From contig CAVTGC010000010.1 in NCBI GenBank assembly GCA_963734175.1, positions 252,976-316,975 of the forward strand: DNA of 64,000 nucleotides, given 5' to 3'. A program made the translations under genes and the position numbers. The stretch comes from an uncultured Candidatus Rokubacteria bacterium. Its GTDB lineage: Bacteria; Methylomirabilota; Methylomirabilia; Rokubacteriales; CSP1-6. The notes below the pieces were generated by a model. The model did not search any database and was not told where the DNA came from. It was given only the letters and a program-made list of their open reading frames with translations. Every line of letters starts with the position of its first letter. Positions within the stretch are counted from its first letter, which is position 1. Positions 1-64,000 of the stretch are shown in pieces.

Positions 1-313
1 CGATGCATAGCAGGGTGTTGGTCTCGGCCGTGAGGTCGAGCAGGTTGTCGAAGTCGGCGACCTTTCGCGCCAGGCGATCGACGGCGAGTGCCATGACCAT
101 TCCGACCTCGCCGCGGCCAATCATCGCGAGCATGTCGAGAAACCCTGGTCGAAAGGTGCTCGATGTCCCGGACAACCCCAAGTCGCAATCGATCACCTTG
201 ATTCGCGTGCTAGGCCAACCCCATTTCAGTGCGAACTCGGCCTGGGCAAGTTGGGCAGCAAGCGAACCGCGGTGGTCACGGACCTGTTCGTTCGAGCTTT
301 GCCCGGCGTCCAT
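1..313 (-). CDS. Serine recombinase (resolvase/invertase-type), N-terminal catalytic domain. 5' partial: the gene continues past the window edge.
   Basis: Reverse-strand translation from the ATG at 313 reads MDAGQSSNEQ...LKWGWPSTRIKVIDCDLGLSGTSS...RPGFLDMLAMIGRGEVGMVMALAVDRLARKVADFDNLLDL. This matches the resolvase N-domain motifs (S/G...RPG..L......G..D.v.v..lDRLaR). The + strand ORF 3..413 is a shadow. Confidence 0.6.
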   Translation of the reverse strand, partial: MDAGQSSNEQVRDHRGSLAAQLAQAEFALKWGWPSTRIKVIDCDLGLSGTSSTFRPGFLDMLAMIGRGEVGMVMALAVDRLARKVADFDNLLDLTAETNTLLCI

Positions 314-330
314 GTCCCTCCTTTACAGGC

Positions 331-612
331 TTAGTACACTCGACACGTCGAACGAAGGGTCACGCTATACGTGCGCGAAAGCTTATCCAGACTCATACAG
401 AAAACCGTGGTGAAGCCGTGGGTCTCCGCGTCAATCAACAAGGTAGCCAGCCCGAGCCGATCCCCAACTGACGTGGATCGACCCACATCGCTATATTCAA
501 TGGCTTGCCAGCCGCTTGCGCTTGCGAAAGTTCGAAGCGCGGGCAACTGGCGCTCCAGACGGTCGGCGACGCTTGAGCGAGCATAGATTGCGACCTTCGT
601 GGTCTTAGTCAT
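331..612 (-). pseudogene. Truncated resolvase-like catalytic domain of 93 aa
   Basis: MTKTTKVAIYARSSVADRLERQLPALRTFASASGWQAIEYSDVGRSTSVGDRLGLATLLIDAETHGFTTVFCMSLDKLSR, then a stop. AGGAGG lies 7 nt upstream of the ATG at 612. The sequence ends right after the LDKLSR motif, where a full resolvase would continue. Confidence 0.45.
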
Positions 613-866
613 CGCTCTTCCTCCTTGGGTTCGGAGGCGGAGACGCCGCCTCATTTGGCTCAAGTGTGATGCAGTCCTCGTAGGCTGGGTCCGAACACAA
701 ATAAGCACGGAGCTAGGAGGCAATTCGAGGTGCGTTTAGGGCGACGACGAGCGACATTAGCGCAAGGCGCGACGGCGCAGCCACCCGCGGCGGACTGGGA
801 CCGTACATGCAACCCGCAGAGAGATGGTCCGCGTTTGTCGGACAACGGGGACTCGCCCGGGATTGC

Positions 867-1148
867 CTACTCCGGCGTGATCTCCTCGATCGGCGGCAGT
901 CGATCTGCGAATAATGACCGCGCGGCGACAGCGTAATAGATAGCCCGCCAATCGAGCCCCAGAGCCTTCGCGCGGGCGAGAACCGCGCGGACGGTTCCGG
1001 TGGGCGGGCCATTCCACAAGCATGTTGCGCAGCCCAAAGTGATTTCGATGTGACTGATAAACTCGTGCGTCAGGCCTCCGGAAGGGCGGTCTTTATTCAA
1101 ATTCCTGTGCTCCTTGCCCAACCCTAGCGGTTCCGGTGGGCGGGCCAT
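867..1148 (-). CDS. Small ORF. Its 5' half is encoded inside the 136-bp tandem repeat. Its C-terminus resembles a degenerate resolvase-type HTH (…GPPTGTVRAVLARAKALGLDWRAIYYAVAARSL…).
   Basis: Taken from the ORF track. The repeat length is not a multiple of 3, so the two copies give different frames (compare ORF 713..1012). Weak motif-level similarity only. Confidence 0.25.
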   Translation of the reverse strand: MARPPEPLGLGKEHRNLNKDRPSGGLTHEFISHIEITLGCATCLWNGPPTGTVRAVLARAKALGLDWRAIYYAVAARSLFADRLPPIEEITPE

Positions 1149-1266
1149 TCCACAAGCATGTTGCGCAGCCCAAAGTGATTTCGATGTGACTGATAAACTC
1201 GTGCGTCAGGCCTCCGGAAGGGCGGTCTTTATTCAAATTCCTGTGCTCCTTGCCCAACCCTAGCGG
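995..1266. repeat. Perfect tandem duplication, 2 x 136 bp (995-1130 and 1131-1266)
   Basis: The string ttccggtgggcgggccattccacaagcatgttgcgcagcccaaagtgatttcgatgtgactgataaactcgtgcgtcaggcctccggaagggcggtctttattcaaattcctgtgctccttgcccaaccctagcgg occurs twice, back to back and identical. Confidence 0.9.
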
Positions 1267-1808
1267 ACGAAAGGGGCAGTCTCAACTCCGCCCAGAGTGT
1301 AGCGGTCATCCCTCAATTGGAATACCGTTCACATCGTATGTGCGGAGGACATTGCCAACTAAGTTGGAATCGCTCCATCCCACCCGGAACACAAAGAACT
1401 GGATTCTGTACGGCGCGTGGCCGTGCTGGAAGTGTGCGCGGTTGCTGACGGTGGGGAAGGGCTACACCGGACCCCTTTTCTGTACACCTGCCCGAATCCA
1501 GGGCTGGCGTTCGGGGCGTCAGGAGCGAGGCCATGAGGACCAGACCGCCACGACCAGTGCCCGAGACCAGGGAGCCAGGCCTAGGGCATCACGACTAGGA
1601 CAGCGCGGGGGCGGGGCTGCGGTCGATGGAGGGCGGGTACGGTCGCGGCCCATACCCGACGGGGGGTATCGAGAGCGCGCGACCCTGGCGGATGGCCTGA
1701 GAGATGACTGCCCCGGACTGCGCTTCGATTTTTTCTGGGGAAATCCTGGGCCTCGACATCCTCCACATGATGCGGCTACCGTGAGCATCGAGGGAGGCAC
1801 AAAAGCGC

Positions 1809-2255
1809 ATGGCCACCATGATCCTCGGCGACAACGAGATCATCGACTGTGCCGCTGCACTCCTCCTCGAAGGCCAGGAGGTGTTCCGCTTGCGTGACCG
1901 TGGGAGGGACGGGCAGCTAGTCGTGGACTTCGATCTCCGCGCGCCTGACGAGACTCGGATCGCGAAGATCGTGAAGAACTACCCCGCCTACGTCGCCGAG
2001 GGCTACGAGCGTCGGAGCGGCCTCAACTGGTCCGAGGCTGTGCAGACGGCCACCGGGCTCATCGTCGCTCGCGTGGACGCCCCGTCCCTCGATGCCATCC
2101 GCGTGGTGGGTCTGTTCTGCGTGAACGGCTACTGCCTCGCGATCACCGAGGACGGGTTGATCGCAGATGGAGTCACGATCTCTCGGAACACCATGAAGGG
2201 GCTCAAGAAGGCCATTGCGCTGAATCGCGGCTCCGCGATGATCGGCCTGGCGTGA
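1809..2255 (+). CDS. Hypothetical protein, 148 aa
   Basis: Clean ORF with high-GC third positions and no recognisable motif. Confidence 0.4.
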   Translation: MATMILGDNEIIDCAAALLLEGQEVFRLRDRGRDGQLVVDFDLRAPDETRIAKIVKNYPAYVAEGYERRSGLNWSEAVQTATGLIVARVDAPSLDAIRVVGLFCVNGYCLAITEDGLIADGVTISRNTMKGLKKAIALNRGSAMIGLA

Positions 2256-2702
2256 ACCTCACGTTCACCTCACGCTGCTCTTGTTATCCTCGCGCTCCTC
2301 CTCGCCGGATGCGGCAGCCATCGCCTCAACACGTTCGAGCCAGTAGACCTCAGCGAGAAGACCATCACCGTCCCTCCAGGTGGCGGGCTGATCGGCGAGA
2401 TCAAGCAAGCCTTGACGCGCGACAAGTGGCGCGTAGTCGTCCGTCAGGGTCCAGAGGTGACGAAGGGACAGCTTGGGGAGAACACGCGACTGGAGCGGTT
2501 CAAGACCGTGGAGACGCGCTACGTGATATTCCTGCGATGGAACCAGTTTGACGTGTGCGTGCCGAGATTCGTTCCAGCGTACAACTACGACATCTCCGTG
2601 ATGGACGTGCGGAGTGGATCGGAAGTGCTCACGCTCTCGGGCCGAGATTGCGAGCCGAAGATCGTGGAGAAGCTCATGGAGGCGCTGCAGGAGAAGAAGT
2701 AG
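2252..2702 (+). CDS. Putative lipoprotein with a probable 1-nt frameshift near its 5' end
   Basis: In the frame of ORF 2412..2702, the upstream sequence reads …SPHAALVILALLLAGCGSHRLNTFEPVDLSEK…. This is a signal peptide with an L-A-G-C lipobox, but no canonical start codon follows the stop at 2253-2255. A GTG at 2252 sits in the neighbouring frame. Confidence 0.35.
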
Positions 2703-2739
2703 GAGGCAGGAAAGGGACGGGGGCGTGGCGAACTACAAA

Positions 2740-3369
2740 ATGCCGGCGGAGGAGGGAAGCTCCGAGGTGAAAGGGCAACTGAGCAACCTCCGAGTCGCCC
2801 TCGATCTCTTCACGGAGTTGCGGACGATCCTGCGTGTCGATGTCGAGAGAGCCCTGCAGGATGCCGAGGACGCTGCTGCGAAGGGCACAACGGGGCAAGA
2901 TCTCCAGCGCCTCCGGCGTAATGCTGCCCGCGCACTCTTCTCCTACATCGAGGCAGTGGTGTACGCGATGAAGCGAACCGCGCTCAGGATGGAGGAGATC
3001 CTCCCTGCGAAGATGTTCAAGCCACACGAGGTCGCGCAACTTGAAGAGCAGCGCCCGCCGTGGCCGACCGCCAAGGACAACTTGAAGTTCGCCTTCGATG
3101 CGTTCGTTCGCCGTCACGGAGGCTACGTGTTCGAGCCTCGAGGTCGAGGCTGGGACGCCTACTGTCGAGCCAGCGACATCCGAGATCACCTCATGCACCC
3201 TAAATCTGTCACGCACGTCACCATCGACGGTGCTCAGTGCGCCGGCTTGGTGCAGACGTGGATTTGGATCAACACGGAGTTCGACAAGGCGGCGCGGGTC
3301 GTCCATGACCGGGCCAAGGGACGGGCGGTGGAGTTGCAGGCCAAGCGAACCTCGCCCTCGTCACCGTAG
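2740..3369 (+). CDS. Hypothetical protein of about 209 aa (MPAEEGSSEVKGQLSNLRVALDLF…)
   Basis: Internal ATG of ORF 2614..3369. The upstream 42 codons are Arg-rich junk. Confidence 0.4.
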   Translation: MPAEEGSSEVKGQLSNLRVALDLFTELRTILRVDVERALQDAEDAAAKGTTGQDLQRLRRNAARALFSYIEAVVYAMKRTALRMEEILPAKMFKPHEVAQLEEQRPPWPTAKDNLKFAFDAFVRRHGGYVFEPRGRGWDAYCRASDIRDHLMHPKSVTHVTIDGAQCAGLVQTWIWINTEFDKAARVVHDRAKGRAVELQAKRTSPSSP

Positions 3370-3428
3370 CTGCGGCTGGCTCTCCTCACGCTCACCTCAC
3401 GTGTCCTCAAGGTCACCTCAAGGTCGCC

Positions 3429-3909
3429 TCAAGCTGGCGTCTCCAGCCGCTGCTTCCAGAAGTCGAGCACGCGCTGCGCAAGCTCAACCGCCGTGAACCT
3501 GTCGACGCCCAGTTCCCTTGCCGCGTCGTCTTCAAGCTCGATGATCAGGTCGCCCTCGGCGAAGTACCCCCGCGGGAAGTACCGTGCAAAGTAGCCCTGC
3601 GCGAAGTAGCCGCCCGTCTTGCGGGTCTCGGCGACGGACGTGTGCTTCTTCGCCTGGGCGTGGAAGGTTTCTTGCCGTTCGCGAGGTGTGAGCAGATCCG
3701 CAACAGCCATCTGGACGCCTCAAGCTGCTCCCGCACATCATCGTTCTCCCTGCCGGGCAACACCCAGTCCAGCATGTGTGGTGGGCCGTCACGAAGAAGC
3801 TGAACGCCTTGTAGGTGTTCCTGCGGTCGCCCCGGACGTTCTCAAGGTCGTGCTGGAGCTTGCGGAGAAGATCGTGTGGAGACCGAAGGTCGAAGGCGCC
3901 GCCGTTCAT
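3429..3909 (-). pseudogene. Hypothetical gene read across two frameshifts: MNGGAFDLRSPHDLLRKLQHDLENVRGDRRNTYKAFSFFVTAHH… / …DWVLPGRENDDVREQLEASRWLLRICSHLAN… / …GGYFAQGYFARYFPRGYFAEGDLIIELEDDAARELGVDRFTAVELAQRVLDFWKQRLETPA
   Basis: Three consecutive minus-strand ORFs (3532..3909, 3545..3775, 3429..3710) join into one plausible protein if two 1-nt indels are allowed. The start is ATGA-coupled to the upstream ORF 3906..4190. Confidence 0.3.
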
Positions 3910-4190
3910 GCTCCCCTCACCATCCGCACCTCACAGGTCGAGCACTCCAGCCAGACGCAGGCTTCGTCTACCCCTCCGGCACGCTGGCCGCAGTTGCGGT
4001 GCTCAAGGTAGAAGGCGTCGAGGGCTTCGAGGGCCGGCTCCGTCAGGGCTGTGTCGGTAGACCCTTGGCGATTCCGTCCAAGATCACCCTGAGCCTGTCT
4101 CGAAGCTGCGGTGCGGATTTCACTCCGTCCACGACATGAAACCAGAGCTCGGCGGCGCGCGACTCTGTCGTCCGGATCTTCGTCGTCCAA
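3906..4190 (-). CDS. Small Cys-containing hypothetical protein (…EHRNCGQRAGGVDEACVWLECSTCEV…)
   Basis: ORF track. Its stop overlaps the downstream ATG (GCATGA). It conflicts with the tail of ORF 4043..4738. Confidence 0.25.
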   Translation of the reverse strand: MDDEDPDDRVARRRALVSCRGRSEIRTAASRQAQGDLGRNRQGSTDTALTEPALEALDAFYLEHRNCGQRAGGVDEACVWLECSTCEVRMVRGA

Positions 4191-4462
4191 GTTCCATCCC
4201 CGACCGGCTCGTAGTCCACGAACACTGCTCCCACACGCGAGTTCGTCACTCGGCTCTCAGTTGCGACGATGACGTGATGCGCTACCTTGTTGCTTTTGGC
4301 CTGGTCAGCGACAACGCGGATGGGATGAGCAAACGCCCACGCGAGGCGCACGAGTTCAGCCCTCGGTAGCGCTGAAACACGAAGACTGGACGGTGGTTGC
4401 TTTTGCCTTCGAGACGCGAACGCCACGATGTCCGGGCGGGTAACCAGCAGGGTCTTCATCAT
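4043..4462 (-). CDS. Hypothetical protein of about 139 aa (MMKTLLVTRPDIVAFAS…ELWFHVVDGVKSAPQLRDRLRVILDGIAKGLPTQP)
   Basis: Internal Met of ORF 4043..4738. It overlaps the lipoprotein gene by about 106 nt in another frame, so one of the two boundaries is wrong. Confidence 0.25.
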   Translation of the reverse strand: MMKTLLVTRPDIVAFASRRQKQPPSSLRVSALPRAELVRLAWAFAHPIRVVADQAKSNKVAHHVIVATESRVTNSRVGAVFVDYEPVGDGTWTTKIRTTESRAAELWFHVVDGVKSAPQLRDRLRVILDGIAKGLPTQP

Positions 4463-4970
4463 CGGCCCTGAAGCCAGCCCGACGGAGCGTCCGTTCGATG
4501 GTCTCCCGCATCGCGGCAACTCGTCGGGCCGAGGACATGCCGGCGAAAGCCCGTTCGTCCGTGCGGCCGGAGGTATCGATGGTGAACCGGAACCGCTTCG
4601 TCTCACCCTCGCGGAGGGTGGTCTCGCGCTGGGTCCAGGCGTCCGAGCCAAGGGCGCAGAGGCCACGGCCATTGATGTAGAACCCAGACCGAAGGACCAT
4701 CTCGCCTGGCGAGACGTGTAGCGTGGCCGTCTCACCAACGCCGAAGCGCGCCGCGTGAGTGCCGTTCACCAACAGGGACAGATAGCAGCCGCTCCCGAGG
4801 ATCCCACTGTCGCGCGTGACCACGAGGGTCGCGGTCTGATCGGCCGTCCGGCTCTGCAACGCCAGCAGGCGGTCGGCCGGGACCGGGGTCGCTTGAGAAA
4901 GCGCGGTCGGGGTCGTGGCGCAGCCAGACGTGAGAAGTAGTGCGGGCAGAATCAGCAGGAGGCGGTGCAT
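4356..4970 (-). CDS. Lipoprotein, 204 aa
   Basis: The N-terminus MHRLLLILPALLLTSGCATTP is a classic signal peptide with an L-T-S-G-C lipobox. AAAGGGGG lies 8 nt upstream of the ATG. Confidence 0.6.
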   Translation of the reverse strand: MHRLLLILPALLLTSGCATTPTALSQATPVPADRLLALQSRTADQTATLVVTRDSGILGSGCYLSLLVNGTHAARFGVGETATLHVSPGEMVLRSGFYINGRGLCALGSDAWTQRETTLREGETKRFRFTIDTSGRTDERAFAGMSSARRVAAMRETIERTLRRAGFRADDEDPAGYPPGHRGVRVSKAKATTVQSSCFSATEG

Positions 4971-5067
4971 GGTGTTACCCCCTTTTGTAGACCGATCGTC
5001 TCACGCCGTGCCCTAGGCGCCGCCACGCCGGCACCTGAACCGCTTGCCACAGCGTCATCAGCCGAGG

Positions 5068-5475
5068 TCACGGATGGGTGTGTCCATGGCCTTCGCGGCC
5101 CCGAGTGGGATCGAAATACTCGCGGAGGAATGCGATCTTCCCTCCTGACGCACGCAAGAAGACGACGTACTGCTGTTGGTAGATCCGCCCTGTCGCCTTG
5201 ATCCGTCCCTTGCCCTTGACCTCCGCCACGGCGGCCTCTGGGTCGGCGAAAGCATAGACGCTGACGTCGGAAAAGCGGAAGTTCTCGACGGCCCCCACGA
5301 ACCACGCTGCGAAGTCTTCGACCTCCGCGCGTCCTGCCACGCGTGCAGGGTGGCCGAGCGCCGGCGCGAACGGGAGCTCCCACACGACATCGTCGGCGAG
5401 CAATGTCTGCCAACGTGCGTTGTCGGCGACGAGTGTCTCTAGATGCCGATGTAACAGGCTCTCGGCGAGGGTCAT
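5068..5475 (-). CDS. SnoaL-like / NTF2-like (ketosteroid-isomerase fold) protein, about 135 aa
   Basis: MTLAESLLHRHLETLVADNARWQTLLADDVVWELPF…YQQQYVVFLRASGGKIAFLREYFDP is typical of the SnoaL/limonene-epoxide-hydrolase-like superfamily. Its ATG overlaps the stop of the upstream gene (ATGA). Confidence 0.55.
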   Translation of the reverse strand: MTLAESLLHRHLETLVADNARWQTLLADDVVWELPFAPALGHPARVAGRAEVEDFAAWFVGAVENFRFSDVSVYAFADPEAAVAEVKGKGRIKATGRIYQQQYVVFLRASGGKIAFLREYFDPTRGREGHGHTHP

Positions 5476-5783
5476 GCGGCAGTCCGTCCGATCGCCGCCC
5501 AGCCCGCCACCTGCACGGCCCGCCACGGCGTCGGCTCCCAGGCGGAGCCACCGAAGACCGAGTGGGCCATCCCGGTGATATAGAACGTGGCCCGCCAGTG
5601 CCCGTCGCCGTAGGCGGTGAGCTGGAGGTCCCAGCCCTGGCGCGCCATGCCCGTCACGACCAGGCCGATGCCATTCCACGTATCGAGCCAGCGGTGCAGC
5701 AGCTGCAGCTCGGGCTCCGTGGGCTCGACCTGGAGGAAGCCAAGCGCGGTGCGGAGGACAGGGAGGCGCGGGTCAGTCGCCAA
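5472..5783 (-). CDS. Member 1 of the uncharacterised 'FLQ(L/V)xPxEPELQ' family
   Basis: MATDPRLPVLRTALGFLQVEPTEPELQLLHRWLDTWNGIGLVVTGMARQGWDLQLTAYGDGHWRATFYITGMAHSVFGGSAWEPTPWRAVQVAGW. It aligns along its whole length with ORF 8837..9292 and with the C-terminal part of ORF 63680..63967. Confidence 0.55.
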   Translation of the reverse strand: MATDPRLPVLRTALGFLQVEPTEPELQLLHRWLDTWNGIGLVVTGMARQGWDLQLTAYGDGHWRATFYITGMAHSVFGGSAWEPTPWRAVQVAGWAAIGRTAA

Positions 5784-5849
5784 TCAGCACACAGCAGAGC
5801 GCGATCGCCACGACGGTCAGGAGGCGGGCCCGAGTCATGGCGTCCGTCG

Positions 5850-7350
5850 CGCTGGGGGTCAACTCGGCGGCGCTGATCGCTCTAGCAGCCCGTGGCGGAA
5901 GTCATTGCGATGAGCCAGTTGCGGCGAGCGAGAAGGATGAGATCCCGCCGCGAGCCGGAGAGCCCGGGACGCCAAGGCGCCTCGTCAGAGTCGGGCGGAG
6001 CGCGGCGAGGAGCGAAGACAGGGTCAGCCAGAGCAGGTCCGACGGCGGACGGCGGCCCTGAAGGCCGCGCGGCGTCCCGCGTCCGAAGACGCTGCCGCAT
6101 CAGGAGCCCGAGATTGAAGGCGCCCGCGTGGACGATCAGCCGCTTGAGGATGTTGGGATGCCCGCGCAAGTGGATCCGGCGCAGCCCGCCGGTGTCATAG
6201 ACGTGCGCAAACGTCCGTTCGACGTACTCGCCGCGCCGCCGCATCAACCGCTTCCCGCGGGGGCCACCGACCCGGCGGCGATTGCCATAGACGGGTTGCT
6301 GGGCTTCCGGCTCCTTGGTCCAGCACCGGCGGCCGCGATCGGGCTCGGCGAGGTAGGCGCGGAGGCCGAGGGCCCGGAGGGTCAGCAGGGTGTCGTTGCT
6401 GTGGTAGCCCCGATCCCCGACGAGCGCCGTCGGGACGGTCGCCTGCACGGCCGCCAGCTGTTCGGCGGCCGTCAGCGTCGTCGCGAGCAGACTCGTCGTG
6501 TCGCCGACGTCCGCCCCGTGCAGGGTCACGGCGACCAGCGCGCCCGTCTCCAGATCGACGGCGTGCTCCACTTTGTGGGCGAGGTGCGTCCGGCCATCCT
6601 TCATCTGCGTGACCTTGGCATCGGGGTCCGACGGATTCACCCATTCGGCGTTGGACGTCCGCTTCTGGCGCCGACGGTCGAGACGGGCCAGCGCCTCGCG
6701 GCTCGGCGTCTTGAGGCCCGAGGCCGTCGCCAGCCGCGTGAGGAACTTCTGGTAGCTCTCTCCCGTGTCCCGCCGCACGATGCTCCGCATCGCGGCGTTG
6801 GCCTCGAGCGTGGTCGCATCCACGGCGAGCGTCTGGCCCCGGAGCAGGTGGGCCTCGACCAGGCGCTCCTGCACCCACGTGAACACGGCCTGATGCGCCT
6901 CGACGTCGATCAGGCGTCGGGTGCGCGAGATCGTCGAATGATCGGGCGCCGCCTCGTCGAGCCCCAAGCCCAGGAACTGGCGCACCGCCAGCGAGTCCGC
7001 CGCCCGCCAGGCGATCCCGCGCTCCGAGTCGAGGCCTTCGAAGTAGCCGATCAGCAACAAGCGGAAGTAGCGGCCCGGGGCGAGGCTGGGCCGGCCCATG
7101 ACCGGCGCGTAGAACGGCCGACATTGGTCCTCGACGAATCGGTCGAAGCCCGCGGCGTCGAGGATCTCATTCAGCCGCAGGTAGAACGGGTGGCCCGGCG
7201 ACACCGGCAGCTCGGTCGTGGGAATCCACAACGGCGGCTTGCTCGCTCTTGCGTTTGCCCATCGCCATGGCCCGCAGTGTACGATCTGGCGCGCCCGTGG
7301 CGATGTCCTTTCACCGACTTTCACCACGGGCTGCTAGGCCGTGATTGCCG
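5850..7350 (-). mobile_element. IS5/IS1182-family insertion sequence. Ends not mapped.
   Basis: A single transposase gene. The terminal inverted repeats could not be identified by eye. Confidence 0.4.
5882..7327 (-). CDS. IS5/IS1182-family DDE transposase, 481 aa
   Basis: The N-terminal region …LPVSPGHPFYLRLNEILDAAGF…GRPSLAPGRYFRLLLIGYFEGLDSERGIAWRAADSLAVRQFLGL…DHSTISRTRRLI is the DUF772/transposase N-domain signature of IS5/IS1182. It is followed by a DDE_Tnp_1 core. The 502-aa + strand ORF 6128..7636 is its antisense shadow. Confidence 0.8.
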   Translation of the reverse strand: MVKVGERTSPRARQIVHCGPWRWANARASKPPLWIPTTELPVSPGHPFYLRLNEILDAAGFDRFVEDQCRPFYAPVMGRPSLAPGRYFRLLLIGYFEGLDSERGIAWRAADSLAVRQFLGLGLDEAAPDHSTISRTRRLIDVEAHQAVFTWVQERLVEAHLLRGQTLAVDATTLEANAAMRSIVRRDTGESYQKFLTRLATASGLKTPSREALARLDRRRQKRTSNAEWVNPSDPDAKVTQMKDGRTHLAHKVEHAVDLETGALVAVTLHGADVGDTTSLLATTLTAAEQLAAVQATVPTALVGDRGYHSNDTLLTLRALGLRAYLAEPDRGRRCWTKEPEAQQPVYGNRRRVGGPRGKRLMRRRGEYVERTFAHVYDTGGLRRIHLRGHPNILKRLIVHAGAFNLGLLMRQRLRTRDAARPSGPPSAVGPALADPVFAPRRAPPDSDEAPWRPGLSGSRRDLILLARRNWLIAMTSATGC

Positions 7351-7634
7351 TCCGGCCATAGGTTCATGCACCTGGGATGGAGGAATACCTTCACCCCGGC
7401 CGTCAGCAGGAGTTCGACTTCGGTATCTCCGATCTCGATGGCGGAACTACAAGCCGCGCACTTGTGCGTCTCGCGGCACTGCCCGCCCAAGATGCGGGTC
7501 GGCCGGACTCTTGGCAGAACGCCACCTTCAACGAGGGTGCGGAGCCGTTCGCGCACGCTGGCGTCACTCGGCAGCGTGTCGGCACTCCCTCGGATCAAAG
7601 GCAGGCCAAGGCGGATCACGTCCGCAAATGCCAT
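7311..7634 (-). CDS. Small C-terminal zinc-ribbon protein, sub-family B
   Basis: …ERLRTLVEGGVLPRVRPTRILGGQCRETHKCAACSSAIEIGDTEVELLLTAGVKVFLHPRCMNLWPDG. It aligns with 38800..39231 (…ERLRGLVQRGVLPLTRPARVWAGPCRETHACIACGTIIGMGEMEFDVVLASAIKVFFHPKCLNLWPDAG). Confidence 0.5.
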   Translation of the reverse strand: MAFADVIRLGLPLIRGSADTLPSDASVRERLRTLVEGGVLPRVRPTRILGGQCRETHKCAACSSAIEIGDTEVELLLTAGVKVFLHPRCMNLWPDGNHGLAARGESR

Positions 7635-7785
7635 GAACGCGTTGCTGCGCTCACGGATAGCTAGGATGCGGCCTTGACGTGCGGCGCTGGCGGCGATGCG
7701 GGCAGCGGTTCTCTCAACTCACTCGGCGACGGCCATGCTCATGGGACGACCCTCCGTCAGACCGGGGAGCGTAGCACAGGTGAGG

Positions 7786-8067
7786 TCATGGCGCCTGCCG
7801 CCGGATCTCGATCCGCACGTGGGCCGGCCAGATCATGTCGCGCTCGGTATCGGGAATCCCGGGGCGCCGGATCCGGGCGGGCAGGCTCTTGCCGCCCTGG
7901 AACACCGTGGGGTGGGTCACAACCTCCCATTCGAGGCCCGCCTCGGTGAGCCGGTCGCCGACCTGGACTGCCATGGGCAGGACTGTGCGCGTGCCGTCGG
8001 CGGCCGCCGGCGTCGGGCCCGGCGTCGAGGCTGGTCGCTTCAGACGACGGGCTGGCCGATCAATCAC
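7786..8067 (-). CDS. Hypothetical protein
   Basis: ORF only. Competes with the + strand ORF 7696..8250. Confidence 0.2.
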   Translation of the reverse strand: MIDRPARRLKRPASTPGPTPAAADGTRTVLPMAVQVGDRLTEAGLEWEVVTHPTVFQGGKSLPARIRRPGIPDTERDMIWPAHVRIEIRRQAP

Positions 8068-8291
8068 CGACGAGGAACCAGAGGGCGCTGGACGCTACGA
8101 TCACGAGCGCCGCCGGGAGGAGCCACTTGGTCACGGCGTCTAGCAGCACCACGCCGCAACGCCGGCGGCCTGGGTCAGGAACGCCTCGAGGATCTTGCGC
8201 ATGGGCGGGAGGGTAACGAGGGTCAGAGCAGGCGTCAACGTCGCGTGTAGCCGACAGATCCACCACCCGCCGCGTCCGAGTCGGCGGCCCC

Positions 8292-8822
8292 CTACGCTGT
8301 GCGGGCGGCGATGAGGAGGGCAGCGACCCCTGCCACGCCAACGACGATCGGAAAGGCAAAGTCCAGTACTGCACGCACGACGACCACCGGGCCGACGGCG
8401 CCACGGTACCGGAACCGCTCTAGCCTGAAGATCTCGGGATCGTTTTTATCGAAGTCGTCCTCGCCAAGTCCCATCGCAACCATGCGCATCGCCTCGTCGT
8501 GCGTCTCTCGGGCGAGTTTCTGCATGGCCAGGTGATATTCCCATCGCCACGCCAGGGCGTCGGTCGCCGCATACGCGACAAAGGCCGAGAGGAAGTACAC
8601 CACTACGCTGGCCATCAACCACAGCAGAGCCCCGCGGCGTCCGGGCGTGAGGGTGATGCCGAAGTTCTCGATCTTCTCCGGGACAAACCCGGTCAGTGCT
8701 ACGGCCAGAGCGACGGTGCTGACACCAAGCAGCGCTCGCCGCTCCTTCCTTGTGGTCTCCGTGAGCGGGTCACGAAGAAGCACCCCGCCGCGCTCGCGTA
8801 GATCGTCGTCGAGCTCGCTCAT
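8292..8822 (-). CDS. Hypothetical integral membrane protein, 176 aa
   Basis: Several hydrophobic stretches (LLGVSTVALAVALTGFV, ALLWLMASVVVYFLSAFVAYAA, VVVVRAVLDFAFPIVVGVAGVAALLIA). Confidence 0.5.
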   Translation of the reverse strand: MSELDDDLRERGGVLLRDPLTETTRKERRALLGVSTVALAVALTGFVPEKIENFGITLTPGRRGALLWLMASVVVYFLSAFVAYAATDALAWRWEYHLAMQKLARETHDEAMRMVAMGLGEDDFDKNDPEIFRLERFRYRGAVGPVVVVRAVLDFAFPIVVGVAGVAALLIAARTA

Positions 8823-8836
8823 GCCTCGTCGAGATA

Positions 8837-9292
8837 ATGAAAAGATGCGCCGGCAAGGCCATCAAACATCACAGTTCGAGGTTACTGCGTGCGAACTGGT
8901 CCGCCGCCTCTGGTCGCACTACAGATTCCAGATCCGCCGCCCACGTGCGTGGATGGCTCGACATCGAAGTGACGACCGATCAGCGCCGCCGTAACCTCGT
9001 CGCTGCCCTCGGCTTCCTCCAGCTCAAACCGATCGAGCCGGAGCTGCAGATGCTGCATCGAGCTTTCGACAATTGGCGCGGCATTGGGGTGCTGGCCGTT
9101 GGCCTCCATCGTGTCGGCTATGACCTGGCGCTGATCCGAGACGCGGACGAGGGGTGGAGCGCCACGTTCTACATCACGGGCCGCATGCACTCGATCGTCG
9201 GTGGCTGGGCCAACGATCCGAAGCCCTGGCGAGCTGTCCAGCGGGCCGGGTGGGACGCGGTGAAGCATGCCGAGCGGTTTCTCGGATCGTGA
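8837..9292 (+). CDS. Member 2 of the '[12 protein letters not shown]' family
   Basis: …[89 protein letters not shown]…. Confidence 0.55.
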   Translation: MKRCAGKAIKHHSSRLLRANWSAASGRTTDSRSAAHVRGWLDIEVTTDQRRRNLVAALGFLQLKPIEPELQMLHRAFDNWRGIGVLAVGLHRVGYDLALIRDADEGWSATFYITGRMHSIVGGWANDPKPWRAVQRAGWDAVKHAERFLGS

Positions 9293-9917
9293 GGGCGGCG
9301 CTTCCGAAATACACCCCGATGCATCCCACGCAGGTTCGGGAGCCGTTCCACCTGCTGCCTGGATCTATGAGGAGAAAGTCGACGGCTGGCGCATCCTCGC
9401 TTACAAGGACGGACCCAGCGTCCGCCTCCTGAGCCGTAACGTTGTCGACCACTCGCGCAGGTTCCGCGAGATCGTTGCTGCGGTCGCGGCGTTCGCAGAG
9501 CCCACCCTCGTGCTCGATGGCGAAGTCGCCATCTTCGATCAGGCGATGCGGTCGCGGTTCGATCTGCTCCGGGAATCCGATCCCAGCATCATCGCGACGC
9601 CGCCGATCTACATGGCCTTCGGCGTGCTCTATCGCGCGGGCCGGGACCTTAGCCTGTCGCCCCTTCGTGAACGGCGCCCGTGTCTGGAGGAGATCGTGGC
9701 CGGGCACGACCTCGTGTTACCAGCACGCCGCCTGGCCGCCAACGGGCTGGAGGCGTGGGCCCAGGTGCTTGAGCGCGGCTACGAGGGGTACGTCGGGAAG
9801 GATGAGACGAGCCAGTACCCCGGCGGCAAGACGACGTCATGGCTCAAGGTGAAAGTGCCGGGGTGGACCGACGCCGAGGATCGTTGGAAGCGCGTGCGGA
9901 TCAGCGGCAATAAATGA
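9267..9917 (+). CDS. ATP-dependent DNA ligase adenylation-domain protein. It is truncated, with no OB-fold and a short N-terminus.
   Basis: KxDG motif I (EEKVDGWR), then …LDGEV…, …EGYVGKDETSQYPGGKTTSWLKVK, which are the ligase motifs. It stops about 25 aa after WLKVK. It overlaps the upstream gene by 26 nt. Confidence 0.6.
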   Translation: MPSGFSDREGGASEIHPDASHAGSGAVPPAAWIYEEKVDGWRILAYKDGPSVRLLSRNVVDHSRRFREIVAAVAAFAEPTLVLDGEVAIFDQAMRSRFDLLRESDPSIIATPPIYMAFGVLYRAGRDLSLSPLRERRPCLEEIVAGHDLVLPARRLAANGLEAWAQVLERGYEGYVGKDETSQYPGGKTTSWLKVKVPGWTDAEDRWKRVRISGNK

Positions 9918-9966
9918 CTAGGCGGCCACTTTCTCGCCAAGACCCGGCAATCGCTACTACGGACCG

Positions 9967-10200
9967 GTGACATATCCGGCGAAGAATCAACAGGACGTCG
10001 AGATCCTGTGGCGCGCGCCTACGCGGGAGTACGTTGTCATTGCTGATTTTCAGTCCAGAGGAGAAACGCCCGAGGCGATGCGGGCGAAGGCTGCGAAGAT
10101 CGGCGCGGACGCGGTCATCGTATCGATCCTCGGTGGCCACTATTCTCGTAGTGAGGAATGGGCAGCTGCCGGGAGCCGGGCACCCTCCCCTCCGGACTAG
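9967..10200 (+). CDS. Hypothetical small protein
   Basis: ORF only (MTYPAKNQQDVEILWRAPTREYVVIADFQSRGETPEAMRAKAAKIGADAVIVSILGG…). Confidence 0.25.
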   Translation: MTYPAKNQQDVEILWRAPTREYVVIADFQSRGETPEAMRAKAAKIGADAVIVSILGGHYSRSEEWAAAGSRAPSPPD

Positions 10201-10474
10201 CAACGCTCTGCTCAGTGGAGTACTGTCCGTCTAGCGATAACGCCTCAAGCGCCGTCGATGCGAACAGCACAATCGCACCGCTAGCGTCATATAGGGGTCC
10301 AGGCCCACAGGTCCGTCATGATCTTCGACAATCGGGACCCAAGACCACGGAGCGGACCAGCTGGCTCCTCGCTCATGCTCACAGGCTATCGCCCTACACC
10401 CGGCATCCTGAGCACCGCTCGTTGATGAGTGAGGGTGGTAGCCCTCTGGTGCCAGTTGCCATCCACCGCCGGCA

Positions 10475-10620
10475 TCAGGCGCTCGGCTGCGTGCCGGTCC
10501 GCGCCAGGGATTGCACTGTGTTGCAGAGTACGGTCGGACCGATAGGCTTGCGCAGGTAGGCGTCGAACCCCACCTCCTCGACCCCTTGTGGCGTCATACA
10601 CCGCGCCTGCCACCGGTCGG
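10475..10620 (-). pseudogene. C-terminal fragment of a receiver (REC) domain
   Basis: …[24 protein letters not shown] matches the C-terminus of the intact receiver gene 14429..14827 ([24 protein letters not shown]). The upstream part of the ORF is unrelated. Confidence 0.4.
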
Positions 10621-10655
10621 GATCGCGTCGTAGGACCAGTGAATCCAGCTCAAGG

Positions 10656-10991
10656 TCAAACACCGGGGCCCCGCTTCGGCTCGTCCATCCGCGCAGACGG
10701 CCCGTCGGCGTCAACCGCGCAGGTGCGATGAAACAGTTCCCCGTGCGACCACTGAACAGTATCGTCCTTCTCGAACCGACGACCGCAGATACCACAAAGT
10801 TCAAGCCTGGATTCCACGACTGCCTCACCACATTTGAAGTCTAAAAAGACATAGCGAACGGAGTCAATGAATCGCAAGTATTGCGGCTTGAAAAAAACTA
10901 CCCGGGACGAACTCGTCAGCCAGTCGTCGTCAGCCGGTGGCCGAGCCCTCCACGCCCTCGCGCCCCGCCCGGGCTTCGTTCCAAGCCGCAT
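10656..10991 (-). CDS. Small Cys-rich zinc-ribbon-like protein (…LELCGICGRRFEKDDTVQWSHGELFHRTCAVDADG…)
   Basis: C-x2-C … H..C arrangement like the other zinc-ribbon families. It lies immediately upstream of the receiver fragment. Confidence 0.35.
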   Translation of the reverse strand: MRLGTKPGRGARAWRARPPADDDWLTSSSRVVFFKPQYLRFIDSVRYVFLDFKCGEAVVESRLELCGICGRRFEKDDTVQWSHGELFHRTCAVDADGPSARMDEPKRGPGV

Positions 10992-11303
10992 AGCACGGAC
11001 GGCCGATGGAAGTACACCGTCCGGCCGTCGCTGAAAAGTACTCGTACTCGACGCTTTCCGCGGGCCTATCGCAGGCGGCGCAAGGATGGGGTATTTGCGG
11101 CCCTCCTTGAGCGATCACTGTTGGGGCTCGCCGCGGCAGTAAACCAAACCGCAGCAGTATTCGGATTCGGGTGCCCAAACTGTTGCTCACAACAGTTTCT
11201 GTAGCTCCCGATTCTCAAGGCGTCAAATAGGTACGATCTAACCGCGCAGTGTAAAGCTCTGAATGTGCGAGCATAATGCTAATTGAGGCGTCGATTTGAC
11301 GAG

Positions 11304-11330
11304 TTGGCACTCGTCGTCTACAAGTGCTAA
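11304..11330 (+). promoter_or_regulatory. CIRCE-like inverted repeat (HrcA operator) upstream of hsp20
   Basis: The sequence ttggcactc-N9-aagtgctaa differs from the CIRCE consensus TTAGCACTC-N9-GAGTGCTAA at 2 positions. It sits about 220 nt upstream of the sHSP start codon. Confidence 0.55.
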
Positions 11331-11548
11331 ATAGAGAGACACACGTAGGGGGGGCGGGGGCTGAGGCGGGTAGCGACAGAGCACAAGCCACCGTCGGCGA
11401 TGCCGCCGGAAGATTTTTGAGGAGCGGGCACGATGCATGGTTGGAGCTCGCGCGATGCGCGAGCGACGGTCCCGGGCCTGTGACAAGGCCCGGGGCCGAA
11501 ATAAGCCAGCAAGGAGGCTGGCGAACTAAACAGCAAGGAGGGCGTGTC

Positions 11549-12013
11549 ATGGCACTCGAGCGTTGGCGCCCACTTGGGGCGTTCATGGAGCCCAGCCGGG
11601 ATATCCAGAGCGAGATGAACAGACTGTTTGACAGCTTCTTTGGTCGTCCGACAACCACGGGGATGGGAAACGCGGGAAGCCGAGTCTGGGCGCCGGTCGT
11701 CGACGTGTATGAGTCGAAGGATGATCTTCTCCTGAACTTCGAACTGCCGGGCGTGCGGGAGAAGGACGTATCGCTCTCGATTACCGGCGATATGCTCACA
11801 CTGAGAGGTGAGCGCCAGTTCCGTCAGGAGCTGAAGGACGACCACACTTACCACATCGAGCGTGTCTACGGGAGGTTTGAGCGCTCCGTCCAGCTGCCGA
11901 TGCCTGTTCAAGCGGATCGTGTGACGGCGACTTATCGCGATGGGGTGCTAGAAGTGAAGCTCCCGAAGGCAGATGAGGTCAAGTCGAAGGAAATCAAGAT
12001 CGACATTCTGTAA
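11549..12013 (+). CDS. Hsp20/alpha-crystallin family small heat-shock protein, 154 aa
   Basis: MALERWRPLGAFMEPSRDIQSEMNRLFDSFF…WAPVVDVYESKDDLLLNFELPGVREKDVSLSITGDMLTLRGER…YGRFERSVQLPMPVQADRVTATYRDGVLEVKLPK. AAGGAGG lies 8 nt upstream of the ATG. Confidence 0.9.
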   Translation: MALERWRPLGAFMEPSRDIQSEMNRLFDSFFGRPTTTGMGNAGSRVWAPVVDVYESKDDLLLNFELPGVREKDVSLSITGDMLTLRGERQFRQELKDDHTYHIERVYGRFERSVQLPMPVQADRVTATYRDGVLEVKLPKADEVKSKEIKIDIL

Positions 12014-12362
12014 GTCGGGACTCGAGCTCGGCGTATCTGTCATTGAACAGCGTGGCGAGGAGCCGTACCTAACTTCAATCATGAACATGGACGCCGAGAA
12101 CGACGAGGGACCGATCGCTCAGCTCTACCTGCGCGGGTTGATCTTCGCTTCGCCATTGTTGTGGAAAACGTCGTCACGCGTGGTGACCTGAAGCCCGGTC
12201 TCCGAGTCCAACTCTGCGTGCGCACCCAAGTCGCTGTTGCGGCGGGAGCTCGTGGGCACCGAGGTAGTTGCGCAGAGAATCGTTCAGCCCTCTCTGCCAA
12301 CATGAGTGAGACAGTGACCCCCTGGGAGTTTAGAGTCGAGGGCGAGGCAGGATCGGAGAGCG

Positions 12363-12761
12363 ATGAGCGCATTGGAGCAGGCCCTCGGTGGGCCGGCGAT
12401 CGAGGTGGTGGCGAAGGCGACACGGCGGCGGTTCACGTTGGAGTACAAGCGGAAGGTGGTCCGAGAGGCCGACGCCTGTAAGACACCGGGCGCGATCGGG
12501 GCGCTGCTGCGGCGGGAGGGACTGTACTCCTCGCACCTGACGACGTGGCGGGCGGCGCGGGAGCGGGGCGAGTTGGTCGGGGCGCCGAAGCAACGCGGGC
12601 CGGCGCGGCGGGTCGTCGATCCGCGGGACAAGAAACTGGCCGAGCAAGCGCGGGAGATCAGCCGGTGGCAGAAGCGTGCCGAGCGAGCTGAGGCGCTGGT
12701 GGCCCTGCAAAAACAAGTGGCGGCGTTGCTGGGAACGCCGTTGGTCGACGAGACCTCGTGA
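12363..12761 (+). CDS. IS3-family transposase OrfA (HTH)
   Basis: MSALEQALGGPAIEVVAKATRRRFTLEYKRKVVREADACKTPGAIGALLRREGLYSSHLTTWR… Its stop overlaps the orfB ATG (GTGATGG). Confidence 0.9.
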   Translation: MSALEQALGGPAIEVVAKATRRRFTLEYKRKVVREADACKTPGAIGALLRREGLYSSHLTTWRAARERGELVGAPKQRGPARRVVDPRDKKLAEQAREISRWQKRAERAEALVALQKQVAALLGTPLVDETS

Positions 12762-13768
12762 TGGCGACGGTCGCCCAGATCGGGCCACGGCTGGGCATCG
12801 CTCCCACGTGCGCGGCGCTCGGGCTGCCCCGCGCCACGTACTATCGTCGACGTCGGCCCGCGCGCGCCGCGCCACCGCGGCGGCGGTCGCCTCGGGCCCT
12901 CGGCGAGAGCGAACGCGCGGCCGTGCTCGAGCAGTTGCATACGCCGCGCTTCGTGGACCTGGCGCCGGGCGAGGTCTATGCCACCCTGCTCGACGAGGGC
13001 CGATATCTGTGTTCCGAGCGGACGATGTATCGCGTCCTGGCCGCGCACGCCGAGGTGCGGGAGCGGCGCGCTCAGCTCCGGCATCCTGTCTATGCTGCCC
13101 CGGAGCTGCTGGCCCGTCGCCCCAACGAGCTGTGGAGCTGGGACATCACCAAGCTTCTCGGGCCCGTGAAGTGGACCTACTTCTACCTCTACGTCATGCT
13201 CGACGTCTTCAGCCGGTACGTGGTCGGCTGGATGGTGGCTCATCGCGAGAGCGCGACCCTGGCTGAGCAGTTCATCCGCGAGACCTGTGCGCGCCAAGCC
13301 ATCGTGCGCGAGCAGCTCACGGTCCACGCCGATCGCGGGTCGGCGATGACCTCGAAGCCCGTCGCCCTGTTGCTCGCGGATCTCGGCGTCACCAAGACGC
13401 ATGGCCGGCCGCACGTGTCGAACGACAACCCGTTCTCCGAGGCCCAGTTCAAGACGCTGAAGTACCGCCCGGCCTTCCCGGGGCGCTTCGGGTCGATCCA
13501 GGACGCGCGGGCGCACTGCCACGTCTTCTTCCCCTGGTACAACACCGAGCACCATCACACCGGACTCGGCCTGTTGACGCCCGCCGACGTGCACCACGGT
13601 TTGGCCGAGCAGCGCATCGCGGTGCGCGCGACCGTGCTCGCCACGGCCTACACGGCGCATCCCGAGCGATTTTCTGCGGGCCTTCCGGTCCCGGCGGCGA
13701 TGCCGACCGAAGTCTGGATCAACCCCCCAACGCGCCGTGCGCTCGCGGAGGTGGCGCTCACTCACTAA
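12758..13768 (+). CDS. IS3-family transposase OrfB (rve integrase core, DDE)
   Basis: …WSWDITKLLGPVKWTYFYLYVMLDVFSRYVVGWMVAHRES…HADRGSAMTS…HGRPHVSNDNPFSEAQFKTLKYRP… The 493-aa minus-strand ORF 12284..13765 is its antisense shadow. Confidence 0.9.
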   Translation: MMATVAQIGPRLGIAPTCAALGLPRATYYRRRRPARAAPPRRRSPRALGESERAAVLEQLHTPRFVDLAPGEVYATLLDEGRYLCSERTMYRVLAAHAEVRERRAQLRHPVYAAPELLARRPNELWSWDITKLLGPVKWTYFYLYVMLDVFSRYVVGWMVAHRESATLAEQFIRETCARQAIVREQLTVHADRGSAMTSKPVALLLADLGVTKTHGRPHVSNDNPFSEAQFKTLKYRPAFPGRFGSIQDARAHCHVFFPWYNTEHHHTGLGLLTPADVHHGLAEQRIAVRATVLATAYTAHPERFSAGLPVPAAMPTEVWINPPTRRALAEVALTH

Positions 13769-13826
13769 ACTCGAGACCCGACTGTCTCATTCTTGTTGAC
13801 AGGCTCCGCAGTGCCACCATCCGCTC

Positions 13827-14222
13827 GTGATCGAATTGCCACCGGCCGACACCTTCGATCAGTTCCTAGCCCTCGCGGAGCTGGCCAGAGAGGTACGCCG
13901 GTCGGCTGAGTGGGCACGAGCGGGTCGTAGACGCTCGATCCACGGCGCGAGCGACATTGGGCAGACCGATATCGCCGGCCTCATCCAAGCCAAGCTCGCG
14001 GCTGGTCTGCTGCCTCGCGCAAGGCCAGAGAGGACGTGGGTCGGCTTTGGGTCAGGCAAGGCTTGCGACGCATGCGAGCAGTCGATCACGGGGCAGAACC
14101 GCGAGATCGAGTTCGATGACCAAGGCTTGGGCACGATCCGGCTTCATGTCCTCTGCCTGGCGATGTGGCAGATCGAACGGGTCAAGGAGACCCTTCACGG
14201 TAGCGGCGGCGCGGCGGCGTGA
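13827..14222 (+). CDS. Small C-terminal zinc-ribbon protein, sub-family A
   Basis: MIELPPADTFDQFLALAELAREVRRSAEWARAGRRRSIHGASDIGQTDIAGLIQAKLAAGLLPRARPERTWVGFGSGKACDACEQSITGQNREIEFDDQGLGTIRLHVLCLAMWQIERVK. It is about 70% identical to 42525..42950. The GTG start lies 18 bp after the IS3 right end. Confidence 0.55.
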   Translation: MIELPPADTFDQFLALAELAREVRRSAEWARAGRRRSIHGASDIGQTDIAGLIQAKLAAGLLPRARPERTWVGFGSGKACDACEQSITGQNREIEFDDQGLGTIRLHVLCLAMWQIERVKETLHGSGGAAA

Positions 14223-14428
14223 GGCAGTAGCCGGCAGTCAACGAGCAGCGATCAGACTGGCCGTGCGCACATCGAAGCCTGCCACCGCGAGGGGGCGCGC
14301 CATGCTGTAGCGCGCGTCAGGGCGGTCATCAACTACCAATACCAACACCGTGAGCCAGGTGCCAGGCATGGGACTCTCGGCATTGTAGAGCGAGCCGGTG
14401 GGGCGCGGCCAACCGCGTTCTCACCGGC

Positions 14429-14827
14429 ATGTGCATTGGGGCATCGTCATCCATATTGGTCGAAGATGACCCGGACGCCCTCGCCTTGTTCAGGGCGATC
14501 TTGGAGTACGAGGGGGCGCTGGTGATGTCGACCCCAGCGGCGCAGCCGGCGCTGGAGCTGTTGGGCCGCATCCGGCCCGATGTCCTGGTGTCCGACGTGC
14601 AGATGCCCGACCGGAACGGCGCCTGGCTGGTGGCCGAGGCCCGTCATCGTGGCCTGCTCCAGGGCGTCCCCGCCGTGGTTGTGACCGCAGCGGCCATGAC
14701 GCGGGAGCAGGTACACCGAGCCGGGTTCGACGCCTATCTGCGCAAGCCCGTCGAGCCGAAGCTGCTATGGCAGACGGTCTACTCATTGGCGCGTCCCGTG
14801 AGCCTAGCGCCCAGCCTCCGGAACTGA
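14429..14827 (+). CDS. Single-domain response regulator (REC)
   Basis: …[24 protein letters not shown]…[19 protein letters not shown]…[28 protein letters not shown]…. Confidence 0.8.
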
Positions 14828-14857
14828 GTCGCGCGCGTCGACTTCACTGAGCCCAGA

Positions 14858-15275
14858 GTGCACTCGTCGGCACCTAAGTCACCATTCGATGGGCTTTCCA
14901 TTGCCGGCGTCCAGCCGGCTGCCAAGGGCCCGGCCGAGTACTTCACCGGCACCGTCCGTATCGACGTTGTTCGGCGCGAAGGATACGGCACCTTTTTCAG
15001 GCCTTTGAGCCGGCCGCCGGCTCTGCCTGGCACACGCACCCCGCGGGTCAGCATCTGATCGTCACGTTCGGCGTGGGCTGGACGCAGGAGTGGGGCGGGC
15101 CGGTCGTGGAGGTCCGCGCTGGCGATGTCGTCTGCTGGTGTCCGCCGGGCGTGAAGCACTGGCACGGCGCGACGCCGACGACGGCATGACGCACGTCGCG
15201 CTGACGGGAACGGCCGGTGGCAAGAGCGTGGACTGGCTCGAGAAGGTCAGCGACGAGCAGTACAGGAAGCGATAG
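14858..15275 (+). pseudogene. Cupin-domain protein with at least 2 frameshifts
   Basis: …[12 protein letters not shown]… / …[53 protein letters not shown] / [27 protein letters not shown] is spread over three frames. One break sits at a T5 run near 14990. Confidence 0.6.
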
Positions 15276-15380
15276 CGCCGGACGCCAAGGTGCAAGCACG
15301 CGCTGCGCATGCGAACGCGGCGGGGCGCATTGTTGGGCGTTCTCGCTCGATCGAGCGTAGCGGGCGAGGAGGTAGGCACG

Positions 15381-15733
15381 ATGAGGATCCGGCTGACGTT
15401 CGATGGGAAGGCCGTCGAGGGAACGTTGACGGACAATGCGACAGCCCGCGACCTTCTTTCTCTGCTGCCGATGACGCGCACGCTCGAGGACTACAACGGC
15501 ACCGAGAAGATCGGCTATCCACCGAGGAAGCTGTCAACAGCCGGCGCTCCCGCCGGCATCGATCCGTCCATCGGCGATGTCACCTACTACGGCCCTTGGG
15601 GTAACCTGGCCATCTTCTATTAGGATTTCGGCTACTCCAGAGGGCTCATCGGGCTGGGCCGGATTGATTCGGGCATCGACGCGCTGAGCGTGCCCGGCTC
15701 GCTGAAGGTCACGATCGAGCGGGTACGGAAGTG
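15381..15733 (+). pseudogene. Cyclophilin-like-fold family protein interrupted by an in-frame TAG
   Basis: [116 protein letters not shown]. The stop at 15621-15623 sits where homologues have Lys (FYKDF). GAGGAGG lies upstream of the ATG. Confidence 0.6.
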
Positions 15734-15743
15734 AGAGGCTGCG

Positions 15744-16500
15744 TTGAAGGCAGTTGGAATGGAGCAAGACATGGCGACGAATCGGACCGGAAACTTCGCA
15801 GGGAAGGTCGCGTTCTTGACTGGAGCCGCGAGTGGCACCGGGGGCGCGGCGGCGCTGGCGTTCGTCCGCGAGGGGGTCAGCGTGGTAGCCGTCGACGTCT
15901 CGGAACAGGCCAACCAGGAAACGGGCCGCATGATCGAGAAACTTGGGGGGCGGGCGCTCGCCAGCCGGTGCGACGTGACGCGGGGCGAGAACGTGAGGCG
16001 GCTGTCGACAAGACGGCCGCGACGTTCGGGCGGCTGACTTCGCCTTCAACAATGCGGGCATTGAGCCGAGGAACCCGGCTCCGACCGCGGAGTACGAGGA
16101 GGGCGAGTGGAACCGGATCCTCGAGCATGAAGTACGAGAGCACGTTCATCCTGAAGCAGGGAGGTGGCGCGATCGTCAACACGTCGTCCGGCGCAGGGAT
16201 CATCGGCATCAAGGGCAGCCCCGCGTACACCGCTGCGAAGCATGCCGTGATCGGCGTGACCCGGGCGCCGGCCCTCGACGATGCGGCGCAGAACATCCGT
16301 ATCAACGCCATCTGCCCGGCTACATCGATACCCCGATGATGGATCGCTTCACCACGGGTCGAGAAAGCGTTGGCGGGAGCGCGTCTTGACCCGACCACGC
16401 TTCGCCGGGCAGCGGCGCTCGCCACGCGCGGCGCGCGCGGGTTCGGGCACAACGACTTCAAGATCAAGCTCATGCAGCGCGTGATCGTGCGCGGCATCGA
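15744..16500 (+). pseudogene. Short-chain dehydrogenase/reductase (SDR) with multiple frameshifts
   Basis: N-terminus GKVAFLTGAASGTGGAAALAFVREGVSVVAVDVS. The catalytic region …GGGAIVNTSSGAGIIGIKGSPAYTAAKHAVIGVTRAPALDDAAQNIRINAICP… is in another frame and …YIDTPMMDRF… in a third. Confidence 0.65.
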
Positions 16501-16515
16501 AACCGGAGCTCATAC

Positions 16516-16940
16516 ATGACAACACCCCTGGTCGGACGAGCCGTCAGCCGCGTCGACGGGCCGCAAAAGGTGACCGGCATCGCCTCCTACGCCGCGGTCT
16601 TCCACGTACCGAACGTCGCGCACGGCGCCATCGTGCGGAGCACTGTCGCCAGCGGCCGCATCGCGACGATCGATAGCGGGCCGCCGAGCGAGCGGCGGCG
16701 TGATCGCCGTCGTGACTCGCCGCAACGCCCCGCGGCTCGCCTATCGGCCCCACAAGGGAGTGGTCGATCCCGATGTGGGCGAGCGGCTGCACGTGCTCCA
16801 GGACGATCGGCTCAGCCACCAGGGAAGTCGCACACTGGCTGGTGCGCTCGTAGGCCGGCTGCGCTGGCGAGTCGTCCTGCGTGAAAGGGCCAGCCAGCCC
16901 GCGCTCAGCAGCCCGCGAGGTTCCCCGCGACCGCTCTAGT
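16516..16940 (+). pseudogene. N-terminal fragment of a xanthine-dehydrogenase/aldehyde-oxidase family molybdopterin-binding subunit
   Basis: MTTPLVGRAVSRVDGPQKVTGIASYAAVFHVPNVAHGAIVRSTVASGRIATIDS…, then a frameshift (…GVIAVVTRRNAPRLAY…). Only about 130 of the expected ~750 aa are present. Confidence 0.5.
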
Positions 16941-17065
16941 CGTGCCCGGACGTTGCCTGGTCGTGGCAAAATGTGGATGTCTTACTGCACTCGGGGCTCC
17001 GCTTGAGGAAGACCGTGTCAGCGCGCGCGCCGGCTGTGGTTCAATAGCAGGAACACATCGTTCCG

Positions 17066-17389
17066 TCACGTGGGCTTGAGTCCTAGCAACGCATCCTGTC
17101 GGCCGCATCGCGAGCATTTTCCGTCGGCGAAGCCATACGCGGCACTCAGTCCTAGCTCGATGGTCGCAAGCGTGACAGCCTCGACTGTGAGATGCAGCTG
17201 CCTACCAAGACATCCGACGCAGAATCGCGCCGGGTGGTTGTCCCGGAGAAATGCGGCCAGCTTTTCCGTCTCACGCATCGCCGCCCGTTGGCCCCGGTCG
17301 CTACGGATGAGCAACGTTTCAGGTGCTTCGGCGTCAGACCATGTCCAGGGTCGCGTATCGGAGTGCCATGGTACTACGCGTGGCGGCAA
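17066..17389 (-). CDS. Hypothetical Cys-containing protein (…ARFCVGCLGRQL…GKCSRCGRQ…)
   Basis: ORF only. Confidence 0.25.
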   Translation of the reverse strand: MPPRVVPWHSDTRPWTWSDAEAPETLLIRSDRGQRAAMRETEKLAAFLRDNHPARFCVGCLGRQLHLTVEAVTLATIELGLSAAYGFADGKCSRCGRQDALLGLKPT

Positions 17390-17417
17390 ACCGTTGCGTC
17401 ATGATATAAGGAAAAAG

Positions 17418-17450
17418 TTTTCCCAGGCGCCCGGGCGCGCGCTGGGAAAA
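17418..17450. promoter_or_regulatory. Strong palindrome ttttcccag-gcgcccgggcgcgcg-ctgggaaaa about 80 bp upstream of hypF. It is an operator-like site or a bidirectional terminator hairpin.
   Basis: 9-bp perfect arms around a GC-palindromic core, flanked by A/T runs (gaaaaag… …tgttttccc). Confidence 0.45.
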
Positions 17451-17531
17451 TGTTTTCCCATCTGATTTAGAAGTGACGGCGACCGTCCGACGACGTAGAA
17501 TTTAGCGCGCGGCGGGACCGCCGCATTTCTC

Positions 17532-19870
17532 ATGCCGGGAGCAACGATGCTCCGATACAACGTCGCAGCGAACGCCGGTACTCGACGTGCGGTTGCCATC
17601 AGCGGCATCGTGCAGGGCGTCGGATTCCGTCCCTTCGTGCACGGGCTGGCCTGCGCCCTCGGTTTGCGGGGCTTCGTGCGGAATGCCGCGGGTGGCATTG
17701 AAATCGAAGTCGAGGGCGAAGTCGCGGCAATCGAGCGGTTCCTCGCAGAGCTCAATACTCGTAAGCCGCCGCGGGCCCGGATTGATTCGGTGTCCACGTT
17801 GCCCCGCCTCGCGCGCGGCGATGATGATTTTAGGATCGAGGCGAGCGCCGTCGACGTGCAAGGAGCCGTCTCCGTGTCGCCGGACATCGCGACGTGCGAT
17901 GACTGCCTAAGGGAGCTGTTCGATCCCGCGGACAGGCGGTATCGATACCCGTTCATCAACTGTGCGCAGTGCGGACCCCGCCTGACGATCGTCAGGACTG
18001 CTCCGTACGATCGCCAGCGTACGACCATGAGCGGGTTCGACATGTGCGCGCAGTGCCGCGCCGAGTACGATGACTCGCGCGACCGACGCTTTCACGCCGA
18101 GGCTATCGCCTGTTCGTCGTGCGGGCCGCGTCTGCGGCTCCTCGATGGTGCAGGCCGCCTCATGCACTCCCAGGATCCGCTTGCGGAGGCGATTGCCGCG
18201 CTGCGAAGCGGTGGCATTATCGCGGTGAAGGGGCTCGGAGGCTTTCACCTCGTGTGTGATGCCTATGACGTCGCTGCAGTGTCGGAGCTGCGCCGGCGTA
18301 AGCTGCGCGACGAGAAGCCGCTCGCGCTCATGGCGCGCGACCTCGCCGCGGCGGGTGAACTCGGCGAGATCTCCGACTCGGAGCGGCGGGCGCTGACGCT
18401 ACCGGCGAGGCCGATCGTGCTCTTGCGAGCACGATCGGATGCTCCGGTAGCGACCGCGGTGGCGACGGGGCTCGCGGTTCTCGGGGTCATGCTGCCGTAT
18501 ACCCCCGTTCATCACCTGATCCTGAGCGACATGCCCCATGCGGTGGTGATGACGAGCGGCAACCGCTCCGGTGAACCGCTCGTCCGCGAGGATGCGGAAG
18601 CGTCGGCCCGCCTGGCCGGCATCGCCGACGTCGTGCTGACGAACGATCGGGGGATCGAGACCCGGTGCGACGATTCGGTCGTTCGGGTCATTGGCCCTGG
18701 AATTTCATGGGTGCGACGATCGCGTGGCGAGGCCCCGCGGGGACTGTCGCTCCGCACGCCATTGGCCCGTCCCACACTGGCGCTCGGTGGCCATCTCAAG
18801 GCCGCGATCGCGCTTGGCGACGGACGGCGCGTGGTGCCCAGTCACCATCTCGGGGACCTCGACGAGTACCAGACGTATCGCGCGTACACGGACGCCATCG
18901 CACACTACCAGCGGCTGTTTCGGATCGCGCCACAACGCATCGTCCACGATCTGCATCCGGATTACGCCTCGACGCGATACGCCATCGAGCTTGCCAAGGA
19001 AACGGGTATGGAGCTGCTGGCCGTCCAGCATCATCACGCTCACATGGCGAGCTGCATGGCCGAGCATGGCTTGGCGGGGCCGGTGATCGGCGTCTGCTTC
19101 GACGGCACCGGCTGGGGCGCCGACGGCGCGATCTGGGGCGGCGAGTTCCTGGTCGGTGACGACAGCAGACTTCCGGCGCGCCGCGCATTTCAGCTACGTC
19201 GGTATGCCCGGCGGCGAGGCCGCCGTTCGCGAGCCGTGGCGCATGGCGGTGGCGCATCTCATCGCACGCCGGGGCGGCCGTCGAAACGCCCATCGCTGCG
19301 CGTCGATGCCGGACGCCGACGCACCGTGCGAGCGAATGCTCGAGCGAGGCTTCAACGCGCCGCTGACGTCGAGCGCCGGGCGGCTGTTCGATGCCGTCGC
19401 CGCGCTGGCGGGAGTCTGTGAGCGCGCCGAGCTATCGAGGGGCAGGCGGCCATGATGCTGGAGTCGCTGGCCCGCGGCGTCAGGCCGGCCGGGGCGTATC
19501 CCTTCGAGCTCGCCACCGGGTCGGATGCGCTGGTGATCGATCAGCGGCCGCTCATCCGAGCGGTCGCGGCCGACGTGCGCAAGGGCATCGGCGCCAGCCG
19601 TCATTGCCCGCCGATTCCACTCGACGATGGCCGAGGTCATCGTCGCCGTGTGCGAGCGGATCCGCGCCAGCGAGGGCGTCGATCGGTGTCGTCCTGAGCG
19701 GCGGCGTGTTCGTGAACGCCATCCTCGCGCGGAGAAGCGAGCGACGCGTTGCGAAGATCGGGGTTTCATGCCTTACCAGCACGTCAGCGTGCCCGCCAAC
19801 GACGGCGGTCTCTGCCTCGGGCAGCTCGCCATCGCGGCGGCGCGCGACGCGTCGGAGACGCGGTCATCAC
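17532..19870 (+). pseudogene. hypF: [NiFe]-hydrogenase maturation carbamoyltransferase HypF, frameshifted near 19150, 19450 and 19620
   Basis: Acylphosphatase motif (IVQGVGFRPFV), two zinc-finger pairs (CDDC…CAQCGPR ; CAQC…CSSCGPR), a YrdC-like region (IIAVKGLGGFHLVCDA), and a Kae1-like carbamoyltransferase domain. C-terminal segments (…FSYVGMPGGEAAVREPWRMAVAHL… ; …NDGGLCLGQLAIAAA) lie in other frames. Confidence 0.85.
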
Positions 19871-19872
19871 TG

Positions 19873-20121
19873 ATGTGCCTCGGCATCCCTGGCCGCGCTG
19901 GTCGAGACCTTCGCGAGCACGACGTGCTGATGGGCAAGGTCGACTTCGGCGGCGTGACGAAGCGGGTGTGCCTCGAGCACGTGCCCGACGTCCAGCCTGG
20001 CGACTACGTCCTCGTCCACGTCGGCTTCGCCCTCACGCGACTCGACGAGGCGGAAGCCGGCCGCGTCTTCGAGTTCCTCGAAGCCGATGAACCAGCTCGA
20101 CGAGCTGAGCGAGACCTCACC

Positions 20122-20125
<4 letters not shown>
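19873..20125 (+). CDS. hypC: Hydrogenase maturation factor HypC, with a possible 1-nt indel near the 3' end
   Basis: MCLGIPGRAGRDLREHDVLMGKVDFGGVTKRVCLEHVPDVQPGDYVLVHVGFALTRLDEAEAGRVFEFLE… The neighbouring frame ends …NQLDELSETSP*, with its TGA overlapping the hypD GTG (GTGA). Confidence 0.75.
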
Positions 20126-21244
<1,119 letters not shown>

Positions 21245-21245
<1 letters not shown>

Positions 21246-21836
21246 TGAGCAGTCTCTCGGCCGCCGATCACCCGCGAAGTCGCGCGAGAGCGCGGCCACG
21301 AGCGAGACGTTCTTCACGCGGAGGCCGACCGCATCGTCGCCTGTGCGCGTGCCATGGCCGCCGCTTTCGACGCCGGCGGGCGGCTGTTCGTCATGGGCAA
21401 CGGCGGCAGCGCGTGCGACGCGCAGCACGTCGCCGTCGAGTTCATGCACCCGATCATCGAGAAGCGCCGGCCGCTGCCGGCGATGGCGCTGGCCACCGAC
21501 ACCGCGCTGCTCACCGCCGTCGGCAACGACAGGACTTCTCCCTGGCGTTCTCCGAGCAGCTGCGGATCCTCGCCCGGCGCGGAGACATGGCGCTCGGGAT
21601 CTCGACGAGCGGAAAGTCGCGCCAACGTCATCCGCGCGCTCGGCGGCCGCGCGAGACTCGGACTGCTGACCGTCGGCTTCGCCGGCCGCGACGGCGGCCG
21701 AATGCCGGAGCTCTGCGACCACTGCTTCATGGTCCCGAGCTTCAGCATCCACCGCATCCAGGAGACGCACGCGACGCTCCTCCACGTCCTCTGGGATCTC
21801 GTTCACGTGATCCGCGGCGAGGAGGACGTCATGTGA
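21245..21836 (+). pseudogene. SIS-domain (GmhA/phosphoheptose-isomerase-like) protein, frameshifted, inside the hyp cluster
   Basis: …DVLHAEADRIVACARAMAAAFDAGGRLFVMGNGGSACDAQHVAVEFMHPIIEKRRPLPAMALATDTALLTAVGND / YDFSLAFSEQLRILARRGDMALGISTSGKS / ANVIRAL… / …LGLLTVGFAGRDGGRMPELCDHCFMVPSFSIHRIQETHATLLHVLWDLVHVIRGEE. Confidence 0.55.
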
Positions 21837-22882
21837 GCGATCCGCTGGGCTCGTGTCCGCTGCCGTATCGACCAATACGACCGCATCGTGCTCGGCCACG
21901 GCAGCGGCGGGCGGCTGACGGCCGACCTCGTGAACGCGTCTTCCTGCCGGCCTTTCGGAACGAGATGCTGGCAGCGCTCGAGGATCAGGCGACAGTCCGC
22001 GGTCAACGGCGGCACACGGCTGGCGATCACCACCGACGCGTTCGTGGTGCGGCCGCTTTTCTTTCCCGGCGGCGACATCGGACGCCTGGCCGTCCACGGC
22101 ACGGTGAACGACCTCGCCGTCGGCGGCGCCGAGCCCGCTGTACCTGTCGGCCGCGTTCATCCTCGAGGAAGGGCTCGCGCTTGGCGAACTGCAGCGGGTC
22201 GTCGCCTCGATGCGCGCCGCGTGCGCCGAGGCCGGCGTGACGCTGGTGACCGGCGACACCAAGGTGGTCGACCGCGGCAAGGGCGACAAGGTCTTCATCA
22301 CCACCACCGGCATCGGATTCGTCCCGGGCGAGCGGTCGCTCTCGATTGCCGCTGCGCGCCCGGGCGACCGCGTGATCGTGTCCGGCACGATCGGCGATCA
22401 CGGCATCGCGATCATGTCGGTGCGCGAGGGGCTCGAGTTCGAGACGTGCTGGAGAGCGACAGTGCGCCGCTGACCGATCTCGTTCGCGCGTTGCTCGAAG
22501 CGTCGGCCGGAGTCCGCTGCATGCGCGATCCGACGCGGGGCGGGCTGGCGAGCGCGCTCAACGAGCTCGCGGCCGCCTCGCGGGTCGGCGTGACGCTCGA
22601 CGAGGCGGCGATCCCGCTCCGACCCGAGGTGCGGGCGCCTGCGAGATGCTCGGGCTCGATCCGCTCTACGTCGCGAACGAGGGAAAGCTGGTCGCCGTCG
22701 TGCCGGCCGCCGAGGCCGACCGGGTGCTCGCCGCGATGCGGGCGCATCCGCTCGGCCGCGATGCCGCGATCATCGGCGAGATCGTCGCCGAGCACCCGGG
22801 CATGGTCACCCTGCGTACGCGCATCGGCGGGGAGCGCGTCGTGACGCTGCTGGCCGGCGAACAGCTGCCGAGGATCTGTTGA
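21833..22882 (+). pseudogene. hypE: Hydrogenase maturation factor HypE with multiple frameshifts
   Basis: VSDPLGSCPLPY… / IDQYDRIVLGHGSGGRLTADLVNA / …VFLPAFRNEMLAALEDQA… / …[40 protein letters not shown] / …[37 protein letters not shown]…[27 protein letters not shown] / …[11 protein letters not shown]…MRDPTRGGLASALNELAAAS… / …LGLDPLYVANEGKLVAVVP…GEQLPRIC*. Confidence 0.8.
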
Positions 22883-23933
22883 TGAACGACCCGATCGAGC
22901 AGCATCGACGTCCTCTGGATCACCGCCGGCCTCGAGCTGCGACGGCGACACGATCGCCATCACCGCCGCGACGCAGCCGAGCATCGAGGACCTCGTCCTC
23001 GGGGCGATCCCGGGCATGCCCAAGGTGCGGCTCTCACAATCCCGTGCTCGCCTACGAGAACGGCGACGAGTTCATGCAGCCACTTTCACGACGCCGCCGC
23101 CGGCGCGGCTCGACCCGTTCATCCTCGTGGTCGAGGGCTCGATCCCGAACGAGAAGAACAAGCCGGAGGGCTACTGGGCCGGCTTCGGCGTCGATCGATG
23201 CGACCGGCCAGCCGATCACGACCTGCGAGTGGATCGACCGGCTGGCGCCGCAGGCCTGGGCGGTCGTGGCCGCGGGCACCTGCGCGACCTACGGCGGCAT
23301 TCACGCCATGGCGGGCAATCCGACCGGCGCGATGGGCCTGGCCGACTATCTCGGCTGGCAGTGGCAGTCGAAGGCCGGCATCCCGATCGTCTGCGTGCCG
23401 GGCTGCCCGGTGCAGCCCGACAACTTCATGGAGACGCTGCTCTACCTGCTACGGCAGGCGGCGGGCACGGCGCCGATGATCCCGCTCGACGACGCGCTGC
23501 GGCCGACGTGGCTGTTCGCGCAGACGGTGCACGAGGGCTGCGATCGCGGCGGCTACTACGAGCAGGCCGACTTCGCGGCCGAGTACGGCTCGCAGCAAGT
23601 GCATCGTGAAGCTCGGCTGCTGGGGGCCGGTGGTGCAGTGCAACGTCGCCAAGCGCGGCTGGATGAACGGCATCGGCGGCTGCCCCAACGTCGGCGGCGT
23701 CTGCATCGGCTGCACGATGCCCGGCTTCCCCGACAAGTTCATGCCGTTCATGGACGAGCCGCCCGGGCGCGAAGATGTCGACCTCGGCCGTCCTCATGTA
23801 CGGCCGCACGGTGCGCGCGCTGCGCAACTTCACCAAGACGTCGCTCGACCAGCGAGCCGGCCTGGCGGCAGCCGCGGCGCCGCAGCCGAGGAAGCTGATC
23901 CATGGCCGAGCGGACAAGAACCTCGTCGAGATG
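22882..23933 (+). pseudogene. [NiFe]-hydrogenase small subunit with frameshifts. The 3' boundary is ambiguous.
   Basis: …INVLWITAGLE… / …HNPVLAYENGDEFMQP… / …RLDPFILVVEGSIPNEKNKPEGYWAGFGVD… / …PITTCEWIDRLAPQAWAVVAAGTCATYGGIHAMAGNPTGAMGLADYLGWQWQSKAGIPIVCVPGCPVQPDNFMETLLYLL… / …KLGCWGPVVQCNVAKRGWMNGIGGCPNVGGVCIGCTMPGFPDKFMPFMDEPPG…. Confidence 0.75.
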
Positions 23934-25674
23934 TCGTGGGATCCGATCACGCGGATCGTCGGCAGCCTCGGCATCCACACGAAGATCGACTTCGCCAACC
24001 GGCAGGTCGCCGAGTGCCACAGCACGTCGTCGATCTTCCGCGGCTACAGCGTCTTCATGAAGGGCAAGGACCCGCGCGACGCGCACTTCATCACCAGCCG
24101 CATCTGCGGCATCTGCGGCGACAACCACGCGACCTGCGCCGTCTACGCGCAGAACATGGCCTTCGGCGTGCAAGCCGCCGCCGCTGGCCGAGTGGATCAT
24201 CAACCTCGGCGAGGCGGCCGAGTACATGTTCGACCACAACCTCTTCCAGGACAACCTGGTCGGCGTCGACTTCTGCGAGCAGATGGTCCGCGAGACGAAT
24301 CCCGGCGTCTTCGCCCGAGCCGAGCGGACGCCGGCGCCGCACGCCGACGTGCACGGCTACCGCACGATCGCCGACATCATGCGGTCGCTCAATCCGTTCA
24401 CCGGCGCGTTCTACCGCGAAGCGCTGCAGATGAGCCGGCTCACGCGCGAGATGTTCTGCCTGATGGAAGGCCGGCACGTGCATCCCTCGACGCTCTATCC
24501 CGGCGGCGTCGGCACCGTGCCGAGCGTGCAGCTCTTCACCGACTACCTCGTGCGGCTGATGAAGTACGTCGAGTTCATGAAGAAGGTGGTGCCGCTCCAC
24601 GACGACCTCTTCGACTTCTTCTACGAGGCGCTGCCCGGCTACGAGGAGGTCGGCCGGCGGCGCGTCCTGCTCGGCTGCTGGGGCTCGTTCCAGAATCCCG
24701 AGACTTGCGACTTCACGTACGAGCGATGGCCGCGTGGGGCCGCGACATGTACGTCACGCCGGGCATCGTCGTCGACGGCAAGCTCGATCACGACCGACCT
24801 CGTCGAGATCAACCTCGGCATCCGCATCCTGCTCGGCAGCTCGTTCTACGACGACTGGCAGGACGGGGAGACGTTCGTGAAGGCCGATCCGCTCGGCAAT
24901 CCCGATCGACCAGCGCCACCCGTGGAACCAGACGACGACGCCGCGGCCGCAGAAGCGCGACTTCGAAGGCAAGTACACCTGGGTCATGTCGCCGCGCTGG
25001 TTCGACCAGCGAACCGGCGAGCATCTGGCGCTCGACACCGGCGGCGGGCCGCTGGCGCGGCTCTGGGCGACCGCGCTCGCCGGGCGCGTCGATATCGGCT
25101 ACGTGAAGGCCACCGGGACGAGCGTGAAGATTCGATCTGCCGAAGACCGCGCTCATGCCCGAGGCGGAGCTCGAGTGGAAGATCCCGCGCTGGAGCAACA
25201 CACTCGAGCGCAACCGCGCGCGCACCTATTTCCAGGCGTACGCGGCCGCGGCCGCGCTCTGCTTCGTCGAGCGGGCGCTGGCGGAGGTCCACGCGGGACG
25301 CATGGCGACCGTGTCGCCGTTCACGGTGCCCGAGGAGGCGATCGGCTGCGGCTTCCACGAGGCCGTGCGCGGCGTGCTGTCGCACCACGTCGTGATTCGC
25401 GAACGGCAAGATCGCCAACTACCACCCGTATCCGCCGACGCCCTGGAACGCGAGCCCGCGCGACTCCTTCGGCACGCCCGGCCCGTACGAGGACGCCGTC
25501 CAGAACACGCCGATCTTCGAGGAGAACGGACCCGAGACCTTCAAGGGCATCGACATCATGCGCACGGTGCGGAGCTTCGATCCGTGCCTGCCCTGCGGCG
25601 TGCACATGTACCTCGGCAACGGCAAGGAGATCTCCGTGCGCCACTCGCCGACGTTCGGCGTCCAGCCGTCATGA
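23931..25674 (+). pseudogene. [NiFe]-hydrogenase large subunit with frameshifts. Signatures fit the group 1h/5 'high-affinity' type. The start could be as early as 23775.
   Basis: …EMSWDPITRIVGSLGIHTKIDF…HFITSRICGICGDNHATCAVYAQNMAFGV… (L1) and …FKGIDIMRTVRSFDPCLPCGVHMYLGNGKEI… (L2). Internal segments (…LYPGGVGTVPSVQLFTDYLVRLMKYVEFMKKVVPLHDDLFDFFYEALPGYEEVG… ; …MYVTPGIVVDGKL… ; …KYTWVMSPRWFDQRTGEHLALDTGGGPLARLW… ; …YHPYPPTPWNASPRDSFGTPGPYEDAVQNTPIFEENGPE…) are spread across all three frames. Confidence 0.8.
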
Positions 25675-26222
25675 CCGACGGGGCGGGCGACCTCGACCGG
25701 CAGTTGCACCATCTCGAAACCATGCTGCACGAGCTTGAACGCGGCCCCGAATCGCGGATACGCACGCAAGCACGGGACGTCGTACGCGCCGTCCTCGATC
25801 TTCATGCGAGCGGGCTCGATCGGATGATGCGTTGTATCGGCAGCTTCGCGAGCGGGCCGGCAATCGTGAACGCGTTGACGGGCGACCCTTTGATCGCCGG
25901 TTTGCTGCTGCTCCACGATATCCATCCGGAGAAGCTTGAAACCCGTGTGCGCGCCGCCGTCGACGCGCTGACCCCCGCGCTGGTCCCTGAGGGGGCGCGC
26001 GTCGCGCAGGTCAGTGTTAATGAAGGCATCGTCCGTGTGCGGCTGGAGCGTGAGCTGGGACGGGGCGGCCCTTCCGCAGCGGCCCTCCGGTCGCGCATCG
26101 AGCAGGCGCTCGTGGCCGCCGCTCCGGATGCCGTCGGCCTTGAGATCGACGTACCGGACACGACGGCGTTCGTGCCGGTTACAGACGTGCGTCTGCGGAG
26201 GCCGAGCGAGGCGCAGTCATGA
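25671..26222 (+). CDS. NifU-like (Fe-S scaffold C-terminal-domain-like) protein, hydrogenase-associated
   Basis: …LLLLHDIHPEKLETRVRAAVDALTPALVPEGARVAQVSVNEGIVRVRLERELGRGGPSAAALRSRIEQALVAAAPDAVGLEIDV resembles the NifU C-domain, with the usual G-S-C-G-S-C replaced. Its ATG overlaps the large-subunit stop (ATGA). Confidence 0.55.
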   Translation: MTDGAGDLDRQLHHLETMLHELERGPESRIRTQARDVVRAVLDLHASGLDRMMRCIGSFASGPAIVNALTGDPLIAGLLLLHDIHPEKLETRVRAAVDALTPALVPEGARVAQVSVNEGIVRVRLERELGRGGPSAAALRSRIEQALVAAAPDAVGLEIDVPDTTAFVPVTDVRLRRPSEAQS

Positions 26223-26815
26223 ACGCCCTGACCGCCTTGCGAAACTTCGCGCGGCTCCGGCCGGTGGCCGAGTGGTGCGATATATGCGCGGCGCCCCTCG
26301 CGCCGACGCACGAGCACTTTATTGAACGAAAGACCGGAAACCTCCGATGCGCCTGCACGAGCTGCGAGCGCGTGCTGGTTGCGCCCGGGGCTTCCTGGGC
26401 GCCGGTGCGCCGGCGGCTCGAGCGACTCGCAGATTTTCGGCTGACCGATGAAGAGTGGAGGGTCTTCGGCTTGCCGATCGATCTGGCGTTCTTCTTCACA
26501 CGCGCCGCCACGCGGCGTGTGGTGGCTCGGTATCCGAGCCCCGCCGGGATGGTCGAGGGCGCTATTCCGCTGCCGACATGGGAAAGCGTCGTCGCCGCGA
26601 ACATCGTGCTCAGCGGACTCGAGGCCGAGGTGGAGGCGTTCGTGGTGAATCGCGTCGCCGGGCGCAGGGACTATTTCGTCGCGTCCGTTGACGAATGCTA
26701 CCGGTTGATCGGACTGATCCGTCTGCACTGGAGTGGATTCGCAGGAGGCCCGGCGGTTTGGACGGCGATCGACACCTTCTTCGCCGGCGCCGCAACGCAT
26801 GGAGCGCGAGCGTGA
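26219..26815 (+). CDS. Conserved hydrogenase-cluster hypothetical protein with a Cys motif (CDICAAP…H.H…LRCACTSC)
   Basis: Coupled by ATGA to the NifU-like gene. The following gene starts at a GTG that overlaps this gene's stop (GTGA). Confidence 0.5.
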   Translation: MNALTALRNFARLRPVAEWCDICAAPLAPTHEHFIERKTGNLRCACTSCERVLVAPGASWAPVRRRLERLADFRLTDEEWRVFGLPIDLAFFFTRAATRRVVARYPSPAGMVEGAIPLPTWESVVAANIVLSGLEAEVEAFVVNRVAGRRDYFVASVDECYRLIGLIRLHWSGFAGGPAVWTAIDTFFAGAATHGARA

Positions 26816-27949
26816 ACCTCGATCAGGTCGCCACCCTGGCGCAGACGCTGCTCTACGAAGGCTACCTGCTATACCCCTATCGGGCGTCCTCGGTGAAGAA
26901 CCGGCACCGGTGGCTCTTCGGCACGTTGTATCCGAGACAGTTCGTCGAGACACAGGACGAGAGCGACCGCTGGTGGATGCAGACCGAGTGTGTCGTGCAA
27001 GGGACGGATGCGAGCGACGTCACGGCGCGAGTCCGGTTTCTGCATATCACGGAGACGGGTACGGCCGAGTACGAGGTCGACAGCCCTCCGTACCGGTTGG
27101 AAGATCTGATCGCGACGCCGCAGACGACCAGGTTCGGATTCGAAGCGGCGAATTGGCCGAGAACCGTTGAAGGGGGATCTCGCTCTGTGCGCCCGGCGTG
27201 TCGAGGCTGGTGTCTATACGGTCAGAGCGGTCGTCCAGAATCTGACGTCATATGACGCTTCGCTCACGGATCAGCGTGAGCACCGCCGCGACCGTGCGCT
27301 GGCAAGCGCGTTCGCGGCGCCGCATACGTTGCTGAGCGTCGCGAACGGCCAGTTCGTCTCACTTGTCGATCCTCCCGCGCCGCTGATGGCGGCCGCCCGG
27401 CCATGCGAGAACATCGGCACGTGGCCCATCCTCGTCGGCGACCCGACGACGCGCAATGCGATGCTCTCCGCACCGATCGTTCTCGACGATTATCCGCGAC
27501 TCGCCCCCGAGAGCCCGGGCGACTTCTTTGACGCCACCGAGATCGACGAGCTCCTGACACTGCGCGTTCTGACCCTGACCGACGAGGAAAGGCAAACGAT
27601 GCGCGCGGGAGACGCGAAGGCGCGCGCGCTTCTTGAACGCACCGAGGCGCAAGACGAGGCGCATCGACGCCAACTGCACGGCGCGTCGCGACCGCCGGTG
27701 CTGAGCGGCGGGAAGGCGACCCTCGATTCGGGAACGCGTGTTCGGCTCCGTCCTCGGCGAGGCGGCGACATCCTCGACCTCGCGCTGACCGGCAAGACGG
27801 CCACGGTTGTGAAGCTTGAGCAGGACTACGAGGGTCGCACCTTCGTCGCGGTGACCGTGGACGACGATCCCGGCCGGGATCTCGGCGTCGAAGGCCGGCC
27901 CGGCCACCGGTTCTATTTCCGACCTGACGAGATCGAGATCGTGGAATGA
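26812..27949 (+). pseudogene. Conserved hydrogenase-cluster hypothetical protein of about 380 aa, with one frameshift near 27170-27250
   Basis: ORFs 26695..27255 and 27167..27949 join at an 'aaggggga' run (…RFGFEAANWPRTVEG / DLALCARRVEAGVYTVRAVVQNLTS…). Its stop overlaps the protease ATG. Confidence 0.45.
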
Positions 27950-28445
27950 CGCCCCGGCGCGTGCTCGTGGCTGGAATCGGCAACATCTTCTTCGGAGATG
28001 ATGGATTCGGCGTGGAAGTCGTGCGCCGGCTTGCGCGAGCGAGGGCTTCCCGACGGCGTCGCTATTGTGGACTTCGGCATTCGCGGCCTCGACCTGACGT
28101 ACGCGCTGGTCGACGGCTACGACGCCGCCATCCTCGTCGACGCGCTGCCGCGCGGGTGGCCCACCAGGAACCCTGTATGTCCTCGAGCCGGACATCGCGA
28201 CGTCGGATACGCCATCCATCGAGACGCACGGCATGGAGCCGATGAAGGTCCTCAGGCTCGCCAGCGCCCTGTGCGGACGGTTGCCCGTGCTTCGGATCGT
28301 CGGTTGCGAGCCTGCCACGCCGGAAGAGGTCGGCGAGATGGCGATGGGACTGAGCGCGACCGTCGCCGCGGCGGTCGCGGAGGCGGTTCGCGTGGTCGAA
28401 ACACTGGTGAGCCAGCTCCAGGAGGGTGTCGACGCCAGTGCATGA
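27946..28445 (+). pseudogene. Hydrogenase maturation endopeptidase (HupD/HyaD/HoxM type), frameshifted
   Basis: MTPRRVLVAGIGNIFFGDDGFGVEVVRRLA / …GLPDGVAIVDFGIRGLDLTYALVDGYDAAILVDALPRG / …LYVLEPDIATSDTPSIETHGMEPMKVLRLASALCGRLPVLRIVGCEPAT…. Confidence 0.75.
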
Positions 28446-28779
28446 GCTCGCCATTGCCGAGGAGGTCGTCGCGCTCGTGGCTGCGCGGACGGAGGGCGCG
28501 CGCGTCACGCGCGTGGTGCTCGAGATAGGCCGTCTGTGCGCCGTGCTACCCGACGCCATGCGCTTTTGCTTCGATCTCGCGACGGAGGGAACAGCGGCCG
28601 ACGGCGCGCGAGCTCGAGATTCTCGAGATTCCCGGCCGGGGCCGCTGCCGGGGCTGCGGCTCCGAGGTCGCACTCGATCGGCCCTTCGGTCGATGTCACT
28701 GCGGCGGCAGTGACCTGGAGTGGCTGACGGGCGAAGAGCTTGCATCAAGGAGATCACCTGGCTGATGGAGGACGTCTGA
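28438..28779 (+). pseudogene. hypA: Hydrogenase nickel-insertion protein HypA, with one frameshift near 28610
   Basis: VHELAIAEEVVALVAARTEGARVTRVVLEIGRLCAVLPDAMRFCFDLATEGTAA… / …LEILEIPGRGRCRGCGSEVALDRPFGRCHCGGSDLEWLTGEEL…. GGAGGG lies 11 nt upstream of the GTG. Confidence 0.8.
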
Positions 28780-28780
28780 C

Positions 28781-29569
28781 ATGTGTCGTACGTGCGGCTG
28801 CTCGCCCGTCGGCGGACGCCGGGTCTGCGGACCATCCGCATGGACATGCGTACGATCATCACCATGACCATGATCACGGATCGCCCGTCGAATCCCGCGC
28901 GCGTGCTGACCCTCGAGCAGCGCGTGCTCGCGCGGAACGACTGGATGGCTGCCGCCAACCGTCGATGGCTTCGCGACCGGGGCATCGTGGCGATCAACTT
29001 GATGGCAGGCCCCGGCGCCGGCAAGACGACGCTGCTCGAGCGAACGCTCCGCGATCACGGGGCAGCCATCGATTTGCTCGTCATCGAAGGTGATCAGGCG
29101 ACGGAGCACGACGCGCGAGCGGATCCGGACCGCGGGCGGCGCAGGCGATCCAGATCAACACCGGCGCGGGCTGTCACCTCGATGCGGCGATGGTCGCCGA
29201 GGCGCTCGATGAGCTGAAGCCGGCGCCGGGAGCTCTCGTCGTGATCGAGAACGTGGGCAACCTCGTCTGTCCGGCCCTCTTCGATCTCGGCGAGCACGTC
29301 CAAGGTGGTCGTCACCGTCGGTGACCGACGGCGACGACAAGCCGCTCAAGTATCCCCACATGTTCCGGGCGAGCGACGTCGTCCTGCTCAACAAGATCGA
29401 TTTGCTGCCGTATGTGCAGTTCGATGTCCGGAGCTGCGTTGCGCGCGCACGTGAGCTGAGTCCGCACGTCGAGAGTTTCGAGGTGTCGGCGACGCGCGGC
29501 GACGGGATGGTCGCGTGGTACACGTGGCTCGCACAGCTACGCCCCGACTCGGTGCCGGGATGGCCGTGA
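28781..29569 (+). pseudogene. hypB: Hydrogenase nickel-insertion GTPase HypB, with multiple frameshifts
   Basis: MCRTCGCS… ; His-rich stretch HPHGHAYDHHHDHDHG ; …VLTLEQRVLARNDWMAAANRRWLRDRGIVAINLMAGPGAGKTTLLERTL… ; …[21 protein letters not shown]… ; …VVLLNKIDLLPYVQFD…. Confidence 0.8.
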
Positions 29570-29570
29570 C

Positions 29571-32300
29571 ATGAGTCGGATGGAAGAGCAGCAGATCCCT
29601 CCGAGACGGCGGAGATCGCCGGCCTGGAGGGGCAGCTGGCCGAGCTCGCGGCGACGGCCGGCGAAGCGCAGGATTTTCTGCTGCGCCTTGCGTCCGCGTT
29701 GTTTCCCGGGGGACCGCCGCGATCGCGCGCGCGTCACCTGGGCGGACCGCCGTGTCGGCTCCGACAGCGCCTTCGACCGCGATACCCCGGCGCGCGCCGA
29801 GGCGCGGCTCCGCGCGGCCGAGGTGCGCTACCGAACGCTCGTGGAGCAGATTCCCGCGGTGACGTTCATGGCCGTGCTCGGCGAGGGCGAGAACGAGGTC
29901 TACGTCAGCCCGCACATCGAGACGCTGCTCGGCTTCACCCAGAAGGAGTGGCTCGAGAACCCGTTTCTCTGGTACCGGCAGCTGCACCCCGACGATCGCG
30001 AGCTGTGGAACGAGGAGTTCGCCCGCGGCTGCCGCACCGGCGGCCCGTTCCGCGCCGAGTGCCGCTTCATCGCCCGCGACGGACACGTGGTGTGGGTGCG
30101 CGGCGAGGCGCGCGCTGGTCAAGGACGAGCATCGGGCGGCCGCTGTTCCTGCAGGGCGTCGCCTTCGACATCACCGAGAGCAAGCGAGCCGAGGCGCTGT
30201 TGCTTCGCGACGCGGTTCGTACGACCGAGGAGCGTTATCGCGATCTGGTCGATGGCCTCGGCGCCGATCGTCTGGGAAGCGGAGCCGGCGCCGTTCGAGT
30301 TCACGTTCGTGAGCCGGCGTTCGGAGGACATGCTCGGCGTCGCCTCCGAGCGAATGATGCGAGAACCAGGGTTCTGGCCAGGCCGCATTCACGTGGACGA
30401 TCGAGAGGCGGTGATAGGACACTGGCATGCTGCCATTCGGGAGGGCAACCATCACGCCTTCGAATACCGGGTCTGGACGGTGGACGGACGCCTTGTCTGG
30501 CTACAGGACAACGTTCGCATCATCCGCGACGCGGACGGGCACGCGCGTCATCTGCTCGGCGTCATGCTCGACATCACCGAGCGGAAGGCGACCGAGCAGG
30601 AGCGCGCCGAGCTGCTGCGCCGTGAGCAGGAGGCACGAACCGAATCGGAAACGATGAACCGAGTCGGGCGCGTGCTCGTTGCCGAGCTGGATACGTCGCG
30701 CCTCGTGCAGGCGGTCACGGACGCCGGCCGGGAGCTGTGCGGAGCCGAGTTCGGCGCCTTCTTCTACAACGTCACTGACGCGCCCGCCCGCGAATCCTAT
30801 ACGCTCTACACGCTGTCGGGCGCGCCCCGGGAGGCGTTCGAAAAGTTTCCCCAGCCGCGGAATACGCCGATCTTCGAGCCGACATTTCGCGGTACGGCAA
30901 TCGTCCGGATCGATGACGTGACCACGGATGCGCGCTACGGTCGGATGCCACCGCACCACGGTCTCCCGCCAGGCCATCTTCCCGTCCGGAGTTATCTGGC
31001 TGTACCCGTCAAGTCCCGCTCCGGCGAAGTCCTCGGAGGCCTCTTCTTCGGCCATCCTGCGCCAAAGCGCTTCACGGATCGCCATGAGCGCATGGTCAGT
31101 GCTCTCGCCGTTCAGGCGGCGATCGCAATGGACAACGCGCGTCTCTACGAGGCCGCAGAAAAGGCCCGTTTGGCTGCGGAAGAGGCCAATCGTGCGAAAG
31201 ACGAGTTCCTGGCCACCATGTCGCACGAGCTTCGAACACCTCTCAACTCGGTTCTCGGGTGGGTGCGTATGCTACGGGCCGGGCAGGTTGCTCCCGATCA
31301 GGTGTCCCATGCGCTCCTGGTCATCGAGCGAAACGCTCGTTCGCAGGTGCAGCTCGTGGAAGACATCATGGACGTCTCACGCATCGTCACGGGCAAGCTC
31401 CGTCTTGACGTCCAGCCAGTAGCCCTTGCTTCGGTGATCGAGGCCGCGGTCGATGTCGTGCGGCTGGCCGCTCAGACGAAGCGCATCGACCTTCAAGTCG
31501 ACGTCGATCCAGGGGTGCCGGGTCTGCTCGGTGATGCCAGTCGCCTTCAACAGGTAGTCTGGAACCTGCTGGCGAATGCCGTGAAGTTCACGCCAGTAGG
31601 CGGACACGTTGGCGTGCGGCTGGAGCACGCCGACAACAAGGCGAGGATCATAGTGACAGATACCGGGGCCGGCATCGCCCCTGAGTTTTTGCCGCACGTG
31701 TTCGAGCGCTTCCGCCAAGCTGACAGTTCGAGTACCCGCAGACACGGCGGGTTGGGACTCGGTCTTGCGATCGTACGTCACATCGTGGAGCAACACGGCG
31801 GTGAAGTGCGCGTGGCAAGTCGCGGACTCGGACAGGGCGCGACATTCACGGTGGAGATACCGCTGAGCGAAACCGTGGCGAGCGCGGATGAAGCAACGCG
31901 GAGCCCAGCCCAAACGAACAACGACGCGCTTCGTGGCGTACGGATTCTGCTGGTCGATGATGAGCCGGAGGCGCTCGAATTGACGACGGCCCTGTTACGA
32001 TTCGCGGGGGCCGAAGTGAGTGCCGTCCTATCGGCGGCGGAAGCGGTGCGCGCGATTGAGAATGCGAGCCCGGAGGTGCTGATAAGCGATATCGGAATGC
32101 CCGGACAGGACGGCTACCAGCTCATCCAGGATCTGCGACGCCGCGGATTTCGTTTTGCCGCGATCGCACTCACCGCGTACGGACGCTCGGAGGATCGTGA
32201 GCAGGCATTCAAAGCCGGCTTCCAAGTGCATCTTCCGAAACCTGCCGATCCGCGAGAGCTGACGACGGCCATCTTGACGTTGCTCGGCAAAACACCGTAA
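29571..32300 (+). CDS. Hybrid sensor histidine kinase (PAS-PAS-GAF-HisKA-HATPase_c-REC), 909 aa. Its second PAS domain contains two compensating 1-nt frameshifts.
   Basis: HisKA H-box …EFLATMSHELRTPLNSVLGW… ; HATPase …VTDTGAGIAPEFLPHVFERFRQAD…[23 protein letters not shown]… ; REC …RILLVDDEPEALEL…LISDIGMPGQDGYQLIQDLRRRG…. Between about 30118 and 30280 the conserved PAS sequence (…GRPLFLQGVAFDITESKRAEALLLRDAVRTTEERYRDLVDGLGA…) is readable only in the neighbouring frame (ORF 29699..30625). Confidence 0.8.
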   Translation: MSRMEEQQIPPRRRRSPAWRGSWPSSRRRPAKRRIFCCALRPRCFPGDRRDRARVTWADRRVGSDSAFDRDTPARAEARLRAAEVRYRTLVEQIPAVTFMAVLGEGENEVYVSPHIETLLGFTQKEWLENPFLWYRQLHPDDRELWNEEFARGCRTGGPFRAECRFIARDGHVVWVRGEARAGQGRASGGRCSCRASPSTSPRASEPRRCCFATRFVRPRSVIAIWSMASAPIVWEAEPAPFEFTFVSRRSEDMLGVASERMMREPGFWPGRIHVDDREAVIGHWHAAIREGNHHAFEYRVWTVDGRLVWLQDNVRIIRDADGHARHLLGVMLDITERKATEQERAELLRREQEARTESETMNRVGRVLVAELDTSRLVQAVTDAGRELCGAEFGAFFYNVTDAPARESYTLYTLSGAPREAFEKFPQPRNTPIFEPTFRGTAIVRIDDVTTDARYGRMPPHHGLPPGHLPVRSYLAVPVKSRSGEVLGGLFFGHPAPKRFTDRHERMVSALAVQAAIAMDNARLYEAAEKARLAAEEANRAKDEFLATMSHELRTPLNSVLGWVRMLRAGQVAPDQVSHALLVIERNARSQVQLVEDIMDVSRIVTGKLRLDVQPVALASVIEAAVDVVRLAAQTKRIDLQVDVDPGVPGLLGDASRLQQVVWNLLANAVKFTPVGGHVGVRLEHADNKARIIVTDTGAGIAPEFLPHVFERFRQADSSSTRRHGGLGLGLAIVRHIVEQHGGEVRVASRGLGQGATFTVEIPLSETVASADEATRSPAQTNNDALRGVRILLVDDEPEALELTTALLRFAGAEVSAVLSAAEAVRAIENASPEVLISDIGMPGQDGYQLIQDLRRRGFRFAAIALTAYGRSEDREQAFKAGFQVHLPKPADPRELTTAILTLLGKTP

Positions 32301-32311
32301 CGAAGCACCGG

Positions 32312-32739
32312 ATGAGCCGAGGGTCTCAAATGGCGGAACCTCTTGCCGGTATCTCGGTGCTTGTGGTCGACGACGACGACGACGCTCGTGAGTTGACAGA
32401 GATCGCCTTGCGTCAGGTCGGCACGACGGTACGGTCAGCGTCGAGCGCCATGGAGGCCCTCGAGCTCATCAAGGCCGCCATCCCCGCTGTCGTGGTTGCC
32501 GACATGGCCATGCCGCAGCACGATGGCACGTGGCTCCTTCGGGAAGTGCGGTGTCTTCAGAGTGCTCGGACGATCCCGTTTATCGTTTCACGGCGCTCGC
32601 CATGGCCCACGACAGGCAACGCATACTTGCTGCCGGATTCGCCGACCACATCATCAAACCCGCGGACCCAGACGAAGTAGTCAAGGCGATTGTGCTAGTC
32701 ACGGCCTCGACGAAGAGTACCCGCGGCAAAGAGCAATAG
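32312..32739 (+). pseudogene. Single-domain response regulator (REC) with a 1-nt deletion in a T-run near 32578
   Basis: …ISVLVVDDDDDARELTEIALRQVGTTVRSASSAMEALELIKAAIPAVVVADMAMPQHDGTWLLREVR… The C-terminus …FTALAMAHDRQRILAAGFADHIIKPADPDEVVKAIV… is in the +1 frame. The expected gttttcacg appears as gtttcacg. Confidence 0.7.
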
Positions 32740-33498
32740 CTATCGAGGTCGCCGTCGCGCGGTAAGATGCTGCGCCTCGATCCACAGTTGCGTGTCATCG
32801 AAGCCGACCGTGACTGTCGCGTCGCTCGCAAGCCAGGTGGCCTCCTTCGCATCGATCAAGGAAAATCTCGGTGGCGTCGATGTTTTGCCGCAACGGTCGC
32901 AGGGGAATCCGGCCGAGTCTTGAGCCCCGCGAGTAGCGAACGCCGCCGTTAGGCTGATTGCGCAAGCGCGGCCAGATTCACAGAGTGCATGGGAGACGCG
33001 GTGAGGAGTTCTCGCGTGTCGCCATGCGATCTGTGCAGCTTCCTTGATATGCTCCCCATGCGCGTTCCTTCAGCGGCCGCCCAGCCAGGCGGCGCGGTGG
33101 TTGTCATCTGCACGAGTGGAATAATGCGCCATTTGTCTTGTCTCAATGAATCGGGACGCGACCCACCTGCGCCCACTGCCAAAAAGCTGACGATGGCCGG
33201 GGGAAGCAACCGCCTTCCGGTCCCATGTATCGGTTGTGACAGCGAGCGCCTTTGGCTGCCGCGCTCCTGGACAAAGCGGACGCGGCAAACGCGAGGCTGC
33301 CGCCTATGACGCGGAATGGGTGGGCGAGCGGGACTTCGCGGCGCTTTCGCACTGGTTTGGCGACGTGGGCGCCGAAGCGGTGCCCGCGAGCGCGGCCGCG
33401 GCGCAGGACGTCGACGACTGGCTCGACAGCCTGCTCGATACATTGGGCCACAGCATGACCGCGGCCCAGCCCACTCGGCAACTCAGGGTCTTGCTACC

Positions 33499-33744
33499 AT
33501 GAACGCAACGGCCCCGGACATCGTCCTCCTCAGCCTGGATCTTCGAGGCATCAGGGGACTTGACGCACTGCCCGTCCTCCGGCATTACCATCCGACCGTC
33601 CCCATCATCGCGGTGACAGCCAGGCTGGATCCGCTCACAGAACGGCAAGCGCGGAGCCTGGGCGCCTTCGATGTGTTGCTCGCTCCGGTGGAGATTGACC
33701 GACTAGCCGCGGCCCTCGAGCGTGCGACTGAGCACCGTTCCTAG
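33499..33744 (+). CDS. Receiver-like fragment of 81 aa
   Basis: MNATAPDIVLLSLDLRGIRGLDALPVLRHYHPTVPIIAVTARLDPLTERQARSLGAFDVLLAPVEIDRL. This is REC-like, but it lacks the N-terminal acidic pocket and has Ser at the phospho-Asp position. Confidence 0.3.
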   Translation: MNATAPDIVLLSLDLRGIRGLDALPVLRHYHPTVPIIAVTARLDPLTERQARSLGAFDVLLAPVEIDRLAAALERATEHRS

Positions 33745-33806
33745 GTCGGCGCCGGCGGATCGGCTATCTGTCGTCACGATCCGATACACAACACGCCGTC
33801 GATGCG

Positions 33807-34440
33807 TCATCGTGCAGAAGCGTCCGGACGCGCTCCTGGTACCAGGGGGATCGAGTGTTCCTGACCACGCGCGTGCGGATGTGCAGTTTGCGGCCCAAAC
33901 GGCGCTTGCCAGGCATGTATGCGTACCGGGAACTCGTCGAGGCGGGCGGCCTTGCTTCCTTTGGGCGAACTACGCGGCCATGCACAGGCGTGCCGCCTAC
34001 TATGTGGACGCCGGCGTGTAGCTCGTGAACATGGCATCGACCTTCGCAATGACGAGTGCCCGCGCGAGAGCCCGAAACTGCTCAACCCGCCCCTCCAAGA
34101 AGCGGCGCTCGAAGATGACATTCCGCCCCTCGACCCACCCGGCGTCGCGAGACCCCTCGACGAAGCGTCCCTGGCCGGCGTGGCTCCAGGCACACCGTCG
34201 AGATGGCAGATTGGGGCCGGCTTCTTTGCTTGCGCATGTTGCACCGCAGCTTCGAGCGGCGCTGCGAGGTCGCCAGCCAGGGAGGTCAGCAGGATGCGGC
34301 GGCGATTCACTACTCGATCACCTGATCCGCCCGTGCTAGCAGCGAGGGCGGGATCGTCAGGCCGAGCGCCGTGGCGGTCTTTTGAGGTTGTTGACGAGTT
34401 CGAACGTCGTTGGTCCCTTGACTGGTAGATCGCCGGGTTT
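33807..34440 (-). pseudogene. Remnant of a PF04392 substrate-binding-protein tandem junction (3' end of one copy plus the Tat-signal 5' end of the next)
   Basis: 34322-34440 is a degraded copy of the …TIPPSLLARADQVIE* 3' end seen in the array at 47417-51355. It is followed directly by MNRRRILLTSLAG…. The rest of the gene is unrecognisable. Confidence 0.4.
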
Positions 34441-34563
34441 TGTCCGGCGGAAGTCTTCGATCGTGTCGTGATCGTCGTTGACCATCAACACCCGAGCAGA
34501 CACGGGCGCGGTCCTAGGTTATGTGGTTGGGGCGTGCGCAGTCGCCCGATGATACCCGCGACT

Positions 34564-34878
34564 TCAACCGCGCTCCTCATCGAGCTGACGATCGAACCAC
34601 TCCTCGACCCGATCAGCCGCCACGTGCGGCTCGGGCAGCGACGCAAGCACCGCTGTCCACACCTCCTGCAACTCGCGCAGGTGTGCGATTAGACGCTCTG
34701 CATCGCGGCGCATGGCTTCGGCGCTCGTCGTGGGCCGGCCGAAGCGGTTCAGCGCCGCTTGCATCGCCGCGGGCACTGCATCGAGGGCGACGAGGAGATT
34801 CGAAGCTGCCGACACACCGCCAGCAAGGACGTCGCGCAGCTCGGCCAGGGGGTCACCTGTGACATCGCTTGGCATCAT
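34564..34878 (-). CDS. Hypothetical protein
   Basis: ORF only. Its C-terminus …PEPHVAADRVEEWF resembles the fragment at 39371..39595 (…LEPDVAADRIEEVV). Confidence 0.25.
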   Translation of the reverse strand: MMPSDVTGDPLAELRDVLAGGVSAASNLLVALDAVPAAMQAALNRFGRPTTSAEAMRRDAERLIAHLRELQEVWTAVLASLPEPHVAADRVEEWFDRQLDEERG

Positions 34879-35720
34879 GGAGGGAGTCCTGGACGGGTAA
34901 TGGCGGCTGGGTCATTCTCCACCGCGACTTTGATCACCTGCTTGAGCAGCGCCCCATACACCTTGGCCGGAGCAAACTCGATGCCCGCTACTCCTTGCGT
35001 AGCAGGTCGCGGATGGTGTTGCCCACTCCCAGGGGTCGACCGGCTTCAGCTGCTTTCGGGCGAATGGCGCCTGGGCTAGGCGGGGATCTGCCGCTCGGCG
35101 AAGGCCCTCATCGCGATCACCGGAACCGGTCGGGGTTGCTTATGATCTGTTCAAGCAGCCAGACGCCACCCTCGTCAGGGATCCGGTAATCGATAATGAC
35201 GATGTCGGCTGCGTCGATAAGGCAAGTGCTTCACGCGCCGGACGCCACGGCCCTCACGGTGGCCCCGTCGTCTCTCAGCACCCGTTCCACGATCTCGCGG
35301 TGTCGTAGTTGTCCGGAGATGACAATGCGGAGGCCGGCCAGAGGCGCGGGCATGGCCGATTGTCAGCGTCGGCATCTACCCTGGTTGCGGGTGGCGCGCC
35401 ACGTGTACCACCCGCGCGTCTCCGACGGTACGGCGTGTCCGCTCGCGGATGCGCCAAACGTTCGCGATGACTTCCTTCGAGTAAGCTCGTTGACCTTCCG
35501 ATGACAGTACCACTGAAGAAGAGTTCTTCTCCCGGCCATGCGCGACTTGCCGCCGGCACCCGCCGAGGCTTCCTCGGACCGTGACTGTCTGGTTAGGTCT
35601 CAACGGCTGCTCTTCGAGCTGCCGGCGCTTACGACGCCCCGACCCGTATCAGTGCATGCGTTGGCCGCGCAAGAGGGAGCGCCACCCCGGTCTACGAGAG
35701 GGAGGTCTTTAGCGGTTCAA

Positions 35721-36359
35721 TCAGCTCGACCAACCAATTGACGGAACACTCCGTAGCCCCGCCCGGACCTCCACGGCTTCTCCACTCGCCAGCGCGGGCA
35801 ACACCTCCGCCAGCTCCTCGACCGGCAGCGCCGCATCGACCCCGTCGCGTGTGATGGCGTTCACCGGCATGGTCGCGTGGCGCGCCTGCTGCGGATGCTG
35901 CACGAGCGAGAGTCCTCCACCATTCTTGACGGCGATCAGGCCGCGCACCCCATCCACCCCGGTGCCGCTCAGCACGACGCCGACGACCCTGGGCCCGAAT
36001 GCCCGCGCCGCGCTCACGAACAGCGGATCCACAGCTGGACGCGTGTGATGCTCGCGCGGGCCCCCGCTGAGGCGTAGACGCCGATCCTCGATGAGCAGGT
36101 GCCGATCGCGGGGAGCGATGTAGATCGCGCCCGGACGCAGTCGCTCGCCCTCCTGGGCTTCCTGTACGGGGAGCGCCGCGCGACGGCCGAGCACCTCGGC
36201 GAGTCGTCCCTCGAATGTGGGGCTGCGGTGCAGCACGACGGCCATCGTGGCCTCGAGGTCGGGCGGCAGCCGCGCAAACAGCGCCATCAGTGCCTCGATC
36301 CCGCCCGCCGATGCCCCGATCACGACCACATCGCGACGGATCCCGTCGGCGTTCAGCAT
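35721..36359 (-). CDS. CheB-type protein-glutamate methylesterase catalytic domain with no receiver domain
   Basis: MLNADGIRRDVVVIGASAGGIEALMALFARLPPDLEATMAVVLHRSPTFEGRLAEVLGRRAALPV…RPGAIYIAPRDRHLLIE…TRPAVDPLFVSAARAFGPRVVGVVLSGTGVDGVRGLIAVKNGGGLSLVQHP…. Confidence 0.75.
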   Translation of the reverse strand: MLNADGIRRDVVVIGASAGGIEALMALFARLPPDLEATMAVVLHRSPTFEGRLAEVLGRRAALPVQEAQEGERLRPGAIYIAPRDRHLLIEDRRLRLSGGPREHHTRPAVDPLFVSAARAFGPRVVGVVLSGTGVDGVRGLIAVKNGGGLSLVQHPQQARHATMPVNAITRDGVDAALPVEELAEVLPALASGEAVEVRAGLRSVPSIGWSS

Positions 36360-36769
36360 GTCCGGATCGGCTCCTGGTCCACGCCTAGGGCGAGAGGGCG
36401 GTTGGCCATGGCCACACGGCGGACTGTCTCGGAATCTGCTTCCAACCGGGCGACTCGCTCCTTGAGGTCCTCGGACGGACAGGGATTGCGGTACGGCTCT
36501 CCGAGCCGCAGCAGGTCCTGTCCGAGGGTTCGCAGCTCCTCGAGCCGGGTGACCGCCACCCACAGGCAGCGCTCGACGGCCTCCTCCTTCGCCGCCAAGA
36601 GGCTTTCCAGGGCGAAGGCGTGACCGATCCTGCAGCGGAAGCTGAGGTACCCGCCGTCGCCCTCGGCGCGGACGGTCAGGGATCCCCCGCAATCGGGACA
36701 GGCCACGCCGGTGAGCGCGGGGCGCGGCCCAACCCTCGGCAGTGCGCGCACAGGCTCGAATTCAGCCAT
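36353..36769 (-). CDS. Zinc-ribbon protein translationally coupled to the CheB methylesterase (ATGCTGA overlap)
   Basis: MAEFEPVRALPRVGPRPALTGVACPDCGGSLTVRAEGDGGYLSFRCRIGHAFALESLLAAKEEAVERCLWVAVTRLEEL…. Confidence 0.45.
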   Translation of the reverse strand: MAEFEPVRALPRVGPRPALTGVACPDCGGSLTVRAEGDGGYLSFRCRIGHAFALESLLAAKEEAVERCLWVAVTRLEELRTLGQDLLRLGEPYRNPCPSEDLKERVARLEADSETVRRVAMANRPLALGVDQEPIRTC

Positions 36770-37276
36770 GCCAATTCAGCGTGCAACCCTTCGGCCAACG
36801 GCTGCTTCATGCTCAGGCCTGGGGCGTTCAGTCGTTTTACGCGGGCCACGATCTGCTAGAGGTGATGGCATGGAGCTTCATGGCTTTGCGAGGACCGGTC
36901 GCTGCTCGATAGGGCGTTCCGAGTCTGCCGAAGCAACGTCTCCTAGAAGTCGTCGAATCTGACGCGGAGTCAAACGCGTACGCGCGGAGCCTATCGAGGA
37001 GAGCTGTGAAAAATCGAAAGCTTTCTCTCGACAGCGATCCGGCTACTATGAGCACCTAGAGAAATGGCCGATGAGCGCCAATTCCTTCAGACCGGCAAGA
37101 ACGTCGTCGCACAATCGCAGATCAGGGGCGCAAGGTGGTGGAGGTTTCCTAGCGCAGCCACACTACGTCATCGTCACCGAGGCCGAGGACAAGGCCCGAA
37201 GCAAGTAAACCCCTAAGCTCTCTCACTTGCTTCTCAGGCTGTCCTCAAGCGGCGGTGCTCAAGGTCACCTCTAGCT

Positions 37277-38444
37277 TGTCCAGACTCGAAATGGTGTTGA
37301 CACTTCCGCGGTCCCAGAGTGGTGGTGAATGAGCTCATTGTGTGGCCACGCCCCAAACGAGCGCGGCCGGGGTACGACCGCGGACGCGATAGCCTTGGTG
37401 AGGCCGGTCGTGGTTGTAGTAGCGCATGAAGCCGTCGAGGGCTCGCTGCAGCGTCGCGCGACGCGTGAAATAGCGGCGACGGAAGACGACGCGCCAGAGT
37501 TCCTGGAGAATCGTGCCCTGCAGGCGTTCGACGAAGCCGTTGGTCCAGGCATGACGCGGTTTCGTGCGCGTATGGCGGAGGCGGAGCTCGCGGCAGGCCC
37601 CATCAAAGGCGCCCTTGAATTCCGGGCCACCATCGGTGAGCACGCGCCGCACCGGCCAGCCCGCGCGCTGGAAGTGCGGCACCACGACCTCGCGCAGGAA
37701 GCGGGCGGCGGCGGCCGCGTCGTGGGCGGGCAGCAGGCCGGCCAGCCCGTAAGAGGTCGCCGCGTCGCACGCGGTGATCTGCCACACCTTGCCCACGCCT
37801 TTGAGGTTGCCGATGTAGAAGGTGTCCAGACACACCAGCTGGCCCGGCTCCGTGGCCTCGACGTGCCGCGTGCGGCCGTGACGGGCCCGCCAGAGCTTCT
37901 CCCGGGTGCGGTCCGTGAGCAGCCCCGCCGTCCGGGCGGCCTGCTGCTCGAGCACCGTCAGGCGCGCTCGGCGCGTGGCCAAACCGACTCGGCGGAGCAG
38001 CCGCTGCACGGTGCTGGGCGCCAGGCGGATCTGCCAGGTGCGCGCCAGGTAGGCCGCCAGGCGGCGACACCCCCAGGTCGCGGCGCTGATCGCAATCCCC
38101 AGCACCAGCCGTTCCACCTCCGGCGGGGTCGCCACCGGCCGCCCCGCGCCGGCGCGCTGCCGCCGGGGATGAACCCCCTCGACGCCATAGCGTTCCAGCC
38201 GTTGGCGCCAGCGGTAAAACAGGGTCCGGGAGATGCCCAGCTCGCGGCAGACGGCGCTGACGTTGCCGAGCACCTGCGCCCGCTCGATGACGCGCAGGCG
38301 CATTCCGTGTACGCTCTCGTCGAGGGTCATCGGTCCGTCCTCCCACAGTGGTTCCCTTGGCGGGGTAAGCACTCTGGGAAAGATAGAGCCGATGGCCTTC
38401 TTGTTCGTTCACGGCAAGTGTCAACACTATTTCGAGTCCGGACA
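37277..38444 (-). mobile_element. IS481-family insertion sequence, copy A, 1168 bp
   Basis: Terminal inverted repeats TGTCCaGACTCGAAATgGTGTTGACAC… Flanked by the 8-bp direct repeat CTCTAGCT (37269-37276 and 38445-38452). Confidence 0.9.
37335..38372 (-). CDS. IS481-family transposase (HTH plus rve/DDE integrase core), 345 aa
   Basis: …LFYRWRQRLERYGVEGVHPRRQRAG…QLVCLDTFYIGNLKGVGKVWQITACDAATS…VLTDGGPEFKG…HTRTKPRHAWTNGFVERLQGTI…YNHDRPHQGY…. Confidence 0.9.
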   Translation of the reverse strand: MLTPPREPLWEDGPMTLDESVHGMRLRVIERAQVLGNVSAVCRELGISRTLFYRWRQRLERYGVEGVHPRRQRAGAGRPVATPPEVERLVLGIAISAATWGCRRLAAYLARTWQIRLAPSTVQRLLRRVGLATRRARLTVLEQQAARTAGLLTDRTREKLWRARHGRTRHVEATEPGQLVCLDTFYIGNLKGVGKVWQITACDAATSYGLAGLLPAHDAAAAARFLREVVVPHFQRAGWPVRRVLTDGGPEFKGAFDGACRELRLRHTRTKPRHAWTNGFVERLQGTILQELWRVVFRRRYFTRRATLQRALDGFMRYYNHDRPHQGYRVRGRTPAALVWGVATQ

Positions 38445-38534
38445 CTCTAGCTCGCATGATGCCCAGCTTTGCTGGTCCGAAGTGAGCGCCAGCCGGACCC
38501 AGCCGGATCATCATCATGGATGAGCAGGCGCGCA

Positions 38535-38834
38535 CTAGCCGACTCGTATAAACGTCTCATCGCACGCATGGCAGATCCAGATCCACTCCTCCGGGCTGCC
38601 CCCAGCCCCCGTGTGAGAAACATCACTAGACATGCAGTCGGAGTTCGGGCAGCGACTCTTCATGGTACGGCGCTGAGGCTTGTCCTGGTCCATCGGTTCC
38701 CCTATCACCGGCTGCCCTCTCTCCGCACCGACGCGGAGGTCGAAATTGTGGGTCATCGTCGTTTCGGCCTTCGGCTTCCTCCGCCGACCACCTCCGACGT
38801 TAGCTAGCCGCAGCGACTCCGTCCAGCCCTGCAT
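38535..38834 (-). CDS. Small 4-Cys zinc-ribbon-like protein (…SRCPNSDC…WIWICHACDETFIRVG)
   Basis: ORF only. It sits directly downstream of a sub-family B gene. Confidence 0.3.
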   Translation of the reverse strand: MQGWTESLRLANVGGGRRRKPKAETTMTHNFDLRVGAERGQPVIGEPMDQDKPQRRTMKSRCPNSDCMSSDVSHTGAGGSPEEWIWICHACDETFIRVG

Positions 38835-39231
38835 CGGGCCAGAGGTTCAGGCACTTGGGATGGAAGAACACCTTGATGGCGGACGCGAGGACGACGTCGA
38901 ACTCCATCTCGCCCATGCCAATGATCGTGCCGCAGGCAATGCAGGCGTGCGTCTCACGACAGGGACCGGCCCACACGCGCGCCGGCCGGGTTAGCGGAAG
39001 AACACCGCGCTGGACGAGCCCCCGAAGCCTTTCCAGGACCGCGGCTTTATTGGGAGGCGTCTCTCCACCGCCGCGGATCAAGCGTTGCCGAGTGAGGACG
39101 ACCTTGGTGAGCGCAAGCAGCCACTCGCTGCGGTCAAGGACGGAGAGACTGCGGCTGCAGTGGGCAAGGCTTCTGAGTCGTCGGGTAGCAGCTCGCCCGA
39201 CTCGTTCCTCGACTGAGGCGCTCTGGGTCAT
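38800..39231 (-). CDS. Small C-terminal zinc-ribbon protein, sub-family B
   Basis: Internal Met (MTQSASVEERVGRAATRRL…) of ORF 38800..39405. Its C-terminus aligns with 7311..7634. Confidence 0.5.
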   Translation of the reverse strand: MTQSASVEERVGRAATRRLRSLAHCSRSLSVLDRSEWLLALTKVVLTRQRLIRGGGETPPNKAAVLERLRGLVQRGVLPLTRPARVWAGPCRETHACIACGTIIGMGEMEFDVVLASAIKVFFHPKCLNLWPDAGLDGVAAAS

Positions 39232-39736
39232 GCGCCGATTCCTCCAGAGGCAACGCAGAGTAGCAAAAACGGCCGCGAGCGTAGGATCGTCTGCCCCCCT
39301 CCGGACGCCACACCGCTCTTCGCCGCCGCCGGCTCGACGCGCTGACGACCCCGGCTCCCCGACCTGGCGATCAAACCACTTCTTCGATCCGATCAGCCGC
39401 GACATCCGGTTCGAGCAGCCTGTTGAACGGAAGCGGCCAGGGCGGGAGGTGCGTCGGCGGCGTCAGCCTGAGAGGCTCGCGACTCGCCTTTCTGCAGTAA
39501 TGACGATGCTGGTGCCATGTCGCGCGATGCTGCCCGGATGCTGCGAGTATGCCCACGTCTCTGGCCCAGCAGTACCATGGCATCGCAGCCGCCATCTTAC
39601 GCGGTCAGCTATCCGGTGCGAGGTGGCGGTTCACTCTGACTCGTGAAACGCGATCCATGCGCCCTCTCTGCCAACATGAGTGAGACAGTGACCCCCTGGG
39701 AGTTTAGAGTCGAGGGCGAGGCAGGATCGGAGAGCG

Positions 39737-40135
39737 ATGAGCGCATTGGAGCAGGCCCTCGGTGGGCCGGCGATCGAGGTGGTGGCGAAGGCGACACGGC
39801 GGCGGTTCACGTTGGAGTACAAGCGGAAGGTGGTCCGAGAGGCCGACGCCTGTAAGACACCGGGCGCGATCGGGGCGCTGCTGCGGCGGGAGGGACTGTA
39901 CTCCTCGCACCTGACGACGTGGCGGGCGGCGCGGGAGCGGGGCGAGTTGGTCGGGGCGCCGAAGCAACGCGGGCCGGCGCGGCGGGTCGTCGATCCGCGG
40001 GACAAGAAACTGGCCGAGCAAGCGCGGGAGATCAGCCGGTGGCAGAAGCGTGCCGAGCGAGCTGAGGCGCTGGTGGCCCTGCAAAAACAAGTGGCGGCGT
40101 TGCTGGGAACGCCGTTGGTCGACGAGACCTCGTGA
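39737..40135 (+). CDS. IS3-family transposase OrfA
   Basis: Identical to 12363..12761. Confidence 0.9.
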   Translation: MSALEQALGGPAIEVVAKATRRRFTLEYKRKVVREADACKTPGAIGALLRREGLYSSHLTTWRAARERGELVGAPKQRGPARRVVDPRDKKLAEQAREISRWQKRAERAEALVALQKQVAALLGTPLVDETS

Positions 40136-41142
40136 TGGCGACGGTCGCCCAGATCGGGCCACGGCTGGGCATCGCTCCCACGTGCGCGGCGCTCGGGCTG
40201 CCCCGCGCCACGTACTATCGTCGACGTCGGCCCGCGCGCGCCGCGCCACCGCGGCGGCGGTCGCCTCGGGCCCTCGGCGAGAGCGAACGCGCGGCCGTGC
40301 TCGAGCAGTTGCATACGCCGCGCTTCGTGGACCTGGCGCCGGGCGAGGTCTATGCCACCCTGCTCGACGAGGGCCGATATCTGTGTTCCGAGCGGACGAT
40401 GTATCGCGTCCTGGCCGCGCACGCCGAGGTGCGGGAGCGGCGCGCTCAGCTCCGGCATCCTGTCTATGCTGCCCCGGAGCTGCTGGCCCGTCGCCCCAAC
40501 GAGCTGTGGAGCTGGGACATCACCAAGCTTCTCGGGCCCGTGAAGTGGACCTACTTCTACCTCTACGTCATGCTCGACGTCTTCAGCCGGTACGTGGTCG
40601 GCTGGATGGTGGCTCATCGCGAGAGCGCGACCCTGGCTGAGCAGTTCATCCGCGAGACCTGTGCGCGCCAAGCCATCGTGCGCGAGCAGCTCACGGTCCA
40701 CGCCGATCGCGGGTCGGCGATGACCTCGAAGCCCGTCGCCCTGTTGCTCGCGGATCTCGGCGTCACCAAGACGCATGGCCGGCCGCACGTGTCGAACGAC
40801 AACCCGTTCTCCGAGGCCCAGTTCAAGACGCTGAAGTACCGCCCGGCCTTCCCGGGGCGCTTCGGGTCGATCCAGGACGCGCGGGCGCACTGCCACGTCT
40901 TCTTCCCCTGGTACAACACCGAGCACCATCACACCGGACTCGGCCTGTTGACGCCCGCCGACGTGCACCACGGTTTGGCCGAGCAGCGCATCGCGGTGCG
41001 CGCGACCGTGCTCGCCACGGCCTACACGGCGCATCCCGAGCGATTTTCTGCGGGCCTTCCGGTCCCGGCGGCGATGCCGACCGAAGTCTGGATCAACCCC
41101 CCAACGCGCCGTGCGCTCGCGGAGGTGGCGCTCACTCACTAA
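40132..41142 (+). CDS. IS3-family transposase OrfB
   Basis: Identical to 12758..13768. Confidence 0.9.
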   Translation: MMATVAQIGPRLGIAPTCAALGLPRATYYRRRRPARAAPPRRRSPRALGESERAAVLEQLHTPRFVDLAPGEVYATLLDEGRYLCSERTMYRVLAAHAEVRERRAQLRHPVYAAPELLARRPNELWSWDITKLLGPVKWTYFYLYVMLDVFSRYVVGWMVAHRESATLAEQFIRETCARQAIVREQLTVHADRGSAMTSKPVALLLADLGVTKTHGRPHVSNDNPFSEAQFKTLKYRPAFPGRFGSIQDARAHCHVFFPWYNTEHHHTGLGLLTPADVHHGLAEQRIAVRATVLATAYTAHPERFSAGLPVPAAMPTEVWINPPTRRALAEVALTH

Positions 41143-41224
41143 ACTCGAGACCCGACTGTCTCATTCTTGTTGACAGGCTCCGCGCGCCTGAACCGACAAC
41201 TCCGCGTGGACTGAGTCGGCTACT

Positions 41225-41677
41225 TCACCAGCAGCAGGCGTGCTTCGAGCGAGCGGACCTACACCGCGCCTGCAGGCGGTCAGAGCCGCGTCGCAGGACC
41301 AGTGACGTGTGGTGCAGGCGGGCGCTACGCTGCCATGTCGACTCGATCAAGACCGCTGCACCGACACACTCGCCTTGCATCGGTGGCTTGAGTGAGCAGC
41401 GGAGATGGACACGGCCCTCCGCGCCATTCGCCGCCGTAGCGGCTCCCGGTCGCACGACCTCGCCGCATGCCGAGCAGAAGCGGTACGGCGCATACGAGGA
41501 CCAGTCGTCTTTGAGCTGACTCACGTACCGGTTGGTGAAGGGCAGGTACGGAAGGAGGATCTGATCGACATCGCGGGGGTCCAGGGGGCCAGACCAGCTC
41601 ACGAGCTTCCGGTTCTCGACCGCGACCGCCCAGACGTCGCCGGTGACGAGGTGTTGCCAGAAGCCGCGCTCGATCAT
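41225..41677 (-). CDS. Hypothetical protein with a zinc-ribbon-like motif (…RFCSACGEVVRPGAATAANGAEGRVHLRC…)
   Basis: N-terminus MIERGFWQHLVTGDVWAVAVENRKLVSWSGPLDPRDVDQILLPYLPFTNRYVSQLKDDWSSY…. It ends 41 bp from the IS3 right end. Confidence 0.35.
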   Translation of the reverse strand: MIERGFWQHLVTGDVWAVAVENRKLVSWSGPLDPRDVDQILLPYLPFTNRYVSQLKDDWSSYAPYRFCSACGEVVRPGAATAANGAEGRVHLRCSLKPPMQGECVGAAVLIESTWQRSARLHHTSLVLRRGSDRLQARCRSARSKHACCW

Positions 41678-41706
41678 CGTCGTCCTCCCACGGCAACGTC
41701 GGTCAG

Positions 41707-42132
41707 TTGGTCAGGCTACCACGTGGTTCAAGCCGACGCTCCAGTGAGGCCGCGTCCACGGAAGTGAGATGCCGGCGAGGCAGGAGCGGGTTCCAGGGCA
41801 AGTGTGGCCGGCATCCCGCCCCGCTGCTATCCTTTCAGGTGCCTCCCTCAGGGCCTCCGACAGGCGCATCAGGCGTCGGACCCTTCTGGTATCTGGCGTG
41901 GCCCTTCATCCCCCAGAGGGGCAAGCTGCCAAGCCGGCGCCCTGACCGGACCTGGGGCGGGCCAGGAGTCGGTGCCCCCTGCGCCGTCTGCGAACTACCC
42001 GTCACCCCGGATGAGATGGAGTTCGAGATCCAGTTCGCTCGCGACGGCGACAACCCAGGGTTGGACAAGTTCCACGTCCACATCCGCTGCTTCGCCGCGT
42101 GGGAGTTTGAGCGCCGGAGTGCCCAGACATGA
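41707..42132 (+). CDS. Small C-terminal zinc-ribbon protein related to sub-family A. The true start is probably internal.
   Basis: …GAPCAVCELPVTPDEMEFEIQFARDGDNPGLDKFHVHIRCFAAWEFERRS aligns with …GKACDACEQSITGQNREIEFDDQGLGTIRLHVLCLAMWQIERVK. Confidence 0.45.
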   Translation: MVRLPRGSSRRSSEAASTEVRCRRGRSGFQGKCGRHPAPLLSFQVPPSGPPTGASGVGPFWYLAWPFIPQRGKLPSRRPDRTWGGPGVGAPCAVCELPVTPDEMEFEIQFARDGDNPGLDKFHVHIRCFAAWEFERRSAQT

Positions 42133-42524
42133 ACGTCTTGGCCTTATCGAAACCCGGCCACCCCGACCTGGCGCTGGCGCATTGTCGACTACAACGGTGA
42201 AACGATAGAGGAGTCCTACACGGGGGTTCCCCACCATCGCGGCGGCGCTCGCAGATGGGAACGCGCATGTGCGGCAGAACGCCGCGCGTGAAGGCCCCCT
42301 CCTACTGCGTCGGAGCCGGTAGGATGACCTCCGACGAGCGAGCCCAGACGATTATCAGCCACTCCGATATCCTCTGCGAGACGAGCGGCGCGCTGATCGT
42401 GAGCAGCCAGGAACTGATCGAGAAGGCCGACCGACTGGTACTGGAGGCCGAGGCCCTCTGGTTGATCACTTGGCCTCGCCATCCGTGAAGTCCCACGATG
42501 CTCTCGGGCACCCGCCCGCGCGGA

Positions 42525-42950
42525 CTACGTCGCCGCGCCGCCGTTGCCCTTGAAAACTTGCTTGACGCGTTCGCTCTGCCACATCGCCAGGCATTGGGCA
42601 TGAAGCCGGATCGTGCCCAGGCCCGGGTCATCGAACTGGTACTCGCGGTCCTGTATCGTGACCGGCTGGTCGCAGGCATCGCACGCCTTGCCTGACCCGC
42701 AGCCGACCCACATCTTCTCGGGCCGGTCGCGCGGCAGCAGACCTGCAGTGAACTTGGCTTGGATGGTGCCAAGAAGATTGGTCTGGCCTATGTCGCTGGC
42801 ACCATGGATCGGGCGCCTACGACCGCCTCGTGACCACTCGGCCGACCGGCGCATATCCCTGGCGACGCGAACGAGCATCGGGGCTTGTCCGAAGATATCG
42901 GTCGGTGGCAAGTCGATCACGGGCCGCGATAGTGGCACCGCGCGACTCAA
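42525..42950 (-). CDS. Small C-terminal zinc-ribbon protein, sub-family A
   Basis: MSRAVPLSRPVIDLPPTDIFGQAPMLVRVARDMRRSAEWSRGGRRRPIHGASDIGQTNLLGTIQAKFTAGLLPRDRPEKMWVGCGSGKACDACDQPVTIQDREYQFDDPGLGTIRLHAQCLAMWQSERVK. Confidence 0.55.
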   Translation of the reverse strand: MSRAVPLSRPVIDLPPTDIFGQAPMLVRVARDMRRSAEWSRGGRRRPIHGASDIGQTNLLGTIQAKFTAGLLPRDRPEKMWVGCGSGKACDACDQPVTIQDREYQFDDPGLGTIRLHAQCLAMWQSERVKQVFKGNGGAAT

Positions 42951-43065
42951 TACGCAAGCGCCCGTCGGCGATGCGGATCCTCTGCCGCGGAGATACTAAG
43001 GTCCCGAAGCGGGGACAGCATTGTCCCGTACGACGCCTGAGCCTGAGCTGGGAGCTGCTCGCCGT

Positions 43066-43512
43066 TCAACCCGGCCGAGACAGTCGCGATTTGTGAAGGC
43101 GAGGAAGAGCAAACCACAATCCGAAGAAAAGGCCGAATAAGACTGCGGGCAGCACAGCCACGGCCGGCTTATGGAGAGTGATGCGGCCGATGAGATAGAC
43201 CTCAAGGCAGATGCTCACGGCGAGCGGCCACATACTCCAGAGCAGCAGCGACGTTGATATTCGAATGAACGCCTCGGTGACCTCTTTCGGATTCGTCTGT
43301 CGATGGTAGGCCGCGGGAGACATCACAAGGGCGATGGCCATCACAACGAGCGCAATCGCCAGCAAATGTATTCGTTGTTCGTTCGGGGTCAGCTTTTCGC
43401 CGAAAGAGGCATTGAATACGGCTATCAGCTGGAACCCAAAGAGGGCTTGAATCCCAGGCAATACCATACGGGCCTCATCGAGCAGATACTGCGCGGCTTT
43501 GGAAAGTGACAA
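43066..43512 (-). CDS. Hypothetical integral membrane protein, 148 aa
   Basis: 4 predicted TM stretches. It sits in a locally AT-richer patch. Confidence 0.45.
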   Translation of the reverse strand: MSLSKAAQYLLDEARMVLPGIQALFGFQLIAVFNASFGEKLTPNEQRIHLLAIALVVMAIALVMSPAAYHRQTNPKEVTEAFIRISTSLLLWSMWPLAVSICLEVYLIGRITLHKPAVAVLPAVLFGLFFGLWFALPRLHKSRLSRPG

Positions 43513-43798
43513 CTCCTCGCGCTCGTCGGGTGAATGATGTCATGTGTGAACGCTCAGTCGCCCTGCCTTCGTACGATGGAGGATGCAGAATCAACATAGC
43601 TCGGAGAACGGGAGGGTCAAGGGTGTGGCCGGGTATAACAAGTCGGCTCTTTACGCCGGGTGCCCAACGATATCATCGGGGAGCGTGTAGTCGTGGCTGC
43701 GTAGCCAGCGTGCGGACGCCCACTTGGGGCGCGTGCTCGAGATTAACGCTCAACCCCGTGCGCCGAGGGGTCGGGCGGCGAAGAGACGCCACGCTATT

Positions 43799-44248
43799 TC
43801 AGCCGACTCGTCGCAAGATCATCAGCAAAACAAAGACGAGACTAGCGACCGCGAACGCGAGAGCCTGCGCAAGCCAACGCTCCCGCCGCCGAGCGTGCAT
43901 TACGAAAATACCGGTGAAGGCGAGGCCCGGGCGAATGCAGAAGACGCCTTCGGTTGCCATCTGGCCGTTGCGGCCAAGTACCCGCACATTGCGCCGGAGC
44001 AGCTCTTCGGGTGAGGGCTCATCGATCGCCACGACCGCGCTGTACCATCGGTATGCCAGATCTTCGATCTCGTGCCGCGCCTTCCGCACAGCCCGCAGAT
44101 CCGCAGTCAGCTTGATGGTTGTTCCCATCGCCATCCCAGCCAAAACCGCCGTCACCGTCGCGATCAGCAACATTGCGAAACGCTGCTTTCTGACATGTTT
44201 GGGCCTGGATAGTGGATGACGCCCGCGTGGCACTGGGTTAGCCAGCAC
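43799..44248 (-). CDS. Hypothetical membrane protein, 149 aa
   Basis: TM stretches MLLIATVTAVLAGMAMGT and LAFAVASLVFVLLMIL. Confidence 0.4.
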   Translation of the reverse strand: MLANPVPRGRHPLSRPKHVRKQRFAMLLIATVTAVLAGMAMGTTIKLTADLRAVRKARHEIEDLAYRWYSAVVAIDEPSPEELLRRNVRVLGRNGQMATEGVFCIRPGLAFTGIFVMHARRRERWLAQALAFAVASLVFVLLMILRRVG

Positions 44249-44825
44249 CCTGGAGCCAATCCTCGCGGGTGTCTAGTGTGTGGGCTGCGCGCCTTCTAAA
44301 CGTACGATCTACCGATCTTGGTCATATTGCAATCACCATAGTGGTCGATTCCTCCGGGCCGACGGGCCCATAAGCCGTTGCTGATAGTCAAAGATCGGAG
44401 AGCGTCTCCGATAAGATCTCCGACACCAATACCTGAGCTCTGCCATGTTCCCCAGCTCCCTGCTAATCTCCGGCGCGTCTCCATGGTCCGCGGTAGGAGA
44501 GGCTTCACCTGTGGCCATGCCCCCAAAACCGAAGACGCGATGAAGCGAACTAGAGCTGTAGCAGACCTCCGGGAGCGGATATGGCTGCGTGCCCATGTCA
44601 TGTCGCGCTCGGTCTCAGGCGATCCCTGCGTCGTATCGCGCTCAGACCGTGGCGGGCCGCTGGATGGTCACCATATCGCCCAGGACGTCGTCAGTGAATC
44701 GATCGCCGACCTGGATCTCCATTTGGCACCATCGTGTTCGTCAGGGTTTCCACGTCCTGCGCCACCGGGGCTTTTGGCTCGCCGTAAACCGGACCCGATT
44801 TCCTTGGACATCTCACTGGCTAGTG

Positions 44826-45993
44826 TGTCCGGACTCGAAATAGTGTTGACACTTGCCGTGAACGAACAAGAAGGCCATCGGCTCTATCTTTCCCAGAGTG
44901 CTTACCCCGCCAAGGGAACCACTGTGGGAGGACGGACCGATGACCCTCGACGAGAGCGTACACGGAATGCGCCTGCGCGTCATCGAGCGGGCGCAGGTGC
45001 TCGGCAACGTCAGCGCCGTCTGCCGCGAGCTGGGCATCTCCCGGACCCTGTTTTACCGCTGGCGCCAACGGCTGGAACGCTATGGCGTCGAGGGGGTTCA
45101 TCCCCGGCGGCAGCGCGCCGGCGCGGGGCGGCCGGTGGCGACCCCGCCGGAGGTGGAACGGCTGGTGCTGGGGATTGCGATCAGCGCCGCGACCTGGGGG
45201 TGTCGCCGCCTGGCGGCCTACCTGGCGCGCACCTGGCAGATCCGCCTGGCGCCCAGCACCGTGCAGCGGCTGCTCCGCCGAGTCGGTTTGGCCACGCGCC
45301 GAGCGCGCCTGACGGTGCTCGAGCAGCAGGCCGCCCGGACGGCGGGGCTGCTCACGGACCGCACCCGGGAGAAGCTCTGGCGGGCCCGTCACGGCCGCAC
45401 GCGGCACGTCGAGGCCACGGAGCCGGGCCAGCTGGTGTGTCTGGACACCTTCTACATCGGCAACCTCAAAGGCGTGGGCAAGGTGTGGCAGATCACCGCG
45501 TGCGACGCGGCGACCTCTTACGGGCTGGCCGGCCTGCTGCCCGCCCACGACGCGGCCGCCGCCGCCCGCTTCCTGCGCGAGGTCGTGGTGCCGCACTTCC
45601 AGCGCGCGGGCTGGCCGGTGCGGCGCGTGCTCACCGATGGTGGCCCGGAATTCAAGGGCGCCTTTGATGGGGCCTGCCGCGAGCTCCGCCTCCGCCATAC
45701 GCGCACGAAACCGCGTCATGCCTGGACCAACGGCTTCGTCGAACGCCTGCAGGGCACGATTCTCCAGGAACTCTGGCGCGTCGTCTTCCGTCGCCGCTAT
45801 TTCACTCGTCGCGCGACGCTGCAGCGAGCCCTCGACGGCTTCATGCGCTACTACAACCACGACCGGCCTCACCAAGGCTATCGCGTCCGCGGTCGTACCC
45901 CGGCCGCGCTCGTCTGGGGCGTGGCCACACAATGAGCTCATTCACCACCACTCTGGGACCGCGGAAGTGTCAACACCATTTCGAGTCTGGACA
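44826..45993 (+). mobile_element. IS481-family insertion sequence, copy B, 1168 bp
   Basis: Flanked by the 8-bp direct repeat GGCTAGTG (44818-44825 and 45994-46001). Confidence 0.9.
44898..45935 (+). CDS. IS481-family transposase
   Basis: Identical to the copy A protein. Confidence 0.9.
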   Translation: MLTPPREPLWEDGPMTLDESVHGMRLRVIERAQVLGNVSAVCRELGISRTLFYRWRQRLERYGVEGVHPRRQRAGAGRPVATPPEVERLVLGIAISAATWGCRRLAAYLARTWQIRLAPSTVQRLLRRVGLATRRARLTVLEQQAARTAGLLTDRTREKLWRARHGRTRHVEATEPGQLVCLDTFYIGNLKGVGKVWQITACDAATSYGLAGLLPAHDAAAAARFLREVVVPHFQRAGWPVRRVLTDGGPEFKGAFDGACRELRLRHTRTKPRHAWTNGFVERLQGTILQELWRVVFRRRYFTRRATLQRALDGFMRYYNHDRPHQGYRVRGRTPAALVWGVATQ

Positions 45994-46031
45994 GGCTAGT
46001 GGTGGGATGAGCAGCAACCAAGGAGGTTGGA

Positions 46032-46397
46032 ATGAAGGCCAAGCCCCCGAAGGGAAAACCTGGTGGCACCGACCCCACGCCAGGAACGGCCGCGGATGAG
46101 TTGCCGGAGCGCTGGAGCGTGCAGCGGAAGACGGAGTTGGTGATGCGGCTGCTGCGCGGGGAGGCCTTGGATGCCGTGTCGCGGGAGAGCCAGGTGCCGG
46201 CGCACGAGCTCGAGCGCTGGCAGCGGATCTTCCTGGACCAGGGCAAGCGCGGGCTGCGCACGAAAGCCGAGCCGGAGGAGCGCGAGCTGATCCTGGCCCG
46301 CGCGAAAATCGGCGAGCTGATGATGCGCCTGGAGCTCGCCGAGGACCTCATCGAAAAAAGGGGCTTCACGGACGAGTGGAAGAGGCGCAGGGGATGA
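46032..46397 (+). CDS. IS3-family transposase OrfA (second IS3-like element)
   Basis: …ELPERWSVQRKTELVMRLLRGEALDAVSRESQVPAHELERWQRIFLDQGKRGL… AAGGAGG lies upstream of the ATG. The A6G motif (gaaaaaagg, about 46353-46361) sits in the 22-nt overlap with orfB. Confidence 0.85.
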   Translation: MKAKPPKGKPGGTDPTPGTAADELPERWSVQRKTELVMRLLRGEALDAVSRESQVPAHELERWQRIFLDQGKRGLRTKAEPEERELILARAKIGELMMRLELAEDLIEKRGFTDEWKRRRG

Positions 46398-47275
46398 GCC
46401 GGCAGCGCAGTGCCACGGGGCGCCGGTACCCGTTGACGATGATTTGTCGGGTGTATCGGCTGGCCCGGTCGTCGGTCTACGCGGCCGCTCTGGCGCCGTC
46501 GGCGGGACCGCCTGGCAAGCGCGGGCCCAAGACGCGAGTGAGCGATGGGGAGCTCGTGAAGGAGATCCGTGCCGTGCTGGCGGCGTGCCCCTTTCATGGC
46601 GAAGGCTATCGCAAGGTGCGCGCACGGCTGGCCCACCGCGGCCGGGCGGCCAGTGGCAAGCGCGTGCTTCGGCTGATGCGCACGCACGGCCTGCTGGCCC
46701 CGCGCCGCCTGGGGCCCCCGAATGGCAACCCGGCCCACGACGGGACCATCACCACCGATCGGCCGGACGTGATGTGGGGGACCGATGCGACACGCTTCTA
46801 TACCGAGCGCGACGGCTGGTGCTGGTTCTTCGGCGCGATCGATCACCATCTCGACGAAGTCGTCGGCTGGCACACGGCGAAGCTCGGCGATCGCTGGGCC
46901 GCTCTCGAGCCCATTCGCCAGGGGGTCCGCCATGCCTTCGGGCGGTTCGGCAAAGAGGTGGCGCGGGGCTTGGCGATCCGGTGCGACTGGGGCTTGCAGT
47001 ACATTGCCGACGCCTGGATCAACGAGGTGAAGTGGCTCGGGTGCACGATCTCGCCGTCGTACGTTGGCGAACCCGAGTGCAACGGGGTCGCCGAGCGCTT
47101 CATGCGCACGCTCAAGGAGCAGTGCATCTACTTGCATCAGTTCGCGAGCCTCGAGGAGGCGCGGCGACTCATCGACGAGTTCATCGCCCGGTACAACGCC
47201 GAGTGGCTGATCGAACGCCTCGGCCATCGCACCCCGGCGCAGGCGCGGGCCGCGGCCCTGGACCGAGTAGCGTGA
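46376..47275 (+). CDS. IS3-family transposase OrfB (rve integrase). Probably expressed as an OrfAB fusion by -1 frameshifting.
   Basis: …DRPDVMWGTDATRFYTERDGWCWFFGAIDHHLDEVVGWH…IRCDWGLQYIADAW…SYVGEPECNGVAERFMRTLKEQCIY… The minus-strand ORF 45938..47227 is antisense. Confidence 0.85.
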   Translation: MEEAQGMSRQRSATGRRYPLTMICRVYRLARSSVYAAALAPSAGPPGKRGPKTRVSDGELVKEIRAVLAACPFHGEGYRKVRARLAHRGRAASGKRVLRLMRTHGLLAPRRLGPPNGNPAHDGTITTDRPDVMWGTDATRFYTERDGWCWFFGAIDHHLDEVVGWHTAKLGDRWAALEPIRQGVRHAFGRFGKEVARGLAIRCDWGLQYIADAWINEVKWLGCTISPSYVGEPECNGVAERFMRTLKEQCIYLHQFASLEEARRLIDEFIARYNAEWLIERLGHRTPAQARAAALDRVA

Positions 47276-47416
47276 CCATGATGCTGGGGCTCACCCTGAC
47301 AATCGAGGGCCACAGATGTCAGAGGCGAGAACGCTGAAGCTCACAATTGCGGCTTGCTCAGTGTCCAGGAAACCGGGTGCGGTACAGCCGCGGCGCTGAG
47401 GCTCAGCCCTTCCGCT

Positions 47417-48385
47417 TCACTCGATCACCTGATCGGCCCGCAGCAGTAGGGACTGCGGGATCGTCAGGCCGAGCGCTTTGGCCGTCTTGAGGTTGACGAC
47501 GAGTTCGAACTTGGTGGCTTGCTCGATGGGAAGATCCGCCGGCTTGGCGCCTCTGAGGATCTTGTCGACATAAATTGCCGCTCTTCGCAGTTGCTCGAAG
47601 ACGTTCGCGCTGTAAGACATGAGCCCACCCGCCTCTACAACGGATCGATCGGTATACATCGCCGGCCAGCGCTTCCGCGCGGCAAACTCGACGATGCGCC
47701 GTTGATATGCAGTAGTGATGGCCGTGGGAAAGAACACTGCACCGGCGTGTTGGGAGATCGCGGCCTCGAGAGCCTTCTCCAGTTCCGCTGATTCTCGCAC
47801 GCGGACGGACTCGACCTGGAGGCTCAGGTTTTGGGCGGCCGATTCCACCGCCTGGCACCTCCTGACCGTCGCGGCATTCGCTGGATCCCAGGCGCAGGCG
47901 ACACGCTTAAGACCTGGGACCATCTCCTTGACCAGCTCAAGGGCCTTGCCATCGGCCTCCGGGCCGACAAGTGAGAGGCCTGTGGTGTTGCCGCCCGGCT
48001 GCGCAAGGCTTTTGACCAAGCCAGTCCCGACGGGATCAGCGCTGACGCTGACGATCGGAATGTTCAAGGCTTGCTGGGCCGCGCGAGCCGCCGGCGTTGT
48101 GAACGTGACGATCACATCGACGCGAGCGCGGATAAGATCCGCGACTAGGCCAGGGAGGCGGTCGCCACGTCCTTCGGCGCTGCGATTCTCGACGACGACG
48201 TTCTTGCCTTCGACGTAACCGAGATCGCTCAGACCCTGGCGGAGCGCGTCGAGTTCACCCCCGCCCGCCATGCCCCATTGAAGGAAGCCTATCCGCCAGA
48301 GCTTCCCCACCTGTTGCCCCCCAGCGGCGAACGGCGTAGCAACCGCACCAGCCAGTGAGGTCAGCAGGAAGCGGCGGCGGTCCAC
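47417..48385 (-). CDS. PF04392-family ('ABC transporter substrate-binding protein') periplasmic protein with a Tat-type signal, paralog 4 of 4
   Basis: MDRRRFLLTSLAGAVATPFAA… ; …DVIVTFTTPAARAAQQALNIPIVSVSADPVGTGLVKSLAQPGGNTTGL… ; …TIPQSLLLRADQVIE. Confidence 0.8.
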   Translation of the reverse strand: MDRRRFLLTSLAGAVATPFAAGGQQVGKLWRIGFLQWGMAGGGELDALRQGLSDLGYVEGKNVVVENRSAEGRGDRLPGLVADLIRARVDVIVTFTTPAARAAQQALNIPIVSVSADPVGTGLVKSLAQPGGNTTGLSLVGPEADGKALELVKEMVPGLKRVACAWDPANAATVRRCQAVESAAQNLSLQVESVRVRESAELEKALEAAISQHAGAVFFPTAITTAYQRRIVEFAARKRWPAMYTDRSVVEAGGLMSYSANVFEQLRRAAIYVDKILRGAKPADLPIEQATKFELVVNLKTAKALGLTIPQSLLLRADQVIE

Positions 48386-49380
48386 TACTCGATGACCTGA
48401 TCCGCCCGCGCCAGCAGCGATGGCGGGATCGTTAGGCCGAGGGCCTTCGCGGTCCTCAGGTTGATCACGAACTCGTACTTTGTGGGCTGTTCGATGGGAA
48501 TGTCTCCGGGCTTCCCGCCCCGGAGGATTTTGTCCACGAAGGTCGCTGCACGATGGTGAAGATTGGGGAGACTAGCGTTGTATGACATCAGACCACCAGA
48601 ATCCACATAGTGCCGCCAGGGGTAGATGGCGGGAAGGCGATGCTTCAGTGCCAATACCACGACCTGCCCACGATTCGGTTCGAGGACAACCGGATCCGGT
48701 CGGACAACAAGGGCACCGATGCGGGCTCCGTCGATCGCCCTGAACGCCTGTGCAATCCCCTCGGGCTTGGTGACCTCGAAGCTCTGCATCTCCAGACCGA
48801 GCGCACGGGCGGCGGCGTCAATCGCCTTCGCTCTCGATCCGGCGGGGTCAGGGACCGCCATCGGATTCACGAGGGTCGCCACGCGTACGAGGCCCGGAAC
48901 CGTCTGCTTGAGTAGCTCGAGGTGTTTCCCCTCTATCTCCGCCTGAGTCAGCCAGGCTATACCGGTGATGTTCCCTCTTGGCCGTGCCAAGTCCCGGACG
49001 AAGCCCTGCCCAATCGGGTCGGCGACGGCCGACATGACGATCGGAATCCTGGTGGTCGCCCGGCGGGCCGCTTGGGCTGCCAAGCTGCCGCGGACGACGA
49101 TGATGTCGACCTTCAGCCGCACCAGCTCGGTCGCTATGTCCGGCAACCGTTCGGATTTACCTTCTGCGTACCGATACTCGATGATGACATTCGAGCCCGG
49201 CGTCCAGCCCAGCTCGCGGAGGCCCCGCTCGAACGGCTCGCGAGCCAGTGTGGGCGGTTCGCCCAAGCTGCCACCGCTCAAATGTCCAATCCGGGCGGCC
49301 TTCGCCTGCTGCGCCTCCGCCCCGAGCGGCCCGGCCAGGGCACCAGCCACCGAGGTCAGCAGGAAGCGGCGCCGGTCCAC
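48385..49380 (-). CDS. PF04392-family substrate-binding protein, paralog 3 (GTG start)
   Basis: VDRRRFLLTSVAGALAGPLGAEAQQ…IVVRGSLAAQAARRATTRIPIVMSAVADPIGQGFVRDLARPRGNITG… The start overlaps the stop of paralog 2 (TAGTG). Confidence 0.8.
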   Translation of the reverse strand: MDRRRFLLTSVAGALAGPLGAEAQQAKAARIGHLSGGSLGEPPTLAREPFERGLRELGWTPGSNVIIEYRYAEGKSERLPDIATELVRLKVDIIVVRGSLAAQAARRATTRIPIVMSAVADPIGQGFVRDLARPRGNITGIAWLTQAEIEGKHLELLKQTVPGLVRVATLVNPMAVPDPAGSRAKAIDAAARALGLEMQSFEVTKPEGIAQAFRAIDGARIGALVVRPDPVVLEPNRGQVVVLALKHRLPAIYPWRHYVDSGGLMSYNASLPNLHHRAATFVDKILRGGKPGDIPIEQPTKYEFVINLRTAKALGLTIPPSLLARADQVIE

Positions 49381-50366
49381 TACTCGATCACCTGATCCGC
49401 CCGCGCGAGCAGCGACGGGGGGATCGTGAGGCCGAGGGTCTTGGCAGTCTTGAGGTTGATCACCAGTTCGAACTTCGTCGGTTGCTCGATTGGCGTGTCG
49501 GCAGGCTTGGCGCCCTTGAGGATTCGGTCCACGTAAGTGGCGGCCCGGCGCGACATCTGCGTGAAATCCGGACCGTAGGCCATGAGACAGCCTTCCACGA
49601 CGAACAGTGTCGTCTCGCACGTCATCGGCAGGCGGTGGGCGGCGGCCAGCTCGATAAGCTTCGCCCGGTAGGTTGCGAGGAACGGTGAGGCTATCTGGAA
49701 CACCGCATGCGCCCCATTCTTTTTGGCGGACACTAACGCCGGGGTGAAATCCTCGGGCCGCTGAACCTCGAGCCGCTGGGTCTGCAAGCCGAGCCCCTGC
49801 GCCGCCGCCTCGACCGCGCGGACCCCGGTGTCCCCGCCGCCGCCGCGGTCCCAGAGGAGGGCGACTCGCCGCATGCCGGGCACGACCTCCCTGAGCAGTT
49901 CGAGGCGTTTTGTCCCCAACTCGGAGTCCTGAAAGGCTAGGCCTGTGATGTTCCCCCCTGGACGCGCCAAACTCTTGACGAAACCGAAGGCCACCGGCTC
50001 ATGCACGATCGCCATGACGATCGGAACCGTTGCGCTCGCCTGCTGTGAGGCGCGGATCGCCTGGGGACCCCACGCCACGAGCACGTCGACGGGGAGCGCA
50101 ACGAGCTCGGACGCGATCTTCGGAAATTCGTCCAGCCGTCCCTCGCCCCATCGCGTCTCGATCACGATCGTCTGCCCCTCGATCCACCCCAGTTCTCGAA
50201 GTCCGTCGCGGAGCGTCTTGACCAGCAACTGGAACTGATCACCCGCGCTGGAGCCCGGGGCGAAGACCCCGACGCGGGGCGTCTTCGCTGCTTGCTGCGC
50301 CTCGGCGACAGGCGGCGCAACGAGGGCACCGGCCAGCGAGGTCAGCAGGAACCGGCGACGGTCCAC
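49380..50366 (-). CDS. PF04392-family substrate-binding protein, paralog 2
   Basis: MDRRRFLLTSLAGALVAPPVAEAQQ… ; …TIPPSLLARADQVIE. Confidence 0.8.
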   Translation of the reverse strand: MDRRRFLLTSLAGALVAPPVAEAQQAAKTPRVGVFAPGSSAGDQFQLLVKTLRDGLRELGWIEGQTIVIETRWGEGRLDEFPKIASELVALPVDVLVAWGPQAIRASQQASATVPIVMAIVHEPVAFGFVKSLARPGGNITGLAFQDSELGTKRLELLREVVPGMRRVALLWDRGGGGDTGVRAVEAAAQGLGLQTQRLEVQRPEDFTPALVSAKKNGAHAVFQIASPFLATYRAKLIELAAAHRLPMTCETTLFVVEGCLMAYGPDFTQMSRRAATYVDRILKGAKPADTPIEQPTKFELVINLKTAKTLGLTIPPSLLARADQVIE

Positions 50367-51355
50367 TACTCGACTACCTGATCCGCCCGCGCCAGGAGTG
50401 ATGGCGGGATTGTGAGGCCGAGGGCTTTGGCGGTCTTCACGTTTACGATTAACTCGAACTTCGCGGGTCCCTCCATTGGGAGATCGCCTGGCGCGGCACC
50501 TTTGAGGATGCGGTCGACGTAGCCCGCGGCGCGCCGATACATATCGGCACCATCGGGCCCATGAGCGATCAACCCGCCCGCGCGCGCGAAGGTCGGCGAC
50601 CCGAAGGAGGCCAGGCGATGCTGAAGGGCGAGACTGGCAATCTGAGCCCCGAGTGGATTCAGGAGCGACGTGTTCGGCACAATGACGGCCTGCGCTCCCT
50701 GCTGTGTCAAGGCGGCGAATGCCTGGGCGAGGTCGGCCGGGCGCCGCACGGGCACGCGACGGACTGCTAAGCCCAACGTTCGCGCGGCATCATCCTCCTT
50801 TTGGCGCCACACTTCGGCAACCTCGGGCCGCTCGATGCCAGGGACGTCCAGCCAGCCCACGTCTGAAGCTCCGGGGACGACCTGCTTCACCAGCTCCAGC
50901 CATTTCACGGTCGATGCGAACTCTTCGAGTACGAGCCCCGTGATGTTCCCGCCCGGACGGGAGAGGCTGGCGACGACACCGCTAGCCACCGGGTCACCCA
51001 CCACTGCGATGACGACGGGAATCGTGGCTGTCGCCTGCTTGGCTGCGCGGGAGCCGGCCGAGCCGTGCGTCACGATGGCATCGACGTTAAGGCCGACCAG
51101 CTCCTTTGCCAAAGTTGGCAAGCGGTCGAGTTTGCGCTCGGCCCAGCGGTATTCAATGACGAGGTTCTTGCCTTCCTCGTATCCCAGAGCCTGGAGGCCT
51201 TGGCGCAGTGCAGCCGTTTGGCGGGTAAGGTCTCCGGGAGAGGTTTGGCCGAGAAATCCGACCCGATAGACTCGCTCTGCCGTTTGTGCCTCAGCGGCGA
51301 GCGGTGCAGTCAGCGCTCCCGCCAGCGAGATTACGAAGAAGCGACGGCGGTCCAT
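50366..51355 (-). CDS. PF04392-family substrate-binding protein, paralog 1
   Basis: MDRRRFFVISLAGALTAPLAAEAQT… (internal Met of ORF 50366..51454) ; …TIPPSLLARADQVVE. Confidence 0.8.
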   Translation of the reverse strand: MDRRRFFVISLAGALTAPLAAEAQTAERVYRVGFLGQTSPGDLTRQTAALRQGLQALGYEEGKNLVIEYRWAERKLDRLPTLAKELVGLNVDAIVTHGSAGSRAAKQATATIPVVIAVVGDPVASGVVASLSRPGGNITGLVLEEFASTVKWLELVKQVVPGASDVGWLDVPGIERPEVAEVWRQKEDDAARTLGLAVRRVPVRRPADLAQAFAALTQQGAQAVIVPNTSLLNPLGAQIASLALQHRLASFGSPTFARAGGLIAHGPDGADMYRRAAGYVDRILKGAAPGDLPMEGPAKFELIVNVKTAKALGLTIPPSLLARADQVVE

Positions 51356-51450
51356 AGTCACCCCAACTCCCGCATCTCCGCCTCCGATTTCTCCAGCCAG
51401 TACGTCATGCCCATGTCGCGGTACATCGGACCCCACGCTCTGTTCGGTCC

Positions 51451-51831
51451 TCACGTTCGATGACGCTCAATGAGCTGTTCCACTGCCGCCACGAAGTCTT
51501 TTATCTTGATCGGCTTGCTCTGGAAGCCGTCGAATCCTGCGTCCAACACTCTCTGCCGATCCTCGGACATCACCGACGCGGTCATGGCCATAACGGGAAT
51601 CCCCTGAGTGGCGACCTCGGCTCGCAGCCGTCCGAGCGCCTGGATCCCGTCGATGCCGGGTAGTCGAATGTCCATCAGGATCAGGCTCGGGCGGTGCTCT
51701 TGGGCGAGTCCGACTCCCTCTTCTCCCGTCTCGGCTTCTATGATCTCGTAGCCCTTGAACGCCAGCAGATCCCGGACGAGCTTTCGACTCTTGCTATCGT
51801 CCTCCACGACGAGGACTAGCTCATTCGCCAT
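51451..51831 (-). CDS. Single-domain response regulator (REC)
   Basis: MANELVLVVEDDSKSRKLVRDLLAFKGYEIIEAETGEEGVGLAQEHRPSLILMDIRLPGIDGIQALGRLRAEVATQGIPVMAMTASVMSEDRQRVLDAGFDGFQSKPIKIKDF…. Confidence 0.85.
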   Translation of the reverse strand: MANELVLVVEDDSKSRKLVRDLLAFKGYEIIEAETGEEGVGLAQEHRPSLILMDIRLPGIDGIQALGRLRAEVATQGIPVMAMTASVMSEDRQRVLDAGFDGFQSKPIKIKDFVAAVEQLIERHRT

Positions 51832-54325
51832 CGCGCACCGGAATCGTGAACGTAAACGTCGAACCGACACCAACCTGGCTCTGGACCCGGATCCGGCCCC
51901 CGTGCAGCTCGATGAACTTCCGGGCCAGGGCAAGTCCCAGACCGGTCCCCTCGGCCTTCTTCTCCGCCGCCCCCACCTGTCGAAACTCCTCGAACACCGC
52001 CCCCAGGTCCGAGGGCGCGATGCCCACGCCAGTGTCGGCCACGGACACCTCCACCAGCGCCTCGTTCACCGCCGCACGGACGTCGATCCGCCCACCTTCC
52101 GGCGTGAACTTGATTGCGTTGGACAACAGGTTCAAGAGCACCTGCTTGATCTTCCGCTCGTCCCCTCGAATCTCGCCGAGAAGCGGGTCGATCGAGTGCT
52201 CCAGCGTGATCCCCCGGCGCAGTGCCCGTTCCCGCACGAGGACCAGAGCATTGTCAATCGCCTGGGGTAGATGGAAGTCCATCAGCTCCAGTTCCATGCG
52301 GCCAGCTTCGATCTTCGACAGATCGAGAATGTCGTTGATCAGTGACAGCAGGTGCGTGCCGGAGGCGTTGATGTCCTGAACGTACTCGGCCTGCTTGTGG
52401 TTCAGTTCGCCGAACATCCGCTCACCCAGCACTTCCGAGAACCCTATGACTGCGTTGAGGGGCGTCCGTAGTTCATGCGACATGTTGGCCAGGAATTCAG
52501 ATTTGTGCTGGCTGGCCACTTCGAGCTGGCGGCTCTTGTCGGCCAGCTCGTTGAACAGTCGGACGTTCTCGATGGCGATCACCGCTTGGTCGGCGAATGT
52601 CTTCAGCAGCGCGATCTGCTGATCCACGAACGGCCGAACAGCGAACCGCATCGCGAAGATCGTTCCGAGCGCAATGCCTTCGCGGACTAGCGGCACAGCA
52701 AGCACCGTGCGATGCCCGAAGCGGCGTTGCAAGTCCCGACCAAGCGAGAAGTCGGCTTCTGACGCGACGGCCAAGTCGGGAATATGGAGCGTCGTACCAT
52801 CGATCACTGAGCGGGCCGCGACGGAGTCTCGCACGAGCGGCACACGGAAATCGGCTGCCAAACTTCCCCAGAACGTACCGACACCCGCGACAGGACGGAG
52901 CACATCACCCTCGCGGATGAGCAGAAGGACGTCGTTAGCTGTGCAGAGCCGCGCGGACCTCGCGACCAGGGAGTCGAAGACGGGCTGCACGTCAGTTGGC
53001 GAGCTCGAAATCACGCCCAGGATCTCACTGGTCGCCGTCTGTCGCTCCAGCGCCTCAGTGACCTGCCCGTGAGCCTGCGTGAGCGCGCGATTCTTCTCCT
53101 GCAATTCCTTGAACAGCCGCACGTTCTCGATGGCGATCACCGCCTGGTCGGCGAAGGTCTTCAACAGCTCGATCTCGTTGTCGGCGAATGATCCAGGCTC
53201 GGCACGCGCCACCCCGATGACGCCGATGGGAACACCCTCGCGCAACATTGGTACGAAGAGGCCGCTTCGCCAGCCGACCGCGCGAGACAGGGCCGGATGC
53301 TGATACTCCGGATCGACCCCGACATTGGGTATGTGAACAACCGCACGCTCGAGGATCACCCGCCCTGCCCCCAAGGTTCGGGTTGGACGCACCGGGAATG
53401 CGCGACGCATCTCCTCCAGAGCTTCGGAGGAGAAGTTGTGCTGGGCAACATGATGGAGCAGCTCGCCGTCGAACCGATACAGCACGCTGAAGAGACCATC
53501 GCACAACGTCGCGGCGCTCCTGGCGATCGTGTCGAAGACCGGCTGCACGTCGGTCGGCGAGCTGGCAATCACGCGAAGAATCTCGCTTGTAGCGGTCTGC
53601 TGGTCCAGCGACTCCATCACCTGCGCGTGGGCCTGGGTCAGGGCCTGGTTCTTCTCTTGGAGCTCGGTAAACAGGCGGACGTTCTCGATGGCGATGACGG
53701 CCTGGTCGGCGAAGGTGTCCAGGAGCGCGATCTGCTTGTCGCTGAATGGCCGGACGTGGCGTCGATGGAATGCCAGGGCCCCAACGAGTCGACCTTCCTT
53801 GAGCATCGGGACAGCCAGAGAAGTTCGCATGCCTTCCCGGCGGTACACCTCAGGCGGTGAGAAGGACGGGTCGGCAAGAATGTCAGCGACATGACTGATC
53901 CGCGGCTCTAGTCCAACGCGCCGCAGCGGCGTCTCCGGTCCCGGCAGGATGACCGCCTCTTGAAGGTAGGCGCGGAATTCGTCCGACAATTCGACGACCG
54001 CTGCCATGCGGAAGCCTTGTCCATCGAAGGTGAAGATGCCGCCATTGTTAGCCTCACAGAGGCGAAGGGCATTTGCGAGGATGGTGTCAAACACCGGCTG
54101 GACGTCCGCCGGCGACTGACTGATGACCCGCAGAATCTCGCTGGTCGCGGTCTGACGCTCCAGCGCCTCCGCCTCGCGCTTCACCGCCTCCGCCAGATGC
54201 TTCTCCAGATCGCGGATTCTGGCGCCTTGTTTCGTGGAGGCATTACTGCTGCGAGAGGGCTTCGCGTCGACTTTGGCCTGCGTAGGCTTTGCGCGAGGAC
54301 GCATCGGCCGCTTCTCGCCTCTCAA
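51821..54325 (-). CDS. Multi-GAF sensor histidine kinase, 834 aa
   Basis: Four repeats of the GAF-type block (QTATSEILRVI.SSP.DVQPVFD… / …VPM…G…G…RF.D.QIALL.TFADQAVIAIENVRLF.EL), then HisKA (…EFLANMSHELRTPLNAVIGFSEVL…) and HATPase_c (…DTGVGIAPSDLGAVFEEFRQ…GTGLGLALARKFIELHGGRIRV…). Confidence 0.85.
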   Translation of the reverse strand: MRGEKRPMRPRAKPTQAKVDAKPSRSSNASTKQGARIRDLEKHLAEAVKREAEALERQTATSEILRVISQSPADVQPVFDTILANALRLCEANNGGIFTFDGQGFRMAAVVELSDEFRAYLQEAVILPGPETPLRRVGLEPRISHVADILADPSFSPPEVYRREGMRTSLAVPMLKEGRLVGALAFHRRHVRPFSDKQIALLDTFADQAVIAIENVRLFTELQEKNQALTQAHAQVMESLDQQTATSEILRVIASSPTDVQPVFDTIARSAATLCDGLFSVLYRFDGELLHHVAQHNFSSEALEEMRRAFPVRPTRTLGAGRVILERAVVHIPNVGVDPEYQHPALSRAVGWRSGLFVPMLREGVPIGVIGVARAEPGSFADNEIELLKTFADQAVIAIENVRLFKELQEKNRALTQAHGQVTEALERQTATSEILGVISSSPTDVQPVFDSLVARSARLCTANDVLLLIREGDVLRPVAGVGTFWGSLAADFRVPLVRDSVAARSVIDGTTLHIPDLAVASEADFSLGRDLQRRFGHRTVLAVPLVREGIALGTIFAMRFAVRPFVDQQIALLKTFADQAVIAIENVRLFNELADKSRQLEVASQHKSEFLANMSHELRTPLNAVIGFSEVLGERMFGELNHKQAEYVQDINASGTHLLSLINDILDLSKIEAGRMELELMDFHLPQAIDNALVLVRERALRRGITLEHSIDPLLGEIRGDERKIKQVLLNLLSNAIKFTPEGGRIDVRAAVNEALVEVSVADTGVGIAPSDLGAVFEEFRQVGAAEKKAEGTGLGLALARKFIELHGGRIRVQSQVGVGSTFTFTIPVRDGE

Positions 54326-54955
54326 GGTGCGGTGCCCTCCGGCCGACCGGCGCTACCAGTCCCGAGCCGGGTTCTGGATCGCGACGTTGATCCTGCCACA
54401 GTCAACGAATACGGCGCCAGCCTCCCCCCACGCTCTGGGTCGAAAGCGGCTGGCGGGTTCTCCTGCTGGCATCGGGGGCATTTCATGAAGCACTCCCACG
54501 CGCCGGGCGCGGCTCAGTCGGAACACGGTAAGCCTGGGGGCCGGGGAGGGTCAATAAGCGGTCTTCTTGGCTGTAGGGAGCACATGATCTGTCCGCTTCT
54601 GAGAGCAAGTGATCTCTCCACTGCCGGGCGGGTGGGGTCGGGGTGTGGTGGTCGGCCGGGAGGTCGACCATGCTCTTCACGGCCCCCTCTAGAGGCGAGG
54701 ACGCCGCTAAGAGGGACTTCGCCATGGCCGGCGCCAGCGGCCTCGCAGCGGCAGGCGGGTGTGGAGTTCCAGCGCATGCTTCGGCCGCCGTGAGCGCGAC
54801 GGCGCCACAAGCGCCCCTCGATCTCTAAAAAGTAGGAAGATATCGCCCGCTGTATCGTCGTGCACGGCCAAGGGCGGTTAGAGCCAAACCGCCGGTGTGC
54901 TGATAGCCGTCAGTATGTCCCGGTCCGTCGAGGTACCCCCGGAATGTGAAAAAGT

Positions 54956-57690
54956 TTGCCTATGCGGCACACGTTCGTGGGGTCAATCTCTGCGATGTTG
55001 GTAGACTACCGCCGGCGATTCGAGTGCCATACCCACATCATGAGCGAGAACAACACTGGACCTGCGCGCCGGAGGAAGCCCTCTTCTGCGGCTCGCAAGG
55101 CTCTTCAGCGCGAGGGGGTTCGTAAAGAGGGTCGTAAAGAGCGTGAAGCCGGGCAACCGGCCGCGCGCCTCGTATCAGCAACCGAAGCGCGCAGCCGCGC
55201 GATCCGCGAGCAGGTGATCTTCGGTGTCGCAGTAACCGATCTCAATGGGCACTTCCTCGAGGTCAACCCAGCCTACTGTCGAATCACGGGCTACAGCGAA
55301 CAGGATTTGCTCGCCACCGACTTTTCGTCGATCACCCATCCGGACGACCGGGCGGAGAACGCGATCCTGCGTGGCCAAGCGCTTGCCGGGCAGATTCCTG
55401 GCTTCGTTGTCGAAAAGCGATACGTGCGCAAGGATGGCGTACATGTCTGGGTACGCAACGCTGTCTCTCTCATCCGCGATGCCAAAGGGCGCGCGGACAG
55501 CTTTTTAGCGCTGACCTATGACCTGACTGACCGCAAAGAGATGGAGCAAGAGCTTCGGCGGCGCAAAGACGAGCTGACTTCATTCTTCGAGCATGCCAGC
55601 ATCGGCCTGCACTGGGTCGGGCCGGACGGCATTGTCCAGTGGGCGAACCCGGCCGAACTGGCGATGTTGGGTTACGCCAGGGAGGAATATGAGGGGCGCC
55701 ACATCGCCGAGTTTCATGTCGACCAAGACGTCATCACCGACATCCTGGACCGCCTGGCTCGCGGCGAACCCTCAAACAATACGAGGCCCGACTCCGGCGC
55801 AAGGATGGGTCGATCCGGTACGCGTCGATCGATTCGTGCGTGCTGTGGGAGGAGGGCCGCTTCCTTCACACCCAGTGCTTTACGCGCGACATCACGGAAC
55901 AGAAGCTGGCCGATGAAGCCATGCGTCGGCGGACCGCGCAGTTCGAAACCCTGCTCAACGAAGCGCCGCTCGGCGTCTACCTCGTCGATGGCGGTTTCCG
56001 CATTCGGGAGGTCAACCCGACCGCCCTGCCTGTCTTCGGGAATATTCCCGATCTCATCGGCCGCGATTTCGACGAGGTGATCCACATCCTATGGCCCAAC
56101 GCCTATGCGAATGAGATCGTCGAGCGGTTCCGGCATACGCTGGAAACTGGAGAGGCCTATATCGTGCCGGAGCATGTCGAGGAGCGTCGTGACCGCGGCG
56201 TCCGCGAGGTATATGAGTGGCAGATCAGCCGCACCCCGCTGCCGGACGGCCGGCACGGCGTCGTCTGCTATTTTCGGGATATCTCCGCCCACGTGGCCGC
56301 CCGCGAGGCCTTGCGGGCGTCTGACCGCGCGAAGGACGAGTTTCTAGCGATGCTGGGGCATGAACTCCGCAACCCACTCGGCGCGCTGGCGAGTGCTGCG
56401 CGTCTCCTTGATCTCGAGGGGCGGTCACCGGAGGCGGCAGCGCGCGCCCGGGGCGTAATAGGCCGGCAGCTTGATCACCTTACGCGCCTAGTGGACGATT
56501 TGCTCGACGTGAGCCGCGTCACGACGGCCAGGGTGCGGTTGAGCCAGCGCCCACTTGACCTCAGCGCATCCGTGAAGAGCGCGGTCGAAACGCTTCGGGC
56601 CCGGGGTACGCTCGACCGCCACAATGTCATCTTTGAGGGGCAGCCGGTATGGGTTCAAGCCGATGAGACCCGGATCGAGCAGATCGTCTCGAATCTGGTC
56701 GGGAATGCGGTGAAGTTCACCCAATCGGGTGGCACTGTGTCGGTGAGCGTGGAGGGCAATGACGCGGAAGCGGTGCTCGCGGTCAAAGACACCGGTGTCG
56801 GCATCGCGGCCGACATGATTCCGCGGATCTTTGATCTCTTTGTTCAAGGCGAGCGGAACCTTGACCGTTCGCAGGGCGGGCTCGGCATCGGTCTTACACT
56901 CGTGCGTCGTCTTGTCGAGCTCCACGGCGGGACGGTCGAGGCGGCAAGCGGCGGTCCGGGGAGGGGTAGCGTAGTCACTGTGCGGCTGCCTGCGATTCCA
57001 GCTCTCCCGGTTCCGAAAACGGCCGCAGCCGCGGTGAAGCCGCAGGAGAGCGCTCCCAGGCGTGTGCTGATCGTCGAAGACAATGACGACGCACGCGAGA
57101 TGATGCGTGTCGTGCTAGAGCATGACGGGCACGAGGTACATGAAGCGGCCGACGGGCCGGGTGGCCTCCAGGCGGCACTGGCGTTACGGCCGGATGTCGT
57201 GCTACTGGATGTCGGGCTGCCTGGACTCGATGGCTATGAGGTGGCGCGGCGCATCCGGGCCGATGCTGGCCGCCAGATCTATCTGGTGGCGCTTACGGGA
57301 TATGGCCAGCCCGAAGACCGCCTACGTTCGACGGAGGCCGGCTTCGATGAGCATATCGTAAAGCCGGTCGATCCCGCGCGACTGGTATCCCTACTCGCTC
57401 GCGCGGACAGCCGAGGGGGCCAGCAGCACACGCCACAGGTTAGGCGCTTGCCCGAATTTCCCCCGGGATCTGGACGGTTTCGTTGGCACCGACAAATGCC
57501 AAGGAGGAACCATCATGAGTCGCCTGGTCGCGTCCACTCTCGGCACCGGAAGCACAACGGCGTGGGCACAACCCCCGAAGGACCCGCCCAAGGCCCAGCC
57601 GAAGGCCCCGCTGCCGACGAGGGCGTTGCTCGACATCAACAGCGCCTCGGCCGACGATCTGAAGGCGCTGAAGGGCATCGGCGAGGCTGA
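54956..57690 (+). pseudogene. Hybrid sensor histidine kinase (3 PAS, HisKA, HATPase_c, REC) with a frameshift near 55790. The 3' end is uncertain: the receiver ends around 57405 and the ORF tail runs on.
   Basis: ORFs 54956..56080 and 55840..57690 together encode PAS blocks (…FGVAVTDLNGHFLEVNPAYCRITGYSEQDLL… ; …IGLHWVGPDGIVQWANPAELAMLGYAREEYEGRHIAEFH… ; …APLGVYLVDGGFRIREVNPTALPVFG…), HisKA (…EFLAMLGHELRNPLGALAS…), HATPase (…DTGVGIAADMIPRIFDLFVQGE…GGLGIGLTLVRRLVELHGGTV…) and REC (…RVLIVEDNDDAREMM…VLLDVGLPGLDGYEV…). Confidence 0.75.
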
Positions 57691-57772
57691 CGCCAGGAGG
57701 ATCGTCGAAAACCGGCCGTACAGAACGAAGGACGAGCTCGTACAGAAGAAGGTGATATCGAAGGGGACCTAG
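57515..57772 (+). CDS. ComEA-like helix-hairpin-helix DNA-binding protein, secreted, 85 aa
   Basis: …LLDINSASADDLKALKGIGEADARRIVENRPYRTKDELVQKKVIS…. AAGGAGG lies 7-8 nt upstream of the ATG. It overlaps the unterminated tail of the upstream kinase ORF. Confidence 0.6.
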   Translation: MSRLVASTLGTGSTTAWAQPPKDPPKAQPKAPLPTRALLDINSASADDLKALKGIGEADARRIVENRPYRTKDELVQKKVISKGT

Positions 57773-57879
57773 ATAGGCACCCGCAAGCGGTAGTAGGGGA
57801 CCTGACACACATCGAAGGCTGCTTCGGGTCTATCGAAGGCGCACCCATCTTTGACTACAAAATCCAGCCCCCGCGACCA

Positions 57880-58430
57880 TGAAGGACGGGGGTTGGCGGA
57901 CGCAGGCGTAGCCGGAGCGCCGCCTCGATCTCGGCGGAGGCCTTGTTGCGCTGAAACAGCTCGCGGATCTGGTCCCGGGTCGCTCGAGGACTGCGAATCC
58001 CCAACACTCGGCTCCCGGCTGCTACCGACGACCGCGGCCGAGTCCCGTCAACGCGTAATGAAACCGCGCACTTGAATTCTGCAAGTTCGATCAGGTCCCG
58101 TTGGGGCCACCACCGCCTTTGGTAACAACACGCTGGTGACCAGTCGCTCCAGCGTGCACCGCAGCTTCACCTCCACCTCACCATCCAGCGGTGTGAACAC
58201 GATGCGTCCGTCGATCAGTTTGCGGAGCATCTGTCGCGCCTGCTGCGCGTGACGGCGCAGCATCGTTCGCCACTCGTGCAGGTAGCCGACCAGTCGTGCT
58301 CCAGGCGCCGCAGGTCTGTGGCCGCGACTGCTGGACGTTCAAGCTGGGCCAGCTCGGCCACGACCTGAGCACGCCCGCTGACGCCTGTCTGCTCGATGGG
58401 TTTGCGGACGGAAATGGCGGCAATCATCAT
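57880..58430 (-). pseudogene. Disrupted minus-strand ORF. Pieces are 58215..58430, 58048..58263 and …TRDQIRELFQRNKASAEIEAALRLRLRPP… Identity unknown.
   Basis: Three consecutive minus-strand reading frames with plausible protein-like sequence but no recognisable motif. Confidence 0.15.
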
Positions 58431-59476
58431 TCCGGGACCTCGGCTTGGGTTTGTGAGACGTGCAGGCGGAGATATTTGATGGCCAAGTTTCGCGCATCTG
58501 CCACCGGGAGCGTCGGTTCATCCACCGGCTCACCATGTGCAAGATGGTGGCGGTGCCTAGCGACCCCTCCAAAGGTCTCCAAATCATCATCCGCTGTGTC
58601 CGGCGCTAGCTGAAACGCGATCGCCGCGAACCTATCGCGTAGCCCGTACTTGTCTTTCATGACGTCGCGGATCCGATTGAGATACTGCTGTCTCGCCGCG
58701 CTTTGGGTTTCACCTGCGATCCTCCTGAAGAATCTCGCGTCATATTCCGCAAACTGCTTGTTGACGAAGATCTCCAGTGCAGTCCATGCGGCTAAAAACG
58801 CGCGTAGCTTGTCATCGTCGGTATTCATGGAAGCTTGGATTAGCGACTGAACTCGTGATAGCGACTGGTCCGCGGACAAAGCTCGATATAGCGGAAGTAA
58901 GCCTGCCAGTTGATCGGCGGTGGGAGGTCGAGAGACGAACAGGGTAGCGGCCCCACCGAGCAATTTGAACGAATACACCGGCTTACCGTCATCCCGAAAA
59001 TACACGACCTTGTCTGTGATCCTCGTAATCGTCTGCAAGTCGAACCGGGCGCATAGAGAGAGATTCACGGCAGTGAACAAGCGGTCGAACTTGTTGCGTA
59101 TCGTCTCTGCATCTCCCATGTCGAACCCGACGACGAACTCGACATCCTCGTGTGCTCGGGACGCGTCGAAGTTCTCCATTTCCCCTTCGCCAGTGAGCAC
59201 GACATAGGGTCCCGGTTGTTCTCGTCTGCGCGCTGCGCGAATCTTTTCGACTGTTTCGTTCAGGCGCCCCTGAGTCTGTTCGCCTCGTAAGGCGCCCCTG
59301 AGCATCAACTGTGCAAGCGCGAGGTGGCGGTCAGCATGCAGTGCCCACTCGTCGGCGTCAGCCGTCAAGACGCATCTGAGTCCCTGAGTGTCGTCACGCA
59401 GCAGGACGACGGAGGGTGTGTCCGCGGGCAACGAAAGGCCCTTTGCCACATGAATGGCGGTGTACTGGTATTTCAC
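58427..59476 (-). CDS. Hypothetical protein, 349 aa. No recognisable domain. Encoded in a locally AT-richer segment.
   Basis: Clean ORF with a GTG start (VKYQYTAIHVAKGLSLPADTPSVVLLRDDTQ…). Its C-terminus contains …FGGVARHRHHLAHGEP…. Confidence 0.55.
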   Translation of the reverse strand: MKYQYTAIHVAKGLSLPADTPSVVLLRDDTQGLRCVLTADADEWALHADRHLALAQLMLRGALRGEQTQGRLNETVEKIRAARRREQPGPYVVLTGEGEMENFDASRAHEDVEFVVGFDMGDAETIRNKFDRLFTAVNLSLCARFDLQTITRITDKVVYFRDDGKPVYSFKLLGGAATLFVSRPPTADQLAGLLPLYRALSADQSLSRVQSLIQASMNTDDDKLRAFLAAWTALEIFVNKQFAEYDARFFRRIAGETQSAARQQYLNRIRDVMKDKYGLRDRFAAIAFQLAPDTADDDLETFGGVARHRHHLAHGEPVDEPTLPVADARNLAIKYLRLHVSQTQAEVPE

Positions 59477-59811
59477 TTCGGCCGAGTCTCGGAGGCGCGG
59501 TGGAGCGCCAAGAATGGCTTGCTCTTTGCGCGCTGCCAGGCGGTATGAACCCGCGCCAGCTCGCGGCAGAAGAACGCGACCTGGTCGGCACCGGGCCGCA
59601 ACAGGCCAAGACGCTGGGCGAGTTCGAAGAACCCGTGCCCAGGGATGTTGTCCTGCCTGTGCACCACGATGGCGGTCAGCAGGGGGCCACCCTGCTGGTG
59701 CTCGTGCGAGATGGCGGTGAGAATATGTCGGATTGCGTCGCGGTCGGCCGGGCTGTCAATGCCCAGGCCGGCCAGTGCTGCGATGGCGCTGTATGTGGTC
59801 GTTCCCTAGAG

Positions 59812-60979
59812 TGTCCAGACTCGAAATGGTGTTGACACTTCCGCGGTCCCAGAGTGGTGGTGAATGAGCTCATTGTGTGGCCACGCCCCAGACGAGCGCG
59901 GCCGGGGTACGACCGCGGACGCGATAGCCTTGGTGAGGCCGGTCGTGGTTGTAGTAGCGCATGAAGCCGTCGAGGGCTCGCTGCAGCGCCGCGCGACGAG
60001 TGAAATAGCGGCGACGGAAGACGACGCGCCAGAGTTCCTGGAGAATCGTGCCCTGCAGGCGTTCGACGAAGCCGTTGGTCCAGGCATGACGCGGTTTCGT
60101 GCGCGTATGGCGGAGGCGGAGCTCGCGGCAGGCCCCATCAAAGGCGCCCTTGAATTCCGGGCCACCATCGGTGAGCACGCGCCGCACCGGCCAGCCCGCG
60201 CGCTGGAAGTGCGGCACCACGACCTCGCGCAGGAAGCGGGCGGCGGCGGCCGCGTCGTGGGCGGGCAGCAGGCCGGCCAGCCCGTAAGAGGTCGCCGCGT
60301 CGCACGCGGTGATCTGCCACACCTTGCCCACGCCTTTGAGGTTGCCGATGTAGAAGGTGTCCAGACACACCAGCTGGCCCGGCTCCGTGGCCTCGACGTG
60401 CCGCGTGCGGCCGTGACGGGCCCGCCAGAGCTTCTCCCGGGTGCGGTCCGTGAGCAGCCCCGCCGTCCGGGCGGCCTGCTGCTCGAGCACCGTCAGGCGC
60501 GCTCGGCGCGTGGCCAAACCGACTCGGCGGAGCAGCCGCTGCACGGTGCTGGGCGCCAGGCGGATCTGCCAGGTGCGCGCCAGGTAGGCCGCCAGGCGGC
60601 GACACCCCCAGGTCGCGGCGCTGATCGCAATCCCCAGCACCAGCCGTTCCACCTCCGGCGGGGTCGCCACCGGCCGCCCCGCGCCGGCGCGCTGCCGCCG
60701 GGGATGAACCCCCTCGACGCCATAGCGTTCCAGCCGGTGGCGCCAGCGGTAAAACAGGGTCCGGGAGATGCCCAGCTCGCGGCAGACGGCGCTGACGTTG
60801 CCGAGCACCTGCGCCCGCTCGATGACGCGCAGGCGCATTCCGTGTACGCTCTCGTCGAGGGTCATCGGTCCGTCCTCCCACAGTGGTTCCCTTGGCGGGG
60901 TAAGCACTCTGGGAAAGATAGAGCCGATGGCCTTCTTGTTCGTTCACGGCAAGTGTCAACACTATTTCGAGTCCGGACA
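59812..60979 (-). mobile_element. IS481-family insertion sequence, copy C, 1168 bp
   Basis: Flanked by the 8-bp direct repeat CCCTAGAG (59804-59811 and 60980-60987). Confidence 0.9.
59870..60907 (-). CDS. IS481-family transposase
   Basis: Differs from copies A and B by 2 amino acids (WRHRLERY ; RRAALQ). Confidence 0.9.
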   Translation of the reverse strand: MLTPPREPLWEDGPMTLDESVHGMRLRVIERAQVLGNVSAVCRELGISRTLFYRWRHRLERYGVEGVHPRRQRAGAGRPVATPPEVERLVLGIAISAATWGCRRLAAYLARTWQIRLAPSTVQRLLRRVGLATRRARLTVLEQQAARTAGLLTDRTREKLWRARHGRTRHVEATEPGQLVCLDTFYIGNLKGVGKVWQITACDAATSYGLAGLLPAHDAAAAARFLREVVVPHFQRAGWPVRRVLTDGGPEFKGAFDGACRELRLRHTRTKPRHAWTNGFVERLQGTILQELWRVVFRRRYFTRRAALQRALDGFMRYYNHDRPHQGYRVRGRTPAALVWGVATQ

Positions 60980-61080
60980 CCCTAGAGCCTGCGAAATACG
61001 TTTCAGTTCTTCGTATATCGGGCCGTGTAGCTGCCCAGTCGGCACCTCAGGCGTCGGCATGGAGTGGCTCCTGTTGGACG

Positions 61081-62202
61081 TCAAGGGGCACGCCGGCCAG
61101 ACCGCAGCCGACGCCCGCGACCATCCACGACGCGCAGCCGCGGTGAGGCTCCATTTGAGGGTAGCGTCTTAGGAGCGGCGGCGTGCATCTCGATTACTTC
61201 TCTGGCAAGCATAGGCGACCAGTTGAGGTCTTCTGCGAGCCGCTTGTAGTCGATCGGGTTTCCATAGAGCACTTCAGCGATCTTACGGACTGCGCGCGGC
61301 CGTTCGGCCGGAAGCGGATGCGGCTCAGCGGTGCGCCAACGGTGCAGGCCAATCTGCTCCATCAAGTAACGGTACTGGCGCTCATGGACAATTCCCAGGT
61401 CTCTTGCCCGCCGGATCAGCATCTGAATCGAAACCCCCCAGCGTGGCTTTAGGGTGGCCAGACTCGTCAGAGTGACGGGCGTCGAGATCTCCTCGCGCAT
61501 TGCCGTCTCGGGGCAAAGAAACTCCGCGGCAAACGTGTCAGCCTGCTTTTCTAGATCCGCGATACTGCCTCGTAGGGGCTGGTGCATTACGAGATGCCCA
61601 ATCTCGTGGGCGACGGTATATCGCTGCCGCTCGCCGGGTGCGCCGGCCAGCAGCACGATCACCGGGCGCTGCGCCTCAGGTCCAGCCCAGGCGGAAAAGG
61701 CGTCGCAGGCTGACAACGTAAGAGACACCGCGAGGACCAGCACCCCGGCACGCTCCACCACGTGAAGAAGGTGTGGGATCGGCGTGTTGGGGGCCAGCCC
61801 AAGCATGGCCCGCGTCACGGCTGCGGCGAGTTTTGGCTCCTCGGAGAGACGTGGTAGCTGAAGCGGAAGCCCGCGCACCCTTTGTTCGAGTTTTTGGACC
61901 GCCTCGAGGGTGAGGTGAGCGTAGACGCGTGCTTGGTCGCGTGGCTGGGCTCGAAGGTCGGCCCGAGCGCGGAAGAGGAGCGTCCCCAGCGGGAATTCAC
62001 CCGATGTTGGTGGTTCCTCGAAAAACGAAATGGGCAGCCCGGTGGTTACACTGAACGCGGTGATGAGCTGGAGGGACGGCGTGCGGAGGCCTCGCTCGAC
62101 TTGCGTCACTGCCGGCTGCGTGACGCCCGCCCGGTCTGCCAACTCGCTTTGCGTTAGCCCCCGAAGCTCTCGCGCCTGGCGAATCCGTTCTGGATGGAAC
62201 AC
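61081..62202 (-). CDS. XRE-family HTH fused to an ImmA/IrrE-family (COG2856) zinc metallopeptidase, 373 aa
   Basis: N-terminal HTH …IRQARELRGLTQSELADRAGVTQPAVTQVERGLRTPSLQLI… ; HEXXH motif …RYTVAHEIGHLVMH… ; …EKQADTFAAEFLCP…. The GTG start overlaps the upstream gene's stop by 1 nt (TAGTG). Confidence 0.8.
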   Translation of the reverse strand: MFHPERIRQARELRGLTQSELADRAGVTQPAVTQVERGLRTPSLQLITAFSVTTGLPISFFEEPPTSGEFPLGTLLFRARADLRAQPRDQARVYAHLTLEAVQKLEQRVRGLPLQLPRLSEEPKLAAAVTRAMLGLAPNTPIPHLLHVVERAGVLVLAVSLTLSACDAFSAWAGPEAQRPVIVLLAGAPGERQRYTVAHEIGHLVMHQPLRGSIADLEKQADTFAAEFLCPETAMREEISTPVTLTSLATLKPRWGVSIQMLIRRARDLGIVHERQYRYLMEQIGLHRWRTAEPHPLPAERPRAVRKIAEVLYGNPIDYKRLAEDLNWSPMLAREVIEMHAAAPKTLPSNGASPRLRVVDGRGRRLRSGRRAP

Positions 62203-62945
62203 TACTGCTTGACCTGTCCTTGCTCTTCCTCGCCGTCACTCTCGATATCAAGGTCTGGCGCTGTGCTCTCGGGGCCGACACCCTCGGTTGGCTCGGCAAG
62301 CAAAGCATCGGGACCAGTGCTGCCGGTGGCGGCAGGGGCTGGGGGTGCAGCTTCGATGCCCAGATCCGGCTCTGTGATTTCGTCACTGGCGGACGACACG
62401 CCGTGCGCCGGATGAGGAATCTCAATTGGGCCCCAATGCAGCGTAACGGTGCTACCTGCTGAGGCCGGGCAGGCGAGGTGGAGAGCCACGAACTTGTATG
62501 CCGCGGTCACCTCCCAGAGCGCCAGCAGGTTGATGATGCCATCCGCCGCGATTGGGGATTCCACGTCGGGAAACTGAAATGTCAACTGTTGAGCGTAGAA
62601 GTCCTGGAGGATCTTTGAGCCACCCGGCGGTCGGACGCCAGCGGGCGAGTACTTTTGAAATCGGAGATGGTAGCGCCCGGCCAGTAGTGAGATGCCGTTG
62701 TTTGCCAGCGGCTCACGCTCCACGTCGTCCTCAGCTGCGTGGAGGCCATCCGCCTCGAGGCGCTGGATTGCCAAGTAGCGCACGATATTGTGCGCCAAGG
62801 CATTGTTCACTGACTCGTGCCGGTCATCGAACCAGCCTCGGACGTCCTGACAACCCGATTCGAATGCGGCGTAGACGGCTGGCCAGAGGTGCGACAGTTC
62901 GGCGCGCACATCCTCGAACTCAGGGAGCGGGCCTGGCGTTGGCAT
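62202..62945 (-). CDS. Hypothetical 247-aa protein translationally coupled upstream of the HTH-ImmA/IrrE gene
   Basis: MPTPGPLPEFEDVRAELSHLWPAVYAAFESGCQDVRGWFDDRHESVNNALAHNIVRYLAIQRLEADGLHAAEDDVEREPLANNGISLLAGRYHLRFQKY… Acidic Gly/Pro-rich C-terminus. No recognised domain. Confidence 0.55.
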   Translation of the reverse strand: MPTPGPLPEFEDVRAELSHLWPAVYAAFESGCQDVRGWFDDRHESVNNALAHNIVRYLAIQRLEADGLHAAEDDVEREPLANNGISLLAGRYHLRFQKYSPAGVRPPGGSKILQDFYAQQLTFQFPDVESPIAADGIINLLALWEVTAAYKFVALHLACPASAGSTVTLHWGPIEIPHPAHGVSSASDEITEPDLGIEAAPPAPAATGSTGPDALLAEPTEGVGPESTAPDLDIESDGEEEQGQVKQ

Positions 62946-63530
62946 GGCATTTTATAACCTACAAGGTGTGGTGTAGTCAAGCCTCCCCGAACCCTCGTTG
63001 CAGGGCGGCGCCCACACCGGTCGCCATACGCCCTCCCGGAAGGCGGCGAGAAGCGCGTCGTTGTGCCGCTCGCTCGTCACGCCGGTCTTGTTCGCTTCCT
63101 GCCATAGCTTCGCGCGTCTCGGGCGCCGTCCACCCATCGCTGGCTGCCGTACTTCGCCAGCAGTTAGAGCGGCAGCCGAGATTCGAAAGAGCACATAGCT
63201 CAGATCCCAACCGCCTGGGTTTCGTTATGGGCCGTTACGCGGCCGGGATACTCAGCCGGACGTCACGATCCCAAAAGCCGCCAAACCAGTGGGGCGACGA
63301 CCGAACTTTCAGAAATCAAAGTCCTCCAAGGTGTCTAAACAGAGGATACCTCGTCGGTTGGAAGAAGGGCGATCGACCAGTCGGCGTCGTCCGACGTTAG
63401 CGAACTCGCACAATTCCTCGGTTTTCGACCAAGCCAAAGGTATCGAATCCCGCCGGGGTCACCACATTGATTATCTTTTCCTTTTGGTCCCCGAGTTTTA
63501 GTGCCGTGGGGTAGGGATGTGAACCCCTGT

Positions 63531-63700
63531 TCATGCCCCGCTCACGTCAAAGACGCTTACTACCTTCTCCAGATCGCCCTGGGTCAGCCTCGTATAGAGC
63601 GTAGTGGTCTGGATGTCGGCATGGGCCCGCCACTTCCCTTCCGCGATGTGGCTCAGCGACAGCCAATAACCCCTGGCGCTCAACGCCGACCGTGAAGCCC
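63531..63700 (-). pseudogene. Possible tyrosine-recombinase C-terminal remnant
   Basis: …GKWRAHADIQTTTLYTRLTQGDLEKVV… resembles the integrase C-terminal …LGHADI.TT.IYTH…E.L… region. Weak. Confidence 0.25.
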
Positions 63701-64000
63701 GACTCCCTCCCAGGTGTCGAGCCATCGGTGGGGCATCTGCAGCTCGGGCTCGATCGGCTTGAGCTGAAGGAAGTCGAGGGCGGCGTGAAGACCCTTCGCG
63801 CGCTCCGTCACCTCCCCGCTCGGCCATGTCAGTGTGACAGGCTCCGGCCCCCGAGAAATACGAACCGTCGACGTGAGCGGCAGCGTGATCGTGAAGCACG
63901 CGCCCCTCCCGGGCCCATCGCTCTCGGCTCGCACCTGACCACCGTGAAGTTCTACCAGCGACCGCACGATTGCGAGGCCGAGGCCAACGCCGCGAGCGGA
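63680..64000 (-). CDS. Histidine-kinase C-terminus (HATPase_c) fused in frame to member 3 of the '[12 protein letters not shown]' family. 5' partial at the window edge and truncated after …[10 protein letters not shown].
   Basis: …[103 protein letters not shown]. Confidence 0.4.

Follow-up and report, generated by a model that had tools for sequence, protein, structure and literature searches.

A large, unnamed family of small basic proteins in Rokubacteria, tentatively of accessory or conflict type

Results and discussion

Three ORFs in the window (the whole 64-kb stretch of DNA that was analysed) belong to one large unnamed family of ~100-residue proteins; two of them, members 1 and 2, are intact paralogues, and of member 3 only a decayed remnant is left. 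We tentatively propose that these may be dispensable stand-alone binding proteins of an accessory or conflict type (a neutraliser resembling immunity proteins or antitoxins, or some comparable protective binder), a reading that we hold with considerable doubt. The features to which the text refers are as follows.

5068-5475 (-): SnoaL_2-type gene, 135 aa (PF12680, E 2e-12)
5472-5783 (-): family member 1, intact, 103 aa, TTG start (profile positions 2-100, E 2e-53)
5882-7337 (-): IS5/IS1182-like insertion sequence with a 481-aa DDE transposase (DUF772 and DDE_Tnp_1)
7311-7634 (-): 'family C', small protein with the motif CxxC...H..C that recurs next to the family (window and family loci hold paralogues)
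7786-8067 (-): 'family B', small, basic, all-beta protein that recurs next to the family (homologues in family-centred loci)
8969-9292 (+): family member 2, intact, 107 aa from the probable start GTG 8969 (profile positions 2-101, E 6e-45)
9319-9917 (+): ATP-dependent ligase, adenylation domain only, frameshifted near 9355 (DNA_ligase_A_M, E 2e-25)
63531-63624 (-): putative tyrosine-recombinase gene, 3' fragment (...HADIQTTTLYTRLTQGDLEKV..., then stop; frame reading), adjoining the truncated member 3 directly
63625-63811 (-): family member 3, pseudogene remnant, start GTG 63811-63809 (DNA alignment with loci L024 and L047)
63812-64000 (-): histidine kinase C-terminal end, running off the window (HATPase_c positions 80-110, E 6e-4)

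Size and distribution of the family

Pairwise alignment of members 1 and 2 gave 56% identity over 98 residues (E 4e-38), and the conserved blocks quoted in the initial annotation were found again. The ~90-residue alignment of three ORFs described there held for these two members, but member 3 could be aligned over only 46 residues (61% identity, E 9e-16; profile positions 3-40). Nor does the family stop at three members: an exhaustive profile search (cut-off E ≤ 1e-3) returned 2,696 cluster representatives at 50% identity. The 359 matches of a word-indexed search were all 75-160 aa long and annotated 'hypothetical', and precomputed Pfam annotation was empty for all 120 homologues among the matches listed. 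The family found no match in Pfam, NCBIfam, PADLOC, PHROGs or PDB sequences, so that placement in a well-characterised family fails and its description as uncharacterised was borne out.

Among 185,579 species genomes 106 matches were obtained, nearly all in Candidatus Rokubacteria/Methylomirabilota MAGs; the family is, among the genomes searched, essentially confined to Rokubacteria/Methylomirabilota-type soil bacteria. Three paralogues within 64 kb had been thought unusual, which they are not, since single MAGs of related organisms hold at least 9-12 family copies or pieces. Relatives were absent from IMG/VR viral contigs and PLSDB plasmids; both collections hold little of this lineage, so this absence is weak evidence.

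Members of the family in the window

Compared with the family genes of L024 and L047, the frame of member 3 is intact for ~38 codons and is then broken by the loss of 2 nt and the gain of 1 nt. Homology is lost after the W-R-A codons near 63625 (codon ~65), where the 3' fragment is joined that we take, from its C-terminal H...Y motif, to come from a tyrosine recombinase. Member 3 is an N-terminal remnant, ~40 codons long, of a decayed gene. At the DNA level the kinase end upstream closely matches the 3' part of the L024 kinase gene, whose stop TGA overlaps the GTG of the family gene. In the window, 31 extra nt in the kinase tail bring kinase and member 3 into one frame. The HATPase_c C-terminus in frame with member 3 at the window edge was therefore confirmed, but a natural fusion of kinase and family domains, one explanation offered for it, was rejected because of these additional nucleotides relative to L024 and because the family part is itself broken. 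The apparent fusion is part of a pseudogene.

Member 2 had been given a start at ATG 8837, from a mechanically called ORF of 151 aa. Member 1 aligns to that ORF from its residue 45 onwards, and the homologous part starts at GTG 8969 (or GTG 8945). The adjoining ligase does not truly overlap it, as had been supposed: the ligase N-terminus (MHPTQVREPFHLLPG) begins at ATG 9319 in another frame, 27 nt past the member 2 stop, and is linked to the long ORF by the frameshift near 9355. The term 'truncated' was also withdrawn, because ligases of this group normally lack the OB domain; those of L068 and L079 have the same OB-less end (WLKVKVPGWT...). Ligase pieces were found near family genes at 11 loci.

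Member 1 (GC3 0.90) is identical to an entry in the public collection (P0001), as is the product of the SnoaL_2-type gene (P0122). The proposed ATGA coupling of these two genes was verified as a 4-nt overlap between the member 1 stop and the SnoaL_2 ATG. As a conserved partner the SnoaL gene was rejected, being just one among many downstream arrangements; a SnoaL gene 72% identical to it stands in L027, but upstream of the family member. Some 100 nt upstream of member 1, within the 3' end of the family C gene, lies the insertion sequence, with 22-nt terminal inverted repeats (5882-5903 and 7316-7337) that are 91% complementary. Family C has no match in Pfam, and none of 53 family B homologues has a Pfam domain; the family B model consists of four strands (pLDDT 71). 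Family B occurs in 18 family-centred loci and adjoins the family gene in five, following it immediately in L032, L039, L044 and L080 and immediately preceding it in L056. Family C adjoins the family gene in about five loci, and the order and strand of B and C vary among loci.

Protein properties and predicted fold

The family proteins are basic (median pI 9.8), have a very high tryptophan content (6.4%) and always stand alone; fusion to RNase III or other catalytic domains occurred in none of the profile-search homologues. Reading of their N-termini revealed no apparent signal peptide, and they are therefore taken as cytoplasmic. A structure model built with an alignment of 48 sequences (pLDDT 88, pTM 0.75) has the topology H-H-H-E-E-E-H, predicted to form a dsRBD-type alpha-beta-beta-beta-alpha core with two extra N-terminal helices packed on it. 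H74, S75, E83, R64 and T66 are nearly invariant in the family alignment. Six conserved polar residues (D52, Q54, T56, R64, T66 and E83) are predicted to lie on the open sheet face, a placement that comes from the secondary-structure string and the alignment rather than from coordinates.

The core order of the model is that of the dsRBD (PF00035; e.g. RDE-4 2lts, ADAR2 2l3j, R2D2 8kfp), from which the family differs in the two additional N-terminal helices and in a hydrophobic first core helix. The dsRBD contacts RNA through a polar helix 1, a GPxH loop and a KKxAK motif at the start of helix 2. These motifs were not recovered in the family alignment, where helix 1 reads W.G.GL.A.GM.RQG, helix 2 begins P-W-R-A-V-Q-R and KKxAK is absent; many members do have a G-D-G-H loop of a spacing similar to that of the GPxH loop. 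Sequence or profile likeness to the dsRBD was not detected in Pfam at E ≤ 0.1, and hhalign with the family profile gave a probability of 1.9% for the E. coli RNase III dsRBD and 0.6% for a 67-sequence dsRBD profile. A Foldseek match to ribosome hibernation factors (HPF/RaiA/pY; Rv1738) was non-significant (E 0.53) and came with no sequence similarity, and the HPF order, beta-alpha-beta-beta-beta-alpha, is unlike that of the family.

Neighbourhoods, selection and decay

The neighbourhoods of homologues, whose examination the initial annotation had suggested, were heterogeneous and held no single conserved partner. The nearest flanks contained 48 Pfam families among 55 genes (most often ABC_sub_bind, 8; Beta-lactamase, 3; Response_reg, 3), and the wider flanks 96 families among 102 ORFs; most of the latter are housekeeping families, accompanied by integrases, DUF3987, DUF932 and LigD_Prim-Pol. 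Upstream genes, read in 35 loci, encoded substrate-binding proteins (SBPs), kinases, regulators, anti-sigma-like proteins, B3_4 proteins and enzymes. The commonest neighbour was a PF04392 SBP gene: 13 of 51 intact copies have one immediately upstream in the same orientation, joined to the family gene as TAG-3 nt-GTG. An intact family gene follows a decayed SBP gene in L013, L023, L035, L046, L051, L053 and L059, and a decayed family gene follows an intact SBP gene in L008, L049, L060 and L069; decay of the one gene is independent of decay of the other. The islets that hold the family also contain, again and again, families B and C, ligase pieces and integrases. A stable syntenic slot, flanked by genes for a B3_4-domain protein and a pyridine-nucleotide-disulphide oxidoreductase, is occupied in L006, L007, L009, L011, L012, L019 and probably L010. 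The copies in this slot share 85-96% identity and show purifying selection, and each of the six or seven MAGs has only one copy among the loci kept.

Values of dN/dS were 0.08-0.40 in 16 pairs of intact copies, which are under purifying selection. Of 104 classified copies, 63 were intact; a frameshift or stop breaks 8 others, truncation affects 31, and 2 lie at contig edges. Short-read and long-read MAGs had the same decayed share, 38%. Paralogues within one genome are 39-91% identical, so no recent transposition burst has taken place. Many diverged paralogues, ~60% of them intact and the rest truncated or frameshifted, constitute a birth-and-death pattern. Homology among paralogues begins exactly at the start codon, and length is conserved over thousands of family sequences.

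Possible roles

We considered whether the family could be a signalling accessory, a small cytoplasmic connector or adaptor that would modulate the sensor operons (histidine kinase, response regulator, PF04392 SBP) in which it is the final gene, with one paralogue per sensor module. The position of the PF04392 gene and the rank of ABC_sub_bind as commonest flanking family point this way, as do the overlapping kinase stop in L024, an arrangement that underlies window member 3 too, response-regulator genes directly upstream (L003) or downstream (L022, L029, L037), and an anti-sigma-like gene coupled through a TAG-3 nt-GTG-type junction in L033. However, sensor genes are very abundant in these loci, so chance adjacency is inflated; more than half of the intact copies lie beside unrelated genes (adenylosuccinate synthetase, ApbA, beta-lactamase, ECH, NYN), the kinase-regulator-4xSBP operon of the window itself (47420-54325) lacks a family gene, and the SBP gene decays on its own schedule. 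Moreover, the SBPs, with signal peptides by sequence reading, would be exported, and direct contact with a family protein that has none is unlikely. We regard this role as rather unlikely. A small nucleic-acid-binding regulator, a very divergent dsRBD-type module on structured RNA (or DNA) acting post-transcriptionally on attached operons, would explain the basic character of the protein, its Ala-rich, Arg-containing C-terminal helix (WRAVQRAAW.AL), which hhalign placed against the dsRBD helix KAEQAAAEQAL, the nucleic-acid-acting neighbours (B3_4, NYN, NFACT-type, ligase, PD-(D/E)XK-like, T5orf172-like), and the mixed neighbourhood, which is what local regulators show. Against it stand the want of profile-level dsRBD similarity, an equivalent of dsRBD helix 1 that is hydrophobic, glycine-rich and probably buried by the N-terminal helices, the missing KKxAK and a decayed share that is high for a regulator family, and we judge it unlikely.

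It is quite improbable that the family acts as a toxin in a toxin-antitoxin-like pair, where it would be a small, basic, HicA- or RelE-like RNase that uses the conserved His, Glu, Arg and Thr on its sheet and is held in check by family B or C. Its size, charge and topology (helices, three-stranded sheet, helix) suit small RNase toxins, as do the nearly invariant residues, the multi-copy, islet-located and decay-prone habit, and the adjoining family B genes. With HicA in particular the family has in common that it is small, basic, stand-alone and multi-copy, with a dsRBD-like fold, a conserved His and variable islets. Yet most intact copies lie beside neither B nor C, where a stand-alone toxin would be lethal, and the order and strand of the three genes differ among loci; a conserved two-gene operon with a cognate partner was not seen, a HicB-like partner being absent and most intact copies having unrelated neighbours. 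HicA is ~60 aa long as against ~100 aa, and its conserved His belongs to the beta1-beta2 region, unlike the family's, which is in the beta2-beta3 loop. No HicA, RelE, ParE or YoeB profile in Pfam, NCBIfam or PADLOC matched the family, and the Foldseek match to HicA3 was non-significant (E 1.8). That the similarity merely reflects repeated non-coding or decayed DNA, or a gene-calling artefact, could be argued from the many fragments among the copies and from a window rich in insertion sequences and gene fragments. Selection on the intact copies, the GC3 of member 1, the confident structure model, the conserved length and the exact start of paralogue homology speak against this; the selection and structure results effectively refute it.

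The tentatively preferred role, that of an accessory or conflict protein, takes its shape from the neighbourhoods. Near-unrestricted neighbours, together with survival of the gene when its commonest neighbour decays, suggest a self-sufficient, dispensable binding module that would act in trans. Its interaction site may consist of the six polar residues predicted on the open sheet face and the loop H74-S75. Such a protein would be likelier than an enzyme of some pathway or a partner dedicated to the kinase or the SBP. Polymorphic toxin systems reportedly include orphan immunity-gene repertoires, or polyimmunity loci, and these resemble the family in being small, cytoplasmic and strongly diversified, with many paralogues per genome and frequent decay, and in clustering with small unnamed families and tyrosine recombinases. 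Unlike polymorphic-toxin immunity genes, the family has no match to a Pfam immunity family, no toxin gene or fragment was seen among the upstream genes read in 35 loci or the commonest families of the flank censuses, and some copies are stably syntenic. These syntenic copies look more like a housekeeping or regulatory gene, which counts against a conflict role, and the enrichment of signalling neighbours (PF04392 gene, tightly coupled kinase, response regulators, anti-sigma-like gene) is real. Toxin families were absent from the 25 commonest Pfam families of either flank census, and among these, a listing that could miss a rare toxin domain, no cognate toxin, toxin-domain fragment or other target gene was seen beside any copy; this too, with the weak evidence from viral contigs and plasmids, weighs against a conflict role.

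Translation and transcription starts

Start contexts of the family gene contained no Shine-Dalgarno-type leader of its own. The start is either coupled in translation to the stop of the preceding gene, whichever gene this is, with spacers of 0-8 nt or 4-nt overlaps, or placed 6-7 nt past a TTGACG-N17/18-TAnnnT promoter, from which a leaderless mRNA would be expected. The strict form of this promoter pattern precedes 4 of 51 copies, compared with 0.17% of the start-like codons used as controls.

Copies of the family in the window

The proteins encoded by 5472-5783(-) and by the ORF at 8837-9292(+) are closely related (55 of 98 residues identical, gapless, E 4e-38). A tblastn search of the whole window with both yielded a single further match, at 63695-63826(-), covering 32–46 N-terminal residues. 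The alignment of three members over ~90 residues proposed in the initial annotation thus stands for members 1 and 2 and shrinks to these N-terminal residues for member 3. The members are delimited as follows:

5472-5783(-), member 1
8969-9292(+), member 2, longest ORF from 8837
63625-63811(-), member 3

In member 2, family homology begins at GTG 8969, and the 43 codons back to ATG 8837 are unmatched in the other members. The stop of member 1 had been described as overlapping a SnoaL-like gene (ATGA), and this was borne out: the downstream product is a SnoaL_2 protein (PF12680, E 2e-12) and the overlap is seen in the sequence. The exact products of member 1 (P0001) and of the SnoaL_2 gene (P0122) occur in a public collection; searching for the genomic surroundings of P0001 and P0002 by exact match returned no record. 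The minus-strand order is B, C (two other small-protein families, see below), an IS5-like element, member 1 and SnoaL. At L027 (L-numbers denote homologous loci from other MAGs), the order is a PF04392 (ABC_sub_bind) substrate-binding protein (SBP) gene, SnoaL (72% identical) and the family gene. Two features lie upstream of member 1:

5882-7337, IS5/IS1182-like element, 1,456 bp, with 22-nt terminal inverted repeats beginning CTAG; it sits in the last codons of the C gene, ~100 nt upstream of member 1
5785-5838(-), 18-codon ORF (MTRARLLTVVAIALCCVL, then a stop) with a signal-peptide-like beginning and a single base between its stop and the TTG start codon of member 1

The short ORF could be a leader ORF or the leftover of a truncated exported-protein gene.

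The ORF beside member 2 (216 aa, DNA_ligase_A_M, E 2e-25) had been read as a truncated ligase overlapping the family gene. A frameshift places its start inside member 2; the real N-terminus, MHPTQVREPFHLLPG, is encoded from ATG 9319 in a different frame. ATP-dependent ligases lacking the OB domain were found at:

9319-9917(+), window, frameshift near 9355
L068:330-869
L079:1505-2120

The L068 and L079 ligases consist of the adenylation domain alone and end WLKVKVPGWT... as in the window; therefore, absence of the OB domain is the normal form of this ligase group rather than a truncation. Pieces of OB-less ligases lie within about 1 kb of the family gene in 11 loci.

To describe the kinase junction of member 3, the DNA of 63560-64000(-) was aligned with two homologous loci from Rokubacteria MAGs. 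The 3' end of the window kinase closely resembles that of L024, where the TGA of the kinase shares bases with the GTG that starts the family gene (GTGA). Compared with L024, the window kinase tail has 31 extra nucleotides, so that the kinase frame is shifted and passes GTG 63811-63809 into the family frame. Further along, a 2-nt deletion leads to the stop at 63680 and is followed by a 1-nt insertion; homology stops past the W-R-A codons, near 63625, after which the sequence reads ...HADIQTTTLYTRLTQGDLEKV... to a stop. From its motif, we take this last stretch to encode the C terminus of a tyrosine recombinase. L015, L047 and L050 each have a recombinase gene that follows the family gene and is oriented like it, and a deletion between two such genes would give the arrangement seen in the window. 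Member 3 is a pseudogene, and the kinase fusion, previously considered a possible natural architecture, is a shared frame created by the 31-nt difference and running into a broken family gene. The corrected annotation of the window accordingly has members 1 and 2 as intact genes and member 3 as a pseudogene; the kinase fusion is dropped, and the ligase is an OB-less one with a frameshift. Just downstream of the presumed recombinase fragment, 61081-62945(-) holds a gene with HTH_3 and Peptidase_M78 (ImmA/IrrE-type) domains and a second, unannotated one of 247 aa, which suggests the leftover of an integrated element adjoining member 3.

A large family restricted to one lineage

A word-indexed search returned 359 proteins, 75–160 residues long; the matches listed carry neither a Pfam domain nor an informative name. 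When 1.84 billion cluster representatives were searched exhaustively with the profile, 2,696 matched at E<=1e-3 and 1,279 at E<=1e-10, and all 150 matches listed were short proteins. The longest representatives (173–196 aa) are run-on ORFs and the single NUDIX match is read-through into the next gene; domain fusions were therefore rejected as a functional clue. Among 185,579 species represented by one genome each, 106 coding stretches were found, nearly all in MAGs of Candidatus Rokubacteria/Rokuibacteriota/Methylomirabilota. The few matches in other phyla are on short contigs of 2–7 kb, which may be mis-binned. Single MAGs carry 9–12 pieces among the loci kept (CAWHBD01, QHSU01, CAVRLO01). 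Rokubacteria, which are uncultured, abound in soil and have very large genomes. Expanded 'hypothetical' families specific to one lineage are commonly found.

Searches of Pfam, NCBIfam, PADLOC, PHROGs and PDB sequences gave zero family matches, in keeping with the initial description of the family as uncharacterised. Viral contigs (IMG/VR) and plasmids (PLSDB), two collections poor in this lineage, contained no relative, and a phage or plasmid origin was set aside on this basis. A search of the Rokubacteria literature yielded no mention of the family. The family is undescribed in every library searched, while its fold class is familiar. The three copies in the window are thereby placed within a very large family, comprising at least 2,696 clusters at 50% identity with no domain-database cover; once it is named and has a profile and a fold assignment, thousands of genes now called 'hypothetical' could be annotated.

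Predicted fold

An AlphaFold2 model built from a 48-sequence alignment (pLDDT 88, pTM 0.75) contains helices 6-16, 24-33 and 36-48, strands 51-57, 63-69 and 79-83, and a final helix 86-102. Foldseek searches of PDB and BFVD returned nothing at E<=0.001. True dsRBD homology was rejected at the sequence level, the hhalign profile comparison with RNase III dsRBDs giving a probability of 0.6–1.9%. Residues W63, A65, F67 and W87 are invariant and alternate with nearly invariant polar residues (D52, Q54 and T56 in strand 1; R64 and T66 in strand 2; E83 in strand 3; H74-S75 in a loop). Judged from the strand register, this polar set would line the open face of the sheet. The median pI is 9.8 and tryptophan makes up 6.4% of residues.

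Selection and decay

Sixteen pairwise comparisons gave dN/dS of 0.08–0.40. Paralogues within a genome share 39–91% identity and frequently have their closest match in a different genome, indicating old paralogues with orthologues and no recent burst. Recent transposition of a mobile cassette was rejected, as there are no near-identical copies in one genome and, in an alignment of upstream regions, copies share similarity from the start codon onward, with no common upstream element. Profile matches were grouped into 104 copies: 63 intact, 8 with a frameshift or stop, 31 truncated and 2 at contig edges. The decayed share (38%) is equal in short-read and long-read assemblies, so sequencing error was rejected as the source of the broken copies.

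Neighbours and gene starts

The 55 nearest credible flanking ORFs of intact copies represent 48 Pfam families, led by ABC_sub_bind (8), Beta-lactamase (3) and Response_reg (3). Wider flanks of copy-rich loci (102 ORFs, 96 families) are mostly housekeeping (MreB, ClpP, trigger factor, SelA) and also carry a few markers of integrated elements (Phage_integrase, DUF3987, DUF932, LigD_Prim-Pol). Genes placed downstream by a 4-nt overlap are equally varied: by Pfam, SnoaL in the window and ApbA and a PF04392 gene at other loci, and two more that we take, from their sequences, to be T5orf172-like and PD-(D/E)XK-like.

An intact family gene stands behind SBP remnants in L013, L023, L035, L046, L051, L053 and L059, and a broken one behind an intact SBP in L008, L049, L060 and L069. 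The two genes decay independently. Gene starts fall into three recurrent types. The first is direct coupling to the gene before: in thirteen intact copies this is a PF04392 gene, joined as ...ATC GAA TAG CGC GTG CTC GAC CAA; the same junction occurs after an anti-sigma-like gene in L033, and in L024 the kinase stop overlaps the start. In the commonest junction, seen at ten loci (L013, L023, L026, L030, L033, L035, L043, L046, L051, L059), a single CGC or CCC codon separates the upstream TAG from the family GTG and all three share a frame, so that read-through of one stop would fuse both proteins; spacers of 1 or 2 nt (L025, L053) argue that this frame match is incidental.

In the second type, a TTGACG-N17/18-TAnnnT promoter ends 6–7 nt ahead of the start codon; 4 of 51 copies have the strict pattern, compared with 0.17% of control start-like codons, and a TACA(C/G)T box is at the same distance in 4 more. 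This spacing implies a leaderless mRNA. Derivation of such promoters from the SBP 3' end found no support in the alignment. The third type is positional: in six or seven MAGs, a copy stands stably between the same two neighbours, one with a B3_4 domain and the other encoding a pyridine-nucleotide-disulphide oxidoreductase.

Families B and C

Family B, at 7786-8067(-) in the window, was found in 18 family-centred loci and adjoins the family gene in five. Other B genes are:

L032:6317-6562
L039:6306-6551
L044:4613-4855
L080:1620-1901
L056:5756-5953

Its proteins have an N-terminal KRKGK-type basic tail and a highly conserved core (M.IQ.GDRFT...EWEVVTHP...GGKSLRARIRRPG.PE.E..M.WPAHV.V.I.R). None of 53 homologues has a Pfam domain, and the model is all-beta with 4 strands (pLDDT 71). 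Family C comprises seven paralogous window ORFs of ~80–110 aa with no significant Pfam match:

7311-7634(-)
10656-10991(-)
10930-11190(-)
38809-39117(-)
13956-14180(+)
41914-42114(+)
42567-42791(-)

C genes run towards the family gene, the two stops adjoining, in L013, L018, L026, L036 and L074, and form tandem arrays in L059 and L078.

Possible roles

These small proteins stand alone and form a large, lineage-restricted family with a dsRBD-like core; intact copies are under purifying selection, turnover is fast and neighbours are near-unrestricted. We infer that the protein is a binding module sufficient by itself and dispensable at individual loci. A conflict-type or accessory role, immunity- or antitoxin-like, is our tentative first choice. 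An accessory to signalling comes next and is rather doubtful, followed by a small nucleic-acid-binding regulator, for which the case is only slightly weaker; the stable syntenic copy and an excess of sensor-gene neighbours keep both close. If the proteins do serve sensors, they would bear on how the expanded PF04392/kinase modules of Rokubacteria work. A role as toxin is improbable because most copies stand alone.

Should birth-and-death reflect defence, immunity or a toxin-antitoxin role, the family would belong to a lineage-specific conflict system. It is unlikely, though conceivable, that it forms one together with B (basic, all-beta, core of about 60 residues) and C (CxxC...H..C, about 80 residues), as a new Rokubacteria set of protective binders or toxin/antitoxin-like proteins kept in small islets among housekeeping genes and renewed by birth-and-death.

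Other elements of the window

Scanning the window for Rfam families and tRNAs gave no match. Insertion sequences are plentiful in it:

12287-13809 and 39661-41183, IS3-type pair, 1,523 bp, 100% identical
37266-38451, 44819-46004 and 59806-60985, three copies of an rve-transposase element of ~1,180 bp, 99.4–99.6% identical
46032-47275, further rve element

An operon-like run at 47420-54325(-) comprises genes for an 834-aa histidine kinase (GAF-GAF-GAF) and a response regulator together with four PF04392 genes in tandem, with insertion sequences after the last SBP; no ABC permease or ATPase gene was seen in it. Degenerate pieces of SBP genes are present at 34024-34443(-). The gene at 17532-19421(+), for a HypF-like carbamoyltransferase of 629 aa, matches only positions 1–37 of 241 of the second Kae1-like subdomain and is possibly truncated at its 3' end.

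Follow-up and report, generated by a model that had tools for sequence, protein, structure and literature searches.

Independent insertion of an IS3-family element probably accounts for the identical direct repeats that bracket a group 1h [NiFe]-hydrogenase cluster in a Rokubacteria contig

Elements of the IS3 family transpose by a copy-out-paste-in route that proceeds via circles (PMC6350997), and a described system of similar design to the locus examined here is the 210-kb "megacircle" composite of B. thailandensis E264, which is bounded by an IS2-like pair and came into being when an IS inserted late and independently at one end (PMC6350997). Other precedents are the IS26 pseudo-compound transposons or translocatable units and the ISApl1-mcr-1 composite Tn6330 (PMC4196232, PMC5821093). 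The locus considered here lies in a 64-kb window, by which we mean the whole stretch of DNA that was analysed, within a 338.5-kb contig of assembly GCA_963734175.1. Two copies of one IS3-type element lie about 27 kb apart in this window, and the 25.9 kb of DNA between them carry a [NiFe]-hydrogenase and its maturation genes. We consider it likely that the pair reflects separate arrivals of a single active IS3-family element in an IS-rich accessory stretch on the chromosome of a soil bacterium, and that by chance they came to bracket the hydrogenase cluster.

The two copies, IS-A (12288-13808, + strand) and IS-B (39662-41182, + strand), are each 1,521 bp long and identical. The exact block that they share is 1,523 bp (12287-13809 and 39661-41183, same strand, offset 27,374); because the element ends (CCCTCTC... 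and ...GGCTCCG) are fixed by comparison with 17 other copies (L005-L022, L103), the IS proper is 1,521 bp, and the additional matching base on each side is a coincidence or a target preference. An earlier note on this DNA had described base-identical direct copies of 1,524 bp at 12286-13809 and 39661-41184; the repeat and its orientation hold, while these coordinates are off by 1-2 bases and the strings that they delimit differ. The 27-nt ends of the element were found at IS-A and IS-B only, with none expected by chance.

In IS-A, orfA occupies 12363-12761 and orfB 12761-13768 in the -1 frame, which is open from 12692; the orfB ATG overlaps the orfA stop (ATGA), and relatives of the element encode a matching pair of 132-aa and 335-aa genes. 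The IS3-type call of the earlier note is borne out by the 0/-1 frames, by a score of 173 bits for OrfB against the NCBIfam IS3 model NF033516 (cut-off 160) and by its DDE (rve) domain (Pfam rve E = 4.8e-23); the helix-turn-helix match of OrfA falls below the Pfam cut-off. On these features we classify the element as an IS3-family insertion sequence. It resembles the IS2, IS3, IS150 and IS911 models of that family in its 0/-1 ORFs and rve-containing OrfB, and also in its size of about 1.5 kb, its 3-bp target duplication and its imperfect terminal inverted repeats (28 bp, 20/28 matching; 19/22 from position 7). IS3-family terminal repeats, 20-40 bp long, usually end in 5'-TG...CA-3', and family members duplicate 3-5 bp of target; the termini here are CCCTCTC.../...GGCTCCG, with the TG...CA lying 7 bases inward at each end according to the 17 other copies. 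A canonical A6G slippery site for programmed -1 frameshifting was not recognised: the 70-nt overlap of orfA and orfB contains only an A5 run (12709-12713), and no X XXY YYZ heptamer occurs in the orfA frame. Thousands of relatives at 82-95% protein identity occur in metagenomes, and the closest annotated plasmid relatives reach just 65-70% DNA identity; the element is uncatalogued yet very widespread in soil. It is evidently active, with three identical copies, one of them polymorphic.

IS-A is flanked by a 3-bp duplication, CAG, identified by flank comparison at 12285-12287 on the left and 13809-13811 on the right; by chance, fixed ends would match over 3 bp with a probability of 0.022. Both the ends and the 3-bp rule were set independently of IS-A, by a third identical copy on ENA contig_13277 (L103), which has a perfect CGG duplication, and by a 90% relative on an 18-kb contig (L015), which has a TGG duplication. 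The insertion splits a + strand gene for a 148-aa zinc-ribbon protein (12252-14222, comprising 12252-12287 and 13812-14222) after codon 12 (codon 12/13), leaving on the right a 131-aa ORF that starts from a GTG at 13827. When IS-A and one CAG are removed, the joined flanks and a paralogous gene (42.5-42.95 kb) align through the junction without gaps, with 13 of 20 bases matching to the left of the junction (P about 3e-4). In addition, a Logan contig from ERR11571147, a short-read data set from another sample, encodes an Hsp20 identical to that of the window, and its next genes, at +239 to +685 (148 aa) and +892 from the Hsp20 stop, have exactly the offsets of the window after deletion of 1,524 bp, a comparison of gene coordinates alone. 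The reconstructed 148-aa protein had no letter-for-letter match in the collection searched. Judged from the DNA at its junctions, IS-A inserted independently by ordinary IS3-type transposition with duplication of CAG, and the gene coordinates of the ERR11571147 contig indicate an insertion recent enough for a nearly identical strain, sampled elsewhere, to lack it.

The window contains five delimited IS copies of two families and one IS5-like transposase gene. Three of these copies belong to the IS481 family (transposase 232 bits against NF033577, cut-off 224), and each carries a perfect 8-bp duplication: AGCTAGAG (element orientation) at copy 1 (37277-38444, - strand, 1,168 bp), which is the IS481 copy previously reported between the IS3 pair, GGCTAGTG at copy 2 (44826-45993, + strand) and CTCTAGGG at copy 3 (59812-60979, - strand). 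The duplications surround a CTAG core, the target for which IS481 itself has a preference. Because the duplications of all three copies are perfect and private, the IS of this region appear to be simple insertions in place; the IS481 copies likewise bracket other segments of the window.

The hydrogenase module is encoded entirely on the + strand. It begins with hypF (17532-19860, with five frame-breaking indels), hypC (19870-20122, one), hypD (20122-21302, 17) and hypE (about 21770-22879, six), an order colinear with loci in Planctomycetota MAGs, and continues with the small subunit (22904 to about 23895, 8-9 indels) and the large subunit (23907-25674, six). These are followed by a NifU-like gene (25671-26222), a DUF5947 gene (26219-26815), a gene for a 378-aa protein (26812-27949), the maturation protease (27946-28445), hypA (28438 to about 28780), hypB (28781-29571) and a PAS/GAF hybrid histidine kinase with a receiver domain (29571-32300), which in relatives is the conserved final gene of the module. 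Enzymes of group 1h, formerly called group 5, are high-affinity hydrogenases. We assign the enzyme to [NiFe] group 1h from its translated large subunit, which after frame correction scores 1,144 bits to 5AA5 versus 157 bits to the next structure, retains the N- and C-terminal CxxC nickel-binding motifs RICGICGDNH and DPCLPCGVH, and has no changes at 244 invariant columns.

As written, about 61 single-base indels between 19.16 and 30.27 kb break reading frames, and the genes affected in the module are hypF, hypC, hypD, hypE, both subunits, the 378-aa gene, the protease, hypA, hypB and the kinase. About 85% of the indels in the hydrogenase region are insertions, and substitution decay is absent. 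They are most likely consensus errors of a long-read assembly, which makes the label of pseudogene doubtful, and the operon is probably functional despite its broken frames; the indels give it the false look of a pseudogene graveyard, and any statistics on gene content or pseudogenes that use this assembly would mislead. The complete hydrogenase and hyp cluster described earlier is therefore complete in gene content, with reading frames that are interrupted as written.

Outside the module, the DNA between the IS copies encodes a single-domain response regulator (14429-14827, + strand; Response_reg profile positions 2-110 of 111), two partial receiver ORFs (32312-32680 and 33316-33744, + strand) and a CheB methylesterase (35721-36692, - strand), all as the earlier note had listed them. 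Its block of pseudogenes corresponds to damaged genes at 14986-16950 (+ strand), among which we find a cyclophilin-like gene with an in-frame stop, a frameshifted SDR gene and a gene for a xanthine-dehydrogenase-type Mo subunit that breaks off after about 130 aa; the cupin match lies below the Pfam cut-off, and probable assembly indels qualify the block as a whole. Where two sensor kinases had been reported, we find the one at 29571-32300, and Pfam scans of most ORFs of at least 75 aa at 32.7-37.2 kb detected no second kinase domain.

IS-B lies in the intergenic spacer between two - strand genes (38800-39405 and 41225-41677). Its flanks read ..ATGCG on the left and CGCGCC... on the right, and a 3-bp target duplication was not found in the sequence as written (GCG versus CGC). 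The earlier note had found no matching duplications outside the copies; this holds for IS-B as written and for the outer flanks of the pair, which are unmatched, and does not hold for IS-A. No paralogue or relative spanning the IS-B site was found, and in the collections searched, which cover close relatives poorly, the flanking proteins had matches on the source contig only. IS-B may have arrived by a second simple insertion, with a single spurious C at 41183 hiding its GCG duplication, or it may have recombined later with another copy of the element at a different genomic location. Under the latter scenario, a past IS-IS exchange (inversion, translocation or adjacent deletion) would have joined non-contiguous DNA, and this edge of the block would be a rearrangement scar. 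We regard such an exchange as a tentative alternative, suggested by the GCG/CGC mismatch, which contrasts with the perfect 3-bp duplications at both of the other identical copies and at a 90% relative, and by nearby paralogous modules that are shuffled between the window and the L103 contig. However, a perfect GCG duplication would appear if that one C at 41183 were removed, suspect inserted bases in the window most often stand in a G[C]G context, and a partner copy with reciprocal flanks (CGC left, GCG right) was not found; such single-base arguments are themselves weakened because the assembly holds many probable consensus errors. Those errors, the naming of a sister contig, which suggests a long-read metagenome assembly, and the missing duplication at IS-B could also point to a contig mis-joined through the repeat, with the bounds of the block not as drawn, but typical long reads exceed a 1.5-kb repeat and the five other IS junction pairs (IS-A, L103 and the three IS481 copies) are all perfect, and we consider a mis-join quite unlikely.

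Whatever the history of IS-B, the composite-transposon-like unit proposed in the earlier note stands as two identical direct copies of the same IS around the hydrogenase cargo, with intact outer ends, and not as a segment that moved en bloc. A duplication around the whole is lacking (CAG left of IS-A, CGC right of IS-B), and together with IS-A's own CAG this agrees with the note's own view that no simple recent en-bloc transposition took place. The 28.9-kb unit did not enter this site as a whole: besides the private duplication of IS-A, the DNA on either side of this copy consists of the two parts of a single gene, intact elsewhere by coordinates, which is incompatible with the arrival of the inner flank of IS-A as cargo. 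That the pair and its cargo nevertheless inserted together, with a duplication since eroded, is extremely improbable, even though group 1h genes are reported to be among those most often transferred in soils (PMC13554262) and the group 1h cluster of plasmid pMpar-2 also lies between same-strand IS6-family genes; the collections searched, which hold few close relatives, yielded neither a further instance of the unit nor another genomic context for it. Relatives that carry the same module (small subunit through kinase, or hypFCDE then subunits) have no such IS, the closest genome compared having 63-64% HypF identity. The note had held that a composite would be refuted by close relatives with the cluster in the same chromosomal context and no flanking IS, together with IS copies that have duplications of their own; the findings go some way towards this for one end, IS-A.

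A composite formed in place and now active, which would excise an IS-plus-cargo circle and could spread the hydrogenase cluster, has at best a slim chance of being correct. The circle route of the IS3 family and the B. thailandensis pair that mobilises 210 kb (PMC6350997) favour it, as does the evident activity of the element. Against this, none of the collections searched contained a circle junction, a duplicate of the unit or another location for it, and the pair is indistinguishable from any two IS copies in an IS-dense region. Because at least one copy arrived on its own, we favour an ordinary pair of insertions, and a mobile package is not demonstrated. Independent arrival of the ends may still be compatible with present-day mobility, and we infer that the pair is composite in architecture only and a possible substrate for deletion or mobilisation. 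Between two such identical direct copies, homologous recombination could delete or duplicate the 27.4-kb interval, and by analogy with the IS2-like precedent the transposase might excise a circle of IS plus cargo; the sequence bears no sign of past deletion, duplication or circle excision.

As it stands, this is a routine case of one recent polymorphic IS insertion beside a metabolically interesting cluster. If the pair were mobile, it would explain concretely how atmospheric-H2-oxidising enzymes pass between soil phyla at the high rate that is known. In its boldest form, which we hold to be very unlikely, this idea makes the 28.9-kb IS3-cargo-IS3 unit a translocatable element that has only just formed, is active and leaves its site as a circle of IS plus cargo; were it true, such an element could naturally carry group 1h hydrogenases in their frequent horizontal transfer among soil bacteria, and the polymorphism of the IS-A insertion would have caught the element at its moment of birth.

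Among known systems, the cluster itself is closest to other group 1h clusters, of which 13 records are plasmid-borne, and its accessory set (NifU-like, DUF5947, protease and hypA-F) matches those of Cupriavidus necator pHG1 (PDB 5AA5) and Methylocystis parvus pMpar-2, the latter lying between two same-strand IS6-family transposase genes. Unlike these, the cluster in the window is chromosomal, is bracketed by IS3-family copies, and has broken frames in the deposited sequence. The B. thailandensis megacircle resembles the window pair in having IS3-family copies at both ends of a large chromosomal cargo, and no target duplication was seen after its moves (PMC6350997); its circle and relocation were shown by experiment and excess read depth, whereas no sign of a circle, extra copies or movement was found for the pair described here. 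The IS26 units and Tn6330 share the arrangement of direct IS copies around a cargo and are reported to form and decay through independent gain and loss of IS copies, but they belong to the IS6 and IS30 families with other mechanisms and recur in many contexts, whereas the unit described here has been seen once.

The two IS3-family copies that bracket the hydrogenase block form a genuine same-orientation repeat, as the earlier note had proposed: a block of 1,523 bp matches exactly on the same strand at 12287-13809 and 39661-41183, 27,374 bp apart. The strings originally quoted for the two copies are not identical, and identity was obtained after a shift of one base. We set the ends of the element by comparing 16 related copies in metagenome contigs (transposase 90-95% identical) and a DNA-identical copy in ENA contig_13277 (L103); across copies the element starts with CCCTCTC and ends with GGCTCCG, and the adjoining bases are variable. 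The element proper thus spans 1,521 bp, at 12288-13808 (left copy, IS-A) and 39662-41182 (right copy, IS-B), which gives an IS-cargo-IS unit of 28,895 bp with an interior of 25,853 bp. Within the window, its 27-nt ends occur at these two copies only. The element codes for OrfA (132 aa; weak match to HTH_Tnp_1) and, in the -1 frame, OrfB (335 aa), which contains rve domains and reaches 173 bits with the NCBIfam IS3 model (cut-off 160). This layout, the domains and the above-cut-off score bear out the family assignment made from the sequence alone, and novelty here is limited to an IS3-family member that is not yet catalogued.

With the ends fixed in this way, CAG is found on both flanks of IS-A; a 3-bp match at fixed ends has a chance probability of 0.022 in this sequence. 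L103 has a CGG duplication around its identical copy, and TGG flanks a 90% relative on an 18-kb contig; from these three cases we conclude that the element makes 3-bp duplications. Of 11 short metagenome contigs, 10 showed no duplication, presumably owing to chimeric joins across the repeat in short-read assemblies, and L015 alone was usable. IS-B lacks a duplication (GCG on the left, CGC on the right), and the outer flanks of the pair differ (CAG left of IS-A vs CGC right of IS-B). The earlier failure to find target duplications therefore stands for IS-B and for the outer flanks, but not for IS-A. The pair lacks the mark that en-bloc insertion would leave; given the differing outer flanks and IS-A's own duplication, we agree that this was not a simple recent en-bloc transposition.

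Removal of IS-A together with one CAG restores a 447-nt open reading frame (12252-12287 joined to 13812-14222). The reconstructed site and its zinc-ribbon paralogue (42525-42950) align with 78% identity over 436 nt, without gaps across the junction; left of the junction, 13 of 20 bases match the paralogue, a level reached by 0.03% of window 20-mers. In run ERR11571147, which derives from another sample, a Logan contig of 2,109 bp encodes an Hsp20 identical to that of the window (11549-12013). Counted from the Hsp20 stop, a 148-aa gene comes next at +239 to +685, and a further gene starts at +892. Subtracting 1,524 bp (the IS and one duplication copy) from the window offsets gives exactly +239, +685 and +892, where +892 corresponds to the start of the receiver gene (14429); this match is one of gene coordinates rather than contig DNA, and the reconstructed 148-aa protein is absent letter for letter from the protein collection. 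Together, the paralogue alignment and the ERR11571147 spacing indicate that IS-A is a simple insertion in codon 12/13 of a 148-aa gene whose uninterrupted allele exists in nature. On the best-supported reading, this insertion of the IS3 element is recent and polymorphic. An exact-pattern scan of metagenome contigs for the empty-site junction gave 0 matches, and in two Hsp20 relatives (L104 and L105) homology stops 20 nt past the Hsp20 stop, before the IS-A site. The small zinc-ribbon (CxxC...HxxC) proteins form a family with members at 13827-14222, 38800-39405, 41707-42132, 42525-42950 and ~7351-7598, on both strands and around both IS3 copies; none matches Pfam or NCBIfam, and two are paired with single-domain receivers.

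The genes on either side of IS-B are both on the minus strand. We found no paralogue that spans the IS-B site, exact look-ups of the flanking proteins (including alternative starts) returned the source contig only, and an exact-pattern scan of metagenome contigs for its left flank gave 0 matches. This copy is possibly a recombinant between two IS copies; it is also possibly an insertion whose GCG duplication is hidden by one spurious C at 41183, G[C]G being the most frequent context of the suspect inserted bases. Least likely is a mis-join of the contig at IS-B. In L103 (contig_13277 of ENA assembly ERZ25039588, which seems to be the parent assembly of the source sample or a sister of it; locus 2247-9448), the third identical copy is surrounded by a mosaic in which paralogues of several parts of the window follow one another: receivers resembling those at 33.4-33.75 and 10.47-10.82 kb, an Hsp20 resembling 11.3-11.9 kb, the IS, and DNA 90% identical to 43.8-44.18 kb. 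This order places sequences resembling the left of IS-A and the right of IS-B only ~2 kb apart, and the locus may be either paralogous or orthologous without the 30-kb block. For the pair as a whole, the best-supported history is that an active IS entered this IS-rich region twice, at separate sites, so that the hydrogenase cluster ended up between the copies.

The surroundings are indeed rich in such elements. An IS481-family element of 1,168 bp is present in three copies (37277-38444, 44826-45993 and 59812-60979), with 4 substitutions and 0 indels between them, each copy flanked by its own perfect 8-bp duplication, which follows the pattern NNCTAGNG with a CTAG core (AGCTAGAG, GGCTAGTG and CTCTAGGG). 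As the duplications are intact, these elements are still where they landed. An IS5/IS1182-like transposase gene (DUF772 and DDE_Tnp_1) lies at 5882-7327 on the minus strand, and a 95-nt match, 76% identical to it, within 63543-64000 suggests a diverged second copy near the right end of the window. The 64-kb window thus holds five delimited IS copies of two families and a transposase gene of a third, and at this density it is expected that some IS pair brackets something. Among genomic-island landmarks, the window contains no tRNA and no Rfam match; GC is mildly raised over the hydrogenase genes (0.68-0.71 vs 0.60-0.66). Other repeats include a tandem array of four paralogous ABC_sub_bind (PF04392) genes at 47417-51454 on the minus strand, which recur every ~990 bp and share 61-81% identity; a piece of this family, 154 nt long, falls within the IS-bounded block (34228-34381). 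At 992-1266, where the sequence looks non-coding, a 136-bp unit is perfectly duplicated in tandem (2.0 copies, 100% identity).

The cargo is a group 1h [NiFe]-hydrogenase gene set that is complete in content, in the order hypF, hypC, hypD, hypE, small and large subunits, NifU-like, DUF5947, a 378-aa gene, maturation protease, hypA, hypB and a PAS/GAF hybrid kinase. The description of a complete cluster therefore holds for gene content, but the frames are badly broken as written; of two sensor kinases previously placed in the block, only one was found. The corrected large subunit scores 1,144 bits against PDB 5AA5 (next structure, 157 bits). Metagenome relatives with large subunits 89-93% identical share the gene order of the window between the small subunit and the kinase, both included, and Planctomycetota MAGs have hypFCDE and then the subunits, in the order of the window; the IS3 element is absent from the hydrogenase loci of both. 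In a HypF scan of genome contigs, the best matches (63-64% identity) were in Gemmataceae and Isosphaerales MAGs, where the cluster is colinear and nothing upstream of hypF is conserved. Within 15300-16950, a cyclophilin-like gene has an in-frame stop (AIFY*DFGY) and a xanthine-dehydrogenase-type Mo-subunit gene ends after ~130 residues; in contrast to the single-base indels described below, these may be genuine gene remnants a short distance upstream of hypF.

Frameshift-aware alignment to relatives revealed ~52 single-base insertions and ~9 single-base deletions at 19.16-30.27 kb, reaching from the 3' end of hypF to the 5' end of the kinase gene and breaking nearly every hydrogenase and hyp gene (hypD alone has 17 insertions). 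These indels lie mostly outside homopolymers, and the genes contain 0 in-frame stops. With six indels removed, the large subunit has 0 changes at 244 columns invariant among 119 homologues, which themselves average 0.37 changes at those columns. Once corrected, the proteins of the cluster in general appear fully conserved. Natural pseudogene decay favors deletions and homopolymer sites, and insertion-biased, frame-breaking indels free of substitution decay are unlike it. They fit residual indels in long-read consensus, a known cause of fragmented genes (PMC12007338, PMC8574707). In ERR11571147, an identical DUF5947 protein adjoins intact 378-, 165- and 114-aa genes, and the IS copies and 33-64 kb of the window are clean of such indels. 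Given these observations, together with the insertion bias and lack of substitution decay, the hydrogenase "pseudogenes" are probably artefacts of long-read consensus error. No exact match in the collection was obtained for the 378-aa protein or the protease after frame correction, or for the NifU-like protein as written, a result that does not discriminate between errors and frameshifts. The indels are clustered and leave the stretches at 17.5-19.1, 25.4-27.1 and 30.3-32.3 kb clean. We rejected a reading of the dense zone as a low-coverage, IS-bounded variable segment, since the dense zone meets no IS boundary, and likewise a dependence on local GC content (permutation p = 0.17).

IS3-family elements move by a copy-out-paste-in route through circles. 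We saw no sign of movement or recombination of the 28,895-bp unit in the window or in the comparisons made. The 'megacircle' of Burkholderia thailandensis, 210 kb mobilised by an IS2-like pair, is a composite itself born of a late, independent IS insertion (PMC6350997); the independent arrival of IS-A is thus compatible with present mobility of the unit. Group 1h genes reportedly rank with the genes that are transferred most frequently in soils of Antarctica (PMC13554262), and we found them on 13 plasmid records. As an architecture, composite-transposon-like is a fair label for this unit. The Methylocystis parvus OBBP plasmid pMpar-2 (L106, 8806-27486) shows that IS-bracketed hydrogenase clusters are not unprecedented: two same-strand transposase genes of the IS6 family, with a third copy nearby, flank its annotated cluster of group 1h hydrogenase and hyp genes, whereas the bracket in the window is of the IS3 family.

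Follow-up and report, generated by a model that had tools for sequence, protein, structure and literature searches.

Much of the uptake of atmospheric H2 by soils is attributed to group 1h [NiFe]-hydrogenases, and as a consequence each locus encoding such an enzyme stands as a marker of trace-gas metabolism. The closest solved member of the group is the AH enzyme of Cupriavidus necator (Ralstonia eutropha) H16, composed of HofK and HofG, encoded by megaplasmid pHG1 and deposited as PDB 5AA5. No Tat signal is present on its small subunit, in which a CDGD sequence supplies an aspartate ligand to the proximal cluster. Comparable enzymes exist in actinobacteria, with Hhy (Hyd2) of Mycobacterium smegmatis and the 'high-affinity' group 5/1h enzymes of Streptomyces; there, high-affinity uptake has been demonstrated in the organisms, whereas the locus described here is known from its sequence. 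Nearer still are hhy loci of uncultured soil bacteria, L081 (JGI 3300004463) and L082-L084, with large subunits 93% and 89% identical to the one we describe.

The DNA that was analysed, a stretch of 64,000 nucleotides that we call the window, carries a cluster which follows these systems closely. Compared with their counterparts in the C. necator AH, its large subunit shows 82% and its small subunit 73% identity, and both signature motifs of the large subunit, L1 and L2, are the same. The two clusters also have in common a NifU-like protein devoid of the cysteine pair, a DUF5947 protein, a hypothetical protein of the 476-residue type, a protease, and the maturation genes hypF-C-SIS-D-E and hypA-B. 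The accessory genes are 36-62% identical to those of the C. necator cluster and each gene of that cluster has its counterpart in the window, with the exception of DUF6084, missing both from the window locus and from its nearest relatives. The order differs: hypFCD-SIS-E lies upstream of hhyS in the window, and the SIS gene stands between hypC and hypD in C. necator. The hypothetical protein has 378 residues instead of 476, downstream of hypB comes a hybrid PAS-GAF histidine kinase, and the frames are broken in the assembly of the window. The motifs L1 and L2 are likewise identical in the actinobacterial enzymes, HhyL being 78-79% identical to the plasmid-encoded M. intracellulare and S. fungicidicus proteins, and the backbone hhyS-hhyL-NifU-like-DUF5947-...-protease is common to the window and to the actinobacterial clusters. 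In L081 and L082-L084, the order from hhyS to the hybrid kinase is that of the window, yet all genes are intact, with no frameshift; the region upstream of hhyS in L082-L084 lacks hypFCDE, and their flanks showed no IS element. The locus is a typical member of group 1h, 93% identical to soil-metagenome sequences, adding nothing new to the picture of the H2 sink. In a search with the locus, the best match on a genome contig was 86% identical, in a Myxococcaceae MAG, and a Rokubacteria-type match reached 90%.

Class of the hydrogenase

As written in the sequence, the reading frames of hhyS, hhyL and the maturation genes are interrupted. The large-subunit gene, hhyL, occupies positions 23902-25674 of the + strand and would encode about 589 residues after frame correction, but an intact open reading frame is absent, motifs L1 and L2 being in different frames. 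Insertions were placed near 24172, 24787, 24902, 25137 and 25402, and a deletion near 24726; with one more frame change at 23905-23912, near the start codon, this makes about seven single-base indels, six of them mapped. The original prediction had assigned the range 22882-25674 to the large subunit; this range covers both hhyS and hhyL, hhyL alone corresponding to 23902-25674. Its two motifs, by contrast, were exact: TSRICGICGDNH, which holds the N-terminal pair of cysteines ligating the Ni-Fe centre, is encoded at 24093-24128, and SFDPCLPCGVH, with the C-terminal pair, at 25573-25605, both on the + strand. Two papers give precisely these strings for the L1 and L2 conserved in group 1h/5 large subunits (PMC5364354, PMC10080006); the reference 1h sequences carry both, and HoxG (1d), HoxC (2b) and HoxH (3d) have neither. 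HhyL continues for 22 residues after the histidine of L2, where the mature large-subunit chain of 5AA5 ends, which fits the removal of this tail by a maturation protease.

The assignment to group 1h (formerly group 5, or 'actinobacterial-type') proposed beforehand is supported by a set of concordant comparisons made with the frame-corrected protein. HhyL aligns with 5AA5_C, the HofG chain of the C. necator AH, with 1137 bits, against 154 bits for the next best solved hydrogenase and about 120 bits for Huc of M. smegmatis (group 2a). It is 78-82% identical to the HhyL proteins of Cupriavidus, Streptomyces and Mycobacterium, and 24-29% identical to HoxG (1d), HoxC (2b) and HoxH (3d). A neighbour-joining tree places it inside the clade made of HofG and of the Streptomyces and Mycobacterium HhyL, with the reservation that the method is distance-based and the outgroups are few. 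One could imagine that the motifs are common by coincidence to an enzyme from outside group 1h, of class 2a (Huc-like), 1f, 1l or some other [NiFe] class. This appears extremely improbable, as almost 1000 bits separate the 1h structure from every other solved hydrogenase, Huc included, as clade and identities join the protein to three named 1h enzymes, and as both the small subunit and the accessory genes fit the 1h type, hhyS directly adjoining hhyL. Placement in group 2a or in another class, which would have spoken against the prediction, was not what the data gave. When corrected HhyL, HhyS, orf183, DUF5947 and orf378 were scanned against NCBIfam, every match was far below its cut-off (best score 247 bits for a cut-off of 600); containing no group-1h-specific model, this library could not discriminate the class.

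The small-subunit gene, hhyS (22883-23898, + strand), begins with an ATG that the stop codon of hypE immediately precedes, and contains eight mapped single-base insertions together with a probable one at 22884-22903. Its product aligns with 5AA5_A (HofK) with 582 bits, the next chain scoring 146. Alignment revealed no Tat motif (RRxFxK) in HhyS. The protein reads GLSCDGD where HoxK has GLECTCC, so that CDGD replaces the CxxC of other classes, an aspartate standing for the second cysteine; a proximal cluster with three cysteines and one aspartate has been described (PMC11023054). Finally, HhyS possesses about 45 additional C-terminal residues past the portion that aligns to periplasmic small subunits, and the long C-terminal extension beyond the common fold that had been noticed at the outset is real.

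Gene order and insertion sequences

The cluster is ordered hypF-hypC-hypD-SIS-hypE-hhyS-hhyL-(NifU-like)-DUF5947-orf378-protease-hypA-hypB-sensor kinase, all on the + strand, and it comprises everything that had been announced for it: a small subunit, a NifU-like protein, conserved hypotheticals, a protease and hypABCDEF. Upstream of hhyS, hypF (17532-19870, end approximate) encodes acylphosphatase, zinc-finger, YrdC and Kae1-like domains, and from about 19258 onwards at least 4-6 frameshifts garble its C-terminal quarter. It is followed by hypC (19873-20100, end approximate), which starts MCLGIPG... and has indels near 20115-20155, and by hypD (20119-21240), in which 16 single-base insertions fall within about 1.1 kb, the densest stretch of indels in the window. 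The SIS-domain gene (21258-21836) has three indels, and hypE (21837-22882) three insertions and three deletions. Downstream of hhyL, orf183 (25671-26222) and the DUF5947 gene (26219-26815) are free of frameshifts. Next comes orf378 (26812-27949), a conserved hypothetical gene with one insertion near 27149-27152, the product of which is 39% identical to the 476-residue protein of the C. necator AH cluster. A HycI-family maturation endopeptidase gene (27946-28445) with insertions near 28028 and 28153 precedes hypA (28438-28779), which has an insertion near 28609, a deletion near 28740 and, at its 3' end, additional small deletions, and hypB (28781-29574, end approximate), with six insertions and one deletion. 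The series ends with a hybrid PAS-PAS-GAF-HisKA-HATPase-REC sensor kinase (29571-32300), kept at the same position in the closest relatives; its open reading frame of 909 residues hides five compensating indels before 30268. Further on, Pfam scans of the short open reading frames at 32.5-35.5 kb gave no matches.

The cluster had also been presented as lying on a potentially mobile, IS-flanked segment. The flanking part of this statement stands. Two copies of an IS3-family element (orfA, orfB), at 12287-13809 and 39661-41183, both on the + strand and hence in direct orientation, are 100% identical over 1523 nt without gaps, and bracket 25.9 kb holding the whole hydrogenase cluster. Inside this segment lies an IS481-like element with a transposase of 345 residues (37266-38465, - strand), further copies of which, at 44805-46004 and 59806-60985, are 99.4-99.6% identical without gaps, each copy being flanked by CTAG. 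Mobility, in contrast, did not receive support: we found neither a matching target-site duplication of 3-5 bp, outside the IS3 pair or around each copy, nor another copy of the IS3-bracketed unit, and the nearest relatives carry the hydrogenase cluster without IS elements.

Origin of the frameshifts

About 65 single-base indels are spread between 17.5 and 30.3 kb, where nearly every gene is broken. Some 80% of them are +1 insertions, mostly outside homopolymers, and many resemble a polymorphic site that would have been spelled as two adjacent bases. Their density follows the local GC content, being higher at higher GC (Spearman 0.64, p 1.4e-4), and the inserted bases are skewed (17 A for 4 T). 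Indels are absent from orf183, from the DUF5947 gene, from the final 2 kb of the kinase gene and from the genes at 47-54 kb, and no indel difference was seen within the set of two IS3 copies or within that of three IS481-like copies. A GC3 frame plot was too noisy for mapping the frameshifts. Homopolymer-type sequencing error was rejected as a sole cause, since most inserted bases differ from both neighbours, and so was uniform corruption, whether deliberate or random, since the indels stand in the public record with the A over T skew of the inserted bases.

Once corrected, the proteins are free of in-frame stops (the garbled C-terminal part of hypF excepted, as it resisted correction) and deviate at only three of 777 near-invariant columns, always conservatively, which is no worse than intact homologues. 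The deviations are 0/306 for HhyL, 0/142 for HhyS, 1/101 for HypD (a conservative A to S), 0/94 for HypE, 1/54 for HypB, 0/31 for HycI and 1/49 for orf378. Furthermore, the Logan assembly of run ERR11571147, a run for which we found nothing in the literature, encodes on one contig proteins identical to those of orf183 and DUF5947 in the window, and on this same contig uninterrupted genes of 378, 165 and 114 aa correspond to the frameshifted orf378, hycI and hypA, with a spacing that agrees with the window after its extra bases are removed. Nine hand-corrected versions of orf378 or HycI had no exact match in the protein collection, so that the clean version in the Logan assembly must differ from our reconstruction of orf378/HycI by at least one residue. 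A homologue search with corrected orf378 gave a best match 88% identical, the members of its cluster being no closer, and an exact-pattern scan of JGI metagenome contigs with corrected and uncorrected sequence around 24905 returned 0 matches.

Taken together, the conservation of the corrected proteins, their freedom from stops and the intact genes of the ERR11571147 assembly make it most likely that the indels are sequencing or assembly (consensus) errors. Doubled polymorphic sites would fit a long-read consensus in which several strains, or several copies collapsed into one, had been merged. It is documented that consensus sequences from long reads suffer from frameshift errors (PMC9262707). 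The idea of doubled SNPs does not predict the surplus of A over T among the inserted bases. A genuine group 1h cluster in which the indels are errors of the public assembly rather than mutations is, in our opinion, what the window very probably contains, and the locus is most likely intact and functional in the organism itself.

The frameshifts could instead be real, and the hydrogenase/hyp genes a dead, decaying pseudogene cluster of an IS-rich accessory segment with which no H2 would be oxidised. The indels are indeed in the public record, the kinase reading frame that contains five of them being found in the protein collection as an exact match to the translation of the window; the IS copies and the flanking genes are indel-free, so that the sequence is not uniformly poor; and identical IS3 copies enclose the segment, which has another IS inside. 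We nevertheless consider this very unlikely. In bacterial mutation spectra substitutions outnumber indels by about 10 to 1, and neutral decay should accordingly have produced dozens of replacements of invariant residues and several stops, where just three conservative replacements and zero stops are seen. Bacterial pseudogenes are subject to a deletion bias, the opposite of the insertion bias met here; indel density tracks GC content; and orf378, hycI and hypA are intact in an independent assembly whose neighbouring proteins are identical. The uneven distribution of the indels, and the fact that an IS-bounded accessory segment is a plausible site for real gene decay, do speak against reading them as errors.

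A slightly broader proposition, that either the IS3-bracketed 25.9 kb forms a composite transposon or the indels are real, is still unlikely. With a composite transposon, the entire group 1h hydrogenase would move between replicons or strains together with its maturation genes and a regulator, and two slightly different copies of the unit coexisting in the sample could have generated the doubled-base artefacts. With real indels, an unusual mutational process, insertion-biased and linked to GC, would just have inactivated the locus.

If the indels are consensus errors, as we favour, the lesson is one of data quality: every catalytic and maturation gene is broken in a public assembly, and automated annotation would call pseudogenes or miss the locus, thereby under-counting hydrogenase capacity. 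When the frames are taken into account and corrected, the enzyme proves fully conserved.

Enzyme function and affinity for dihydrogen

By homology to the solved C. necator enzyme, we may propose how the protein would work. The four cysteines of L1 and L2 in HhyL would bind the Ni-Fe centre, where H2 would be oxidised, and electrons would exit via three FeS clusters of HhyS, predicted to be cytoplasmic as it has no Tat signal; in the proximal one, an aspartate ligand would replace a cysteine, a feature associated with insensitivity to O2. The electrons would then pass to an acceptor and on to aerobic respiration. Building and processing of the active site would fall to HypABCDEF, the SIS protein and the HycI-type protease.

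The original prediction went further, reading atmospheric H2 scavenging into the class. Yet the closest solved and characterised 1h enzyme is of low affinity, so that high affinity is not readable from class membership and the label 1h should not be equated with it; high affinity is a kinetic property, marked by an apparent Km in the 10-400 nM range and by uptake below 0.53 ppmv H2, and is not decided by sequence alone. The C. necator enzyme, with a Km of 3.6 µM, cannot use atmospheric H2 (PMC7174314). It is quite conceivable, if somewhat short of an even chance, that the window encodes a group 1h enzyme which is likewise no atmospheric scavenger and would oxidise H2 only at micromolar levels, the C. 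necator AH being, with an HhyL 82% identical, the closest reference 1h enzyme tested. In M. smegmatis, HhyE, a putative FeS protein having a NifU-like domain with CxxC, is needed for Hhy activity, and species without HhyE include ones with 'mid-affinity' 1h enzymes (Islam et al.), which argues in the same direction. The actinobacterial NifU-like protein keeps CxxC, to which the mycobacterial one, HhyE, adds a Cys-rich C-terminal domain; orf183 is without both, having GRGG in place of the mycobacterial CKSC, and the CxxC has also been lost from its C. necator homologue, a 'NifU family protein' 36% identical to it (orf183 is itself weakly NifU-like, with a Pfam E of 4.8e-4, under the curated cut-off). 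Against a low affinity, we must consider that the nearest relatives of the locus are soil-metagenome sequences of the Acidobacteriota, Planctomycetota, Myxococcota and Rokubacteria types, groups in which trace-gas oxidation is considered common, and that a true HhyE could lie elsewhere in the genome. Moreover, whole-cell apparent Km values of 10-400 nM come from most measurements of group 1h bacteria, and affinity seems to be tied to membrane association and to the respiratory chain rather than to the sequence class (PMC7174314).

Identity of the hydrogenase genes

Translation of the three forward frames of 22860-25700 yields the two active-site motifs of a [NiFe]-hydrogenase large subunit, TSRICGICGDNH (L1) at 24093-24128 and SFDPCLPCGVH (L2) at 25573-25605. 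The original prediction took them for signatures of group 1h/5, and this is correct, because two papers give these exact strings as the conserved L1 and L2 active-site motifs of that group (PMC5364354; PMC10080006). The range 22882-25674, there ascribed to the large subunit, does hold hydrogenase genes, but they are two and not one: hhyS, encoding the small subunit, at 22883-23898, and hhyL, encoding the large one, at 23902-25674. Among the listed ORFs none of 590 codons covers hhyL, which is represented only by overlapping fragments of 250-440 codons, and L1 and L2 are found in separate reading frames.

Once frame-corrected to 589 aa, HhyL matches HofG (PDB 5AA5 chain C), the group 1h reference structure, from the actinobacterial-type hydrogenase (AH) of Cupriavidus necator H16, with 1137 bits, as against 154 bits for the best other hydrogenase and about 120 for Mycobacterium smegmatis Huc (group 2a). 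The comparison set, all taken from annotated records, comprised HofG, HoxG (1d), HoxC (2b) and HoxH (3d) of C. necator plasmid pHG1, together with the plasmid-encoded HhyL of S. fungicidicus and M. intracellulare; identity reaches 82% with HofG, 78% with the S. fungicidicus and 79% with the M. intracellulare protein, versus 24-29% with HoxG, HoxC and HoxH. A neighbour-joining tree of these three 1h references and the three other Hox subunits places the window protein within the 1h clade. No comparison put it in group 2a or in another class. Corrected HhyS agrees: HofK (5AA5_A) is its best match at 582 bits, the runner-up chain reaching 146. A twin-arginine signal is lacking, and GLSCDGD takes the place of the GLECTCC of the membrane-bound enzyme, in keeping with the three cysteine and one aspartate ligands of the proximal cluster of C. 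necator AH (PMC11023054). DUF6084 is the one member of the C. necator AH cluster with no counterpart in the window, and in the four nearest relatives (L081-L084, uncultured soil-bacterial hhy loci) the downstream genes, beginning with hhyS and ending with a hybrid PAS-GAF histidine kinase, follow the same order as here. Taken together, scores, identities, tree, small-subunit features and accessory genes support, at the level of sequence, the proposed group 1h/5 class. As a new member of a familiar enzyme family the locus is unremarkable, apart from its many broken frames.

That kinase, a hybrid PAS-PAS-GAF-HisKA-HATPase-REC sensor protein (29571-32300), lies directly 3' of hypB, as it does in all four relatives, and may serve this 1h lineage as a regulator of its own; it is missing from the clusters inspected in C. 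necator, Streptomyces and Mycobacterium. These clusters carry a DUF6084 gene followed by a gene for a hypothetical protein of 450-476 aa, whereas the window has, at 26812-27949, one 378-aa gene (orf378) in place of the pair. Its product is 39% identical to the hypothetical protein and has no match in Pfam or NCBIfam.

Origin of the broken frames

Nearly every gene is broken: some 65 single-base events occur in 13 kb (17500-30300), about 80% of them +1 insertions. In hhyL, DNA alignment with L081, from a JGI soil metagenome (HhyL 93% identical), and with L082 and L083 (89%) located five single-base insertions (near 24172, 24787, 24902, 25137 and 25402) and one deletion (near 24726); the frame also shifts once within the first codons, after the ATG at 23902 and before codon 4. 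Per-gene counts come from frameshift-aware protein-to-DNA alignment with each gene's nearest homologue. The densest stretch, of about 1.1 kb, is hypD, with 16 insertions and no deletion; the other counts are hhyS (eight and none, with a probable ninth insertion near its start), hypB (six and one), hypE (three and three), the maturation protease gene hycI (two and none), hypA (one and one), orf378 (one and none) and the SIS gene (one and two). The C-terminal quarter of hypF is scrambled by at least four events, and the four insertions and one deletion of the sensor kinase, all before 30268, are masked in a seemingly open 909-codon ORF; orf183 and the DUF5947 gene have no indel.

These indels are very probably assembly artefacts, in view of the conserved residues, the insertion bias, the tracking of GC content and the intact genes of a Logan contig, while we hold it quite unlikely that they are real and the hydrogenase genes truly pseudogenised. 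Stop codons are absent from the corrected proteins, save for the C-terminal stretch of HypF, too scrambled for correction. Compared with 23-126 homologues, the corrected proteins deviate at 3 of 777 invariant or near-invariant columns, each time conservatively (HhyL 0/306, HhyS 0/142, HypD 1/101, HypE 0/94, HypB 1/54, HycI 0/31, orf378 1/49), and intact homologues show equal or greater counts at near-invariant columns. Neutral decay brings about ten substitutions for each indel, and dozens of replacements would therefore be expected at such columns in real pseudogenes. The strong excess of insertions, mostly outside homopolymers, is also the reverse of what bacterial pseudogenes show, in which deletions predominate, and a tie of indel density to local GC content (Spearman 0.64, p 1.4e-4, 500-nt bins) again speaks against decay.

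Real decay would draw some support from the patchy distribution of the indels, from IS copies without indel differences and from intact genes at 47-54 kb; that guessed corrected sequences of orf378 and HycI have no exact match in the protein collection likewise counts against an artefact. Yet a Logan contig of 3756 nt (run ERR11571147) encodes orf183 and DUF5947 products that do not differ from those of the window, followed by three genes of 378, 165 and 114 codons which, judged from the encoded proteins, are uninterrupted and overlap as in L081; in the window the same genes are disrupted by indels, +1 in orf378, +2 in hycI and mixed in hypA. Long-read assemblies are known to suffer from frameshift errors in their consensus (PMC9262707), and we infer such an origin here, which fits the many resolved identical IS copies and the 338-kb source contig.

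Many insertions resemble a variable site spelled as two adjacent bases, as in CA[A/G] become CAAG, CG[C/G] become CGCG and, four times, [G/A]TC become GATC. This pattern would fit a consensus over mixed strains or collapsed copies, a hypothesis that leaves unexplained the excess of inserted A (17) over T (4). Elsewhere, a second sensor kinase (54956-57690) is split into two overlapping ORFs in different frames, PAS (54956-56080) and PAS-HisKA-HATPase-REC (55840-57690), probably by one further frameshift outside the hydrogenase cluster.

Function and affinity for H2

What is established for the locus is its class, metal-ligand motifs, small-subunit features and maturation gene set. By analogy with the C. 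necator structure and mycobacterial genetics, the enzyme would oxidize H2 in the cytoplasm, insensitive to O2, and pass the electrons via three FeS clusters to the respiratory chain. The high affinity originally predicted cannot be deduced from membership of class 1h alone. The 1h enzyme of C. necator, a bacterium unable to use H2 from the atmosphere, has a Km of 3.6 uM, and affinity appears to hinge on membrane association (PMC7174314). Hhy activity in M. smegmatis requires HhyE, which is NifU-like and bears CxxC motifs (PMC6883350). The NifU-like product of orf183 (25671-26222) has lost these cysteines, like its C. necator homologue and unlike those of Mycobacterium and Streptomyces, which keep them. 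We see the chances for and against scavenging of atmospheric H2 by this locus as about balanced.

Insertion sequences and neighbouring features

Two IS3-family copies, 100% identical over 1523 nt, bracket the cluster in direct orientation (12287-13809 and 39661-41183). The flanking by IS elements put forward originally is therefore confirmed, and the bracketed segment might be mobile, as had been suggested. A search for target-site duplications around the pair and around each copy found none, and L081-L084 have the cluster without IS elements. An IS481-like element is present in three copies, 99.4-99.6% identical without gaps, at 37266-38465 (inside the bracketed segment), 44805-46004 and 59806-60985, each with CTAG on its flanks, a target-site pattern typical of the IS481 family. 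An intact transposase of IS5/IS1182 type with DUF772 and DDE domains (5882-7327, minus strand) and an HTH_3 and Peptidase_M78 (ImmA/IrrE-like) gene (61081-62202, minus strand) reinforce the mobile-element character of this stretch. Near both IS3 copies lies an inverted repeat of 337 nt, 80% complementary (13884-14220 and 42527-42863), which may correspond to paralogous small genes. Further repetition is seen in four tandem paralogues of an ABC-transporter substrate-binding protein (PF04392; 47417-51454, minus strand), with full-length domain matches, and in a 139-nt tandem repeat of 100% identity (992-1130 and 1128-1266, within 992-1266).

Follow-up and report, generated by a model that had tools for sequence, protein, structure and literature searches.

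A multi-GAF histidine kinase, a receiver and a tandem array of PF04392 substrate-binding proteins in an uncultured Rokubacteria bacterium

The 64,000-nucleotide stretch of DNA analysed here (the window), from an uncultured Candidatus Rokubacteria bacterium, carries six minus-strand genes that encode a histidine kinase, a receiver-only response regulator and four PF04392 substrate-binding proteins (SBPs), at the coordinates where the original prediction had placed them. The adjacency of such kinases to SBP genes is not due to chance. The kinase-then-SBP order recurs across many uncultured soil bacteria, and each of its parts belongs to a well-known protein family. We propose, with confidence about evenly balanced by doubt, that the locus is a trimmed soil-bacterial cassette whose exported SBPs use a shared transporter encoded elsewhere and are co-expressed with a kinase that does not contact them.

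PF04392 proteins routinely receive the annotation 'ABC transporter substrate-binding protein' or 'tryptophan/tyrosine transporter'. This label is unsupported for the present subfamily, whose members abound in uncultured soil phyla that are themselves abundant and whose genes hardly ever adjoin those of a transporter. The directional and statistically supported link to one class of predicted cytoplasmic GAF kinases offers a concrete starting hypothesis for the two orphan families, and related cassettes exist in culturable rhizobia, where this hypothesis is testable. In the literature on PF04392/COG2984, orphan SBPs and Rokubacteria, we found neither such arrays nor their association with a kinase described.

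Organization of the kinase–receiver–SBP unit

The histidine kinase gene (51821..54325, minus strand) starts with TTG at 54325 and encodes tandem GAF domains together with HisKA and HATPase_c domains. Its product matches the database protein P0001 exactly, although P0001 begins seven codons later. Four GAF domains had been predicted. The kinase contains three, as found by Pfam (three stretches), by the QTATSEIL motif at residues 58, 243 and 429 and by DNA repeats with a period of 558 nt. The receiver gene (51451..51831, minus strand) encodes 126 amino acids that cover the entire Response_reg profile (1-111 of 111), with no output domain recognized by Pfam. The HisKA, HATPase_c and Response_reg domains thus identify a two-component pair, and direct reading locates the kinase motifs SHELRTPLN, DTGVGI and GTGLGL and the receiver motifs VVEDD and LILMD. 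Because the receiver lacks an output domain and the cyclase of related cassettes is missing, no route from the kinase to gene expression or uptake is apparent.

The kinase is predicted to be soluble and cytoplasmic. A hydropathy scan found neither a membrane segment nor an N-terminal hydrophobic segment, and the highest 19-residue hydropathy (1.68) falls within a GAF strand that contains R and E. Likewise, 19 of 20 related kinases that were scanned have no clear membrane segment, with L126 as the exception. The N-terminus of the window kinase is eroded. Alignment with a soil contig (L100) identifies a vestigial N-terminal zinc ribbon (MKCPRCQQENPP...; 54324..54486, minus strand), which has left the kinase frame, has lost its second CxxC and ends in a stop. 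The kinase of L100 has an intact zinc-ribbon start (MKCPRCQQESPPKAKFCLGCG), and a blastn block at 54564-54452 is 86% identical to L100. Given that the kinase N-terminus is eroded and the region is rich in insertion sequences (IS), the unit may be decaying.

The four SBP genes form an intact block (47417-51355, minus strand), and direct sequence reading shows that all six genes of the unit are intact with complete catalytic motifs. The three SBP-SBP junctions share the sequence GAGTAGTGGACCG, in which the stop codon TAG and the start codon GTG overlap by one base. The kinase stop overlaps the receiver ATG by 11 nt (ATGGCGAATGA). The prediction that a TAGTG-type overlap occurs throughout therefore holds for the SBP-SBP junctions and fails between the receiver and SBP1, where a 96-nt gap precedes the SBP1 ATG at 51355. 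An alternative SBP1 start, GTG at 51454, would overlap the receiver stop (GTGA) and add 33 residues. A scan for sigma-70 promoters and terminators gave no match on the coding strand. A sigma-54 scan returned 49 matches, compared with 63 expected, and neither the sequence 5' of the kinase nor the receiver-SBP1 gap contains one with one mismatch or fewer; a permissive Rfam scan of 47000-55200 gave no match. Because the junctions overlap or are short, the coding strand has no terminator-like site and the gene order is conserved (see below), the kinase, receiver and SBP genes probably constitute one closely packed, co-transcribed unit, as had been anticipated. The best relatives of the window proteins are found in Methylomirabilota/Rokubacteria and Binatia.

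The four SBPs and their relation to ABC transporters

SBP1 (50366..51355), SBP2 (49380..50366), SBP3 (48385..49380) and SBP4 (47417..48385, with the stop codon TGA) are all encoded on the minus strand, and no fifth copy is present 3' of SBP4. Their pairwise identities of 46-49% lie within the range of about 40-55% given in the original prediction. All four cover PF04392 from profile position 11-19 to position 293 of 293 (E = 1e-43 to 4e-51) and score 148-175 bits against a Pfam gathering cutoff of 25.9. SBP2 has many orthologs at 75-87% identity in soil metagenomes and is therefore under purifying selection.

The SBPs resemble the aromatic amino-acid binders TrpX, CD0873, VC_1101 and SP1069 (PDB 3LFT, 3LKV and 6HNI), which also belong to PF04392. 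A structure model, made for SBP2 only (pLDDT 86.9), superimposes best on the two-lobe folds of 3LFT and 3LKV (TM-score 0.91-0.93, rmsd 2.0-2.2 Å), and a profile match to 3LFT has an E value of 6e-47. The SBPs would thus adopt a closed two-lobe TrpX/CD0873-like type I fold. Both groups share the conserved PGGN(I/V)TG motif and the C-terminal KGAKPAD...LGLTIP motif. However, the SBPs are only 26% identical to 3LFT and 3LKV and 18% identical to CD0873, and they score 118-148 bits against the TrpX equivalog NF041285 (NCBIfam), far below its cutoff of 390. At the selectivity positions of the binding pocket, as defined in PMC6816091, alignment assigns S/G, T/F, W/L and D/V to SBP1, SBP2, SBP3 and SBP4, respectively. 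The pocket comparison that had been suggested as a check, made here by alignment, therefore indicates that the side chains at both positions differ among the four paralogs and from those of the solved relatives.

The SBPs also appear to differ from the TrpX group in their mode of export. All four carry a D-R-R-R-F-[LF] motif (MDRRRFF in SBP1 and MDRRRFLL in SBP2), a hydrophobic stretch and an A-x-A-like site, and residues 1-26 are disordered in the SBP2 model. These features suggest a twin-arginine signal in place of the lipoprotein anchor of the TrpX group, and the Tat signals of the original prediction stand at the level of this motif.

In contrast to the TrpX group, the SBPs are encoded in a tandem array without an adjacent permease or ATPase. 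The absence of such genes from the neighbourhood was confirmed. No reading frame with both Walker-A and LSGGQ motifs occurs in the whole 64 kb, and tblastn with the ABC ATPase and permease of a related locus gave no match in the 64-kb window. Displacement of ABC genes by an IS insertion 3' of SBP4 is unlikely, as the duplication of the IS481-like element is intact and no ABC genes lie beyond it. The arrangement is typical of the subfamily, a large radiation (at least 12,149 clusters at 50% identity). Most of its genes stand in tandem arrays that lack a transporter, and an array can comprise up to about 12-15 genes. In a survey of 80 species loci, at least two SBP genes were present in 49 and at least four in 27. 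An ABC ATPase, sought within ±10 kb, was found at eight loci and directly adjacent at L080 only. The window, like 79 of the 80 related loci, lacks a canonical SBP-permease-ATPase operon. Other matches were rejected as cognate partners: that of L077 is a two-NBD fused protein, that of L082 belongs to its own SBP_bac_6 system, and those of L036, L042, L045 and L079 either lie far from the SBP genes or face the other way.

L080, also from Rokubacteria, contains a four-gene array of the same PF04392 subfamily inside an ABC operon, with a BPD_transp_1-like permease match on one side and an ABC_tran ATPase and a BPD_transp_1 permease on the other. The usual partner of PF04392 is BPD_transp_2. The L080 array has the same one-base stop/start overlap at two of its three junctions. 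In view of this locus, the earlier suggestion that the SBPs are not transporter subunits is not supported. As a single case among 80 loci, however, L080 does not represent the conserved SBP-ABC operon named in the original prediction as its refutation.

Recurrence of the kinase-then-SBP order and its scars

A PF04392 gene lies within 700 nt downstream of related multi-GAF kinases in 14 of 56 dereplicated cases (15/63 raw), compared with 1 of 48 (1/54 raw) in the upstream control (p = 7e-4). Within 1500 nt, the counts are 15/48 downstream and 0/36 upstream (p = 9e-5). This downstream bias involves same-strand, tightly spaced genes, with gaps of 0-92 nt where the receiver is absent, and spans 68 dereplicated kinase clusters from several phyla. 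L100 has the same kinase-receiver-scar-SBP order as the window; its kinase core, receiver and scar are 82% identical in nucleotide sequence over 1276 nt and are then followed by an SBP gene. The genes 3' of kinase-linked SBPs encode catabolic enzymes. Because all kinase-adjacent SBPs are 45-51% identical to any window paralog, no specific kinase-SBP pairing is visible, and an identity comparison revealed no distinct clade for the first SBP after the kinase.

Receiver orthologs occur in L100 and in four loci from metagenome-assembled genomes (L040, L054, L065 and L082) that contain a fuller cassette with a receiver-cyclase. A cassette of this type is also present on the Rhizobium etli plasmid pRetIE4803d, where a multi-GAF kinase of the same architecture (37.6% identity over 91% of the query) is followed by a CheY-like receiver with a 4-nt overlap and by a receiver-adenylate cyclase. 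The plasmid copy has no SBP array, unlike the window, whereas the rhizobial-type cassette abuts PF04392 arrays in the four metagenomic loci. Compared with the rhizobial cassette, the window copy lacks the receiver-cyclase and the zinc ribbon and has only three GAF units. Clusters of GAF-kinase and SBP genes also occur in culturable Bradyrhizobium and Microvirga strains.

Scars mark the boundary between cassette and array. The receiver-SBP1 gap contains a 22-codon ORF (MYRDMGMTYWLEKSEAEMRELG and a stop; 51358..51426, minus strand), whose stop lies 2 nt 5' of the SBP1 ATG and whose peptide occurs at the same place in L100. In L112 and L125 this peptide forms the C-terminus of ORFs of 785-878 amino acids; in L120 and L135 the ORFs that it terminates are shorter or cut. 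The large proteins are encoded near related kinases and constitute a different family from the missing receiver-cyclase, which is thereby ruled out as the source of the scar. In L096, L101, L119 and L140, SBP C-terminal remnants lie between the receiver and the SBP gene. SBP gene ends are 74-75% identical in nucleotide sequence, compared with 51% in the gene core. A decayed copy of the tandem junction, noted in the original prediction, was located by tblastn and three-frame translation as a scrambled remnant (33803..34452, minus strand), and it indicates that the array has been rearranged before. Its minus-strand part (34452-34006) consists of the last 46 SBP codons, the junction GAGTAGTGAATCG and the N-terminal part of the next SBP (approximately 100 codons, with frameshifts), and is fused to an inverted internal SBP fragment (33803-34009, plus strand).

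Six IS copies are present in the window. An IS3-like element (46007..47360, approximate ends, plus strand; orfA 46032-46397 and orfB 46376-47275; Pfam rve, rve_3 and HTH_21) has its approximate right end 56 nt from the SBP4 stop. Three IS481-like copies were identified by repeats, Pfam rve and HTH_32 matches and end alignment; one (44805..46004) is on the plus strand, and the other two (37266-38465 and 59806-60985) are on the minus strand.

Explanations for the locus

What could connect exported SBPs to a two-component pair? Direct signalling from the SBPs to the kinase and receiver appears precluded, because the kinase has no predicted transmembrane or periplasmic part and an output domain is missing from the receiver. 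The original prediction that the SBPs are sensory modules tied to this pair is thus upheld with respect to the single unit and the recurrent gene order but not with respect to direct signalling. The cassette that we propose would comprise, in order, a multi-GAF cytoplasmic kinase, a stand-alone receiver, at some loci a receiver-adenylate/guanylate cyclase, which the window lacks, and one or more PF04392 genes. Each exported SBP would capture its own small molecule, which is probably aromatic or similar to an amino acid, and pass it to a transporter that is encoded elsewhere and common to many paralogs. The kinase and receiver would obtain no signal from the SBPs and would be linked to them by co-expression or regulation; for example, the GAF domains may sense a metabolite or second messenger inside the cell that is related to the SBP cargo. 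In addition, the conserved SBP gene ends would serve as recombination handles that shuffle arrays and kinase cassettes and leave the scars seen here. Several observations weigh against this proposal: no transporter was found in the window for the four SBPs, the subfamily is joined to ABC genes at one locus in 80 and there to a BPD_transp_1 permease, kinase and SBP lineages show no specific pairing, and the unit may be decaying. The sharing of one transporter among many SBP paralogs would resemble the Bug/TctC proteins of Bordetella, which has many such orphan binding-protein genes, most of them without an assigned function, and few membrane partners. However, Bug proteins belong to an unrelated fold family (PF03401) of tripartite tricarboxylate transporters, and we know of no reported systematic link between them and a cytoplasmic GAF kinase. 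A broader proposal, which we consider rather improbable, is that the multi-GAF kinase, the receiver, the optional receiver-cyclase and the PF04392 array form an unrecognized, widespread sensory-uptake module of soil bacteria, in which imported ligands would be read by the GAF domains with phosphotransfer or cAMP as output. The hyper-diversified SBPs would then be a ligand-receptor repertoire carried by Methylomirabilota/Rokubacteria, Binatia and several proteobacterial classes.

Alternatively, the SBPs may be extracytoplasmic sensors that dock on a membrane receptor encoded elsewhere, such as a kinase, cyclase or chemoreceptor, with the array as a receptor repertoire. SBP-dependent sensor kinases are well established: LuxP-LuxQ and TorT-TorS are examples. 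The sensor kinase genes of AgtS and AruS have neighbouring SBP genes, as in the window, according to PMC11113362, which treats activation of sensor kinases by SBPs as an established mechanism. Kinases of this SBP-dependent type sit in the membrane and dock the SBP through a periplasmic domain; because the window kinase lacks a membrane segment, as do nearly all of its scanned relatives, its mechanism cannot be theirs. A candidate docking receptor of another kind is encoded on plasmid pRL11 of Rhizobium ruizarguesonis, where an orphan PF04392 homolog (39.7% identity) and a dCache_1-HAMP-Guanylate_cyc gene share 17 nt, and the same SBP/cyclase annotation underlies the match on other Rhizobium plasmids. 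Unlike the window kinase, the pRL11 partner is a receptor that resides in the membrane and carries its Cache domain in the periplasm, and its SBP is single rather than arrayed. Genes for kinases, receivers, NtrC-type regulators and cyclases also recur in between those of SBP arrays, and adjacent ABC genes are almost absent. Nonetheless, no membrane receptor gene is conserved beside the arrays, the L080 array resides in an ABC operon, and the solved relatives are transport SBPs (PMC6816091). On balance, we regard a purely sensory role as doubtful.

The adjacency could instead have no function, two amplified families having been joined by recombination at the conserved SBP ends in a mobile-element-rich, decaying region. 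The scars differ at a single point 3' of orthologous receivers (window and L100 versus L096, L101, L119 and L140), the vestigial zinc ribbon, scrambled SBP remnant and IS copies are consistent with it, kinase-adjacent SBPs show no positional orthology, and related kinases also precede genes for MFS transporters, ApbA and amidase. This explanation is unlikely in view of the strong downstream/upstream asymmetry with its strand and spacing constraints, the integrity of all six genes and the purifying selection on SBP2. Should recombination be all that links the two families, the locus would still illustrate array turnover driven by conserved gene ends. Far less probable still is that the kinase-receiver-SBP segment is the cargo of a composite transposon between the inverted IS481-like copies at 44805-46004 and 59806-60985, which are 99-100% identical and enclose the unit within 13.8 kb. 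The segment was not encountered a second time, and the outer ends of the two flanking copies have no target duplication in common. Instead, each of the three IS481-like copies has its own matching CTAGN direct duplication (CTAGT, CTAGA and CTAGG), the mark of independent simple insertions.

Gene unit of a soluble kinase, a receiver and four binding proteins

Six intact genes on the minus strand (47417-54325) form a compact unit that consists of a histidine kinase, a receiver and four substrate-binding proteins (SBP1-SBP4). The kinase (51821-54325, 834 residues) matches the Pfam families GAF, HisKA and HATPase_c and is soluble; no plausible membrane segment was found in it. The original prediction counted four GAF units, but only three GAF stretches were found, and the QTATSEIL motif recurs at residues 58, 243 and 429, in agreement with a 558-nt DNA repeat. 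The minus-strand receiver gene (51451-51831, 126 residues) encodes a receiver domain alone and overlaps the kinase gene by 11 nt. SBP1-SBP4 (47417-51355, minus strand, 322-331 residues) match almost all of PF04392 (E-values of 1e-43 to 4e-51), from positions 11-19 through to the last of its 293 profile positions, and their pairwise identity of 46-49% agrees with the four paralogs of about 40-55% identity that had been predicted. TAGTG-type overlaps were also anticipated. They are present at all three SBP-SBP junctions, which read GAGTAGTGGACCG with one G shared, closing the TAG stop and opening the GTG start, but not between the receiver and SBP1, where a 96-nt gap separates the receiver stop from the SBP1 ATG (51355). 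A longer SBP1 is possible, since its frame is open back to a GTG at 51454 that overlaps the receiver stop. No terminator-like site was found on the coding strand within the unit, the unit region matched no Rfam family, and the window showed no sign of a sigma-54 promoter.

Signalling genes are dense throughout the window. Divergent from the kinase lies a hybrid PAS-kinase region (54956-57690, plus strand), in which a PAS ORF (54956-56080) and a PAS-HisKA-HATPase_c-receiver ORF (55840-57690) share 240 nt, read in different frames; this is probably a single hybrid kinase gene split by a frameshift or by a sequencing error. Further signalling genes at 29571-32680 (plus strand) and 35721-36692 (minus strand) comprise a PAS-PAS-GAF-HisKA-HATPase_c-receiver hybrid kinase, after which comes a truncated receiver (profile positions 1-73 of 111), and a CheB methylesterase gene near the decayed SBP junction described below.

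Binding-protein fold, pockets and transporter context

A profile built from the paralogs and six homologs matches the PDB structures 3LFT (E = 6e-47), 3LKV and 6HNI, and the AlphaFold model of SBP2 (pLDDT 86.9) superimposes on 3LFT and 3LKV with TM-scores of 0.91-0.93, leaving residues 1-26, the predicted signal peptide, disordered. In the CD0873 study, side-chain selectivity is set by two positions, which are Ala-246/Tyr-262 in VC_1101, Ala-268/Gln-284 in SP1069 and Glu-263/Tyr-279 in CD0873 (PMC6816091). The equivalent residues in SBP1-SBP4 are, by alignment, S/G, T/F, W/L and D/V, and the T/F pair is conserved in the four alignment homologs nearest to SBP2 at that site (P0125, P0153, P0188 and the more distant P0227). 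The four proteins are PF04392 members that carry predicted export signals and, judging from these aligned residues, distinct pockets that differ from one another. They are not TrpX orthologs, given scores of 118-148 bits against the NCBI TrpX profile with its cutoff of 390. The strongly conserved C-terminal block KGAKPAD...LGLTIP... was considered as a special docking motif and rejected; 3LFT carries the same block, which is therefore a family feature.

The predicted absence of permease and ATPase genes nearby was borne out for all 64 kb, as no ORF combines Walker A with an LSGGQ-type signature and tblastn of an ABC ATPase and permease from a related locus gave no match. This subfamily is largely transporter-less by gene neighbourhood. 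An exhaustive search returned 12,149 clusters at 50% identity for E <= 1e-30 and 132,554 for E <= 1e-3. SBP2 has many orthologs at 75-87% identity in soil metagenomes, none with ABC genes; some stand alone, some neighbour catabolic genes and an MFS transporter, and others belong to arrays. More than 590 loci turned up when species-representative genomes were scanned. The best 80, on which the array counts of this paragraph rest, belong to Methylomirabilota/Rokubacteria, Binatia and the delta-, beta- and alphaproteobacteria, Bradyrhizobium included. Of these loci, 49 carry two or more SBP genes and 27 carry four or more; the longest runs hold 12 near-full-length genes, and with fragments counted L032 has as many as 15 tblastn hits. 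Among 152 tandem junctions, 17 have the one-base stop/start overlap of the window. Only 8 of the 80 loci contain an ABC ATPase within ±10 kb, and it is adjacent and co-oriented only in L080, where transporter genes flank four SBP genes on both sides. One flank matches the permease of the same locus (tblastn, E = 5e-34), and in the other a BPD_transp_1 permease comes after an ABC_tran ATPase (both by Pfam). These transporter genes resemble those of NitT/TauT systems, which would be an unusual partner for PF04392. The array with its flanking transporter genes lies at 6675-13573 of this Rokubacteria locus, and an amidohydrolase gene comes next.

The closest SBP1 relative among the species genomes (L042, 11481-12425, 75% identity) comes from a contig assigned to the archaeon Candidatus Nitrosocosmicus, probably through mis-binning. 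In three Binatia or proteobacterial MAGs (L012, L013 and L046), PF04392 arrays with as many as 12 genes are immediately preceded by NtrC-type (receiver-AAA-HTH) regulators, a hint of sigma-54 control in those loci.

Conserved kinase-SBP order and local turnover

Two-component genes are located inside the arrays in about 12 of the best 80 SBP loci. One class (L040, L054, L065 and L082) comprises a multi-GAF kinase, a receiver orthologous to that of the window and a receiver-cyclase (by Pfam), and the remaining classes contain NtrC-type regulators or a different receiver. In the reciprocal scan of metagenome contigs with the window kinase, which gave 80 loci at 50-63% identity, 15 of the 63 loci that could be evaluated have a same-strand PF04392 gene within 700 nt past the kinase stop, against 1 of 54 on the upstream side. 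When kinases at least 90% identical were collapsed, the counts were 14/56 downstream versus 1/48 upstream within 700 nt (p = 7e-4) and 15/48 versus 0/36 within 1500 nt (p = 9e-5). The kinase-then-SBP order is thus conserved, and PF04392 is, receivers aside, the commonest downstream partner among otherwise diverse ones (e.g. MFS, ApbA and amidase). L100 shares 82% nucleotide identity with the window over 1276 nt spanning the kinase core, the receiver and a 22-codon scar, with an SBP gene next, and by this measure is a true ortholog of the cassette. The kinase-adjacent SBPs were not found to form a separate clade, and no conserved membrane protein was found after them; among their downstream neighbours are an aromatic-ring hydroxylase, hydrolases, a cupin and a cyclase-fold enzyme.

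Among cultured relatives, a Bradyrhizobium japonicum plasmid carries a 1722-aa GAF kinase and a receiver among SBP genes, an adenylate cyclase and IS elements. The cassette on Rhizobium etli plasmid pRetIE4803d (kinase, CheY-like receiver and receiver-adenylate cyclase) differs from that of the window in having the cyclase and lacking SBPs. A PF04392 homolog overlaps a dCache_1-HAMP-cyclase gene on R. ruizarguesonis pRL11, and further Rhizobium plasmids show the same SBP/cyclase annotation in the match table.

The receiver-SBP1 gap encodes a peptide, MYRDMGMTYWLEKSEAEMRELG, that forms the C-terminus of large proteins whose genes lie close to related kinases (L112, L120, L125 and L135) and recurs as a stub after the kinases of L100 and L108-110. 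The scar ORF (51358-51426, minus strand; about 5240-5305 in L100; just past the kinase stop in L108-L110) reads MYR[DE]M[GD]MTYWLEK[SA]EAEMRELG*. Six nucleotide differences separate the window and L100 copies, about half of them synonymous in the scar frame and almost none in the SBP frame; the ORF could represent a pseudogene scar or else act as a translational-coupling relay. In L096, L101, L119 and L140, the last 10-37 SBP codons occupy the gap instead. An out-of-frame MKCPRCQQENPP... that precedes the start of the kinase is what remains of the zinc ribbon that opens the L100 ortholog (vestigial start, 54324-54486, minus strand). A block at 54452-54564, 86% identical to L100 and including TTGACCCTCCCCGGCCCCCA upstream of the vestige, may be an ancestral promoter or 5' end. 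A decayed copy of the tandem junction, placed at 33807-34440 by the original prediction, does exist as remnant pieces at 33803-34452: the last 46 SBP codons, the junction GAGTAGTGAATCG and then some 100 codons, with frameshifts, from the following SBP (34452-34006, minus strand) abut an inverted SBP fragment (33803-34009).

Possible roles and insertion sequences

What could the binding proteins do in this setting? With moderate confidence, we propose that they are periplasmic capture proteins that would rely on a transporter encoded elsewhere, and that the kinase and receiver would be linked to them through co-expression or regulation rather than contact. That an ABC operon can include members of the subfamily is seen in L080. 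The binding proteins could instead constitute a sensor repertoire working through an unlinked membrane receptor, a reading that we consider unlikely; the kinase is soluble and no membrane protein is conserved after the kinase-adjacent SBPs. It is similarly doubtful that the kinase-SBP adjacency is recombinational hitch-hiking without function. Nucleotide identity of 74-75% at the SBP gene ends versus 51% in the core offers homology for recombination, and the downstream bias of the SBPs speaks against this reading. All parts of the locus belong to known families, and no description of the SBP arrays or of the kinase association was found in the literature. Expanded binding-protein families with unassigned function are already known from the Bug proteins.

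Two insertion sequences lie directly 3' of SBP4, an IS3-like element (about 46007-47360) and an IS481-like element (44805-46004). That the unit is composite-transposon cargo is highly improbable. The IS481-like element (1.2 kb, rve/HTH_32 transposase) is one of three window copies that are 98-100% identical (37266-38465, 44805-46004 and 59806-60985), and each is bordered by its own CTAGN duplication, a mark of simple insertions that argues against a composite transposon and, at 44805-46004, against an IS-mediated deletion. IS481-family elements typically insert at CTAG. A Pfam scan of small ORFs beyond the pair (43799-44248, 42525-42950 and 41225-41677) gave no match. An IS3-like element, with orfA and orfB in overlapping frames, is present as two identical direct copies (12287-13800 and 39661-41170), and a related 337-nt inverted repeat (13884-14220 and 42527-42863) is 80% complementary. 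At 992-1266, a 136-nt unit is perfectly duplicated in tandem (2.0 copies, 100% identity); the duplication either happened very recently or arose during assembly.
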